Of a stretch of 64,000 bases of DNA, positions 1 through 64,000 are shown piece after piece. The translations under genes and the position numbers were made by a program. The stretch's first letter is position 1; the number at the start of each line of letters is the position of its first letter. The notes beneath the pieces were generated by a model. That model was not told where the DNA came from. It saw nothing but the letters and a program-made list of their open reading frames with translations, and ran no database searches. Source of the DNA: Oikopleura dioica (Eukaryota > Animalia > Chordata); NCBI GenBank assembly GCA_907165135.1, contig OU015568.1:14953208-15017207 (forward strand), written 5' to 3'.

Positions 1-530
1 AACTTCTGATCACGATAATCGTGGCTTCCTTCATTCTAGCGCTGCTATTTTGCGTCTTCTACTATGTCGTTTGGCATCCAAAGGCGAAGATCAAAAAGAT
101 GGCTTCAAAATCGAAGCTGAAAGAAAAGGGAAAACGGAGGAAAGAGGAGAGTGTTTCAATGATCGAAATAGGTAAAAACTGTCGACTTTAAATTCTTCCT
201 AGAATCTTATTTTTAGATGGACGCAGTCGACAACTAACAAGTGAGACAGAATACCCGACTCTTCGTCGCAAGATGCAGACTAAATTCGGTCTCCAAACGC
301 TCGAAAGAAATCCTCATTTACAAAACCCAATGAATCCTGTTCCACTAAAGAAGAGCAAGAAAACTGTGCCTAACCTATCCATCGTCCGTGAATCAGAGAA
401 TCGTTCTTCAATCGTCAGCAGCGCCGCTTCATCAAAATCGTCAACGAATTGGAATCGGCCGTCTAAACAATCGCTCAAATCGTACAACAGCAAATCGAAA
501 ACGAAATACAACACAATGACGCGTGATTAA
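1..530 (+). CDS. 3' part of a single-pass membrane protein gene (unknown)
   Basis: Hydrophobic stretch LLITIIVASFILALLFCVFYYVVW followed by a basic stop-transfer tract. A GT-AG intron at ~172-217 joins in frame to ORF 273-530. The 5' end is outside the window. Confidence 0.6.
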
Positions 531-744
531 AACACTTACAACATTCAAATTGAAATTTTTATATTCTTGCCAGCTTTTACCTGCACTTGTCTCATTACCT
601 GCATTCATTCCTACACCTCTCTGCATTCTTTCTAGATCCATTGTGACTATTTCAACGCCTTTTTGACAAACAATGCCTTCCTCAGTTCCAAAAATACAAA
701 CACCTGTTACATAACGCATTTACACCGTTCATTTACCAACTAAC

Positions 745-2666
745 ATGGAGGCTAACTCAGATTTGGCCCCTGACTCTTCTGAGCCAGAGGAAAACGCCCA
801 AATGACGGAGGACAATCATGAAGTCGAAGTCACGCCAGAGCAGACAGAGCAAATCGTGACGTTTTCTATGTCGACTGGAAATGAGGATTTAGACGAGTGT
901 GCTAGGGTTCTAAGGGTACGAAGCTTTTCACAATGACGATCTTTTCATTTAATTTTAGGAAAATAACTGGGATTTGGACAGAGCCGTTAATTCTTCATTA
1001 GCAGGGACATCTAGCCCTTCTCAAACGAATAATCCACCTCAAAATGTTGCTAGAACGAGGTAAAATTTTCTTTGTTGATTTTCGAGTAACTTTGAAATTA
1101 GCTCCAATGATAGCAATATTCTCAACCTATCCGACGATGAGGAGTACCCCGAAATCAGAAGGCGGAGACCTCCGATGGCGGTGGCTGATGATGACAGTAA
1201 TATTCCACCTCCACCTCCAATCGGTCCAGAACTTGAGCCGACCGTCACATCGATGGTAATCAACTAAAAGCCATTTCTTCCTTTAATATTTATCAGAGCT
1301 CGCAAACTGTCGCAAGAAGACCCTCTGGAACTGTTGTTTCCATGATCTTCTCTTTTATGAGCCTCGCAGTGAAATCGCCTTGGACCATCGTCAAAAATAC
1401 ATTCTCGTTAGTTACTTCTTGGTGGCGAAATCTTGGCCCGGAGTTGACACCTGCCCAGCAAGTGGACGATTTCGCTGTTAAATTTAACAAGAAATATGAT
1501 GAAGTAATTACTTTCTTTGATTTCTTTATTTACTAGTTGCTTTAAAGATAACTTGGATGAAATGTCCATACAACGCCGCTGTTAACGCTGTGAGATCAAA
1601 TCTGAGACCCGTTATCGTCTATCTCGCCAATGAATTAAAAACTGAAAAGAGTACGCAAATCATTTTTTGAAAAGATGTTTGATGAGTTTAGGTGATAATT
1701 TCGCGCAACTTCTGGTGACGTTGAATACCGAATTATCTGGTAGAATCGACTTCTGGGGCTGCGATATCATGAGTCCAGAAGCGGTCAGAACAGCTGACCA
1801 AGTTCGCGCGACAATTTTTCCATGCGTTCTGATTCTCGGGCTTCACAAGGATCAGCAGTCAATTATCTGGAGAACAGCTCTTGACAATATCGATGTCGAG
1901 GACTTGAAACTTCAAGTTGAAAGAGGTAAGGCGTAATCAACGAAATATCGTCTATCATTTCCTTCAGCCGAAGCCGAACTGGTAACCGCCAGGCATGAGG
2001 CTCAAGTCCGGCAAATGGACCGTTCTCTTCGTGAACAACAAGATGCTGAATTTGAGAGAACGATGGAAGCCGATCGGTAAGAATCTCTACTCGTCAGATC
2101 TCATCCTTACCATTTTTTGTAGAAAGCGACTTGAAGAAGCGCGACTGAAAAAGGAAGCCGAAGAGCGTAAAGCTCAAGAGGCGGAAGAAAAGAAAGAACT
2201 TGCGCAACGACGATTGACCGAAACTCGAGATCGGAAGATTTCTGCAAGAAACAATCTCGCGGCAGAGCCCGAAAACGGCATTCGTCTTCAATTCAAACTT
2301 CCAAACGGCTCTAAATTCATCAGAAAGTTCGTCGAGGATGCTCCGATTTCGGATATTTTCCGTAAGTTTGTTTAAAGAGAAACTAAATCACCTCTTTCTT
2401 TAGTTTATGTCGAATCGCTGGAAGATTCGCCCGGGCAGTGCTTTATTTCTACAGTCTTTCCAGTTCGAAAAATAACGCCTTCAGAAACTCGCTCTCTTGC
2501 TGAACTAGGAATTAAAAACAATGATCAACTCATGATTCAGGAAAGGGTCTTTAATTTTCATCGTAATGGTATTTTTCTTTGAATAAAAGCAATTGACAAA
2601 ACCCCCGAAAAGGCAGTGGAACTGTTCTCCTCCTCCGATGACGATGAATCAGACGAAAGTGACTAG
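745..2666 (+). CDS. FAF2: FAS-associated factor 2 / UBXD8-like p97 adaptor (UBA, hairpin, UAS, coiled coil, UBX), multi-exon
   Basis: UBA-like TPEQTEQIVTF...DECARVLRENNWDLDRAVN, hydrophobic hairpin, REQQDAEFERTMEADR coiled coil, and UBX IRLQFKLPNGSKFIRKF...SLAELGI. Short GT-AG introns; acidic tail ending TAG 2664-2666. Confidence 0.85.
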
Positions 2667-2830
2667 ATTGACCTTCGAAAATTATTTTCCTCTCTTTTAG
2701 AATTTTCTTAATGCTTACTGTTCTCGTGTTTGATTTTTCTTCAAGCTACCTTATTTTGTCCAAACAAGCACTTTTTAATTTTCTGTAAACATAAAATATA
2801 AAGGATAGAAAAAACAAAAGTACAAGCAAA

Positions 2831-5800
2831 ATGTTTTCGTCCAGAATGCAGGCTGGAAATATTTTGCCCAGTTTCAAGGCGAAATTCGATGGGCACTCGA
2901 CATCGGAAGAGGTGCTCAGGGATGTGGATTTGAGTGGCAAGAGGTATATTGTCACTGGAGCAACTACCGGTCTCGGCTTTTACTCGGCGAAAATGATCGC
3001 AGCTAAGGGAGGAAAAGTGACGATCACAGCTAGATCAGGCGACCGGGCGAGGGAGACAATCAAATCTTTGAGAGAGGAGCTCGGTTCGGAAATAGACGCT
3101 GATACTTTTGACTTCCTTGTCATGGATCAGATGGATCTTGCACAGGTCAAAGCTGCGGCTGAGGATTTTCTTTCAAGGAATCGCCAGCTGGATGGCTTGC
3201 TCTTGAATGCTGGTTGGTTTGGTAGTGAATACAAACTTTCTGGAACGGTTTGAAGCGGTTTATTTACAGTAGCAAGAAGAGAATAACTGGCAAGCTAAGC
3301 AAAAGAGAAGACGCATTATCATGCAGCATAAAAGCAGACACTGTTTTAATCTTGCTTATTTGATGAGGGCAGCGTTGAGTTTCAGTCGAAATTTGATCAT
3401 ATCTAGCTCTGCAGTGCTCTTCTTTGCTCAGTTTGCAAGCAGAGTTACCATTGAAGCTATCTGAAGTGCAAAGCCGGACATCACAAGTCACTGTAACGTT
3501 CATCGAGCCACTTCCATTTCCGCGAGGACTGAATATGTTTGGGAGAAGAAATTGTTCTCTCTTCAGCATAATCTCATTTGTAGAATAGTCAGTTCGATTC
3601 GATGTCATCTCGAAACGTTTACTGGCATACTGCCCAGACAAGACGAACTCCGGATACAAAAGGCAACCATCCTTTATAAACTCCTCGTCAATTTCTTCAT
3701 ATCGCCAGTAATTCGTGTTGTATGGGTCTTCCCTCGAATAAGCATATGAAGTTGTTCGACAGGAGTCCAGATGCATAATGTTATATTTTAGCTCACTTTC
3801 AGGCTCAAACTTATTCGAGATTTCCATAAAGAAGTCGCTCTCGATTTCCGGTCTCAGCAATTTTCCATCCCAATCATTAATCTCTCCAGTATTTTTGTCG
3901 CGTAGCCTTACACTGATTTCCAAATCGTAGTCTGTGTCAAAGAGAATCTTATCTTCACAATGTTCTGATGGAGCAGGTGTGATGCCTTTTGTAAATTGAA
4001 AGTCGACTTTCTTTTTGAATTCGTCAGACCGGTCATATTCTCCTCCAGTCGATCGTGACAAGAATAAATTGTCATATCTATCATCACATGATTCGACTCT
4101 TGATTCTTCTTGTGAGAGTCGGCACACTTGTCCGCCCGGGCTATCTTGAATCTGAAATGCTTCCGATGGGCAGAGAGCGTATTTGCACATATAACTCAGC
4201 TGATACGACCCGTCCGGAAAGTATGAAGGATAGAAGACAAACTGATCTTTGTTGAACATTCTATCATTCGTGGTCCATTCTGTTCGTTTCTCTTTCATCT
4301 TCAAGATATGATTCGTATCTTTCATCGGACATCCATTGTCGAGAAAGACAAACTCGTTGAATACTTCATACTCAAGAGTGGTTTCGTTGAACTTGTTTAT
4401 GTAAGCCGTGCACTCAGTAATGTGCAGTAGATGATTGCCAAGCTCGTCTCCAGATGAAAGCCCGTGTTCAATTTGCACGTATAGATTCGTGAACTGGCTG
4501 CCTTCGGATAAGTCAATGGGCTGGCCACTCCATCTTTGGGTATATTCACGATCTATGTAAAGTCCAAAATCGAAGGGAATCACTGTATCATCGACGATGT
4601 GTTCATATGGAGGTCTTCCTCCAGTGCCCAAGTCCCAACCGCTATCCCAATCTTCGGCGAGCAATCGGCAGGTGTAGATGTCTGATCGACCATACGAAAT
4701 TTGCCCTAGGAATGAATTGCTTAATTTTTAAGCCAATTAAGCTTCTACCTGGAACAGGCTCGCCACCAATGCTCGCAAAAAGGTCATCATATCCGATAGC
4801 AAAGTCAATGTGGACCCACTGTTTATTTTGCGAATCGCTTACATAGCTAAAGTCAAACATCTCTTTACAGTCATCGTTGAGCTGAATCTGATTCAAATTG
4901 AAATGCCAATGCCCATAAGTGTCCTCGATTCCGATGCATGAAGATTTTCCGAATCGCTTGAAAGGGGGGACGTCAATGAATTGTTGATGTTCAGATTTGG
5001 AAATGAGCGCCATGACTCGGTCATCCTACAAACTATATTTCTTGTCACTTTTAAGCTTCAAACCTTTCCGAAAGACTCATCTCTTTTGATAGGCTTTTTG
5101 GTGACGAAAAGTCCGAATCCATCTGCATCAAACTGGCATTTCAATACAGGCGACTCGCTGCAGTAATAGCCTTGGCCTGAGGAAGACGTTGCTTTATTTC
5201 GCGTCTATAAAATCTTCTTACCTTCATTTGTAACGTGATTATTATTGTTGGTCAAGTCCGATGAGGGATGAAACTCAGAGTAAATTAACCCGTGTTCAGC
5301 ACATTGATCGGGCAATGAACACGCATATCCATTACAATCATTTACAGCACATGCATAATTCTCGCTACATCTCATTTCTGGGCAATTTTGAAAATCACCG
5401 AGTGGATTTTCATACTACAAGGTCTTGATTTTCGGGTTTCTCTTCAAAGTTACCTTGAGTACTTCCAAACAATCGGTTCCATTCGAGCCTTCTGCAGAAT
5501 TATAAAGCAAAAAGTATTTCAACAAATGCATGATTGAGTATAGAATGTGTAAGGCCTGCTCTCGTGAATTTAAATCAAGACAGTTTGTCTTACATATTTG
5601 CATGCTCCTATCTCAGGAAATTACACTAAAGGGAAAATCTGTAAATAGTACGCAGAATTCAAACCAATGTGAAGCTCAGGGATACGAGTCGCACTTTGCT
5701 ATCAACCACCTGAGTCACTGGTTATTTGCACATTTGCTAATGGATAAACTAGCGGAAAACTCAACTCGAAGGTAAGAACTCAAAGTTGAACCCTGTTAAT

Positions 5801-6333
5801 TTCGCCATAGCAATCCTGCTCGACTGGTCATTCTTTCTTCCGAAAGCCATCGCCAACCTAAAATGGCTACGATAAATCTCTCCCAGCTTTCGTGCCCGAA
5901 GGAAAACTACTTCAGTGTTCTCCAGTATAATCGCTCAAAATACTGCAACGTTCTACACATGCATTATCTTGCGTCGAAGTTAGCCGAGCGTCATGTTGTC
6001 GTTCACTCTGTTCACCCGGGTAACATGGTTCGAACTGGTATTCAACGAAGATGGTGGGGATGGAAGCTTCTCTTTGCTCTTGCAAGTCCTTTCACGAAAT
6101 CTGTCTCTCAAGGTAGCGTCTTCTTTCATTCAATCGATATCATAATTGGTAGTTCTGAAGGTGCCGCAACACAACTATACGCCCTCTGCCACCCCACCAC
6201 TGCGGAATTCACTGGTGTTTATTGGAACAACTGCGCTCCTTGTGAGCCGATCGCTCCTGCAATCAACGATGACAACTCCCTTCAGCTGGAACTCCTTTCC
6301 AAAAAACTTTGCGCCGACTTTATACAAGCATGA
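2831..6333 (+). CDS. WWOX: WWOX-like short-chain dehydrogenase/reductase (SDR domain only)
   Basis: TGATTGLG Rossmann motif, LLLNAG, INHLSH, catalytic YNRSK, [37 protein letters not shown]-like and YWNNC, all as in the WWOX SDR domain. Intron 1 = 3248-5679. Confidence 0.75.
3264..5531 (-). CDS. Secreted, probably GPI-anchored ZP-module protein nested in WWOX intron 1
   Basis: Start MHLLKYFLLYNSAEG, a Cys-rich exon, a ZP-N-like region, and two ZP-C-like blocks (HITECTA..FLDNGCP..YMCKYALC; HLDSCRT..FIKDGC..VTCDVRLC). C-terminal hydrophobic tail NASSLLLSLPVILFLLL. Introns of 38-45 nt join the frames. Confidence 0.7.
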
Positions 6334-6465
6334 TTTTAGAACTGCAAAACCTGTGATTACCAAAATGATTCGAATTCTTCAAATAAAAAAAAATAAAAAA
6401 TCGCTCATGAGATGTTATTATATTTGGCATTTTATTTATAAACAGGCGATATGCTTTTATTTGCT

Positions 6466-7439
6466 TTATCCCAAGATTTTCTTGATATCAGCATCCTTGA
6501 CAACCCAACAGTTCTTATTTCTTGCATGTTGGTGAAATGAAACATCATATGCATCGCCATTCGCAACAAAAGTTCCGGTCTCTCCATCGGCTGAAATTAC
6601 CTCGTAGGCTCCAGATCTGAGGAATCGCCCGAGAACGCCAGTTGTAGCCGGTTCATCTGCAAACTTGTGCTCCATGAGCTTGAAGTTGACGTTTCCGTGA
6701 ACGCTTCCAATCTCGATCCTAGAAAGTTTTTGAATTCTGTTTTCAATAATTTTTCTTACAGGAATGTGGGACCGCCACCAAGGGTTACGAAAGACATTTT
6801 GTATCCCTTAGGAAGTTTTTGGTAATCAAAAGTGACGAAGTCGCCGTATTTCATTGCGCCAGTGAACCAGTCGAACTCGGGCTCGGCAGTTATTCTTGAG
6901 TCGAATTTCCAGCCGGTAGCGTCGATGTAAAGAGAGTTTCGCCCGTGGGTAGTGATTTTTAGGTTGCGGAAATAGATGCCTTTCTCGGCCTTAATTTTTG
7001 TCAAAAGCTGTCGATAGTGGTTGTTCCTACCTCGTTCGGCTTGAAAAGCTCTCCTCCAACTCTGAAGCTCGGGTGATCGATGAGGACCATTTCTTTTCCA
7101 GGCTCGAGATTGTAGTCGAAGCAAATGTCTGGCTGATCAGCGGAGAGTCCCTCAATATGAAAGTGGGGGTCTCCGTAAGAAGCGGATCCTCCAGAACCTC
7201 CAGATGATCCTCCACCAGGTGCATAAGGATTGTAGCCAGGAGTAGTGGTGGTTTCTGTTGTTGTTTCTGGAGCGTACGAAGTAGCTGCATATTTTGCTGC
7301 CTTCTTTTTCTTGCCTCTCTCTATCCAAGTAATGAGCACTTTTTCAACGACAAAAATACTTACCAAGAAGACCGAGACCAGTTGTCGTGGTGAAATCTTG
7401 AGCCAGGGTAGAGGCTAAAATTGCGGATGCGATTTTCAT
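6466..7439 (-). CDS. Small secreted protein: Thr/Gly-rich linker plus inter-alpha-trypsin inhibitor heavy-chain C-terminal-like domain
   Basis: Signal peptide MKIASAILASTLAQ. GDPHFHI..ICFD..G.EMVLID, GIYFRNL, TGVLGRF and CWVV parallel the ITIH C-terminal domain motifs. Short introns. Confidence 0.65.
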
Positions 7440-9149
7440 GTTTCAGAAAAAAAAATTTTGCAAATTCAAATTCTTCAAAAAATGGACAGTCCTGAACAGC
7501 AGCTCGAGTTTTTATAGTTAATAAATTATTCAAATGAGTTCATTTGAAGGCGATAAAAGCGGATTCTAACGCTGACCACTAGGTGTCACTGGTAGGACCA
7601 GGAGTTGACAAATCAGGATGAAATGGGGCGATTGATTTGGGCGAGGCGAATTGAGGATTATCCGAAAACACGTGTAGCGTAGAATCAAGAAAATGGTCTG
7701 GGGCTGCTCTCTAAATTAGAACCGAAGAAAACCGGAATCGCTGTTAATTGCATAACTACCGGATAAAGCGTGAAGGCCGTGAAATCGGGGACACTTATTT
7801 TGATGAAAATATGCATAATTCGTGGATTTTAAATGTTCATCTTTTGAAGTCTGAAGAAAGTTCATCAAGAATTTTAAAATTGAATTTAGTTCAGTAGATG
7901 ATTTCCAGCCTTGTTGATTTATTGTCCGTGATATTGATCAATCTGACAGTCAAATTATGAAAGTAAATTTGAACAAGGTGAGTTTGGTGCTCGTTTTTGT
8001 TTCTTGGTAAGAACAGAATTCAAGAATTGTTCTTACTAATCCAATTACGTGCCTCCTTCCTTTATTCCAGAGAGAAAAGCAAAGGAACGACACTGAGAGA
8101 AAAAATATAGTTTTACAGAAGCACAAATATTGGGAGATTATTCTGTTTGTATAACGCCGCAAATGCGATACTGGCACTCATAACTGTAAGCTTGGTGGTT
8201 TCTAAGAGGGTTATTTTCGTTTCAAATTTTGCTAGAAAAAATTTAACTGTTTAATAAATTTTGATTTTCAAGTGTAAACTTCCTCCTGAAGATAATTTTT
8301 GTCAAGTTCACTAATTCAAGATAAAAAGAGTTTGCTTAGGGTTAGCCGTTTAGGTGGTTAAAGCATAATGCAGAGAAGGGAACGTGGCGTGTTTCTTTTG
8401 TTGTCACGATTATTTGAATGGGACAAGAAAGGCGCCCAGAAAGTCAGATTTCACAAGGTCAAGAGATTTTTTCTGACAAGTTTTGACTTTTTAGCAATTT
8501 TTTGACAATAAAGTGCATCCGGTAGAGAAGTTTTTATATTGTCCAATAAGAAGCCTGCATTTTCGATTTAGACCAATAAGAAGCTCTGAATTTCATTTTC
8601 AATATTTGACTGAAATTTGAGTCGAGAGTTTCAAGCTGATTCCATAAAAATCTACCTGCCACTCTGTCTAATCAAATCAAATCTCAAGTTCAAGTGCTCA
8701 CTGCTGAAAAGAGTCTCTGTCTCAGTTCAAGAACATCTCAGCGGGACTTGAACGGCGTGAAGAGGAAAACGTTTGTTTAGATTTATTTCAGAAGAGAGTT
8801 TGATTCGTTGCCCGGACGAGTTTGCTCTTCTGAAATAATCATTATTGTCAGCTGCATGGTGCTTCCGAAGAAGCTTTAGAAGATTTGAGAGAGATCTGAG
8901 GTAGAGGAAGAAGAAGAAGAAGGAAAGATTTGAACGATGGAACATCTTCAAGGTCAATGTTGAAAAGTAAGCCTTCTAAGATGGGATTTTCTTCGGTAAC
9001 TAGGTAGCAAATTTTAATCTTCTTTATGCGGTAATGATAGGAAATCAGAGATACAATGTCAAGTGACATTTGCCAATACTCCCCCTGAACGTATCAGTAG
9101 CAGATAGTCGCAAAAAAGTCAATAGTAACGAGACAAAGAACTTCATATT

Positions 9150-12100
9150 TCTATACAGTAGGGATTTTACTACTCACTATATTTGTCAACATTTACAAGC
9201 CGCAAGGGAAGACAAGCATTCGTCAATAAAGAACATTTTAATCGACGGTAAGTTCCGGTTTCAAGTATGCTCTCGAGGAAAAAAATCCATTCAGACGTAG
9301 AGCGTGTTTGGGCCGCCTTTTGTGAACACATCCTAAAGCAACTTACGGAACAAGTCGGAGTCAAGGTCAAAAATTTGGGAATAATCACTGTCAAAAGGTA
9401 AGACATGTTTCAGCTTATTTATGAGAGTTGGAACCCAGACGAAATATACAGTTAGGGTTAGGGTTAGAAAATTGACTATCTCGGAGTGATATTCTTAGGC
9501 GTAATTGACAGTTCATGTTAGGTCTATGTTTAATCAACTACTTTTTGGACGGGCATCTTGTTACATGTTTATAAATAGATTGTTTTGTCAAATTTAAAAT
9601 CCTTTATTTGATCAAAAGTTCATCTTCTTTCTTCTTTTTTAGCTTGAATCTTGACGTTGGCAGAAGGAATTTGAGCATCACCAAACCAACTTTCATCTTG
9701 GACGAAAAACAATCCCAGCATTATGGCATCAAATACGGTCGACCGTTTACGTCTTATCAAAAGAACCAGCCAGTTAATTTCGCTGAAATCGCGTCTGAAG
9801 CGAACACAACTCGTGACATTGCGGAATGTAGGTTGCTTCGTTATTAGCATACGTAATTTGACAGTAACTGACGTTGAATTGATAAGTGGTCATCAACGAG
9901 CTAGTAATGGCTTTTTGGAAGAAGTTCGCAGAAAAACAACGTGCCAATTTCACCATCACCGATGTCCTCACGATTCATCTCAAAGACGATGTCGTGCGAG
10001 CAATTTTCACGGGAAAAGTCGTGGAACTCTTCGAATTCGCTCCGACAAAGAAAACAGTTCATTTTCGTCGTGAATACACGCTCCCAGGCAAGTACAGTTA
10101 TTAACTTCAAAAGAATGTTGATTCAAGAGGAGTATAAAATAAAGTTATGTTTCTTATTTAGTCGTCTCGCAGTCAGTAGAGACAGAATTTCAGGAAAAAG
10201 TTCAAATATAAATTTTATTGCTCAGTCAGTTAGACATCGATTTTGATTATCGAAATTTCCGATAAAGCATTTTGAACCTTTTCATAAGCCACAGATGCCC
10301 CAAAAGTCCAAATCCGACCTCGACGACAAGTGGTAAGTAACTGCATTACTAGACGCTGAGAGAGTTTCCATGTGATTTTCGGTATATTTCAAGAGTTCGT
10401 GAAATGATCTTCAAATATCATCTCCCTAAAGTGGCGTCCGGTGGACGTAACTGATCGCTTCCGGGTTTTTTTGTATATGCTATGTTTTAGCTTGCAACGA
10501 AGGGGACTCCCTTTATGAGCTTTCTTCCTATGATAAGGAAATGGCAACAGTCAAAGAAGTATCATAAGCGAAGCAAGAGGTCGATAATTTTTCCGTTCTT
10601 GTAAGAAAGTAGCTAATTGCGCAGTTTGCAAAGATAAAAGGCCGCCCCGTAAATGCTTTCCAGTTCTGCAAATAGTCAAAAAAGCAGAAAGACTGTAGCT
10701 GGAAAGGCTCCACCGTGTGCTTGTGTTTTAACAGCAGCCGCGGACTACTCTTTCTGCCCTTTGATACAAGTTGATTTATTTTAACTTTTTTCTTTATTTC
10801 CTTTTTTTTATTTGGCCCGGTGGGAAACCGAGTTGAAAAGAAGAATTGAAAGTGGAACTGAATACAGTAGAACTGTACTGTAAAGAGATTTTCGATCATG
10901 GAGACAACATATCAGAGATCACATGATACAGCGTTTAATTACAAGGATAGTTCCAAAACTTTGAGTGTCAGTAATTTTGATTCTAGTGAAAATGGCCCAT
11001 ATAATATGGGTCAGGGCTAGGGTTATAGTTAGGGTCGAGGTTAGGGTTAGGATTAGGGGCCATCGAGCCTAATTTTTATGATTTATTTCCAAGTATTAGC
11101 ATGTTGAAACCGAGATATTTAAATATGACACATAAATAAAAAATGACACTAAATCGAAAGTTATAATTTGAAGGTTTCGATTTTAATCACCGCTCATTTG
11201 ATGCAAATTTGGAACTTGCGTCTAGCCCGAATTCCATAACCTGAATAAACCCGTTTTCCACAAGCGTCATCAATTCGATGAAGGGCATGCCACTCTGCGG
11301 CGTAATTATACCGATCTTCGCCATTCCAGATCATTTTGGATGCCCTCCTCCAAGCCTGTTGTGAGATACAGTGACTCTAGGTACAGGCTCTCTACAAAAT
11401 CAGCAAGGTACAAGCGCTTTTCTTTGAATTGCAAAATATAACTCCATCACTTCAAATTCCACGGCCGTAAAGATTGCCATATGTTTATAGAGAGTAATAA
11501 ACAGAGTTCACTTTCAGAGTATTGCATCTTTCTGTTTATTTTTCTGATTCTCAGACAGATGCACACCTGCCCATGTCATCTTTGTTTTTCGAACCCCGTG
11601 GTAAGGAAAGATATTGTATATTGCTCTCAAGAGTTCAAATACCTTTTCTCGCTCCTGAACACACCAGTTTTTTTCAAAACTCAAGTCATCGTCCTTGATT
11701 AGTAAGCGAAAATCTTCGATAGGGAAAAATAACCACTTGAGCCTCCACTTTGAGTGATGAGTTCCATAATGTGGGAGGTACAGTAGAGTCGATACAAACA
11801 GTAATTTACCCGGCCAATTGTTACTCCGTGGATTGAATTTCGCCCTTTTTGAGAAGCGTGCTTCAAGAGAGAGGAAGCTGCCGGGAGAGCAATAAATTAT
11901 TGCCAATAATTACAGATAATTATTTTTTCACAATTATGATACCGACAAAGAGACTTCAATCGGCGGTGTCATTATCTATTGGAGAGGTTCCCGGGGCTCT
12001 ACGTCAAGAGCAAAGACCTAATACCGACTGGAGAAAATACTGTCAAGGGCGAAGATTTGAGTTTGAGAAAATCATCTATCTAATTTGAAAAAGTTTTCGA

Positions 12101-14436
12101 TTTTCAACTCATAATAAGAGAAATAAAAAGACTCGGTCCTATCGAAACCAGCCTCTATCTTTTCGGCCCCGAGGTTCAAGAATGCATGAGTCCAGATTTC
12201 GACCGCGACCGGCCAAGTCACATGATCAGACGACCGGTTACATCTGGTCACCTGAACAGAATAGCATCGCGCTATGGCTTGGCGAGCGCAAAAACTAGCA
12301 GAAAACAAACACCCTTTTCTTACCCACTTCTTGAATCAAGGAAGAAACAAAGATTTGACTCAGATACAATTGAAAATCCAAACAAGAAATTTACATTTTC
12401 TGAGATAAAAATAAGCCACCATCTTTTGCCGGACGACCTTTTACGTCGTTTCAATGCGGAATTGTTCTGTCTGATCCTTCAAAATTTATAAAAGAACTCC
12501 CATCAGAGGATGCCTCGGAAATTGACCAAATAACAGTTCTGAACTCTGATTTCCCTGAAAATGAAAATGAAGCAAACGAAGGGGAGAAAGAAAAGTCCGA
12601 AAATACCGAAAATCCCATTGAATCCGAAGATCCAGCTGATGCTGGAATCGACCAGGAAGTTGATGAAGATGAAAATAACGATGATAAATTAAGTGTTTCT
12701 TCTATGTCCACAACCCGGGAAAATGCGGCAGAAGTAGAAATTGAGCGACCTGCTGAGCCTCAACCACCTGTTGTCACTGAAGCGCCAAAAGAAAGCCCAC
12801 CAAAGGAGTTTTCTCCACCACCGGTCGAAGAACCAGGCAAGGGTTTTTTTTGAATGAACATGGAAACAGACAATCAAGTTGATGGCCATCAACCGCAATA
12901 AAAAACCCAAAAAGCTCCTATCAAGCGCGTTTCCATCGCCCAGCCAGTTCTATCAGAGCGCCCTCAGGTTCTCGAGCGACCGCAGTTTTCCGAAGCTAAG
13001 TCAAAATGGGACTCTTCAAGATTCGTTCGATCCCTGGATTTTCGTTCACGAGAATATCCAACTCGAGTCTCTTATCACAGAATGGTCGCTCAAAAGCAAA
13101 AGGAGCTGTCAAAGCAGTGTCACGAGAAGAAATGCCAAAAGTAAAGAGATTATGCAAAAAAGCTATGAAGATAACATTTTAGGGAAATGTGCTACGTTTG
13201 CACCCAGCGAGCAGAACGTAACGTGCCCGTGTACACGCGCAAATTGGAGGAAGAGGAGGATAAAAAGATGGCAAAGATCTTGCTCGATGCGGAGCAGAAA
13301 TTGGCAGAGGAGTCTATTCGGCTGGACAAAGTCAAAATGTAAAAAATCTTATTTCTATCAGCTTCTCAACTTTCCTTTCTAGGCAAGAGCAGAGGCAAAT
13401 CAACAAAGAATACTCGTCATACAATTTCGAAGAGGGACAGTTTGTCAACGAAAAGCGAAAGATCGAAAACCAACATCCACTTCCTCATGTAAGCAAAAAC
13501 CTAAAAGCCCTCTCGAACATATTCTAGGCGAGTTATGTGATGCGAGAACGACCTCTCACGCCACACAAATCAGTCGGCCACAAGCTCGTCGCTGGAGAAC
13601 TAACCGGTCAGATTAACTTGAGGGAATCAAGGAAGAACAAAACACAGAAAGACAAGAAACTGATCGAAAAAGTCTACCAACTGCAACTTGCTGAAGAGTA
13701 AGCTAGAAATTCCCGTCAACACAAAATAATTTCCCATAGAATCGCAAGAGAAAGAGAAGAATTCTGGCGAGAAAAGCAGGAAAACAAAAACAAGCTTCAT
13801 GCAACTTATCAATATCAAATTTCAACGAGAGAGCCACAACTTCCAAGAGCTTATTCTGATGGCAAAGTCTTTGGAAAACATGATCTCAACAAAGAAAAAC
13901 TCGAGAAAATCAAAGAAAGAAACCGTCTTTTCGCAAGTGATAATTTCAATATTCATCAAGTAAGTTGCTCCTTTTCAAATTGTCTTCTACTTTAATTCTA
14001 GCGTCATATGACCGCGCGAAAAGCATCTATTGATAGAAGCCGTCAAGCTGAAATTATGATGCTCAAAAGAACCAAGACTGAGTAAGAAAGTCAACCGAAA
14101 GAAAATTTTCTTATCGACTCCTTTTAGTCTTGAAAATGACACCCTTAGACGAGGAAAGCACAAAGTCAGCATCAGAAAAGATCTCGAAAATAATTGGGCC
14201 GATTTGCATATGCAAAAGAGGGAGCGCGAGTTTGAAGAGAAAGTTGGAATTCCTGAAAAGATTACTGTTACCGAGCAGCTCGACCATTACAGGTACTAGA
14301 CTAAAATAAGAATGCTCGTTATCAAAATATTTTCAGACGCTGTGGTCAGTGCAAAAGAGCACCTAACCAACGAGCTGGGCAAACAAACATCTGGAAAGAG
14401 TCCTACTACGTCCCAGGCTCAAGAATCGTCGTCTAG
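9150..14436 (+). CDS. CCDC81: CCDC81 (two HU-like domains, low-complexity middle, coiled-coil C-terminus); exact start uncertain
   Basis: N-terminal DVERVWAAFCEHILKQL..GVKVKNLG..LDVGRRNLSITKPTFIL..PVNFAEI..RDIAE and C-terminal RCGQCKR..GQTNIWKESYYVPGSRIVV both match remembered CCDC81 ends. Confidence 0.7.
9451..9467 (+). repeat. Short interstitial (TTAGGG)n tract
   Basis: GTTAGGGTTAGGGTTAG. Confidence 0.7.
11008..11059 (+). repeat. Degenerate interstitial (TTAGGG)n tract
   Basis: GGGTCAGGGCTAGGGTTATAGTTAGGGTCGAGGTTAGGGTTAGGATTAGGGG. Confidence 0.65.
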
Positions 14437-14757
14437 GCGCGATTTTCTAGTGCTGATGATATTTTATATTCTCTTATGCGAAATTTTCTTCACAACAACT
14501 AAATTTGTATTATTCCAAACCTAACTTTTATACATAAAACAGTATATTTTTCCAATAAAACGACAAAAGTGTGTGCATTTTCTTTTTATTTTATTGAGCA
14601 TTTATGAACTTTTTTGAATAGAAACATTAGGGACCTCGGCTCCTTGATTTTGGTCTTGAAATAATTGAAGGAGAAAAGTCTTAATGCTTTCTGTAAAGAA
14701 TTGACCATGATGGGCATATGAAAATTATGGGCAAAGTATTTTGTGTTCTGAAGCGAT

Positions 14758-15198
14758 TTATGCTAGATTTTTCGGGTCTTCCTTCCAATCACCCAGCTTC
14801 GGGTTTTGGCTTACGGTTCCAATCGTGCAGGTTCCCATGAAGTCATGGATACCCGCGCCAGCTGGGTGATATCCTTTTTCTGGGCGATTCTTGGGGTGCG
14901 GAAGAGGAGTCCAGGAGCCTAAGTCGACGGTTTGAAGATTGTCGAAGCCGTCTTTGCCCATTCCGGTGGTGCGCTCGCGATCCCATGCGGGAACGTCTCC
15001 GGCAAATTTAGGCCCCTCTGAATAAAAACCGTGAGTATTCTATAAAACCATTGCTTATTTTACCGTCGGCGACTTCGTTTTTCTTTTGAATTTCTGATAG
15101 AGAAAAGTTCCAGCGCAGAGACTTGCGAGAACGAAGAGAATTAGACCAATTTGTGCAGTTGGACCGAGACCTCCTTTCGTGGCGTCACAAGTTGCCAT
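14758..15198 (-). CDS. Small single-pass membrane protein, unknown function
   Basis: MATCDATKGGLGPTAQIGLILFVLASLCAGTFLYQKFKRK; one short intron; joins ORF 14758-14961. Confidence 0.6.
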
Positions 15199-15667
15199 GT
15201 CCTTAATTGCATGGATTAACAAAATTAATCTTACAAGAACATGTAAATGTTAAAAGGGCTAAGAGGTTATTTTTATAAAATTATATTTTGGGACAAAACA
15301 CCGCTAAAAGTAGAGTGAACGAAATTATAGACAGAGAAACGTTGACGTATATATGCAAAAATTTGCACAACGAGCAACAATGCCTCTAAAATTAAGGGTG
15401 TCTCTCCTGTACAAAAGAGAATTACCATATTTCATAAAAGAAAAACAAATTTTTAAGAAGCAGAATTTTCAGCGGCTATCAATTCTAAAATTAACAAAAA
15501 AATTCTGAAAAGCGATCAGTTCTTTATATTGTGTAATCATTATTTCATCATGAAATTGAATAGAATGTATTCTATAAATATATCAAGCTATCAAAATGGC
15601 AAAAAAGATACACAATCTTGTACGTGCTACATCATTTAGCCCCTCTCTTATCCTCCCTTTTAGTATG

Positions 15668-16107
15668 TCAAAACATAACACTTACCAATTCTGTGTCCCA
15701 TCCACCAGTTTGGCACGTGATAACATCTGGCGTTGCATATGCAGCAGTACAGATAATCTTGCACGTTGTTCCCGGTACGATTCCTGAAGCGTCTGCTATT
15801 CCAGTACAGATGATGTCTCCATCTGTCGGCGCAAAGAACAAATCGCCATTGCAAGGAGCCTGCTTCATCTCTTCTTTGTTATTCTCTTTTTATAAAAAAC
15901 GGTTTCTGGGCTTTGTGGATCTATCAGACGAGCGCTAGAAAAATGGGTGACGAGCAGTGCGAATGGTTTCCTGCCGCGGGCGCTTTTCGAGAGATACCGT
16001 ATCCTATCATTCGTCCATTTCTCCACAATTCTAGCGTGGTCCAATCCGTGGGGATATAGTACAATTTTGTACATGTAAGCACACTTTCCATAATCGCTAA
16101 ATATCAC
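15668..16107 (-). CDS. Small gene or terminal exons with a Sushi/CCP-like Cys domain
   Basis: C..P.DG.I.C......GTTC.I.C..AY..PDVITCQTGGW pattern; linkage to upstream exons unresolved. Confidence 0.4.
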
Positions 16108-16430
16108 TACAATATTGTACTCAACGTAGCTCAGATCCTTATCAGCTTCGGAGTACAGACGTACTTAGATAAAAATGACATGACCTGTTTATTTTTAAAT
16201 TTATTTCAGGCGAATTTGCGTGAAAATTTTTCAATTTTTTCATTCAAATTTATTTTCAATGTTTTTTTCTGATAAAAATGCTTTATGAATCATAAATGAC
16301 TATTATTTTTTCCAAGTTTTTTTATTGTAGAATTTCATTAATATGAAAGGTAGGTCTCACATAAATTATTAAAAATAATAATTTATATATTGGTTGTAGT
16401 TATCGTTGTCGTTGTTGTTGTTTCTGTTGG

Positions 16431-18329
16431 CTAAAAATGAAATGATTTGAAAGTTATAATTTGTAAGAGTCTTACAAATGTTTGGTAGAAGAAGTTGCGA
16501 ACGTGATAGTTAGTAACTATTGGGCCTCCAACGTACGCATAAAGTTCTCCAGACGTTTTTGTATCACTTTGGTCATATGTGCCTACGTGTTGTTGAACAC
16601 CATCGATCGAAACAATATACTGCAATCTTGAGCTAGCGTCGATTTGTCGGACTTCCACTGAGAAGGTATTCCACTCGCCTTGCGTGCACGTTGTTGGATA
16701 GAATCTATACTGATACCAAGTTCTATATGGATCAGTAACGCTGAAGTAGTACTGATTGTCGAGTGGCATGCGCCAGAGGCCAAAAGTGCGGTCGCCAACA
16801 ACTTGGTTGTTTCCACCTGCAGTGACTCGGAAGATAAGGCTCCATTTTTCGGCAATTGACGCGTTGATGTCATTAGACTTGTCACAGAGAACGTCAGCAG
16901 AGAATTTGTAGTTAACTGTTGCGGAGAGAGTTGCAAGAAGATTATTCTGCGAAGGGGCAATGGCGCAGCCATCGACGATAGACACGCAGCTTTCAAGTCC
17001 AGCACATGGATTAGTTGCACAGAGAGGCGTGTCCTCAAATCTTTGAAAGTAGAAATTTCGAACACTGTACGACGATCCACTCGGCCACCAGGGGTCGGAA
17101 ACCCAGGCAGAAAGCTCACCAGTTGTCTTGGCGTCACTTATGTCATATGTGCCGTCAATGATCCCTACACCATCAACGCGTACAGAATAATGAAGATTTG
17201 ATGGCGAATCAACAACTTGGCGAACCTCTACAGAGTAATTATTCCAGGATCCGTCAGTGCACTCAAACTCTTTTTCCTGAGTGTGATGAGAAGCTCCAGC
17301 TAAATTGATGCCGTTTGGGTCATTGACGCCGATAATGAGATTTTTATATGGAGCCCAGCGAGTTCTATATATGGCGAATGTTCTATCGCCGGCTGAGCCG
17401 TAATCATTTCCGCCGGAAACATGAAGAATTTGCTTCCACTGACCATCCTTCGGCATGCTATGATCGCAGAAAACGTCAGCGGAAACTTTGTAGTTGATGG
17501 CAGCAGAGACTTTAGCTACTTGAGTATTTTTCACCGGGCTTACGGGGCATCCGTTAACGAAGATCTCGCAGCTTTCATGTCCAGCGCATGGGTCGACATC
17601 GCAAAGAGTTTTATCATGAATCTGTCCATTCTGGCATATTGCGTAGAACTTGTTATTACAGTCTTTGGGTCCATCTCTCCAACCGTAGCCTCGATCGATC
17701 CCGAATAACTCTTGAGCATAGCATTCGCCTTCAGTCTTTCGCCAAGAATCAAACCAAACGTTGCTCCCGATTGTTATACCTTTTATAAGACCAGCAGCTT
17801 CATCATAGTCCTTAGGATTAGCGAGCCACATATTTTTGACAAAACAGTAAGCTCGTGCTTGATCGTAAGTCATTTTGTTTTTTGAAACGTGGTAGGAAAC
17901 ATCTTGATCTTGGTTGATTTTTCTCCTGGAAATCTTGAACAGTGCTTGAATTGATTGTAAAATTTTCATGTAGGCTTCACCGCTAGAATCTTCCACACAC
18001 GCGTATGATGTTGTCCAACGATCCAGCAAATCCGCAAAAGCATACACATTTTCTCCTACGCTGGCTGTCTTGTCAAAAACAGCATCGAAGGTCACTGCCT
18101 TGTATGTCGGAGAAGTAATCGTCGACTCACATAATCCGTCGCTTTGATAAAACTTCAAAACATTTTTGATTTCTTCGTAATGTCTCCAAAACAGTTTAAA
18201 ATTTCCGGGGCGTTTTCTTGTGAAAGAGAAGCGAATTCGGTAAGCAAAAAGATTACTCTCTCTCCAAAAATCAAGAAAGTCCGCTTGAATCAAGCTGCCA
18301 AATAATGGCAGAAAAAGGTAAATTTTCAT
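16431..18329 (-). CDS. Secreted mosaic: C-type lectin, then two EGF-like plus ConA/LamG-like repeats
   Basis: Signal peptide MKIYLFLPLFGSLIQA; CTLD (TYDQARAYC...W...DCNNKFYAIC); repeated unit LC..(D/N)PCAG.ESC...GC / V(S/K)ADV.CD..W..I..V..G....GDRTF..(Y/W)R. The ORF probably exits by a GTAAG donor near 16470. Confidence 0.7.
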   Translation of the reverse strand: MKIYLFLPLFGSLIQADFLDFWRESNLFAYRIRFSFTRKRPGNFKLFWRHYEEIKNVLKFYQSDGLCESTITSPTYKAVTFDAVFDKTASVGENVYAFADLLDRWTTSYACVEDSSGEAYMKILQSIQALFKISRRKINQDQDVSYHVSKNKMTYDQARAYCFVKNMWLANPKDYDEAAGLIKGITIGSNVWFDSWRKTEGECYAQELFGIDRGYGWRDGPKDCNNKFYAICQNGQIHDKTLCDVDPCAGHESCEIFVNGCPVSPVKNTQVAKVSAAINYKVSADVFCDHSMPKDGQWKQILHVSGGNDYGSAGDRTFAIYRTRWAPYKNLIIGVNDPNGINLAGASHHTQEKEFECTDGSWNNYSVEVRQVVDSPSNLHYSVRVDGVGIIDGTYDISDAKTTGELSAWVSDPWWPSGSSYSVRNFYFQRFEDTPLCATNPCAGLESCVSIVDGCAIAPSQNNLLATLSATVNYKFSADVLCDKSNDINASIAEKWSLIFRVTAGGNNQVVGDRTFGLWRMPLDNQYYFSVTDPYRTWYQYRFYPTTCTQGEWNTFSVEVRQIDASSRLQYIVSIDGVQQHVGTYDQSDTKTSGELYAYVGGPIVTNYHVRNFFYQTFVRLLQIITFKSFHF

Positions 18330-18685
18330 TGCCTTGTTCCCTCTATAAGTAAACTCAGTTGCTTCATTGCTCTTATATAGCAAAGATTTAATCCTTACTT
18401 CTAAAGTTCGCTTCATATTCTCAATCCTTTGAGCGCCTTATTTTCTTATAAGATTCAGATCAAATCATTTAAGAATGTAATTTGATGATCTTGAATGTAC
18501 ACGGGTCTAACTAGAACAAAGGGTTAAAGTGCAAACAGTCAGCTTTTCGGAAAAAAAGAATCTTCCGCCCTCGTAAAGTCTAAAGCTTTTATGATCCCTC
18601 CAATCAAGCATAAACAAAAGATAAACGTTCAGCTGAGCGAAAAACCGGCATCTCAGGCTGAAAAGATAAAAGTTAAAATTTTCAA

Positions 18686-19819
18686 ATGAAAAGTGGCCGC
18701 TCTTATAATTGTCGAATATTTTTTCTTGTTGCTTTGATACTTTTGCTGACGCAGTTGACGAGAAATGAAGTTATTTTCAAAGCGCTGGTAGAGCATGAAT
18801 TGAAGAAAGAAAGTAACTATGAAAATTATAAGGAGCAGTTGCTGAAACAAAATTCATTTGACAAAAAATCAGAAATAAAACTAGAAGAGAAAGTGGTGAA
18901 AAAGAAAGAAGAACCCAAAATCCTCAAGGAAATTATTCCAATAATTGACGGAACTCACGTGAACCAGCTCCCTCGTTTTTGGCAAAAAGATCGACCTTGG
19001 ACAGTCGGATTTAGCGGGCCAAGATGTAAAGGCTCTGAGTTTCTCGTTCTCATCAATTCAGCACCAGGAAATTTCAATTTTCGTCAAGTTCACCGCCAGT
19101 ATTTGAGGAGAATGATGAAGAGATTCAGCATGGAGTATAAATTTCTCATCGGAGAAGCAATTCTTGAGAAGGAATATGATAACAACAAAGACATGGTTTT
19201 TGGAAATCTCCAGGATTCTTACGTAAGTTCGAGCTTCATTGACGACCTTAATTTTTCCTCTTCAGAAAAATCTTCCTTTGAAGACCAAAGTTGCTTATGA
19301 ATACCTTGCATCCTGCCATTCGCCTCCTAAATACTTCCTTCTCATCGACGACGACACTTGGTTCGCAGTAGAACCTATTCGGAAAACTCTACAAGATTCA
19401 AAAGCACTAAATCAAATCTACGGGAACATGCGGCGAGGATCTCCAAGAGGGCCCTGGTCAGAGAAGACGAAGTTAGTCGTGAACACGACGATTTGGGAGC
19501 CAGATAAATGGCCAACATGGGTTGATGGCCCATGCACGTTTATGAGGGGTGACGCTGCTATGAAAATTGCCAAAACTGCAAGGTATAAAAATCCATTGAC
19601 ATTTCCTTCCGAATAAGGTAATTCAGCAAAACAAACTGGCTGGAAGCAATCCCGGTCGAAGACGTTTTCTTCAGCGGAATCGTAAGACTGAAGGCCAAAC
19701 TCAAAGAACCACTGACGAAGGCTAAATTCAATCCTGAAAGAATTCACTGCCGCCACTTGAAAAACAACTTGCCCCAGCTCAAAAAATTGATGAATTACAA
19801 GCCTGTTCCTAGTACCTAA
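18686..19819 (+). CDS. GT31 family beta-1,3-glycosyltransferase (type II Golgi)
   Basis: N-terminal TM; LINSAPGNFNFRQ, QDSY.NLPLKT, DxD motif IDDDTW, and EDVFFSG. Confidence 0.85.
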
Positions 19820-20329
19820 CAATAAACAAATGCTCGAAAGTTTTATAAGAAAATTTATTATAATTCGCACGCTAGTGACATTTAGCGATTAGTGTCGTTA
19901 GTGACTACAACTACTGATGAATAGAATAAGGAATTTCTGCTTCAAAACATGTTTTTTCGATGATTTGAAGATGTATATTTTTTACAGCTTAGTACGCACA
20001 GTTTGTATTTTTACTTTGATTAGCTGATACCAGTTACTGTGGGCTACAATGAATTGCGGGGCCAAAACAACGAATGGCCGAATAAATAAGAGTTTCAGTT
20101 TTTTTTCCTCAGACACAAAACAGGCAAAATTTTTAGTAGTTGGATTTTTAGAAAGGTTTTTTTGTTGAACGTAAGGGAAGAGAGGGAGGTTTGTGCATGT
20201 AGGTGCATTATTTTAATAAATTATTGAACAACAGGAACGGAGGTGAGAAAAGGGAACACACAAGCTTTAAGGACAACAGTTTTTCTTTGTGAAAGGAATC
20301 AGTACTTTGTAAGTGATAGAATAGGTGGC

Positions 20330-23300
20330 TTATTTGTACAATCGACCCTTGGCACCCTTTCGGAAAGCGTCGTTCATGAACTTGTCCTGCTCGATCTTGT
20401 GAACCTGAAACGCAAAATAGCTTTTGCAAATTTGGCTGAAATCTTACTTGTTTGGAACCAGCAGCGGCGGAGGCGGCGGAGTCTCGGCCAGCGTAGTGGA
20501 CTCGGCGGGACCAGTTGGATGCAGTTCGCAGTCTAGGCTTGCAGAAGTCGTAGAAACCCATGTTCTTGTGCTCTTCCTGGACCCAGTAGACTTCAGCGTT
20601 CTTGTATTTCTCGAGCTCGGGAATGACGAGATCGTATGGGAATGGAGCGACCTATTAGAACAAGTAGCTATTGATTTATCAAAGCTAGAAATACCTGTTC
20701 AACTCGAGCAATAGCGATGTCGTTTTCGAAGCCTCGGGCAGCTCGCTCCTTGACGAGATCGTAGTAGACCTTTCCAGAGCAGAACATCAGTCGCTTGACG
20801 TTATCTGGGTTCTGAATGGCATTGAGTTAAATTACGAATTAAGGGTATTATTTTACCTTGGAGGCAGCACCTTCTTCACCGATGAGTCGTCTGTACTGTG
20901 TGCCAGGGCCCATTTCTGACCATTCAGATCGAGCTTCTGGAAGTCGAAGAAGAGATTTGGGAGTCATGAGAATGAGCGGCTTTCGGAATGGAAGAGCGAT
21001 CTGTCGTCGATGGACGTGCATGACGTTGGCTAGAATTTTATTGAAGAAAGATTTTATTGGGAAGCTTTACCTGGAGTAGTTGGGTTGCAAATAATCCAGT
21101 TGGCGTCGTAAAGCTGCTTGATGCCGAAGTCAGCTTCCTTCCAGTCGCTGGGGAAAAGATCGGGATCGTCGTTCTGCATTTGCAAGAATCGTTCGATTCG
21201 GCAAGAGGAGTGCTCGGGTCCCATACCTTGTGAAATTGTTTCAAAACGGTTTAAAATGCTATTACTAACCTTCGTAACCGTGAGGAAGCTGCATGGTAAG
21301 ACCACACTGTCGGACCCACTTGGTCTGTCCAGATGAAAGGAACTGATCGATGATGCACTGAGCAGTGTTGGCGAAATCACCGAACTGGGCCTCCCAGATA
21401 ACGTGAGAGTTAGGGTTGACCATTGAGTAGCCGAGCTCGAATCCAAGAACACCGTACTCAGAGAGTGCAGAGTTGCAGACGGTATATTTGCCCTAGTTTA
21501 TCTACTAGAAATGTAGAGTATAGATTGCGGTTTACCTGGTCCTCGGAGAGGTTGGACATCGGAAGGTAGATTCCCTTATCTTTCTTCTGGCAATGAAGAA
21601 CGTGATGTCTATGAGAGAAGGTTCCTCGCTCAACATCTTGGCCAGAGAGTCGGACATGGTTTCCATCCATAAGAAGAGAGCCGTAACCGAAAGACTCGCC
21701 CATTGCCCAGTCAGCAGTCTTAGTGCTGGCAAGGCCGGCTCGTCCCTTCAAGACTCGCTTGAGACCGCCGTGAAGGGTGATATCTGCTGGTGGGACAGAG
21801 ATGGCGTCGGAAATGCGCTGAAGAGTCTCCATTGGAACACCAGTATCGGGAAGCTTCTCGGCAACCCAGGTTCCCTGGTCGTCCTTGAAGAATCCCTTCC
21901 ATGGGGAGTCGAGCCAGTGTCGGAACTCGAGTTTAGTTTCCGTCTTGGCTTTGGCGAGAGCATCTTCGCAGATCTTCTCATACTGAGCGATGAGCTCCTG
22001 AATGTCTCCATCGTCGACGACGCCTTGTTCCTTGAGGGAGTCGCCGTACTTGTCGAGGACGTTCTTGTGCTTCTTGATGGCCTGGTACATTCGTGGCTGG
22101 GTGAACATGGGCTCGTCGATTTCGTTGTGACCGTGTCGTCGGTAACCGATCAAATCAATGACAACGTCGGTATTGAAGGTCTGTCGGAATTCAGCGGCGA
22201 CCTTGGAGACGTAGACAACGGCATCGGGATCGTCAGCGTTGACGTGGAAGATAGGGGCATTGACGACTCGGCCAACGTCGGTACAGTAAGGAGAGGCTCG
22301 GGAGTGTCGAGGATCAGTGGTGAAACCGATCTGGTTGTTGCACACGAGATGGATGGCACCACCGACGGAATAGAAAGGAAGATGGCTCAAGTGAAGAGTC
22401 TCGTAGACGACACCCTGTCCAGCGAAAGCAGCGTCACCGTGGAGAAGCATTGGAATGACAGTTTTACCCTAGTAAGGAATAAGATATTGAATGAGTATTT
22501 TTATAAATTACCTCGTCATCATTTCTGTAGAACTGTTCGGCCTTGCACTTGCCAACAACAATGGGATCGACTGCTTCAAGATGTGATGGGTTGGCACAGA
22601 GCGAGACGTTGATGAGTTCCTTGGAAGCGTGGTTGATAGTTTCGTGGGACATACCTAAACTCAAGTTAGCGGGTTTAATAAGTGCGTTAGAGCTTATTCA
22701 TTGCTATTTCGCAAATTGCAATCATGATCAGGTCAATACGAGCATTAGAGCAGTTCGTGCGTAAGCAGAGCGTAAAATCTTCTTGAACATAAGTCTGCAA
22801 CATATGTCCAAGATGATAAGCGAGCGATAAGCGTGAGAAATGTGCCAAAAAAGGAGATTGATAAGAATGATGATGATCAAGTTCCGGTTGGAAATTGACT
22901 CACCGGGAATGTTCACCGAGTGACAGAAAACACCAAAAATCATGATGCAATTTTAGAACACCCGTCCCAGTAAATCCCTTTCACAACAGCCAGACTAGGT
23001 AGCGTTCTATCTATCTACAGAACTGGTAGTGAAAGGTATCTACAAATACGTCACCAGTTATATCTGGTAAATATTCACCGATCATTTCTGTCATTTACCC
23101 TCTTCAGAGTTTATTTCTTGTTCGACTGATGCTCCTATTTAAATGGAAAAGGTGAATTAAGCGTTTTTTCTCCATGCATGATGATTCGTTAGACGAAGAA
23201 AATATTGGAAGAACTTACCGAGATGATATTTGACGTCGCCAGACTGGCCGACGTCGGTGGGTTCGAGCTTGGGGTCGAATTGGCAGAAGATCTGGTCGAG

Positions 23301-24405
23301 ATCTTTTCGGATAATGTTAGCCAGAACATTGAGACGGCCTCGATGGGGCATTCCCATGACGTACGATCGTCCGCCGAGTTGAGTAAGAGTGTCGATCAAA
23401 GTCTTCATGCAAGGAATGATCATTTCGAGACCTTCAAGACCGAATCGCTTTTCAGAAACCCACTTCTTTGCCAAAAACTCTTCGAATTTCGTCGATCGGA
23501 CGAGTCGCTCAAGAGTGAGCTTCTGTTCTTCTGGAGTGATTCTTCGTGCTTCGGGGTTTTCGAACTTTCGTCGGATCCATTCTTTCTGGTCCTGGCTGGT
23601 GATGTGCATGAATTCGACACCGATGGACCCGCAGTAAGCAGCTTCCAAGCGGTTTTTAATTTCGCTGAGAGGGAGGGAAGTTTCGCCTTCTCTGAAAAGA
23701 AACACTTGAGATATCAATAAAAGGTAATTTGCTTACCGTCCAACGTGACACTTTTCTGGAAGGTTGAAAACTTTATCGTCAGCTCCGGCCAAGATGTCAG
23801 GGACGGTAAGTCGAGCAGCATCTTCGGCTTCAGTGATGGCAAAAGACTTTGGACCCTCGCTGATTCCGAGAGGGTCGAGGTTGGCCTTGAAGTGACCTCT
23901 GACTTGGTAGGCTCGGATGAGGTTTTCAAGGGCGATGTACTGTTCCACATTTTTGCTGATGTCGCCAGAGGATTCGGCGGCGCCTCCGACGGATCCTTCG
24001 ATTTTGTAAACAGCTCCGGTGGTGATGGAAGGGGGCGCCTGTCAGTGGGTTAGATTCTAACCGTTAGAACTTTAGAAATGCAGTAGAATTCAAGGAAGAG
24101 TACAAAAGAAAAGAAAAATATCAACCCATTCCTGATAGGCAGCGCCGAGAGGAGCACCCTTTTGAACCTGTTTGAAGTAAGCGTTCCAGCTTGGGTGAAC
24201 TGAGTTGGGGTCTTCCATCCAGGTCAAGTACATTTCTTCGATGTATCCAGCGCTAGTTCCATTAGCGAAGGACTCGGACTAGAAAAAATCGATCATAAGA
24301 CTGAAAGAAAGTAATCATATGTACCTTTGAAGCGACGGAGGCAGCGACATTTGTATTCGACCGGGTCAACTGCCGTATCACTTTCCCCGCTTTCCCCTTC
24401 ATCAT
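20330..24405 (-). CDS. OGDH: 2-oxoglutarate dehydrogenase E1, mitochondrial, multi-exon
   Basis: [33 protein letters not shown], ThDP motif [33 protein letters not shown] and QEEHKNMG. Confidence 0.97.
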
Positions 24406-25037
24406 TCTAAAAACAATTTTCGTAAATTTCAAATTTCGGCGGAAAATTCTTATGAGAATAGCACATATGTGTCTGTCTGACGCAAGAATTCGTGAGTCAT
24501 TTGCGCTCTCGTAAAACTGGTCTGTTACTATTTGATCGTGAAAATTCTAGTAAACAAACCCGCTGACCCGCTAAATGAAGAATAAGTTGAATTTTATTAA
24601 AAATGCACCGGTGAATTGAACACTCATGAGTGGATACAGAAATATAAGAAACTGCTCATTAGGTTGATTTCTCTAGGGAAAAAAATGATCTTTGAAAAAG
24701 AATTAGTGGCTAGAAAGATACGTAAAGGAACTGGGATCACCCGCAGGTGATAAGGCGCGATTCTTATCAGAACAAGGGATAAGGATGAAAGCAAGACTCA
24801 AACAGTTGAAAATATTAAAAGTAACTTTTATGGTTTCTGGTTAAAATTGGTTATTTCGAGCTACGTATTAGCGTTGATTACCTTTACTTGTCGATAAAAA
24901 AATAGGATGAGCACAAAAAAGAGCGATCAGCCGCTGCGTCCCTTTCTCTGATTGGGCAAAGTGACGCATTCAATCAACAAAAAATCACTGTTGATGTTCT
25001 AGAATCTACGATTACGTTACTAATGCTAGCTTAAAGT

Positions 25038-25825
25038 TTAGGTGATAGTAAGGTTGAGCGATTTGAGGAATGATTTGGGCAAGGAGCGAGTTGAACGGAC
25101 GTTGCGGAAAGTGAATGAAATTCGCGTTTGTCGGGGGAGAATGAAGTTGTCATTTTCAGGAGGGCAGGAGAGGCAGGAGAAGTTGGAGACGGAAGAGATG
25201 TCGTCGGATAGGTTTTCTTCGATTTCATGGAGCTCGTTGTAGAGACGCCCGTGGAGGATGCTCAGTGCGCCAGGTTCAAGATAAACTAGACGCAATTGAA
25301 TAGCTGCAGAAAATAGCGCCTTTGAAGGGAAAGAAAGAAACAAAAACTTACCAGAATACAGTAGCTCCTTGTTTTGCTTCTTTCTTATATTCAAAATCTG
25401 TCCAGATCCGGTCGAAATCGTCGCGACCACAGAAGAATAAGCCGGTCCATCGGTATGCGCCATGATTCCCTGCCCCGGTAAATATTCGTTGATAAGAACA
25501 TGGTTCATTTCTTCCACTATTTCTATTTGAAACTTCTTTCTTTGACCTTCAAGTTGAAGAAAATCTTCGATTTTCGACTTAACTTTTTGAAGATATTCGG
25601 GAAAGGGCGTTCTGATCATCGGCCTGCCATCGTCAGGAACTGTCCCACCTCAGAAGTGGATTCATGAAGTTGAACTTGATGATGCTCCTGGTTACCGATT
25701 TTTTGAAGCCTTCGGTTTGCCAATTTTGTCCAGCGGCCTTTTGAAGCTTTTTGAAAGAGGTCTTTTTCTTCTTCAGAAGGTAGGAAATTCGGGATGTAGG
25801 AGAAACCTGGCACAGACCACTCCAT
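25038..25825 (-). CDS. ALKBH6: AlkB homolog 6-like Fe(II)/2OG dioxygenase
   Basis: YIPNFLPSEEE, WTKLANRRLQKIGG, NHVLINEYLPGQGIMAHTDGP, YLEPGAL and RISFTFR. A 47-nt GT-AG intron restores the frame. Confidence 0.9.
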
Positions 25826-25855
25826 TCTTGAAAGGGATTATTCATAAAGATCATG

Positions 25856-26526
25856 GATAATTTCAAAAAAATTCTTTCAGGCATGAAAATCCTGAAAAAA
25901 CTGCGGGTGTAGGTCAATAGAGCTCGCTGAGACGAGTCGATTGCTACCTCTTGCTCCGAAAAACTCAAAGATTTTCGGCCCCTACGAGTGATAAGAAGGT
26001 CTCTTATCAAAAATTTTGATTCCAGCGCCGTTTTGTTCTAGAATAGCAGGAATCACGTGTGACCCCGGAAAATGATCCTCATGATCGGCTCTATTGACAG
26101 GCGAAGTTTCTGACCTTCATCATTTGTCCCGCCGAGTTTATCAGCAAAAACCGTTTGCGGAAAAATGGGACTGAAAATGGGCCGAAAATTAGGAACGTGC
26201 AGCTACAACAAAATGCATGGAAATTCGGTATTTTTGCTGATAAACTCGGCGGGACAAATGATGAAGGTCAGAAACTTCGCCTGTCAATAGAGCCGATCAT
26301 GAGGATCATTTTCCGGGGTCACACGTGATTCCTGCTATTCTAGAACAAAAACGGCGCTGGAATCAAAATTTTTGATAAGAGACCTTCTTATCACTCGTAG
26401 GGGCCGAAAATCTTTGAGTTTTTCGGAGCAAGAGGTAGCAATCGACTCGTCTCAGCGAGCTCTATTGACCTACACCCGCAGTTTTTTCAGGATTTTCATG
26501 CCTGAAAGAATTTTTTTGAAATTATC
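25856..26526. mobile_element. Foldback element / long inverted repeat (arms ~300 bp, spacer ~70 bp)
   Basis: 25856-26153 is the reverse complement of ~26226-26526 with only a couple of 1-nt indels; no clear TSD. Confidence 0.85.
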
Positions 26527-27289
26527 TTGATAAGCTTCCTGTTATTCCTGAACTGTAACAGCTTGGAAATACAACACTTTCTCTCTTTCAAAATCAAAAT
26601 TATAATCAATTGTACCCTCTTATTTTACCAAAAACCAAGTAAGTCCGCTGATTATTACGTAACTATTCTTCATCCCTTCGAATCTTCCCGAAATCTACAG
26701 TAAAATACTGACAACAAAGTTCTCTTTCCAAACTTTTCTCTGAACAATTGTCTATTTATCTCTCACAAAATCTAGTGACGGACATAAAGGGATGACACTG
26801 GGAAGCTCTGGTGGAGGAGGGGTAAAATCAGTTCGTTCCTCAAAAGAAGCTTGGGCTAGGAGACAGCGATTGGTGCCCAGCACCCGGACCAATGGCGCTC
26901 CATTTTTCCGGGTCGCTAAATTTTCTTTTCATAAAAAATGAAAGAAAGAAGACAATCAATGATTTACCTTTGCTAACCTTTTTTCCCGGTTACTGGGTCA
27001 ACGAGCTTTTCCGCCCCTCCCACATTTTTATCAAAAAATTGAGAGCTAAAATGAAGAAAATATCAAAATAGAGATATAAATTTAAGAAGCTATTAATTAT
27101 AAAATGATACTAATTCACCTGTTAGCTTTAACAGGTTACTGACTTTGCAATGAGTGTGTACCAGTAAATATTGATTTGATCTGATTATTTGACCTGAGAT
27201 TATTGACTTACTGTACTGTAAAATTCGCGTTTCTGCCCGTCCCGATTCTCCAATTTCTAAATTTTCCTATTTTTTATTCAGAGAAAAGA

Positions 27290-28485
27290 ATGGCAGCGAA
27301 AAAAGAAAAATCTGCAGCGGAAACATTTTTCATCGTAAGTTTTTTTAATGTTTTGGGAATCAACCGCTATTTTCGACTTTAGAACTTGATGCTTGGTGGA
27401 ACCGCTGGAGGTATTTCAAAGACTGTCGTTGCTCCGATTGAGCGAGTCAAGCTCCTCCTCCAGGTCCAGGATGCCTCGCATCAGATGAAGGGCGCTGGTG
27501 TCAAGCCCTACACTGGAATGATGAACTGTTTCTCCCGAGTTTACGCCGTAAGTTCTCAAAAAGTGATGAAGACTTTCCAATCATTCCTCTTTCAGGAACA
27601 AGGATTGGCCTCTTTCTGGCGAGGAAACATGGCAAATGTTATCCGATACTTTCCTACACAGGCCCTCAACTTCGCCTTCAAAGAGCGATACCAGAAGTTC
27701 TTCATCCGACACGACAAGAAAACCGACTTCTGGAAGTTTTTCGCCGGTATGTTGGCCGCTGGTGGTGCCGCCGGTGCTACATCCATGGCTTTCGTTTATC
27801 CCCTCGACTTTGCCAGAACTCGATTGGGCGCTGATGTCGGAAAGGTAACCAAAAATCATGCGGCTCGGGAACTAATGCGTGATTTCAGAGCGCTTCTGAG
27901 CGACAATTCAACGGAATCGGCGACTGTATGAGAAAGATCTACAAGGCGGACGGTATCACCGGTCTCTACCAGGGCTTCACCATCTCCGTTGTCGGAATCA
28001 TCATCTACAGAGCTTGCTTCTTCGGTCTCTACGACACCATCAAGGTACGATTTTTAACAAACCTTTCTCTCTATCTCTTCTTCATAGGCGATGGCCTTCG
28101 ATGATCCCAAGAAATCAAACTTCATCTTCTCTTTCTGCGTTGGTTTCGCTGTCGAAACTCTGGCTGGAATTATTGCTTACCCAATCGATACTGTCAGACG
28201 TCGAATGATGATGCAGTCTGGAGAGGTACTTGCTCTTATCATATGATCAAACAAGAGCCATTTCTCTTGATTCTGACAAAAGAAAATTGTCCTAAATTTT
28301 CTCTAAACATAACTTTTTAGGGCTCTCAACGAATGTACAGCGGTTCTATCGACTGCGCTAGAAAGATCCTCGCCAACGAAGGAGGTGTCCCTGCTTTCTT
28401 CAAGGGCTGCTTCTCGAATATCCTCCGTGGTCTTGGAGGAGCCATCGTTTTGGTCATGTACGACGAGATGAAAAAATACGTCTAA
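27290..28485 (+). CDS. SLC25A4/5/6: ADP/ATP translocase (adenine nucleotide translocator)
   Basis: [50 protein letters not shown] and the RRRMMM signature. Confidence 0.97.
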
Positions 28486-28933
28486 GACGAGCGATTTATC
28501 CGAATCCTTGAATCCTGAAACTGAACTTCATTTACGTATTTGCTCACAACCTTACTCTCCTGAACAATTCCAGAACAAACTGTATTTTAATTCAATTTAT
28601 AATGGACATTAGTTCCTCCTTCTCTGGCGAAATGCAATTATTTGAAAAGAAATTTTTGAAAGCCAAAAACTTACTCCTCCCCCTCTCTCTTTGTACTTTT
28701 CTTTCAAAAAAATACAAAACTGAACAATTGTGAAAAGACGCAACTATCGAAACTTGTTTCATTGTCCATGTGATATCCTGATATTATATCAGTGATATAT
28801 AGTATCGATACTATCAATAGATAGGCCATTAGAAAAAAAAATGAATTAATAAACAAATGCTTTAAATAAATAAGCAAGAAGAATGTGTCTTGGTGTCATT
28901 TTTTGCAGGAAATCTGATCCCGGCAACTTGTAT

Positions 28934-29093
28934 AGAAAACCTGAGCCAGGGTTTTATCTCAAATGAAAAGCCGCGTTCGAAATGGTGATCTTGTGAAGCC
29001 GCTTTGCGGCTTCGTTTTTTAAAAAACCGCATATACCGTATATGATAAACGGCTTCTCATTCATGATATTTCAGACTCTGGCTCAGGTTTTCT
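28934..29093. mobile_element. Small MITE-like element
   Basis: AGAAAACCTGAGCCAG ... CTGGCTCAGGTTTTCT perfect 16-bp inverted ends, with imperfect inverted sequence inside and an internal hairpin GAAGCCGC-TTT-GCGGCTTC. Confidence 0.6.
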
Positions 29094-29407
29094 CCGTAGG
29101 TTTTCAACATAAAAGGATCAATAATTTTATTCATACGATTAATATGTAATGTTGTTAATGATTCCAGAGGACTTCCGCTCAACATAAAAGAAATCATTTT
29201 CCTTTGATGAATAAACAGAGTACCTGAAGAAAAAAAAACGTTTATAAACGAATTTTTGTTGGAAGAGATGATACTTAGTTGTGATTTAATTTCTTGGGCG
29301 ATTTATCGATTGTTTTATTACAGTAAGTCGATGCGTAAATACCGATACGTAGTTCTTAGATTAGGAAGTCGACAAATGCCCATTTTGGTGAATTTTTTTA
29401 CTCAGAC

Positions 29408-30062
29408 ATGAAAAGTGCATCAGAGAAGTTCTTGTACTTTGCATTTGGTTCGAATTTACTCGAGAGCCGAGTAAAGATCAACTCCCCCAGCGCAGAATTC
29501 ATCTGCTACGCGACGCTCAAGAATTACGAGCTTGTCTTTGCTGGCTGGTCTGAAAGATGGCAAGGGGCTTCTGGCACAGTTCAAACTAAACAAAGTCTTC
29601 TGATAAGAAGTGAATAACTCATTGTTGAACTTGAAGTAAGCAACGATCATCGAAAGCCAAGAAAACGATGTGATTGGTTGTGTGTACTCAATTGATAAGG
29701 AAAATCTCGCAGAACTGGATCGTCAAGAAGGAGTTCATCAAAATATTTACGAGCCCTTGGAGATTTCTGCTTTGGGAAGTGATGGAAAGAATTATCTCTG
29801 CAGGACGTATTATAAAAAGGACGTGGCTGAAGGGAGAACGAAACAGGATCCACCAAGCAAGGTTAAAAATGCTGATAGAATATGTGACTCAAGTAATTTT
29901 TAGGCTTACGTGAGTGTGATCATTTCCGGAGCAAAAGAGCACAAATTCCCTGAGCCGTACATTTCCCAATTAGAAACAATCGAACACAACGGAATATTCG
30001 ACATTCCAATGTTGAAAAATATCGAAGAAGGGAGGAAAGAAGATGATGAGCCTGATCAATGA
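29408..30062 (+). CDS. GGCT: Gamma-glutamylcyclotransferase
   Basis: YFAFGSNL, WQGASGT, VIGCVY..L..LDRQEG, CRTY, PPSK.Y..VI..GA.EH.FP..Y. Confidence 0.9.
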
Positions 30063-30283
30063 TTACCTTTCTATTTCTGTACAAATTTTTAAAATACTCT
30101 ATAGATTCGAATGCTTTACTGAAATCAATAATAAAATCAAATTTTTCTTCCGAAAGTCATATTTTCTTTCTAAATTTTAGAATGGAAAATTGATTCCTAT
30201 TGATTCGATATTTTACCAAAAGAAAGACGCAAAAAGCGAAATTGAAGATGGCGGATTTTTGACAAAGACAGTATCGCTGTAAT

Positions 30284-31657
30284 ATGGACGGAAATATAAA
30301 ACTGGACACTGACAGTATAAGCATGACTGTTGTTAACATGACGGATCATGACAAAGAGCGTCTGGCGAAGGAAAACCACTCCGATATCGAAAGACGGCGG
30401 AGGAACAAAATGACGCAGTTTATAAACGAGTTGGCAGAACTCATCCCTGCTTGCAACAGTCAGGTACTCAGCGTTAATTTTTTCTTTCTCAAGTCAATTT
30501 TTGTAGCCAACGCAAACGAAGCCCGACAAATTGTCGATTCTTAAATGGGCGGCCGACCATGCCGAGCAACTTCCAGGCGCTTTCAACCGCGCTTATCCCT
30601 ATCTAGTCACGCTGGAAATGTTCGATCACATCATGTACACGGCCACGAGAGGATGCTTTTTACTTCTCGGGAAGTTTGATCTTGAAATTATCAATCACAG
30701 CGAAACAGCGGTCGAAATCTTCGGAAAAAGCAACATGACGCAAATGAAATTCTTGGATTTCGTGCATGAAAAGGACAAAGAAATCGTCAGAAATTTGGTT
30801 AGTTAATCGGAAAAATGCTTTTATTTACGATGATTGAAGCTCTGCGCGACGATCAATTTCGACCAGAATATGCTGGATATGAAGAGTTTCACTGTTAGAA
30901 CGACTTCGGCGCAGCTTCCAAGGGGGCCACCAATAGAAGGAGTTACAGCTGGCGCGAATAATAATAAAAGAGAGTGCATATGCAGGCTGAAGACTGAAAA
31001 AGCACAGGTAGAAACGCTCATATTTCCTAAGAACGAAACCAAACTTTTGCAGTTCTTAAACGCGTCGAACAGCCCTAGCTCCGCAGATGGGTATTGCGTC
31101 GCGACCATCACTGCTTCTTTGATTCCGGCAATCGAAGCTGGCCCCTACAATGAAACCTGGGCAGTGCTTATCCGCCAAGAACAACCGATCGAACCTCAAA
31201 CCAGCTCTGGCCTTGTACACGTCAATGGCGGCGCAGTCAATCCTCTTTCAAAGTAACCCTCTTTTCAATTTCAAATTCATCAATTCAACTTTAGATGCAC
31301 GGTGAAGATTGGCCTCGATGGCACGATAGCGTACTGCGACGATTTTATCGTGAAGTTGCTCGATCTCGAGGCCGGCGCGCAGAAAAGGATAATTGGCAAG
31401 AAGTTTTGGGAAGTGTTTTCTGAAAAACTCGGCAGCTCTCAAGCGGAGAACGATTTAAAATGTAAGTCCTAACAATTCGCCAAGATCTATCGCTCATTCT
31501 AGCGTTGATAATGGAAGGCTGCACGCGAGAAAGAGAGGCCAAGATCGTCCTCAACAAAAACGGCCAGGTGCTGATGTGCCTGCGCCCAATCGTGAACCCT
31601 TCCTCGAAGAAAACCGAATTCATCATCGCCAGTCTCAAACAAGTTCCACACTCCTGA
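30284..31657 (+). CDS. ARNT: ARNT-like class II bHLH-PAS factor, short form
   Basis: [33 protein letters not shown]...KPDKLSIL; PAS-A and PAS-B-like exons; PAC-like end [11 protein letters not shown] then TGA. Confidence 0.75.
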
Positions 31658-31658
31658 C

Positions 31659-32524
31659 CTAGGTCCGAAATCCCGCGTGTTTGGCTTGTGGCGTGTGAGT
31701 GGGGGCGCTATCCACGCCGCGCCAACTTTGTGAAGCAGCCCGCGCGCCGCAAAAATCGTGATGCGTATACGCCGCAAATCGAAAATGGCGCGCAACATTT
31801 TCAATGTGTAGCGTTTTTGATACTGGGCGAGCGCGCGCATTCAAAATATTCGTATATGCTACATCTGAGGACAATTATTGAACTAAACCACGTTAGGTTG
31901 ATAGAACAGATTGAAGATATTCAACAGAATAAATAGACATCGATAATAGAATACTTCTGAAACTTATATATACGAAGGCAACTATAGAAAAAAGCCATAC
32001 ATGGTAGTCAATCATGAGAAAGTCTCATAAAAATAATATATTTATGAGATTTCTCTTTAAACAAAAATGGTCAGTTTTGCCATTACTAATATTAGTAAAT
32101 TCTTATAATAACGAATAATTGGCACAGAAACTTATTGTCAATAAGACATTCACCAGTGTTAAAATTATCTGCGAAGACTGATCGAGAATTTTTTATTACT
32201 CTTGACAAAATTATGAAGCTTTACACTTCTTGAAAAATTTAGTTCAAATCACCCGGGGTTATTTGCATCAGTTTTAGCGCGGTAGGTAAAAGGAACCACT
32301 CGAATATTGGTGCGTTCCGGGGCTTTACGGGAATACAAGGCTGCCAGCACAAGCTTAGGGCCTACGCCTTGAGCGCTTGGCGCTAGTAATCAACCCTGGA
32401 AGCGAGAGCGGAAAATTGGGCCTCAATCGAGCCTGGCGTAAAATTTACGCCGCAAAATTTTTGCTGCGTGAAGAGCGCCCCCACTCACGCGCCACAAGCC
32501 AAACACGCGGGATTTCGGACCTAG
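31659..32524. mobile_element. Non-autonomous TIR DNA transposon (hAT-like by TSD length), 866 bp
   Basis: 51-bp TIRs starting CTAGGTCCGAAATCCCGCG (one mismatch); 8-bp direct repeat CTCCTGAC at 31651-31658 and 32525-32532; no transposase ORF. Confidence 0.85.
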
Positions 32525-32745
32525 CTCCTGACCAGTCTTCTTCTCAAACTACTGTTCTATAATATTTTAAATATTCTTGCTCCTCATTGTTCCTGCTTTC
32601 AAATATAAATATTTCTTGAAATCTGTCATATTCAAAAAGCTGTCTGAATAGAAGAGCTTTTTTTAGAGAAGTGTTTACAAAAATAAATCTTTATTTATAA
32701 ATAACTTATTTATATAAAGCCAGAAATATGTGCAGGAATATCGTT

Positions 32746-35700
32746 TTACAGCTTGAGAATATTGGTTATAAACTGGTGCGGGTCAAAGGTCTCATCCTCG
32801 CTAATGTTCGCCATTCCGCACAGCTTTTCGATGCATTTGCTGATCTCGCTTGAGCTCATCTTTTCGCCGAAATTCTGAAGAAGGCGTTTTCAAAGGGGAT
32901 TTTCAAAGAAGACGCAAGTACCTCTAAATTATGACGGAACTCTTTGTACGTCATTGAATCGCCCTTTTCGGACTCTAAGAGAGTTTCGAAAGCTTGCTGC
33001 ACGTCATCCATATTAATTTGATCCACTGAAGATAAAGTTAAAAATGCTCTTATGAAAACAGCTCTATCTTAAAAAAATGTAAATATAAAATAAGCTCCTT
33101 CTACAATTATCATTCACTCACGATCACTTGAGAATTTAAAGTCGACTGAAATTGATTTGAATTATTTCAAAGCCTAATTCTGGGGATGAAAAACAGCCTA
33201 CCTGGTTTGTGATTGACATAAAACTTGATGAAGTCGTCCATTTCGATTTCCTTGACTTGTTTCTGCGTCTTGTGGAACTGGGAGAACTTGATTTCCGTTA
33301 GAAGCTCCTCGATTTGCTGCTCGGTCGGGAACCAGCCCAGAGCGCGGACTGCTTCGGCGATTCTATTCAGCGGGATAGTTCGGGCTACATCACGGGTTAC
33401 TTCGGCGTTGAGGCCCTGCTCCTCCAGTCGGCAAAAGTAGAATACGTCTTTCAACAGCTCAAACTCGTCCGGCTTCAGCATGTTGTAGAAAGGAGTCATT
33501 CCGACGCCGCCGCGAAGTTTTTGCTCTTCCAAACTGTCCAAGTCGATGTCCCAAGCAGTGACGATTCCCTCGCCACAGGAAATGATTTTCGACTTTCAAG
33601 AGTTTTCAAGTTTTCTTTGTTGCTTTTGATCTTGGCAAAAGCTGATGCAATATTTATGCGGTACATATTATCAGAGTCAAGTTAAAACTCTTTCCTTGAT
33701 GGCTGTAATTGATGAGACGCCAGCGGGATTGGCGACAACTGCATATTCCTTGTTTGGGTTTCCATCAAGTGGCAACAAAACGACGCCAAGACAGGTCTCT
33801 GTCGAGAAAACAATTGAATCCGTTCCGCAAGGTCGCGAAATGAGTTCTGTGATCGGCGAGTCGTACTTGCTGATGCTGATCATTCGTCGAGGAAGCTTGG
33901 TGCTCTGATTGTAGAATCGAAATTTATATCTGTCGTTTGTCGTAAGCTAGGAATATCTTTATGAAAACAACGAAGAACCGAAATTTGTTTTACCAAGAAT
34001 TCTTCTTCGTCTTTATTTCCTGGATATTTAATAAAATTCGTTGGCGTCGCTTCGGACTCAATTCTGTACTGCGAGTGAATCTTCAATTTATCCTCGATAG
34101 CGTATTCCACCAGCTTCCGGTCGCGGCTGATTGACAATAATCGGTCAGTTCCATATTCTTGGATGAAGAGTAGACACTTGACTTCTTCCGAGTGAGGGCG
34201 GAATCTTCCCATGCATCTCCAGCCGTCTTTTGGACTTAAAAATTGATAGATATTTCGCTTGTAACTTGCTTTAATCTTACTTGGAAGCATCATCCCTTTC
34301 CCAGAGATTGACAGCATGGCTAGCATCAGAAGCGGCAAAGTAATTTCCATCGTCGTTGAAAGTTGTCGCCACAATCGCGTGATCAGAGCCTTGAAGTCGA
34401 GTGAACTCTTTCAGGGAGAACGCGTCGTAAATGATAGCTTTTGAATGGTTTTATATCTATAAAGGATTTAATTGCCTCCGTCTTAAAATTTTTTCAAACA
34501 TTTGATTTCGCGAATGTTTAAAACCAATTCCTTGACCCTTGCTGCTTCCAACGGCGACTTCGTTACCATTGCTCGAATATTCGATGCTTTGGATCTTCTC
34601 GCTTGTAAGTTTGACCTTCGATAAACACTTGAAGGAGCCATCTTCCAATGACATGAGTCTGAGCTCATGATCTCCGCTGATAATCACAAGATCGCGATGA
34701 GGATGAGCCTTGATCCTGACGTGACCTTTTGGTGGGCCTTCGAACACCATTGTAGGAACGCCCTTGACCATTTGATGCACGATGCCTTCGTTTGTGCAGG
34801 TGATAAATGGTGGAGCTTCGAAAACAGGCTGATCAAGCGTCGCTTCTCTCATTTCTGCCCCAGCGCCAACGGTGACTGCAGGCAAGTCCGCGAAAGTTAG
34901 CGAAACACAGCCGGCAAGCTTGGGCTTTTTCACCCAGTACAGCAATTTCAGCTCGCTCGACAAAAATCGGATATGGCCAGACAAATCGGCAATCGTAACA
35001 ACTGTGCCTTCTTTGCTCTCATACTTGTCAATCGTAGTGATGGGCCGCTCACTGAATCGGATGAGCTTCTGGCACCGCCAATGCCACTTTGGTCGCGCTT
35101 CCGAGGGTGGAGCGCGTTTGCACATGAGAACAGCGCCGTAACCGGCCCCGAGAGATGTGGCGATCTCGGTGTTTGAAACAAAGACAGATTGACCGAGAGC
35201 CCAGCCCTCGCGCATCGCTCCGACGTCGTTTTCTTCATCATCTAAAGATTCTTGTAATTGCTGAAATCGATCGCAATTAAAGATTTAGATGCTTTGGTGC
35301 TTTGATTCATTACTTCGTGAAATTCTAAGGCCCCACGTGACATGTAGTCTAACTTATAAAGAATGTGAATGGTAAAGAGTTTCGCTCTTCTTATTGATTC
35401 AAAAATAGCTTACTTTCAAAATTTTCTTCGAAAAAATCGGCTTGAAACTTTTTATGAAAACCATCAAGGTCTTTTTATCAATCATTTACCTGGAAGAAGA
35501 GTCTCCATATCATAAGTACAAATCTGTTTCTTGAGCAAATCTCCATCTTGATTGACAGTTTCTACTCTACTGTGGTACGTCAGGATTACGATTTTCTGAG
35601 GAAATGTGATGACCGCGCTTTGGTGATCGGCTTCGATGGCTTTGTTGACTGTGATTTTAGGAAGAAATCCATAAGGAATGACGGCGTTTAGTTGAATTTC

Positions 35701-36846
35701 TTCGTATTTCAAGGGGATGTCATCCGCCCAGCGCCACATGGTAAGTCGCGAGTCGCCATAAAGGACGAGCTAAAAATCTGTCATTTTAAAGTTCTCATAA
35801 ATGTTAATAGCTCATTCCAAATTGGAAGTCCCAATTCAAGTACAGCAAAAAAGCCAAAAGAAAGGATTTACGACCAATATATTAATGATTTATCGACGGC
35901 ACTGCCCAAAGGGTCGACGTGTAGTTATTGAAAAATAGATGAAGAGAGTCAAGATCTAATTAGAAATGATGATCACTACCAATTTCAAAGTCTCAGACAC
36001 AGATGATTTTCTTCATGATACACTTTCATAAAAATGTAATTACCAAGGTCGCTGAGTCGGTCGAGAAGCTGAGAGAAACGACATCAGATGAAGCTCGAGT
36101 GTCGATAGTTTGGAGACCTTGTTTTTGCTCCACATCCCAGATGATGATCGAAGCGCTGTTGCCGATTTCTGAGGAGGCGAGCCAGCGTTTGCAGGGCGAG
36201 ACGGCGAGATTTTGGACGATATTTCGATGACCGACGAGCGGGTAGTGTTTTTCGCTATTTATTGTCTTACGAAGGGACGAATATATCAAAAAGTTGTTGG
36301 TTTCTTGGGCACAGAATTGCCACAAAGAAAGCCTTGGGCTATGACCCAGAAACTGGTGATTGGATTAAGGGTTTAAAGAAGGGTTAAGAAATAAGATTCT
36401 TATTTTTGTAGAATGATGAATTACTTCCAAAAGGATTGGCTGTTAGACAAACCACAGTTCTCGTTGTTGTACTGTAGGACGAGTCTCAGGACGTTGAGAT
36501 CATGTTGAAGCAAATTGATGCGGTTAGTTTGTGTGAATAATCGAGTATTTGGCCCTTTCCTGTATTACGACGATGTGGTTATTTGCGTATGCCACAGTAT
36601 GTTCTCCATCTTGTGTCAAATCCACGAAACCAAGTCTCGGATTCACTCCGCAAACCCATGATAGCTCTGGTTTTTCAGTTCATTATCAAAATTATCTATT
36701 AACATAACTGTCAAATCTCGGGTTTTAAACAGGAGTTCTCCTAACTTACTTTCTCAGCAAATTCAAGTGCGAACTGTTCCTAACGGTCTTCTACTTACTT
36801 CGGGAGATTCTTGCTGTGCCGTCTTTGCATCGTTTTTCTCTGGCAT
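32746..36846 (-). CDS. CFAP251: CFAP251/WDR66 (WD repeats plus C-terminal EF-hand-like region), multi-exon
   Basis: GHRNIVQNLAVSPCKRWLASS, RFRPHSEEV, LLSISRDRKLVEY, and DVFYFCRLEEQG...RALGWFPTEQQIEELLTEIKF...FIKFYVNHKP. Confidence 0.9.
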
Positions 36847-36896
36847 TTTGAAAAAACAATATTCACAGCGCAGCGTTGACTAATTTTTCCCACTGT

Positions 36897-36910
36897 CGTC
36901 GGGGCAACCG
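36897..36910. promoter_or_regulatory. Possible RFX X-box upstream of ciliary gene CFAP251
   Basis: GTCGTCGGGGCAAC, a near match to GTYNCYNNRGYAAC, ~50 bp upstream of the ATG. Confidence 0.3.
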
Positions 36911-37262
36911 TAGATTTGATAAATAATCATTCTAGAGAATTTTCGAAAAAAATGAGTATTGAAGAACATTTACGGTAAAAACATAGGCTAGTTTGAGAAT
37001 CCTTGATTCAGCATTTTAGGATATCCCGGATAGGCTATCCGGGAACAGTTCCTTGATGAATTTGGTTATAAATTATAGCTAAAGTTCAGCCTGAACTATC
37101 AAGGAACTAAGAGCGAAAGTAGTTATAGTAGTGACTGTTGTTCAGGCGTTTTTCTCTGTCGCTCATTGGCTGATGAAAATGGATCACTGTTCCCTGGCAC
37201 TCACGGCCCGAGGCGGCTCTCTGGCCTGGTTTTGCTCTTCAGACTGCAATGTACTCATGGTG

Positions 37263-37336
37263 GGGATGACCCAAAAGGGATGAACCCAAAAAATGGATGA
37301 ACCCAAAAAAGGGATGAACCCAAAAAGGGATGAATC
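37263..37336 (+). repeat. Tandem array of ~4.5 x GGGATGAACCCAAAAA
   Basis: Directly visible 14-18 nt units differing mainly in A-run length. Confidence 0.9.
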
Positions 37337-37577
37337 ATAATTAGTGTTAGTTCGATTTTTCCATACTAAATTGATAAAATATTAAAATTCAATTTATTTA
37401 CATATTTACATATTTATACATTCAACTAATCATATTTTAGGTTTATGGTTCTTCGACTCAACAAAAATAAAGAAAAAAGAAGTTGCTGTGCTTTCAAAAG
37501 TGAAAAAGTCCAAACTGATCTGTTGGCTTGGAGCGAGTGACGGCGGTGGACCAGTGCTACAAAGCTGCGGATTAACC

Positions 37578-37616
37578 TTCACGATGTGTTCACGCTGTGT
37601 TCACGCTGTGTTCACG
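37578..37616 (+). repeat. Tandem 11-mer TTCACGCTGTG x3.5
   Basis: Directly visible. Confidence 0.85.
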
Positions 37617-37739
37617 TGAGCGCTCGTTTCTAGAACATTCGCTCCGCTGCATGGTTACATAAGTTGGAAACAGTAAGTTGCTTTTCTCTCATCCTTTTAA
37701 AAAGTATGAAAAAAAGGGTTTAGCTAGATACCATAACGT

Positions 37740-38245
37740 GATGCGCAATTCAACCTCAGCTACAGTCATCCTTCGTCCTCGCTAATTGCACAAATGAAGC
37801 GCAGTTTTTCTCCGTCCAGGCAACTGGATCTTGAGAGCGAAAAGGTACTCAACCCTTAAACCATAATTTGCATATTTCTCTATTTTATAAATAGTTTATA
37901 ACGAAAAAGGGCTTGACACACAAAAGTGTGCTCTACCAAAACTAATCGGAGATGCAGTAGCTAATATGCAATTTAGATAAACTTCAACCCAACCTCAATT
38001 CCAGCCAAGTTCACCCCTCGCCGCCGAAATCGCCTCAATGATTCGTCTCTTGCGCAAACTGTATTTTGAACGCCATAATTTGCATTTCTCTCAATTTTTT
38101 AATAATTTATAATGAAAAAAAGCGTTCGACACACAGTTACTTGCTCAAGAGTCAAATCAACCTCAGCCAGTTTCATCCCTCGCCTCCAAAGATCGTCTTC
38201 TAACAAACGTCATCTGTGCAAATAGTATCGCCAACGCCATAACAC
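37740..38245 (+). repeat. Degenerate ~170-240 bp direct repeat, about 3 copies
   Basis: Recurring CAACCTCAGC..AGT..ATCC.TCG (37751, ~37991, 38158) and CCATAATTTGCAT..TTCTC (37861, 38074). Confidence 0.55.
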
Positions 38246-38799
38246 CTTTTCTCATCTCAGACCAACTCAAAAATAAAACGAAAAAGAGAATGTTAAAATG
38301 AAGCACTATTGCAAGATTGAGTATAACACATGTCGTGGAAAAGCAATTAATTTATTTCTCTCTCAATAGAACATAAAATAAAACATAATAAGACTGAATC
38401 ATCGCAAAACGAAAATTATGAAATAAAGTCGTTTTCTTCGTTGTCTTCAATATTATAATTTATATGAAAGGCTTCAAGGCGCCGGGCAAGTTCTTCCATA
38501 ATTCTATCAAAATAAAGGGGATTCTGCATTTTCTGTTATTAAAAATAATCGAATAATCAGGACGCAAGAGATTAGCAGCTTTTATATGATTATACAGTAT
38601 TTATTTCAGATAACAGTAGGTAGGAAGTTTTTTTCCATCAAATGACTATTGACAGTTTCGCTTCATTTTAAAATCATCAATAATTAATCAAATACTCTAA
38701 ATTTTGTGTGCCTATCGCTGTTTTTGCTCATCATTTTATCAAATTAAAAAGTCATCAATTTTGTGATTTTCCTTCATTCATATTTTGCTTCATTTTTTT

Positions 38800-39519
38800 T
38801 TATAAAAAAGCTTGTTTCAAGCCTGTTTTATACTCTCTGCTAGTGCGCCGCAAAGTATTGATATATTGACGGTCAATTTTCCAGTTTGGATTTTTCGGAA
38901 GTGACCTGAAGAAACTGTCGATTATAAGGTCAATCCCATAAAAGGACTCAACGAGCAAACGAGACTTCTCGAACTCGATTTGTCTTTAAGACCTTCTATA
39001 AAATTGATCCTATGCTTTGTCAAGAAATCGTCGTCGTCGAATGGGATGCATGAGCTTAGGAATTGAGCCATAGTACTGCTAGATTCATTTTACTTCCGTC
39101 TAACAGTCCTCGTGGTATTCCTTGACTCCAAAAGCATCATTACAAGATTGTGTCGAAATGACTCTCCTCTCTCTCGCATATATCTCTTGGCAAACGAGTG
39201 TGGTGGAGCGCTGATTCTAGTTGCTAGTAGATGATGGCGCGTTTTCTCGACTCTTGAAAAGGCAAGTTTTCACTCAGCTAATTACTTTGTACAGGTACAA
39301 ATCCAACGATCAGTATCTTTATTTTTGGCTTTGTGCCTTATCTGAAATCGAGGAATGAGTACAATCATAAATTAATGATTTTTGATCGAATGAGTGCAGT
39401 GGTTGATTTACTAACGCGGTATGAAAGTTACGATCGGCGACAACAACGACGACAGACGAGGAAGGATAACTCGAGCGCAGCCCGTTTGGGCGTACAAAGT
39501 CTTTTCTTTTGTTAGGCAT
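38800..39519 (-). pseudogene. Possible degenerate spliced ORFan
   Basis: Coding-like segments (e.g. RQIEFEKSRLLVESFYGIDLIIDSFFRSLPKNPNWKIDRQYINTLRR) that I could not join without stops. Confidence 0.25.
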
Positions 39520-40115
39520 TCTTAGTGTTAAGTGTTAGCTGTTAGTTACAAACATAAAACTTTTTGGTAAATTCGTTTACTTAGTTTTTATGTTTGGGGA
39601 ATCTTTGGTTAGGGCCTCTATGTGGTTCAATTAGTCAACTTAACAACTAAAAGACTGATTTCTGTATTTGTTAATTTTTTGATTTTTATCCTTTGCTGGG
39701 TCCTGCTACATGGTCCAGTGAAATGCTCGAATGAACTTTTGTCCAAATTATTAAATGTGTATTTTCAATTTACTTCATGATGAAGCTGTAGCTCAATGTT
39801 CTCTCGTTACTTTCCGTGTTAAATGTTCAATGTTAAATGAGTTTACTTCTTTGATCTATTGCATACTTTATGAAAAGATCAGTTTTTATTTGAGAAAAAT
39901 CTATATGAAAAAGACCATTTTTAAAAAAGATACTGAAGAAAATATGTAAATGATTTCTTTGAATTCTTCCTCCTGTTATTTTACCAGTGCGCAGTTTTCA
40001 AAACTTGTAGATTAGCAAATTTCTTCGTTGATTTTCTACAAGTTTTTTCTGTACAGACTATTCGAATAAACCTTTCAAATATTCTAGAACGTCGTGTTTA
40101 TTTCTCCACAAAGTC

Positions 40116-40123
40116 TATATAAG
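40116..40123 (+). promoter_or_regulatory. TATA box upstream of first cargo gene
   Basis: TATATAAG ~80 bp before ATG 40197; a similar TTTATATAG lies ~40 bp before ATG 51133. Confidence 0.5.
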
Positions 40124-40196
40124 CGGTTGAAAATCGCATTTCAATCAGTTTTTGTTTAACAAGCGAAGTAGCAAGAGCAAAAAACGTCAATTTTCA

Positions 40197-41261
40197 ATGG
40201 CAAGAAAGGCTGCTAAAAAGGTAGATTTCGTGCATTTATTCTCATTTATTCTATTTTATACAGTCAACCGCGCCGATCAAGCGATGCGGCAATGCTGGCC
40301 GAGTTGAAAAGCCCCGTGCCGACGTCAACGAAACCATTTTGGACTCTCCAGATGCCCTTCCGCCGATGGTCGATGATGAACCTCGCCGCTTTCGCCGCCA
40401 TCTCGATTTCGATGCCCCACCTCAAGATGTTGGCTCTGATGAAACTATTTTAGTTTCAGGCAATGTCGACGGGGACGAAACGCTGATCGACATGGATGCT
40501 TGCCTTGACGAAGACGCCATACTCCACACCCAGGCTCTTCTCAACGACGCCGAGGAAGAGGAACGCGAAACTCAAACCGAGTTCGCAGCTGGCGTTACTG
40601 CCAATCAACGGCGCGAGGGCAACTTCCTCGAAGAGTCCCGCTTCCACCGACCTGGCGACAACCCGGAGCGAGACGAATTCTACCATCGAATCGACGATAT
40701 TGCGTCTGTTTCGATTGCTGGCTCCGAGGTCGCCGATCCCGAACTGTCCAAGCGAAAAGCCACTCAGGTCGATGTCACTTATGGGGTCTTTTCAAAAGAT
40801 CCTGAAAAGGCCAACACCGAAGTCCTTCGCTACAAGGACTGGAAAAACAACACGGCCACTCGCTGGCTTTTCGCTCCGATCAGTAACCGCATGGGTCGCA
40901 CGACCTATGGTTACATGCACTACGATAGTTGCAGTAAGTTTTTATTTTAAAATTTTCAAAGATTTTTGATTAAAAAACCTTTTTAGTTAATCGAGTGCCC
41001 GACAAGCTCACCCGAGCCGTCAACATCTTGGAACAAGTGATGGCGAACAGAAACAAGGAGTTAGCGGCGCTTATTGCGGAACTCGAGTTCCAAGAAACCG
41101 CCGTTTTCATGGAGACGACCGAGTTCATCTTCTCCCTCAAAAATGGCGAATATGGACATGCGCGGGTTTCTGACTCCCCTCTTCGAGTCACTGGACGACG
41201 GCCTGACGATTTGCCCCCTCTCTTCAAGGTCAAGAAGACTGGTGCTCCTGCTTTTCAATAA
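40197..41261 (+). CDS. ORFan, 3 exons, acidic N-terminal half plus globular C-terminal domain
   Basis: ATG GCA AGA AAG GCT GCT AAA AAG|gtag; two short GT-AG introns give a continuous frame through ORFs 40339 and 40995. Confidence 0.7.
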
Positions 41262-41742
41262 AGAAACACCTTCTTTTCCTTTTACAAGCTGTCAGAGATA
41301 ATCGCTTGTTAAATAAAAACTTTTTGTATTCTAGAAATTTAAAAGATTCTATGTAAAATAGATTCTTTGTGTTTACGTGTCACAATTTATAAATCGTGAT
41401 TTATCGCATTTGGCAGGTCAAAATCTCGAAATCAAAATAGTCGAGTAGCAGGTTTAGTGTGAAGTCTAGAAGGAACGGCGGCGCACGCACGCGTCTGGAA
41501 AAAGGAAAATCGACTTTCGAGATTTTCAAATTCGCTCCTCGCCACTCATAAATACTCACACTTTGCATTTTTCGAAGCCGGCTTTTTCAATTTCGGAAAG
41601 AGAGAATCGCTGCTCATGAGAGAAAAACCTGCTGATTCTGTTTCTTTTATTGCCGATAATCAGTTTTTTAATTCTCAGCTCTCTGTAAATCGAATCTTTA
41701 CGGTAGTAACAGATTCATTCTTTCAGATAATCGGCCAAGGGT

Positions 41743-43409
41743 ATGTTTTTGATGGATCCGCCTACCGCTCGTTCCCAACAATCGCTATCGGCGCGAGCAG
41801 ATTCTCGGCCATCAACCCCTCGACACCAGCGCCATCGCCGTAATTCTGGTGGCAGCCGACGGGCGGATAGCCCAACTTCTTCCCTTCGGTCCATTCCTCC
41901 CTGGAGAGAAGAGAGTGTTACCGCTCCTGACGATTTTCAATTCGCTCGCCCTCGGACTCCACGGTAATTGATTTTTAAAAATCCGTTTTTACGGCAATAA
42001 TTAGAACTTCTATGCCCTTGCACCCTTCGTTCTCGCGAATGTCCTCCACCACCGCCGCTCCTAACGAGGAGCACCATCTCGATGCAGCCTTTTCTTCCGA
42101 GGAGCTCGGTGTTGAGCCCACTGCGCCGGGAACAACAACTACAACGGCGTCTCAAGTACCACCGCTGCAGGAACCGACTCATTTTGAGTCTCCAATGGGC
42201 CAGCATTCTCGACGAGTGCTCACTGAAAGACCGAGCGCTTTTGTCGCTCCTCACACTAGCAACGGTGCTGGTGGAGCCGTCCTTGTTACGACTCCTGCAC
42301 CAACTCGAGCGCCTACTCATGCCCCCTGTGCATCCTCCGAAATCGTAAGTGAAAGAGCAATATTTCAAATTTTGAAATAATTTTCAAGAAAACGATGTTT
42401 GGATGCACTCCGCGCTTCGATATTGGGTGCTTGGCGGTCGCCTGTGCTACAGCTGCAGTCGCTGCCGTAGCGATTTATATTCTCATTGCCGCTAGTCGCT
42501 CCTGCTTGCCGTCTACTTATGGCATCGTCGGGGCTGGAAAGAGTTCTGGGTAAGTTTTTTAAAAACTTTAAGAATCAATTTTTCTTTAAAACAGCGGTCA
42601 ATCATCTCCTACTCCGCCGCCAAACGACGACCTTATTCGCACCCGACGATCCTATCCTGTCGATGAAGGGCGAGTTCGACGATCCCTTACTCACGAGTGC
42701 AAGGAAGTTGGCAATATCTGCGATTGCCAGTGTGCTTTCTCCGTCGACAACGCTCGATGGAGCATTTCCCTGTCTCAATCGCCTCCCTCACCAACTGGCA
42801 AGGATGATGCCAACGAGGAAGGCGCCAACGCGGACGATGCTATCTCCAACCCCTCCACCAAATGGGCTAGTAACAGCGACTTTACTAGCTACTCCAAGCT
42901 TCTAGGTAAATTTTAAAAATTTTGAAAATGCAATTACTATTGCATTTCATAGATCGCGCAGAAGCTAATCGCCGAATCGCAGAGGACTTTGGTAGCGACC
43001 AGGTGGACACTGGTTTCCACGAGCGTGCCTGGAGCTCCTACGAACTTGTGGCCGACCCGGAGGAGATCACCGACGAGCTCGCTGACGCCGTAAACAACTC
43101 CGATCCCGTCGTAACCGCAGCGCCAAATGCTCAAGACGCACCAGTTCTCATCGCGGGCGAAGAGGCTGCAGTTGACGCTATGACGGGCTCCAACGACACT
43201 GTTGCTGGCCCCACTGACGCTGATGCTGACCTCGTCGACGCTGTTGTCGAATACATCGACGATAACGACCAGGCGCCAGAAGAAGGTTCCGGAGAGAACA
43301 AGACTGGCTCGGACCCCACACCTCGACAAGGTCCGAATTTGAAACTTATTGTAGCAATATTAATTTTGTTTTATATCTAGAGCCTGCCGCCGCATTTGTT
43401 ACTCTCTGA
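41743..43409 (+). CDS. ORFan type II membrane protein with two furin-type sites and an acidic ectodomain (5 exons)
   Basis: All four GT-AG junctions are phase-compatible; TM CLAVACATAAVAAVAIYILIAA; RTRR and RVRR; CxxxxxxCxCxC cluster; D/E/A-rich tail. Confidence 0.7.
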
Positions 43410-43720
43410 GTGACTGTTCAAAGCCTTCTAAGTTCCTGACTAGTGTATACCGTTGCAACCAAATTCGCTTCAGTAAATTCCGCTGCTTATCAGCCACTTT
43501 TTATCATTTATCCCTTTAACATCTACTGACCTAAATCACTCGTTTTGCCCCTCTCACGCGCCTTTATCTCTACAATTTATTAAAATGATCTCAACTGACT
43601 GAAAAAATGATCTAATTTTCGCTCCTTGCGTTCCAACGTCCCTTTCCAAACTCACCTTTCGACTGACAACCAATTACGGCCTTTATCTGTCAATGAAGCG
43701 CATCTTATCCTTCAGCTGAA

Positions 43721-44130
43721 ATGCAAATTCTCCATTTTAGCATGTCCTGGAGCTGTGATGATTATCGAGTATCGGGAACAGAGGTAGAGGAATCTCTGTC
43801 AGCGCAACGGCAGGAGCAACAAAGAGGACTTGTTTTCACTTCGGCCGACAATGTAAACCATTTCAAATTGGTAAGTTCCAAGCGTCCCAAAAACAACCAT
43901 AAAAATCTTTTAGTTTGGCAAAACATCGTTCCTTCCCGTCAAATTCTCAAAAGGAATTTTTCATTATCGAAAACTCATGCTAAATGACTGGCTCCGGCAA
44001 CAAATTATCTTCACAATCTCCAATCACAAGGTAAATTCGCTTGCTTATAAAGAAGGAGTTAACTTTGAATCAAGGAAGACGACCTGGACCTTCCGTTGGA
44101 AATGATGGGCCTTGCAAAAATGTGTGATTG
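43721..44130 (+). CDS. Small spliced ORFan (uncertain)
   Basis: Short exon-like segments bounded by GTAAG/TAG with a continuous reading frame; start unclear. Confidence 0.3.
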
Positions 44131-44433
44131 CGAGTTCCAATACTGGCGTATCGAAAGTTGGCTCTATTTCAATTGTTTCTACAATTCCCCAGTGTAAATT
44201 CGCTTTGTAATTTGTGCGCTTACTAACCCTTTTGCATTTATGTTTTCATCCTTTACCGTTACTAATCATCTGCTTGTAATTAAATGCAAAATTATTCGTA
44301 AATACTTGTCAATTTGTTTTACTAATAGACGTCGTAGCGGATAATGAATCGATTAATCAAGGCTAAGAAACCGCGGCCGGATACTCCGATTTTCCGTTCC
44401 AAAAAGCGAGGGGTTCTCGCCGATGCTTTGGAA

Positions 44434-45296
44434 ATGGCTTCCCAATCGCCTATCGCCGCTAAACTGTTCCAAAAGGCTACAGAGCAAGGCGAAAAGTAAG
44501 TTAACTGAATCAAAAAGAAATTATGCCTTTTGTAGTTTGCTTGGCAAGGTGATTGGATCAGCGCGAAAGGCCACGCGAGGCGCGCCATTGCAAACACTGC
44601 CACGCTGTTCTCCTATCTTCGAATATCGAGGTAAGCGGCAATTTAAAACGATTAAGAATAATAACTTGTTTTCTAGCCGGAAAACGTAAACGAACCTCTT
44701 CTGGCCGGAAATCACCAAGCTCCGCCTCGCCTCGGTACTCGCCCGAAAAGAAGAAGAAAAGAGGGCTTATCAAGCGAGCCAAAAAGCGCGCTACGCTTTA
44801 TGGAAAATCTGCGCTCCAGATTGCTAATGGTAAATCTTTAACGCCACGTTTAATTTGAATAACCGGGTTTTTAGCGGTCCGAAAAACCCACCCACATTGA
44901 TGACTACGATGCTGTGTGGGTATTATACGGCCGAGTTCAAGCTTACGCCGACAAAATTTGCGGCAATCGAGCAAGCGGCGAAGAAGCAAATTCGGCAAAA
45001 ACTCCTTCGCCAAAAAACAAAAAGCGTTGGCCATTCTTGGCATCGATCAAAAGCCAGCCGCCACTGCTGACGAGTATCCCAAAGTCGTCGCAAATGAGGG
45101 GCTGCTTTTTCCCTTCCATTACTTCGATCCAGCGCAAAAAGGTTTTTCAAATATTAACTTTCAATTTTTACAGTTTTTTATAGAAGGCAGTGCAATGATG
45201 GGCGCTCTCCCAGCTGATCACGTCTTCAAGCCAGGTCCGGAGATTTGCCACGCGCAAATGATCGATGAGCTCAAGAAGAATTTTGGTGAGAAATAA
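44434..45296 (+). pseudogene. Basic (K/R-rich, NLS-like) spliced ORFan with two 1-nt frame disruptions in A-runs
   Basis: KRKRTSSGRKSPSS..EKKKKRG; the frame is restored by +1 A at 44882-44886 and -1 A at 45019-45023. Confidence 0.45.
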
Positions 45297-45416
45297 TTCT
45301 CTCTCCGTCATTTACTGCACCTTTATCACTCAATCAGTTACACATTTAACTGTTCATTTGAGCTTGATTAGAACTACACGCCCACTGACACAGTGTCAAA
45401 AAATAACACTTTAAGG

Positions 45417-48031
45417 ATGTTTACGTTCCCCAACTATCGACGGCGTCGGTCGCCACCGCGCAAAGATGCTGACACGAAATCCCGCAACAAGACAAAGAGT
45501 TGCTCTGATGACGGTGCCGATGAAAACCGAAATCCCGCCATTCAGGTAAAAGAAAAGAAGTCGCGTTAATTTAATTTATTATAGGGTGGACGCACGGCAG
45601 CCATTGTTCACCCAAAGGCAACGCCTAAACGTACTCTGAAGGAGTATATCAACCCCGAGTCCCCTCCACAGCTGTCGCCGCTATCGGACAAAGGAAGTTG
45701 CAGAAAGTGATAATGATATTTTACATTTTCGAGATCATTTTCGCATCCTTTAGAAACCAAAACGTCGAGCAAGTCCAACTTTACTCGTCGACCCGGTTTT
45801 GACGATTTGCCAGTGGTTATCAAGCCCTCTTCTCGCCGGAACAGCCGACGTCGTCGGCGTGTCACTCCTGAAGCCATCCGCGCCCTTCTGGTTGGCAAAT
45901 CGTCCCAGGGACAATCGCAGAAATCGTCTCAAGAAGAGCAGAAAGAACGATCGCCTTCGCCGCCGCGAAATTGCATTGTGAGAAGAGCGTCGACTGTCGC
46001 AGGTGTTCACGAACGGCGATTTCGCCGAGAATTGTCGCCAACATCCGAGCGCTATTTTGGTGACATGCTCGACGATGCTGTTGCTGGAGTCGGGCCTTGC
46101 ATTTCTCTTGGTCATGTTTGGACCGAGAAGGAACAAGAAGAGGCTCGCCGTATTCGACGCGAAGAAGAAGCGGAAAAAGAGCGCGCCAAAAATAGCAAAG
46201 AGCGAGCTAAACGTGCCCGGGAAAATGCAAAAAAAGCTGCTGCTTCCTCCGACGAGTCGCTGCCAGAACAATTTGGTCAAATGGGCTTTCAACAGTCCAT
46301 GGTTGATGGACCAAAAGAACCAATTCCTACTCCGAGTGCGCAAGTTGTTGTTGGTGGTCGACGCGCTCCTTTTGAGCTAAACTGGACTGACGATTGCGAC
46401 GCGGCGTGCCCCGTCGATGGCAAGCCAAAACGATGGCAATTGACGCTCAAGGATCTTCAGCGAATTTTTGCAACTGCGGTGGATACCTGCGATGGCATTC
46501 CTGCGTCGCTGGCGGATACACGACTTGGCTGGTATCTTCAGCAACTCGGCAAGATCGCTAAGGTCTCTGACGATGTCTCCGAACAGCGCAAACAACTTCG
46601 GGCGCTGCTCGCGAGCCTCAACCGCAATTCGCCCCGATTTATCTGTGGCTACCCTTCGTATGGCATTCTGGAGCCTAGCAAGCCTTGGCATACATTGGGA
46701 AGTTTTTATCCTGTATTTGCCCAGGATCTTTTTGGCCGATACATTGTCCGACAACTCTACGTTTGGGCGTTCTTTGGAGACGACGATTGGCGTTTGATCA
46801 ATATCGACCAAAGCGGAGTGCTTGGCCATATCAGCAAACTTGTCGATGTGATCAACGCTCTCGGAGTCAAAACGGTCTTTCCTTGGCCGTCGAAGGAGAC
46901 GACGTCGTTTGCTGCTTACAAAGCAATGTTTTTGCTCGCTGCTGGCTTCATCCCAACAACTATGAAACAGCCATACGCTCTCGAAGCTTCAATGGCAAAT
47001 GAGCAGGTTATATTCCCCCAAAAATAAATTCCATTTTAATTTAATTTAGACCTTCAAAATTCTTTGCCTTGGCGACGAAATCAAGCAGCCTCCTTGCGCA
47101 AAACAACTTCGCGCTATCGAACGATCCCTTGAACTCCGAATTTGGCGATCGGTTCCGGAGTGTATGAATGCTGTTTACCATCTCGAAGCAAAGAAGCAGC
47201 ATGCGACCGACTCTTCGGAGGAGCTCTGGACGTTGACCTTCGGAGAGCTTCAAAAGCGTCTCAATCGGTCAATTGGGATCAACGCGTTGTCTCGTCAACG
47301 CAACCTCACAAAAGCGCAAGTCGGAGAGCTTGCGCTTATTCGCGCAATGGATGCAGTCTACGATGCTCTGCCTCCCATTTTCACCAACTTCAAATTTGGT
47401 GTCACGGATGAATTGGTGGCCATGTTTCTGTTTGGCAATACGATTTTGCCGCCGACCGAGGATCCAAATTTCCTCCATTTAGTACGTAAAATTTAATTAT
47501 TTAATAGTAATTAATTTTATTTTAAAGTTTGGCGTTGTGGATCCGATTACTGCTGGTCTCGCGGATTTCTACATGCGTGGCGAGGTCAGATGCGAGGATT
47601 ATATCGCAGCAGTGGACTCTGCAAAGAAAACGCGAGAGGCCGTCTTGGATGAGCTCTTTCAGAATATGCTCGACATGGACGTCTTTGGGATCAAAGAAAA
47701 CGATCTCATTGACACTAACGTTCGCAACGCTGGACCCGATGAAGACTCATCTTTGTCTTCGGAAGCAGAACGCCGTCGAGATCTTGCAGTCATTGAGCCA
47801 TTTTCGACTTCCATGTCTTCGTCCGCGACTCAGGCCCGGGGCGAAAAGAAAAAGAAGGACAAAAAAGCTGACAAGAATGGCCCTCGATCGTCCTTTGGAG
47901 CGTCCCAGCTTGGTGCGCAAACTCTTGATACGGTTAGCGAAAGCTCCTTCCCCACCTGTGACCCCTTCAAAGAAGCCGTCATTTCTTTGGTCAGCAGCGA
48001 CAGCAGCTCTTCCGAATCCGACGCCGGCTAA
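45417..48031 (+). CDS. Large ORFan with R/S-rich N-terminus, charged helix, central globular domain and acidic/Ser tail (5 exons)
   Basis: Phase-compatible GT-AG introns join ORFs 45807, 47164 and 47537 into one ~800-aa frame. Confidence 0.7.
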
Positions 48032-48129
48032 AAATAAAAATTTCCGCTTTATGATGTAAACTTGCACAAGTTTTTTCCATAAAAGGAAATTTAAAAAATG
48101 TTATTGTTTTGTTATTTTTTAGACAATTA

Positions 48130-50591
48130 ATGGGATCGAGTCAAAGGCTTTTTATTTTCGCAGCTGCTGTCGCAGTTGTCGGACCGTATGATATCTCGGA
48201 TTGTTTACAAGTTCATGGCTCGCCGTGGGTAGCGCATGAAATTTATTGCGATCCAGAGTTAGGACATGCGTACAGCGATCATTGCAGAGATACACCGGAT
48301 TCGACAACACCTGTGAGTACTACGAGCAGTACTACAACGTCAAGCGAGTCTACTACTACTACTTCGACGACTACGCCAGAGCCGACTACAACGAGCACAA
48401 GTGAAAAAACGAACACTGCTACGATAAAACCTCCACCTCCAGTGCCTTCATCCACTTCCAAGACCTCTTCTTCCACGAATTCGCCGATTCCATTGCCGGA
48501 GCCAACAATTTCCCCGGAAGAAAAGCAAAATGACTCAATGTATGTTAAGATATAAGGGTATACTTGAGAACAATGTCATATTTTTTTGCATGGTATAAGT
48601 AAATTTTTTGTTAAATAACTTTTTATGTGTTCAAGTTTTAAAACTTGCTAGGTGCCACATGGCAATTTTAGTATACCATGCGATCAAAGTACACCTAGCA
48701 ACTTTTGATACCATGCAATTCTAATTTTTATTTTTGAGTTTAAAATTTGGGAAATGAGGAGAACTCCATGGGCCATTAGTTTAAATAGTGACGAAAATTA
48801 TGGAAACGTTAATCCTTTTGAACTTTTTCTTTGTGCTAGAATTAAAGTTTCCATCATTCTCGGAAATTAGCATTTATTATTCCATGGAATATTTTCATAA
48901 TCCCAAAACACGTGATTTTGCCTTATGGAATTTTAAGTTTTCTACGAATTCTATGGATTTTTGCCGCTATTATTGTTGGTCTTGGATTTTGTCCTGTGAT
49001 GTGCTTGAAGTACAAGTACCGACACGAATCAATACCAAAGATCATTCGTGTTTGGAGCCGTCAACTGCGTGACTTTATGTTGGATTTGATATTTTTCCCC
49101 TTTGATTTTGTTGCATACTACTGTTGCAACAAGCAAAGCGGTCAAGAAAATCAAATCATTTGGGGAGCGCGAAGAGCAGAACGTCTTTTGTACTTTTGCC
49201 CCCCGTGCTGCCGAGAAGAACGACGTCCAGGCGAGATTTTGGAAGAAATCGTTCAATTTAGCCGCAACAGTAGTCGATACGGAAGTGGCAGCCGTATTTA
49301 CCACGGAGAATTCAGCGGCGGTCGATATGCAGGTATTTTCTTTTAATGTTTTCAAAGACTAAATTACGCTTTAGCAAACCGATCTACGCGGCACATGCGA
49401 CGGGACGATCGGTACTTTCAAGCGCAGCAGCAGCGGAATGCCGCAAGTACTCTTCAATATCAGCGTTTGGTGAATGAGCAGGAAAGAACTCGACGGGAAG
49501 CGACTCGTCAACGGGAAGAACAAACCCTACAACATCAAGATCAGCAGAGGCTTCAACAACGACTCGAAGAGCTTGAAATGGAAGAGCGACGGCAGCAGCA
49601 GCAGCAGCCAAGCACTTCTCAAGCTCAGTCTCAACAAAAACCACCGCGACCTGTTAGACCAAAGCAATGTGCGCCTCCTCGTCGTTTCAGCTGGCTCCCC
49701 AATCGCTCGAGAGACAATGATGATGACGAAAGCGATAATCCTGGTAACTGGTCAACTGCCAGTTCTAATAACAGAAGCGCATCTCGTGGCAGCTCTTTGT
49801 TCCGCTTGTTTTCCTTTAGGAAAAAAAAATCTTCGGGCGGTCCAAACGATTCTCCAGAGGGGTCAATTGTCCGTGAAACGACAACACTCTCAGAGCAAAC
49901 TCCGCCGGAGCGACGACCGTCTATTCCAGACGAAAGCCCACCAACGTATGCATCAATTAATTTCGATGGACCTGCAACGCGAGATCGTCACCACCGACAA
50001 GAAGAATTTCAACTCTCAATTACAACTGATGAGTCCGATGTCGAAGAATACGAATCGCCGAAAATGACAGGTGCTCAAGCAGCCGCGGAAATGGACAAGC
50101 AGTGGAAGCGATCGACACTCTCAATTTGTAGTGAAAAAAGCAGCTCTAGCAGCGATATTTCAGCAACTACAATGAGCGAGTTGGAGCGTCTTAATCCAAT
50201 CTCTTCCGAGAAAAATAACGAAGATGGTAAACAAGAAAAGGAAGAACCTGCTTCGCCTTCACAAGAAGACAACACCGATCAAAAGAAGGAAGTAAAAGCA
50301 GAGGCGGAAGAAGGGGATAAGCACGAATCGACATTTGAGGCTCCAGTCAATACATCTACTCCAATCTCAGCTGTCCGTGTAAATCCTCGATTGAACCATC
50401 TAAAACGCCGCGAGATGCCAGTACCTCCGAGTCCACTTGCTTCAAACAGCTTCGATGGTCGTCTGAATACAATCATCGAAGATTCTTCCGATGAGGCAAG
50501 TGTAGTAAAAAACGCGCTGGATCGACTAGACATTACAGTGTCAGTGCGCTTTTTCCGTCGGGCTTTTCCACTTGGCTTGACGCACGGTTAG
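48130..50591 (+). CDS. ORFan type I mucin-like membrane protein with long disordered tail
   Basis: Signal peptide MGSSQRLFIFAAAVAVVG; 3-Cys head; S/T/P stalk; TM LWIFAAIIVGLGFCPVMCL; YYCC and CPPCC clusters; Q/R-rich and S/E-rich tail. The middle splice site is tentative. Confidence 0.6.
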
Positions 50592-51132
50592 TGATTCGAC
50601 CGGATGGCTTAGGGTGAGCTGTTGCGGTTACCCCACAGATGCTGTGGCAATCCTTAAATATCCGTTTCCATTCAAACCAGGGTGGTTTTTTCCATCACAT
50701 ATGGTCCCCTGACCTTTCCGTCGAGGCTTACTTTTTCCGTCGGGCTAGTGACTGGACAAGATGGCTCCGTGGTTTCCATACAGATGCAGTGACGATCCGG
50801 AAAGTTATATTTCCATCCTAACCAGTGCATTCGTTCACTACACTTGTACTTTCCGTTTTACTAGACTAGAATCTTAAAATCGCAATTGCAGCTTTGAAAT
50901 TAGAATACACACCTAAACCCTTGTAAAACTTTCCACTTGAAAGGCTATCAGATCGCCCGCACCTAATATCGATCAAAATCGCGCGCGAAATTTGTACTTG
51001 AAACATCAAATGTTTTTACCGGATATTGATATTGTTTTATGGTTAGATTGATCTCGCGGGAGTACCTAGTGGGCACAACTGCCATAAACCCTTTTTATAT
51101 AGCAGATCAATTTAGAGTAGAGTCAAACAAAA

Positions 51133-52573
51133 ATGATTGTCCCTGTTGAGCAAATCAAACCACAAAAAAAGGGCGTCGCCAAAAAAGTTGCGAGATTTTT
51201 TAAACGCCAATTTGCTACATATCAATACCCGGTGAAGGAAATCAATCGAAAAGCACTCTGGATCGACACTCATGCCAATACAAACCTCGGAGCCATGACT
51301 AAAGCGTCCGTCAAAGCAGTCACGAATGTTCCACCATCAAGCCCTCAAGTTAACCCAAAAGCGTTCGGACTGACCCCGCTCGTGACCAAAGAGGAGCCGC
51401 CAATGTATTCCCATTTCTCCGACGAAACGCTAAAATATGCCACAATAAGAAGGTCCTATTCTGTTCGATGCCGCACGGCTTCTCGATTCTACTAACAAGC
51501 GTTTCACTTGCTCTCATTTTTCTTATTTTACAGCCATTTGCCCTAACTATGCTTGCGATTTCCCTCAATAAATTATTCTGAAAAACCCAAGTGTTTTGTT
51601 AAGGAAAGCGATGTTAAAGATTCACCAACTTTGACCAAGCTGCTCGACGAGACCCGTGCAAGATACAAGGCGATGAAGGAAGACACGGTCAAGGGCGAGA
51701 CAAAGCCGTATGCCAGCCTTACTGCGGATAGCCCTATGACGCTTAAATTCAAAAGTGCAGCTGCGGATAAACTGTTGGGGGCGGCCAATGAAAAAAACCC
51801 GGTTTTAATGTCACAAGCTGCGTCAGTTTCCGTCAGTCACCAAAAAGACAACGTGGCGGACAAGGAAAATATGAAGCCGCTTCGCCAAGATCTGAACTCG
51901 AACTACACTGAAAGCCTTATGCATGTGACCCCGAGCGATGATGAGTTTTTCAGCTTTGATAGCATCACCTCGCCCGCCGAATTTTCTAAAAGGTACTGTT
52001 TGGTTTCTGTTGTAATGTTATTTACATTACTTTTAATTAGTCTTATGGCGCCTTCTCGATTCACGCCGCGGGATTTCAAGATCGCTGACTGTTCGAAATC
52101 TGCCCCGAAAAAAGAGGCAGCGGAGGAAGAGAGCGATGATAGCGATGTGGACGTGGTCACCGACGCTCAAGTAAAACATGAGCCACAGGATAAAGATGAG
52201 TCGTCCAGCCAAGGCTCGTCGCAGTTTGGCTCTGTTGAAACACGTTCGACTGAATCGAGCGGAGCGCCTTCGAATTTGTCGTTTATTACTTCGACGGCTT
52301 CGGTTAATACTGCTTCTACAACGTCGACCACGAGCACAAAAACCACGACCACGTCAAAAAGCTCCGCGTCGTCGATTTCGACTCTGTATTCAGATGACTC
52401 ATCGTCATCGAAACCAAAACGGTAATTCTTTCTTTAAATACCCAATTCTAAATTATTTTAGCCGACGCTCTCCACTTGAACGGCAAAATTCAATTCGAAA
52501 ATCGCGACGCACAACTGCCGGACAGCCCCCAAATCGTTTTGGCTACACTCACGCGGATCATTTTGCAAAATAA
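51133..52573 (+). CDS. S/T/D/E-rich spliced ORFan with one in-frame TAA at 51544
   Basis: AG|gtcc...tacag|C CAT TTG CCC TAA CTA TGC TTG continues in the frame of ORF 51553; the last exon encodes RRSPLERQNSIRKSRR. Confidence 0.5.
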
Positions 52574-52810
52574 TTTTTACCACATTTTCTCTGTGCAGTA
52601 GCTGTTAGGTTTTTAAAAATTGTTATTTTCTATGTAGCTCCCAGTGCCTAATTGTTACAGAAGTAGCAGCAGCAGCTTCATCTGATGATAGCTCCATCTA
52701 ACGCCTCGTCTCACTTTCCCCCTCTTCCAAAATGATTAAAATGCTTTAGTCTCGCAACTTTTCACTGCACACTCACATACTTTACCGGAAATAAAGCCGA
52801 AAATGTGTCA

Positions 52811-55800
52811 ATGAATCGTCATAATGCAAAACACTCATTTTTTCAAGAAGCAGCAAGAGGACCCATTGTCAGCAGTAACGACTACTATGACAAAAGCCAA
52901 CGTAGTAACAACCGCCAACAACGGTCAGCAACACCGTGCCAGCAGCAATTTTTCACGGGCAGTCGGAACGGTACCAATTTACCAATTACCAACGCCCCAT
53001 CAATCGCGAACTTCGATTCTCCCGTCACGTCCGGTACGATACCCAGTTCCGGCGTTCCAATCCCCAAATTCGCAAATCCCTCCGGCGAAAATCGCATGCC
53101 AAGCTCGCCCAATAAGAGCACGACCGGAGCTAGTCAGCATGGACCCCGTAATTCGTTTATTAAGTCGAAAATTAAAACAAGACTCCATCGTTCAGAAAAG
53201 AACCATTCAAGCGATATCTTCCTTGAGACAGGTCATTCAATCACCACCAAAACACCACGACCAGATATCCCTGCAGACAATTCAACCGCCGTCGACACCT
53301 CCTTTCAGCGAAGAATCCGACGACGGAAAGAACATTCCACTTTCTCCCGTTCCGGTCATTCAGATGAAACTCTCGTCCAGTCCATTACAGGTAATTTTCG
53401 ATTATGTAAAAAATTTTTAACGCTATTTAGAGTTGTCTCGACAGCGAAACGCTCAACAACAGTTCCGAAACAATCAACAGTCGCCACAGCAACGACCATC
53501 AAACAGAGTTGCTAGTAGAACCGAAATTACCGAGCGATCGCCTGCAGGAGGAGGAGGACAGAGAGGAGTCTCGCTGCCATCAATCGCCAATATGTTGCCC
53601 GCTATTAACAAAAATCCGAAGTTTTCCACTATCGTATCAAGTCGTTCTTCTCATAGTGAGCACAACGATTTTTCTTTGCTTCGCCATGCTTCTGATGGGT
53701 TACGCTCTGGGAAAATTAATAATTCCACAGTCGATTCCGGAGCCTCCACCTCAACTACCAGACAGAGCTCCCGACGGCTCGATACTTATCCCCAGCAAGT
53801 ATACGGAAGTGCTGATAAATCTTTTGAATACACTTCAAAGCGGTAAAATTACTTTAAATGCCACTATCTATCTTCAAATTTAGACTACGAATTTGCGTTT
53901 CCGAGAAAATAAACATGGAAAGTGATCGTTATGATCGTGAAATGCGCAATGCTATTTATGGCGAAGTTTTAAATGGTCAAGGATTCTTTACTCGAAATGC
54001 AATGGATTTTTCTACAGTTGCTGACTCTTTAACCTCTCCACAAACAATATTACAGAATCCATGGCGAAGAGAGTTGTTCCTTAAGACCACCGCTTCCGAC
54101 TGGCAAATAATCAAGAATCGAGTATTTGTAGATCCTGTTGCAATGGGTTTCGTTCTTCAATACGAAGACTCATCGGTTGAAAGTGTGCTCAAGAAACAAA
54201 CGTCTTTAAATGGGAATAACGCTCTTGAATCTCGCCTAGTCCCAACACTGAGCAATGATAATTGTTATCTTTCGACAAAAAAATCAAATTTGACAACTGC
54301 TGACGAAGTAAACGACACTGACGATTATTGTCTTCAATCGGAATATCCTGATAAATTTGACACCTACTTGATATCCATAGACTCACTGCTTGGAAATATT
54401 AAGTGGGAAACTGCATCAGGGGCGTTATCATATCTGGAATTCTACTATGCGCTTCTGGACCCGACGTATCGAACTTTTATCGAAAATGGCGAAGTATGTT
54501 CAACCTTGGTGTCAAACACATTGACAAATATCAATCCATCGCTGCCGACGAGTTTCTACAATTTGTCAAAGACACCTCCAAGAACCGTTCCAAAGCAGTC
54601 TCATCCGCGCAACGATTTGGGCTACGATTTTCATCATGGAATGACCATTACTCGTGAATTGGTTTCGCTTATTGCTTCATTTTCAACGCAGAGTTACTGT
54701 ATTGCTAAAAAGCACTTAGCTGATGCGGCTTTTGATGCTTTTAAATCAGCAAAATTTGAAAAGGACATACTAAACTTTCAAAACGAAAACAATGCTGACG
54801 ATATTGATGATGTTAGCAAAGGAAGCACGAACACCACTGCTGGGGATGATGAAAAATCGTCAAAAACGCAGATGCGTAAAAGTGCGCGTCTTGATGAAAA
54901 GCGTCGCGATAATCAAGTTAAAGAAATGAAACGACTGGCTTTTGAAGCTTATTTCGACATGTGCAACGATTCAAAAAGATCCACTGTTGATGAAGGGGAA
55001 ATAGAAGAGCCAACTGTTCCCATCAACGAGAAAAACTACGATTACGATTCAAGCCCTTTCTTTTTAACGTCAAAGTATTTTGAAGAAACCGATCTTTTCA
55101 AGTATCTTTCGCTGTTGGGCAAAACCGCATCCTGTGTCTTTTCGTTTTATAAACCGTGTCCATTGTTGCGTCCCGATGATGCAGACAGCCAAGAGCTTAT
55201 GAAAAACTTCCGCATGCGTTACTAAACGACTGGCGAATTGGAATGACCGCGTCAAACAAAGTTAGCAATAAAAGAAGACAGGATACAAGCTACAGTTCTG
55301 CAAAAGCATCGATGCAAGGATCATGCTGTTTAAATGATGAAAGTTTAAAAAAGGCGAAATTGTTCAATCAAGACGTGTTCCGAATTCATTTGCTTAAAAA
55401 CCATGTCGAGAACGCTGCCTTTCATTTACTTGTTTCCATGCGACGGGAATTCGAAAATTTTTGCCAGGAATTAAGAGCACGCGCTCATCAAATTCTTAAA
55501 TTTACAAAAGAAGAAGAGGAAATCATCTCTTCGTATATCCTGGGCGAGAATGAAACACAAGAGCAAAAGGTCAATCGCTTGAGGACAATGAAAATGCATT
55601 TGCGATCCCGAAAGCAGCTTCTACTCTGTCAAAGGCGTCAAATTAAGAGTTTTCTTTCAAAATTGCTGGTTGTTTATTGCAACTTCGTTTCAAGCTGTAC
55701 GACGTCAAGTGAAAAAGCGTATCCTGTTAAAACCGCTTGCTCCCACGAAGAATATGCATTTATGCAACCATCATTTATTACTCCATTGAGCGCTGAAAAT

Positions 55801-55887
55801 GGAAATAAGAAGTGTTCCCGATGTGGGAGCAAAGTCAACAGCGCGACCAAAAGAATTCAACAGCTGAATGATTTTCACCGGCGATAA
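52811..55887 (+). CDS. Large ORFan: S/N/Q/R low-complexity N-terminus plus helical globular region; possible 1-nt frameshift at ~55204
   Basis: Two phase-compatible introns join ORFs 52805, 53433 and 53858; ORF 55243 is reachable by adding one A at 55202-55206. Confidence 0.55.
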
Positions 55888-55899
55888 CCGCAACAAATT

Positions 55900-57762
55900 A
55901 TGCAATTTTCTACTTTACAGATGGAAGATGTTTTTGACTTTTCCAAACGCCGCTACTGTCTTCCAAAGGATTCTTTTATTATTTTCGACATTTCAAAATG
56001 GCCCGATAGTAATAAAGCTCCACTGCTTCCTCCACAAATTATCGATGACCAAGGCAAAATCAACAATGAAGCGGAACAAATAGGTAACGATTTTACGCAT
56101 GTTCATAGGATAAAATATGTTTAGCCGCATTACACCAGTCGATACAACAACCGGAAGGATCAACAGAAACAACCCAAATTTCTTATGATACAAACAGTGC
56201 TTCTATAAAGGTAAGGGCCCCACCTTTGACGATGGTGCCCCAACACTTTTAGGAGTATAAAACGAAAGACATGTTATTGGACAAAGCACAAAACCATCAA
56301 CAAAGAGTGTCTTCGAGTCCAACATCCATAATTCCGTCATCATTATCCCCTTCGACCGCCTCATCCGCGTCCACCGCTCCGGTAAATCTTACGAATGTTG
56401 CCCAAGGTAAACGTTGTAAGTTTATAAGGAAAATTTGACACTTTTTTAAGAAGCTCAATCTGCCAGAAGAACCAGCAGTTTCCCAAGTGGCTCCACCATC
56501 ACAGCTACCGAGCGCTCTATCTACAACGGTTCGTCTGTCTCAGGATCGACATATGACCACGGTACTTACCCAAACGAATTCGCCTTCACCCGTTCATCTG
56601 GTATCCCCGACGGGAACCGAGAAGTCAACTCCAACGAGGACCACGTCCTTGCTAATTCCGATTTCGCCTTCGACAATCCCGCCTCCTCCTCCCGTGATTC
56701 CACTGAACCCAGTAGATATTCACCCGACGACGTCCAACTGCTGCTTAGACTCGGAAATGCAGAACTCTCCAATGTTAACTCGACCAACGCAACTGCAGTT
56801 CGATCCACCATTGAATTTCCCTCTGCCGCAGCCCCTGAGCGCCGCAATAACAACAACGTCGCAAGCGCCTCAAACGACGAAAACAGAACTTCAACCACCT
56901 CTGATGCCCCAACCTCTCCCGTTTTATACTCCTTGGAGCCCGTCGTCTCTACACACAATGTACTCTCAGCTTTACAACCCCCATCTTCCTCTTCACCAAA
57001 TGCCACCGATTCAATCGCCTTTACAACCAGTCGCTTCGCAATGGATTCACCAACACCCTCAGCCCTCGTATCCGGGCCCACTTTCCATGCCACAACCAGT
57101 ACCGTCCCTGCCACCGCAAATCACTCATCCCGCGTATTGGGCCCAGTATCAACAAATACCCTCAAAGCAAGAGTCGCTTCCACAAACAACAGCAATCGCT
57201 CCAACAGTGCCCACGACCATCGTTCAACCGTCACAACAACTGTCACAACCACCGCTACTGGAACCACAGCGGTCCCTCGTCCCGATTCAAACAGCTCCAT
57301 CCAACGAAGTACCGCCGCCAACAACGCTTATGGTCGATATCCAAGAACCACTCTCGAACGTCATCTTCAACTCGCGAGATATCTTCCTCATTATCTCCGA
57401 CGGAATGCTGAAAATCTTTCCACAGCCCTGTCAAACGTGTCGAGGCGAGGACCGATTGTTTACCCCGATCTCGAAGCAAGTGGGAGTATACACAGCAAAC
57501 GAAGGAAGCTCGACCCAAGAACGACAAATCATCCGAATAGAACCACTGAATAAGCTTCTTACTGGTCACAAGGGCATGATCACCGCAAATCTGAAACGTC
57601 CTTCTTTTGCCACTGACGATGCCAATACATCAACTGCGAAAACTCGAAAATGGTAATTTTTATTAGCGCATCTACAGCAAATAATATTTTTATAGCTTTA
57701 CACTTACGTCGACGACTTCAACTCCGGTGAAGACAACAACGACTACGCTGCCAACTTCTTAA
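55900..57762 (+). CDS. Pro/Gln/Thr-rich ORFan with C-terminal CxxC; separate cistron or continuation of the upstream gene
   Basis: MEDVFDF exon spliced through 56125 and 56253 exons into ORF 56487 (via donor 56382); last exon ends TAA 57760-57762. Confidence 0.55.
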
Positions 57763-57836
57763 ACAACTTTCGATTTCTACCTGCTCGTTCTCTCTTTACT
57801 GTCCTTTTTCTGACTGTCTACTTGTTAAATGTCAAG

Positions 57837-57852
57837 AATAAAACCGTTTATT
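57837..57852. terminator. Back-to-back polyadenylation signals of convergent gene blocks
   Basis: AATAAA at 57837-57842 (+) and TTTATT at 57847-57852 (AATAAA on -). Confidence 0.55.
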
Positions 57853-57872
57853 AAAATTTAAAAGATTTTCAT

Positions 57873-58873
57873 TTATTTAAATAGCCATGCAGCAGGATAT
57901 TGACGCAGTACAATCTGATAAGCAAGAATTCGATGCACTCTAACATTACTTTCCGCGAACACGTCGCGTGTGTGAAACGTGTTTTTTAAAACTGCATCCG
58001 CAAAGTCGGCGGGCGACAACTCTGCACACAAATCGTCCAAGTCTTTTTGACTCCGGACAAATTCGGTGTTGTTAACTGATCCCCAAATATTTGGGTATAT
58101 GAGGCCAGTTTTTGTTTGCGTTTCGACTTGGCCGGTTTGTGGGTTAAGAATTGTTGCCGTCGACTTTGTACTATAAAAAGCATCGACACTTACTCTTAAT
58201 AAACCAGAAAAATTGTGTACAAGATCTCGTACCAATTGCACAACATCGCGAGTTCGTAGAATCGTAATAATATATTTATTGCATATCCCTGCATAACGGC
58301 CAAATCTGTCAGCTCCAACACGTAATTGATAATGCCTCCAAGACTGATCTAAGAGAGCGTAATTAAAATCAAAACCTTTTTCTCACTTATGTAGTGTTTG
58401 ATAGGGTATTGTAAAGTACTATCAAGACCAAGTAACGCATGAACTTCTTCAGGCTCGAAATAATCATCATCAGGCAGCTCGTATGGAACAATTTTTTTCA
58501 AAAATTCTTGTTCAGCGCGGACATTAGGTTGAAGTGCTTCGTCAATAATGTTGAAATCAGGCTCGAGCCGTGCACGAGGATAAAACCACTCGATTTGGTC
58601 AGGTGTCAAAGAATATTCTTGAATTTGCGAAGCAAAGGCGTCCATAAAAGTAGTCAAAGGCTCGCCCGATCGAGGATTATCATCATCAATATTTCGCGCA
58701 AAACGGCGAGTTTGTCGACGCAGCTGTTTTATTGTTTCAAAAATACTCTCCGTTTCCTCGCCATAAGGACCGATATAAACTCGACTGTCAGAACTTATTG
58801 GTTGTGACGGTTCCTCTGCTTCTACAAATGGATCAACATCCGACAAATTGTTATGTAAGCTACGAGAATCCAT
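57873..58873 (-). CDS. PolB-associated ORFan, 2 exons (38-nt intron 58349-58386)
   Basis: ATA A|gtgaga...cttag|AT CAG joins ORF 58349 to the frame of ORF 57873; starts 47 nt after the PolB stop. Confidence 0.65.
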
Positions 58874-58920
58874 TCTAAATAACTAAGCATCAGACTAGGT
58901 GTAACATTAACAACATTTAT

Positions 58921-61900
58921 TTACAATAAAGTTCCGTCAGATGTACGTAAAGGATATGTTCTAATCTTATCAGAGTCAATGATGCGTTTCTTGAGAGCTG
59001 CGTTGATAACTCGCTTTTTAAGCACTTTGGTTTTGATTTGACGTTCCCGTTGATCGAACTGAAAAAGTGGCACTCCCTTAATTACGCTTTGCTCCATATC
59101 GTCAGAAAACAATGCTGCCAGATAATCCAGATATCTTAACTTTGAGTTAGCTTTGACTACGTGGAATTCAAACCTCAGTTTGATTTTATGACTGCATCCT
59201 TTTGACGATCTTTTTATACATTTGTCGCCCAACAGAGTTTCCTCATACTCTTCCAACAATTCGTAAACACGGTGGCGATTTTCAGGAGCAGCAATCAACT
59301 CATCAATTTCATGATGATCGGTTTCAGCCATAATATAACATTTTGCGGATAATCCGCAAAACCACCCTTTTGTAATTCTTGCCTCGACTTTAAGCAAGCC
59401 AGGCTCTTTTTGAGAGGCAGGGTCACCATCTTTTGCGAACCATTTCTTTTTGATCGGACCGTTCCAATCGTCGAGCATCTCCGATTTAATACAAGAATCC
59501 AGAGTGGGACCTGCCAACGCTAGTAAAAACGAATCTGTGTCGCAATAACACAACTTTACTTTCCCTGGGATTGTGTACTCCATCAGAACATCGCGAAATT
59601 CGAAAAACATCAGTTTACTATTTTGATAGACCATTAGCTGGATTTGAAGAGCAGTGGTATGAGCGACACTCTTTTTCGTAAATAATGCTTCATGCAAGGG
59701 GTCACATCGTTGATTTTCATATTGAAGATTATTGAGAGCTTTAAGACGTGGGTTTCGCAACGAGGTAAACAAATCGCCAGCAGAGACGATTTTTGTGCTC
59801 ATAAATTTCGTTCTGTTAATTGCAAAGTAGCCTACTGCAGAATTGAGCACAAATTTTATCCAATTTTGTAATGCATTATCACCCTTGATAAGAGCTTTAA
59901 CTCTATCAGCAACCAGCGTATTGACAAAATTTTTAAAAGGCGCTCCTCTGTAATAAGACGTAAAATAAATCACATCATATTCGAGTCCGATTTTGTCGTA
60001 ATAATGCAAAACTTCAGATGAGATTATATAATTGTCGACATTGTAGCAGAATATGTTTTCTTCGCAGGGATACATTCGCTTTTTTTGTTGGTCAGAAAGA
60101 GTGTTTGCCAAATCGCCTTGTATATCATCAGATTCTAGTTTTTTACGAGCAAAGATTGGAGGAATATATTTATATTTTTCCACAACGTGCGGTGGACTTC
60201 GCAGATTCACTTTTGCAAATCCAAAGAACTTACTTTTACCATCTTTATTTGTTTCTCGTACAAGTCGCTTAAATTCTTCTGCAGTAACTCCTTCCATGCC
60301 AGATGCGTAGCCAGTGTTTTTACGCGCTCCCTTGTAAAGAAATGGATACAAAGGCGAATACGGCTCTTTGCCAGCCAACACAAGTCCGCGCCATTTCTTT
60401 GCCCAACGACATGCAGGCATAATGATAATTTCATGAGGAAAATTTTGTGGACCTTCAACGTCAAGAAATTTGAACGTCGTATCGTCATAAATCTTCTCGG
60501 GCTTACCATAATCCTCTATGTTGTCTAATTTCCGAATGGTCTCCACAATTGACTCAATACGATCATCCTCGCGCTTAAGCAACTCATCAATTGTAAAATC
60601 TCGATAGCGTTTAGTTCCATCAACATCGTAAAAGACAGTTTTGTCAACGTTGTTAGCGCGTCGTCTATTGCAATTTGTGCAAGGATGAAAAGCACAGCCT
60701 CGATACTCGAATAAATAGCGCTTTTTTATTTTCGTATACGGCGTTATTTGAGCGATTTCCTTCTCACTTTCTGCGTATCCGTCGATATAATACTGACCAA
60801 CTTTCTTTTCCTCCAAATTATAAGAATGTTGAATACTTCCGTTAAAATCATAATCGGACGACCAATTCAAGTATTCAAGCCATCGTATCGATTCCAAACT
60901 TGTATTCTCACGCTGCTTGAACATTCCCTTGTTGAAAAAACGCTCGTCGGATGCCTGACTATTTGAAGAACTGTACCCCATTTTGTCAGATTTGTACATT
61001 ATACCAGGGCCACACGGTAAATCGCCGCGAAAACATTGAGGATACATGCTATTGAAATCTAAAACTTCTGCAGCTTCATAAACAGATCCGTCGTCACTCT
61101 TCCAACAAGCTTCTGGTAGCTTTGGATTTGGGCCATTTAAGTTGATTGCACGATGAAGCACTTGTACAATTCCGCCTGTCAGGTTTTGTCGCATATCTTT
61201 GAGATATTCAGGAAAGTCAGGTGATATCGAAAAAATCGGCGGACATGTTTTGTCGTACATTAGAAATGCAATTTTATGCGCCAATTGGGAGATTGAAAGT
61301 TCAGAGTGAATTCCTAGTCCGAACTTTTCCTTGTTGCTTTTTGCAAAAGAGCTTATGGAGCCTTCCAACAATTTGCAATCATTAAAATTATAATTGATCA
61401 AAAATTTCATCATTGTTGGTTGCTCACATGTGCGCGGATTAGCCGAATACTCTTTCCACATTTGGTCCCATAATTGAACACTGGCGGCATATTGCTTTGG
61501 AGAAAATCGAAAAAACTCTTAGGTTGCGGCATCATTTTCGTCGAAATGCCATCGTCGTTTTTCATTACTCCAAACCAACAATTTCCAAATCGTACCCGTC
61601 CACTCACTGTAAAGAGCATATGGATCATTACCTTCTTCGGCACTTCTTGTCGCATAATGTTCAATTGTACTTGGATCGTCGGTTATATTGTATAATTTTA
61701 GAAATACGGAAATTTTCGTGCACAGGACCTCCTTGTCGTTCCTCCAATTTCCCCAGTCGATTTCCGCTTCAATAATTTTATCCATTTCCGCAACAAAGCA
61801 AGCGTTCCGCAAAGTCATTGACGAATAAAAGCATGGATACGAAAGCATTGTCTTTGCCTCGCTTAGATGTTTAACATTACTGTACCATTCATAAGGAAAA

Positions 61901-64000
61901 GCTCCTTTTACAAAGAGCTTCTCATCCAGACCACACGAGCGCGCCAATTTCTCCAGGGACATAGGACACGTATAATTTTTAAAATCTCGAAAACTGAGAT
62001 TATTTGCTTCGACTAACATGTACCCATTTGCGCGTTTGATGAAATTTATAAGTTTTGTATCGCCGCCAACGAAGTGATACAAAACTGACACCAATGTCGG
62101 AAAGAGCACAACAATATCGTACCTCTCTCCAACCCAAGAATAGATTTTTAGCTTGAAAAAATCTTTCAAATATTTGAGCTTTTTTCGTAGACGCGCAGTG
62201 TCGTGAATACTTGCTCCTTCTTTCTTGTTTTCGAATTCGATTTTTTCTTCGTAATGAGCAATACCGTCGACAATGCATTGTGGAATAGTGCGCGCCATGT
62301 CTTGCTGTCTGCAGATCAAGTAATTTATAAACTCGGTAACCATCACTTCGCATGCTTCGTGTTCCATACCTCGGCGGACAAAGCATTGACGTTCACCTTT
62401 ACTGGAATAAGTCGCTACCGATGTAAGACGATGAAACTTTACTCCCTCGGAATAGGGGCCATGCTGCATTAAACACTCAATATCAAAAGTGAGAAAGTAT
62501 TCTTGAACATAATCAAAAGCCGGCAAAAATCCTTCTGCCACCAGTTCGTGTACATGATCCATAATTCCAGGCCCTTCTACAGTTTGACGAATAAAATCAA
62601 TGGGTTCTGTTCGGCAAACACTCTCATGTTTTCGCATTTTTTGTTTATCAGAATGAGTAAACAAGCAGTTCTTTGTCTTGCACATCGCCAACTCTTTCAC
62701 TTGTCGATCGGGGAGAATTCTAACAAGTGTTTCATCGTCGAATACATTTGGCGTCAAGCTCAACACATTACGAATAGGCTTATACTCCGCATACAAACTT
62801 GCTTCGACACTAGAATCAGGTTCTAAAAATGGTGCATCGTCTTGTCGTTCTGCTGCCTCTTGCGCAGCATCATTTTCGTCGATCTCTGCTTCGTTCTCAT
62901 TGTAATCATTGTTGTCATCACCAGCGCAACACTCATTATCCAGAAAAGGATTTCGATTAAAACTCTTTTCGGAAGTAGCATTTTCCGTCAATTTATCAAA
63001 ATCAAGAAACGAAACATCTGAGCTTTTTTCAGTATCTTGAGAATCAGTATCCATCGGTCGTGGAGCAAAACGTTCCATATCATGAATATCTTCGTGACAC
63101 GGTTCCGTTGCGTCGTGCAAATTGTGTTCCTCGTTTCCAGCCCACCGTAAAATTTGTGCCGCTTTCTTTTCAGTCATATATTGACTACAACGAGCGATGC
63201 GTCTCTGATAATCCATATTCGCCGAGTAAACAGGATAAATGCCTGGGTAATTTTCGAATTCGCGATATGAAATGTCCGTTAACTTTTTAAATTCGAGCGC
63301 AAACTCATCTTCTTGCATTGGGCCAACGAGTAAATTTAATATGATGCAATCAGGTGCACACTCTTTGGCGTAAATGCACGTTTTTAAATTTACATTGTCG
63401 TTAATAATTTTGCCAACAAATAAACGTATATTCACTTTATAACGCTGAGAGATTTTGTGCAAAACACCATCGGCAATAGTAAATTTTGTATTGAAAGCCA
63501 TTTCGCCAAAGAGCTCCTTTTTCATCTCAATTATTTTTTCCATACAAGCATTTTCGTTGTCGCAAATTGCTGGCCATTTTACACTTATGATTGCCCGCCA
63601 AAAACTCGTCCAGTTTTTCTGACGATCTTGAAATGTTCTGCGAGTTGGTAACAAGTGATAAGTTCCTAGGCGATAGAAGTATGGCCGTGCAGATTGAATA
63701 CAAATACACGGACGTACAGTCATAGGCGATGCATTTTCAAGACGAGTAATAATTTGTTGCACGTTTTCTCGTTCATCCATGGGCAAACGATGCGGCCGAT
63801 AACTAATTCCAAGAGGACTAAAAGCTCCTCCGTACAGTGCATAAATGTCGATTCCAAGTTTACGCTCCAATTTAGGCAGGACTGCGCGAGTAGGGCACGC
63901 CCCGAATTCTGCAACCAATTCTGCAGTGTCGACAGAGCTCAGTTGCTGACGTAACGCGCGGTTCATGGTAGTTGGCACTTTTGGGTAAATCGCTTTTAGA
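58921..64000 (-). CDS. polB: Protein-primed family B DNA polymerase (Polinton/Maverick type), >1690 codons, intronless, one in-frame TAA at 61519-61521; 5' end beyond window
   Basis: ExoI FDIEC, ExoII RYD, KGAFPYEWY, ExoIII YNFND, LTGG, motif A DFNSMYP, motif B KFVLNSAVG, motif C YCDTDS, EA..T..W.GLSAKCY. Vsr-like insert SLESIRWL...IDGY...FEYRGCAFHPC. The frame is open to base 64000. Confidence 0.92.

Follow-up and report, generated by a model that had tools for sequence, protein, structure and literature searches.

What occupies the 27 kb that follow CFAP251 in a 64,000-nucleotide stretch of the Oikopleura dioica genome (hereafter, the window)? A preliminary description found no recognisable cellular gene there, and likened about eight co-oriented plus-strand ORFans, which converge on a minus-strand block with a protein-primed DNA polymerase (pPolB), to a large DNA virus. 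Our follow-up analysis argues that the region is probably the ~27-kb left portion of an Oikopleura Polinton/Maverick which is polymorphic for insertion and likely young, and that the ORFan arm moves along with it, likely as the family's own accessory module. The features are collected in Table 1.

Element ends and insertion site

Read-contig junctions place the boundary of the element exactly at 37118, and foreign flanks meet the element at 37114-37118 in all three public DNA runs (X1, X3, X4). The insertion lies ~270 bp upstream of the predicted CFAP251 start, for which the ATG is inferred. The end motif AGTAGT occurs once in the window and opens a terminal inverted repeat that contains a 17-bp tandem array (37273-37334). 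The ~420-bp length of the repeat is derived from depth, from branching of the X1 and X3 contigs at 37537 and from the opposite junction, the right copy being known through contigs only. Contig depth, which does not equal true copy number, is 180, 473 and 144 at 37321 versus ~46-50, 135 and 37-49 inside the element (X1, X3 and X4, respectively). The opposite junction is found in an X1 contig that ends in the terminal repeat and is flanked by the reverse complement of AGCGAA; beyond this hexamer, the sequence matches the continuation of the X3 empty site in a by-eye comparison. The hexamer is present once in the X3 empty allele. An (AGT)2 or (AG)3 end, a terminal repeat of some hundred bp and a 6-bp target-site duplication are traits of Polintons. 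Inside the repeat lies a spacer in which the longest stop-to-stop ORF is at most 77 aa; it has a GC content of 0.36 and contains repeat families D2 and D5-D9.

Empty alleles, which had been proposed as a check in other individuals, are seen in each of the three DNA runs, and in X4 a single 2410-nt contig crosses the site without the element. X4 lacks the insertion here, yet carries the ORFan arm almost unchanged (15 differences over 10,901 nt); divergence of the host flank amounts to 2-5% across the pieces listed. The stretch 50.5-64 kb is covered in X2 and X4, where each near-identical contig listed has 0-8 differences. Near-identical interiors occur in animals with differing insertion sites, and the element is one mobile unit. 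The case against membership of the ORFans, namely that they are single-copy host genes and that the element begins near 57.8 kb, fails on the boundary at 37118 and on the presence of the arm where the insertion is absent.

Table 1. Features of the left part of the element and its host flank (window coordinates)
Feature	Position	Strand	Basis or remarks
Host flank, 5' part of CFAP251	34460..36846	-	CFAP251 match, E 1.3e-5
Target-site duplication, left copy, 6 bp AGCGAA	37112..37117	.	X1 junction, X3 empty allele
Left terminal inverted repeat, starts AGTAGT, ~420 bp	37118..37537	+	Junctions, depth, contig branching
Non-coding spacer with degenerate ~160-210-bp repeats	37538..40100	.	ORF and repeat scans
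Arm gene 1, 322 aa, acidic N-terminus, 2 predicted introns	40197..41261	+	TATA at 40116; AATAAA overlaps stop
Arm gene 2, predicted single-pass membrane protein, T/P-rich and acidic regions, 4-5 predicted introns	41743..43409	+	KD 2.56
Arm genes 3-4, basic, K/R/S-rich	43742..45296	+	ORFs; frames broken near 43.9 and 44.9-45.0 kb in window
Arm gene 5, ~790-810 aa, R/S-rich N-terminus and conserved globular core, 4 predicted introns	45417..48031	+	Homologue search
Arm gene 6, exon joins uncertain	48130..50591	+	Hydrophobic N-terminus, small Cys-bearing segment, T-rich stalk, TM helix, long Q/S/E-rich tail
Arm gene 7, basic N-terminal domain, then S/T-rich	51133..52573	+	P0017 match
Arm gene 8, long N/S/Q-rich start, globular middle, Cys-rich end, 2 predicted introns	52811..55887	+	Frame break near 55.2 kb in window
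Arm gene 9, P/Q/T-rich, start uncertain	56271..57762	+	Converges on PolB block
Conserved gene downstream of PolB	57873..58873	-	Two small ORFs; intron predicted 58386-58349
Protein-primed PolB gene	58921..64000, runs off window	-	PF03175, motif location

The plus-strand arm and its origin

About nine genes make up the arm, which extends over ~18 kb (40.2-57.8 kb) on one strand and converges on the minus-strand block. The statement that the 27 kb hold no recognisable cellular gene agrees with our searches: among 21 ORFs compared with Pfam (40225-63999) the sole match is the pPolB, and Pfam, PHROGs, PDB sequence and ESM Atlas searches link the arm genes to no known family. Exon 2 of gene 1 has no Pfam or PHROG match, and a search with the gene 8 exon, confined to proteins of 250-797 aa, yielded no homologue at E<=0.01. 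Gene 5 has nine matches at E<=0.001 among 1.84 billion proteins, six of them O. dioica models and three ENA/JGI proteins, and no known family in PDB sequence, PHROGs or ESM Atlas structure searches; for part of gene 5 the best ESM Atlas score, 0.83 to an RNA-helicase OB fold, is at chance level, and afterwards there was no usable feature match (TM<=0.30). PDB sequence searches with capsid, gene 5 and PolB alignments returned nothing significant. We discarded an ASFV sliding-clamp match (E 0.5, not significant) and, as implausible, an automatic gene model at 48884-49477. The two membrane proteins noticed earlier correspond to strong transmembrane stretches in genes 2 and 6 (KD 2.46 in the latter); a third hydrophobic stretch falls within a predicted intron. 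Some of the frame breaks in the window are probably sequence errors or private changes: at those of genes 3-4 the window departs in length from each of the three DNA runs, and the break in gene 8 is absent from the X2 and X4 contigs.

Judged from sequence comparison, the arm is not a one-off capture, because the diverged O. dioica gene model P0017 is collinear with four arm genes and keeps their order at ~30% identity. Its residues 95-126 match 44882-44977 (E 1e-6), residues 1131-1241 match gene 7 (43% identity over 118 aa, E 7e-26, or 3e-16 in another search) and residues 1943-2113 match gene 8 (E 1e-9); for gene 9 the likeness is not significant (E 2.8). Gene 6 has a weak similarity (E 0.039) to a membrane segment of P0026 that follows the gene-5 core, and convergent low-complexity ORFs stand at the position of gene 9 in the related contigs L002, L004 and L005. 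The model P0016 has exons identical to the window; it may be the window's own locus and is therefore not independent evidence. Five O. dioica paralogues of arm genes (g7969, g9795, g17016, g2766 and g11538) may likewise lie inside Polintons. With the terminal repeat, the target-site duplication, the empty sites and a copy elsewhere, the gene order kept in P0017 bears out the earlier supposition that the ORFans belong to the element.

Short GT-AG introns (38-53 nt; exon GC 0.50, intron GC 0.21) are predicted not only in the arm but also in core genes, namely PolB (window, L004 and L005), integrase, ATPase and the capsid end of L004. The AG is the point at which homology picks up again in PolB, integrase and ATPase. 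A crude intron scan, weak by itself, gave 24 clusters on the plus and 12 on the minus strand. The element genes have TATA boxes and, at their stops, AATAAA. The RNA runs are uninformative: the 15 reads from X12 all align partially and miss the host exons, and no read came from X8 or X9. Runs X7 and X8, which have small shares, were left out of the evidence.

These introns bear on the best-surviving alternative, an unlikely one in our view, that the arm is captured host DNA, comparable to nematode-Maverick cargo, that later diverged. Their length is like the host median of 48-51 nt given in an excerpt of PMC8008620, intron-bearing cargo adjoining the terminal repeat is known from nematode Mavericks, and the named homologues are all from O. 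dioica. However, the core genes bear introns of the same kind, and introns are therefore no mark of host origin; the lack of a matching cellular family, the small number of gene 5 relatives, the conserved order and the single coding strand also argue against capture.

The polymerase block and the core genes of relatives

The assignment of a protein-primed PolB to the minus-strand block is confirmed by PF03175 (E 3.2e-12, 46.5 bits, cut-off 25.8), and both exonuclease and polymerase motifs could be located. The gene reads as a single frame interrupted by a stop at 61519-61521, which is absent from both X4 contigs that cover this position. The relatives found, in which PolB has ~1800 aa, are 36-51% identical and come from O. 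dioica and JGI records only. A tree of 12 rows without outgroup contains several deep subfamilies and places the window beside L005 (99). The predicted PolB intron, at 59173-59135 in the window, recurs at the same site in L004 and L005 and is absent in L002 and L003. The family has a sister subfamily at the ~85% level. PolB has an insert with nuclease-like motifs (IDGY...EYRGCxxH), invariant in 10 aligned sequences and, by these motifs, a putative VSR insertion. The two small ORFs that follow PolB probably form a single spliced gene. Each half has a match in L002, L004 and L005, with the order unchanged (27-56% identity), and by eye the second half is fused to PolB in the O. dioica model P0002.

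Integrase, ATPase, protease and capsid have no Pfam match among the 21 ORFs of the window, as the preliminary description had stressed. Its reading that Polinton core genes are missing is nevertheless not supported: just upstream of PolB, relatives with 42-43% PolB identity have genes for an integrase, an A32-like ATPase and a probable double-jelly-roll (DJR) capsid. The order in L004 is ATPase, integrase, a 591-aa protein, PolB and the downstream gene. The ATPase (L004:771-1217) matches Pox_A32 above cut-off (E 8.5e-6). The integrase matches rve at E 2.3e-4 with a score below the Pfam cut-off (21.8 vs 32.6), and the O. dioica model CBY32458.1, which fuses the same integrase and capsid, likewise stays below it (E 1-2e-4). 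The 591-aa protein is a probable DJR capsid protein. DJR capsid proteins fill the best 8 VIA rows (Z 6.6-4.3) for its structural model, a weak one with pLDDT 50, an unresolved second half and Z under 8, and the best match is the mavirus capsid (Z 6.6, rmsd 5.9, 179 aligned); the top viral match is a virophage capsid (E 4.5e-4). Foldseek against the PDB gave no match to the model at E<=0.001, and a single-sequence fold of the candidate was discarded (pLDDT 31). Protease and minor capsid had no match in the window, nor in 14 ORFs of L002, L004 and L005, which are partial contigs.

Because relatives keep integrase, ATPase and capsid just upstream of PolB, those of the window's copy probably lie beyond 64000. 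They could instead be missing, if the element were a non-autonomous or capsid-less derivative that kept PolB and arm and is moved by the integrase of a helper Polinton. The absence of the three genes from the 27 kb, the stop in PolB and the coexistence of several subfamilies that could help would suit such a derivative, which we nonetheless hold to be improbable, as the place of these genes in relatives is directly off the window and the near-identical copy in X4 lacks the stop.

Comparison with known elements and a possible life cycle

The element is a Polinton variant and not a herpes-like virus: ends, target-site duplication and PolB are all of Polinton type, and the suggested likeness to a large DNA virus is not upheld. 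With animal Polintons/Mavericks (eupolintoviruses, 'adintoviruses') it shares the (AGT)2 end, the long terminal repeat, the 6-bp duplication and pPolB, traits that an excerpt of PMC8097293 gives, and relatives add integrase, A32-like ATPase and probable DJR capsid. It differs in size, as the whole element would, extrapolating from relatives, measure ~34 kb or more, with an ~18-kb one-strand arm; an excerpt of PMC6431247 gives 15-25 kb for Polintons and up to 40 kb, which puts the estimate near the top of the published range. Compact, intronless core genes are a typical Polinton trait, if not a strict definition; here introns are predicted, whereas intact vertebrate Mavericks are intronless according to PMC8097293, whose abstract states that for vertebrate Mavericks particles have not been observed. 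Nematode Mavericks with spliced cargo of 2-5 kb adjoining the terminal repeat (Widen et al., bioRxiv 10.1101/2022.07.12.499685) are similar in having intron-bearing, GC-richer genes between terminal repeat and core module. Their cargo, however, is poorly conserved, their core is intronless and a fusogen is present, whereas the arm described here is far longer and keeps its collinearity in a diverged model; an ectodomain of fusogen size was not seen anywhere in the window. The nuclease-motif insert recalls, by motif only, the pPolB2 Polintons with a VSR insertion of marine nematodes and molluscs (PMC10748475).

Teratorn, the piggyBac-herpesvirus fusion of fish, is also a giant mobile element with many genes without assignment, but the present element has a protein-primed polymerase and Maverick-type ends, and none of the 21 ORFs in the 27 kb matches herpesvirus core genes or a piggyBac transposase. 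A Teratorn-like composite, in which a second, larger DNA virus donated the arm to a Polinton, is very improbable: the arm is unusually long, with low-complexity and membrane proteins on one strand, but Pfam and PHROGs reveal no hallmark of another virus, four scans of viral contigs yielded no relative and no internal terminal repeat lies inside the element.

Relatives and Polinton biology suggest how such a Polinton would propagate. A retrovirus-type integrase encoded beyond 64000 would insert the element, leaving the 6-bp duplication; pPolB, with its N-terminal domain serving as primer, would replicate the excised linear form, starting at the terminal repeats; and the A32-like ATPase would package it into a DJR capsid. 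Host Pol II would transcribe all genes in the nucleus and the host spliceosome would remove the introns, which would explain host-sized introns in core and arm alike. Judging by composition only, the most likely target of the arm proteins is the host cell, on which they would act as basic or disordered nuclear regulators and two membrane proteins. More tentatively, and with considerable doubt, the family may comprise larvacean-specific, currently spreading nuclear Polinton viruses of ~35-40 kb with a conserved ~18-kb module of their own spliced regulators and membrane proteins, that is, a Polinton evolving towards large-virus complexity, possibly with enveloped exit.

What is known of animal Polintons concerns mostly compact, intronless elements, and a long conserved arm would represent ~9 new protein families tied to the Polinton life cycle. 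Mavericks may be listed in the 2010 genome paper, its supplements, Naville 2019 or Repbase. The available part of PMC4350176 describes no such element, and the Oikopleura literature covered contains no paper on Oikopleura and adintoviruses. The host is a cultured, short-lived chordate; since the sites of near-identical copies vary from animal to animal, mobility, expression and the formation of particles could be followed in natural material. Polinton searches that rely on ORFs would split this lineage into fragments, and many O. dioica 'orphan genes', fused models such as g7969 among them, are probably element genes.

Termini, mobility and layout of the element

The element is most probably a self-synthesising Polinton that carries host-facing arm genes of its own. 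In the window, a plus-strand succession of ORFs with short AT-rich interruptions is followed by a minus-strand block of two small ORFs and one long frame. The sole Pfam match among 21 element ORFs scanned (PF03175, E 3.2e-12) lies in the C-terminal half of this frame, the protein-primed polymerase PolB, which contains a single in-frame stop and is open at the window edge. PolB has nine relatives, comprising four named Oikopleura dioica models and five JGI records.

Features of the window and their positions
Feature	Position	Strand	Remarks
Long uninterrupted ORF	3264-4727	minus	487 aa; no Pfam match
Long uninterrupted ORF	16431-18437		668 aa; no Pfam match; internal repeat, period 570 nt
Ordinary host genes	21461-27928		dehydrogenase E1/transketolase-like, 2OG-Fe(II) oxygenase, mitochondrial carrier
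Near-perfect 670-bp palindrome	25856-26526		arms of 179 and 120 nt, 100% complementary
Inverted arms	31656-32527		75 nt, 88% complementary, spacing 722 nt
Interval from predicted CFAP251 start to insertion	36846-37117		~270 bp
AGTAGT, preceded by AGCGAA	37118		left end
Arm ORFs	40.2-57.8 kb	plus
Contig breaks	40819-40840		X1, X4
Contig breaks	51702-51713		X1, X2, X4
Small ORFs and long frame	57.9 kb to window end	minus
PolB	58921-64000	minus	open at window edge
PolB stretch compared with sister subfamily	61151-62830
PolB stop	61519-61521	minus

The AGTAGT at the left end is of the Maverick (AGT)2 type (excerpt of PMC8097293), and the left neighbour of the element is a CFAP251 match. With the insertion upstream of the predicted start, an effect on the CFAP251 promoter is possible. 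We compared window positions 34500-54400 with contigs of three public DNA runs from three studies and of one RNA run, taking figures from the best rows; the DNA runs X1 and X2 come from one study and are possibly related to the window's source. Foreign flanks meet the element at 37114-37118 in all three DNA runs. Contig depth, which does not measure copy number, is maximal at 37.2-37.5 kb and contigs branch at 37537 in X1 and X3, arguing for a terminal repeat of ~420 bp. In X1, one terminus borders on the hexamer in reverse complement and, beyond it, on sequence matching the empty allele of X3. This is the opposite junction of the insertion beside CFAP251 and demonstrates a target duplication of 6 bp. 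The terminal repeat and target duplication that the preliminary description proposed to seek were supplied by contigs of X1 and X3, and the empty site it suggested looking for beside CFAP251 is present in three of three DNA runs.

In one of these three runs, X4, a single 2410-nt contig crosses the insertion site without the element. Among the matches listed, X4 still holds a near-identical interior (15 letters differ in 10,901 nt, 1 in 2036 and 2 in 2699). Divergence from the window is 2-5% in pieces of the host flank. Therefore, the arm moves together with the element, as the preliminary description had supposed for its ORFans, and the copies are likely young. At least two further flanks meet the element end in X4.

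The contig breaks (table), and an increase of X1 depth from 46 to 80 after the second of them, may reflect a second or deleted copy sharing the right part only. A sister subfamily with ~85% identical PolB (241 differences in 1680 nt) was found in X2 and X4.

Arm genes and alternative readings

Removal of 39-57-nt GT-AG stretches joins arm exons into predicted genes of 322, 486, 809 and 777 codons. GC content is 0.50 in arm exons versus 0.21 in 16 predicted introns (38-53 nt); introns of the host have a median length of 48-51 nt (excerpt of PMC8008620). Gene 5 has nine relatives among 1.84 billion proteins, namely three unnamed ENA/JGI proteins and six O. dioica models, which are spread over four chromosome scaffolds. 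Exons of one, P0016, are identical to those of gene 5, and it may be the window's own locus. The fused model g7969 (P0017) is collinear with the window at 44.9, 46.3-47.5, 51.1 and 53.9 kb (E-values 1e-6, 5e-44, 3e-16 and 1e-9), with 27-39% identity over longer stretches. In a third relative a membrane segment follows that is weakly like gene 6 (E 0.039).

The alternative that the arm is diverged host cargo is unlikely. All three DNA runs depart in length from the window at several isolated points between 42 and 45 kb, as X2 and X4 do near 55.2 kb, and the PolB stop is absent from both X4 contigs spanning it. Sequence errors in the window, or changes private to it, probably account for these frame breaks and the stop. 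A non-autonomous derivative, a reading for which the stop would speak, is quite improbable. Searches of Pfam, PHROGs, PDB and the ESM Atlas gave no match for any arm protein tested, so the tegument-like proteins and glycoproteins of the preliminary description are analogy only; a fusion with another large virus is very improbable.

Core genes in relatives and comparison with known Polintons

A profile scan of metagenome contigs reduced 142 pattern matches to six loci. L004 (13.9 kb) encodes a PolB 43% identical to the window's and, upstream of it, an A32-like ATPase (E 8.5e-6, above the cut-off), an integrase (rve, E 2.3e-4, below the cut-off) and a 591-aa protein that L002 has in the same place. 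With a fold model of this protein built from six sequences (pLDDT 50), double-jelly-roll capsid proteins occupied the top eight VIA rows (mavirus Z 6.6), a virophage capsid matched at E 4.5e-4, and PDB Foldseek gave no match at E<=0.001; this is moderate evidence for a double-jelly-roll capsid in the relatives. The O. dioica genome model CBY32458.1, 99% identical to the L002 protein, fuses this integrase and capsid. The L004 integrase (1675-4031) has an apparent long basic, R/S-rich N-terminal extension, which CBY32458.1 joins to the catalytic core. Downstream of PolB, L002, L004 and L005 contain the window's small gene, then a convergent low-complexity ORF. Neither protease nor minor capsid was seen in ORFs of the window or of these three partial contigs.

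At the same PolB codon, short GT-AG stretches are present in the window (39 nt) and in L004 and L005 (43 nt), where they break the frame and homology picks up at the AG; L002 and L003 have none there. Similar stretches occur in the L004 integrase, ATPase and capsid end, and CBY32458.1 continues directly across the predicted integrase intron site. Splicing of element genes is predicted from sequence. None of the RNA runs compared with the window covers the locus. In one PolB subclade (L001 3204-3466 and five proteins, P0002, P0005, P0006, P0007 and P0029) a shared late position is interrupted by a longer, GC-rich insert, in contrast to the short AT-rich introns.

As a self-synthesising Polinton, the element would be inserted by its integrase with the 6-bp duplication, a product we observe and an enzyme we infer. 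The pPolB would copy free linear DNA by its own terminal-protein domain (cf. PMC11161782, excerpt), ATPase and capsid would package element DNA, host Pol II and spliceosome would express all element genes, and the arm would provide the family's own host-facing proteins.

If its right part resembles that of L004, the element would measure ~34 kb or more (26.9 + 7.0 + 0.4); Polintons are typically 15-25 kb, with sizes up to 40 kb (excerpt of PMC6431247). Intact vertebrate Mavericks are intronless (excerpt of PMC8097293). Known pPolB proteins include some with a VSR insert (excerpt of PMC10748475). Nematode Mavericks have 2-5 kb of intron-bearing cargo adjoining the TIR and intronless core genes (excerpt of bioRxiv 2022.07.12.499685), whereas the window's element has an ~18-kb conserved arm and predicted core introns. 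Such an arm within an element polymorphic between animals is its distinctive feature. Excerpts of PMC4350176, PMC11067885, PMC12166617, PMC12220804 and PMC8502044 describe no such element, and older papers or supplements may list Oikopleura Mavericks; a literature search for Oikopleura with adintovirus found no paper.

Repeats on the host side

The palindrome could stem from insertion of a MITE-like or fold-back element or be an artefact of assembly, and the inverted arms at 31656-32527 possibly delimit a small DNA transposon.
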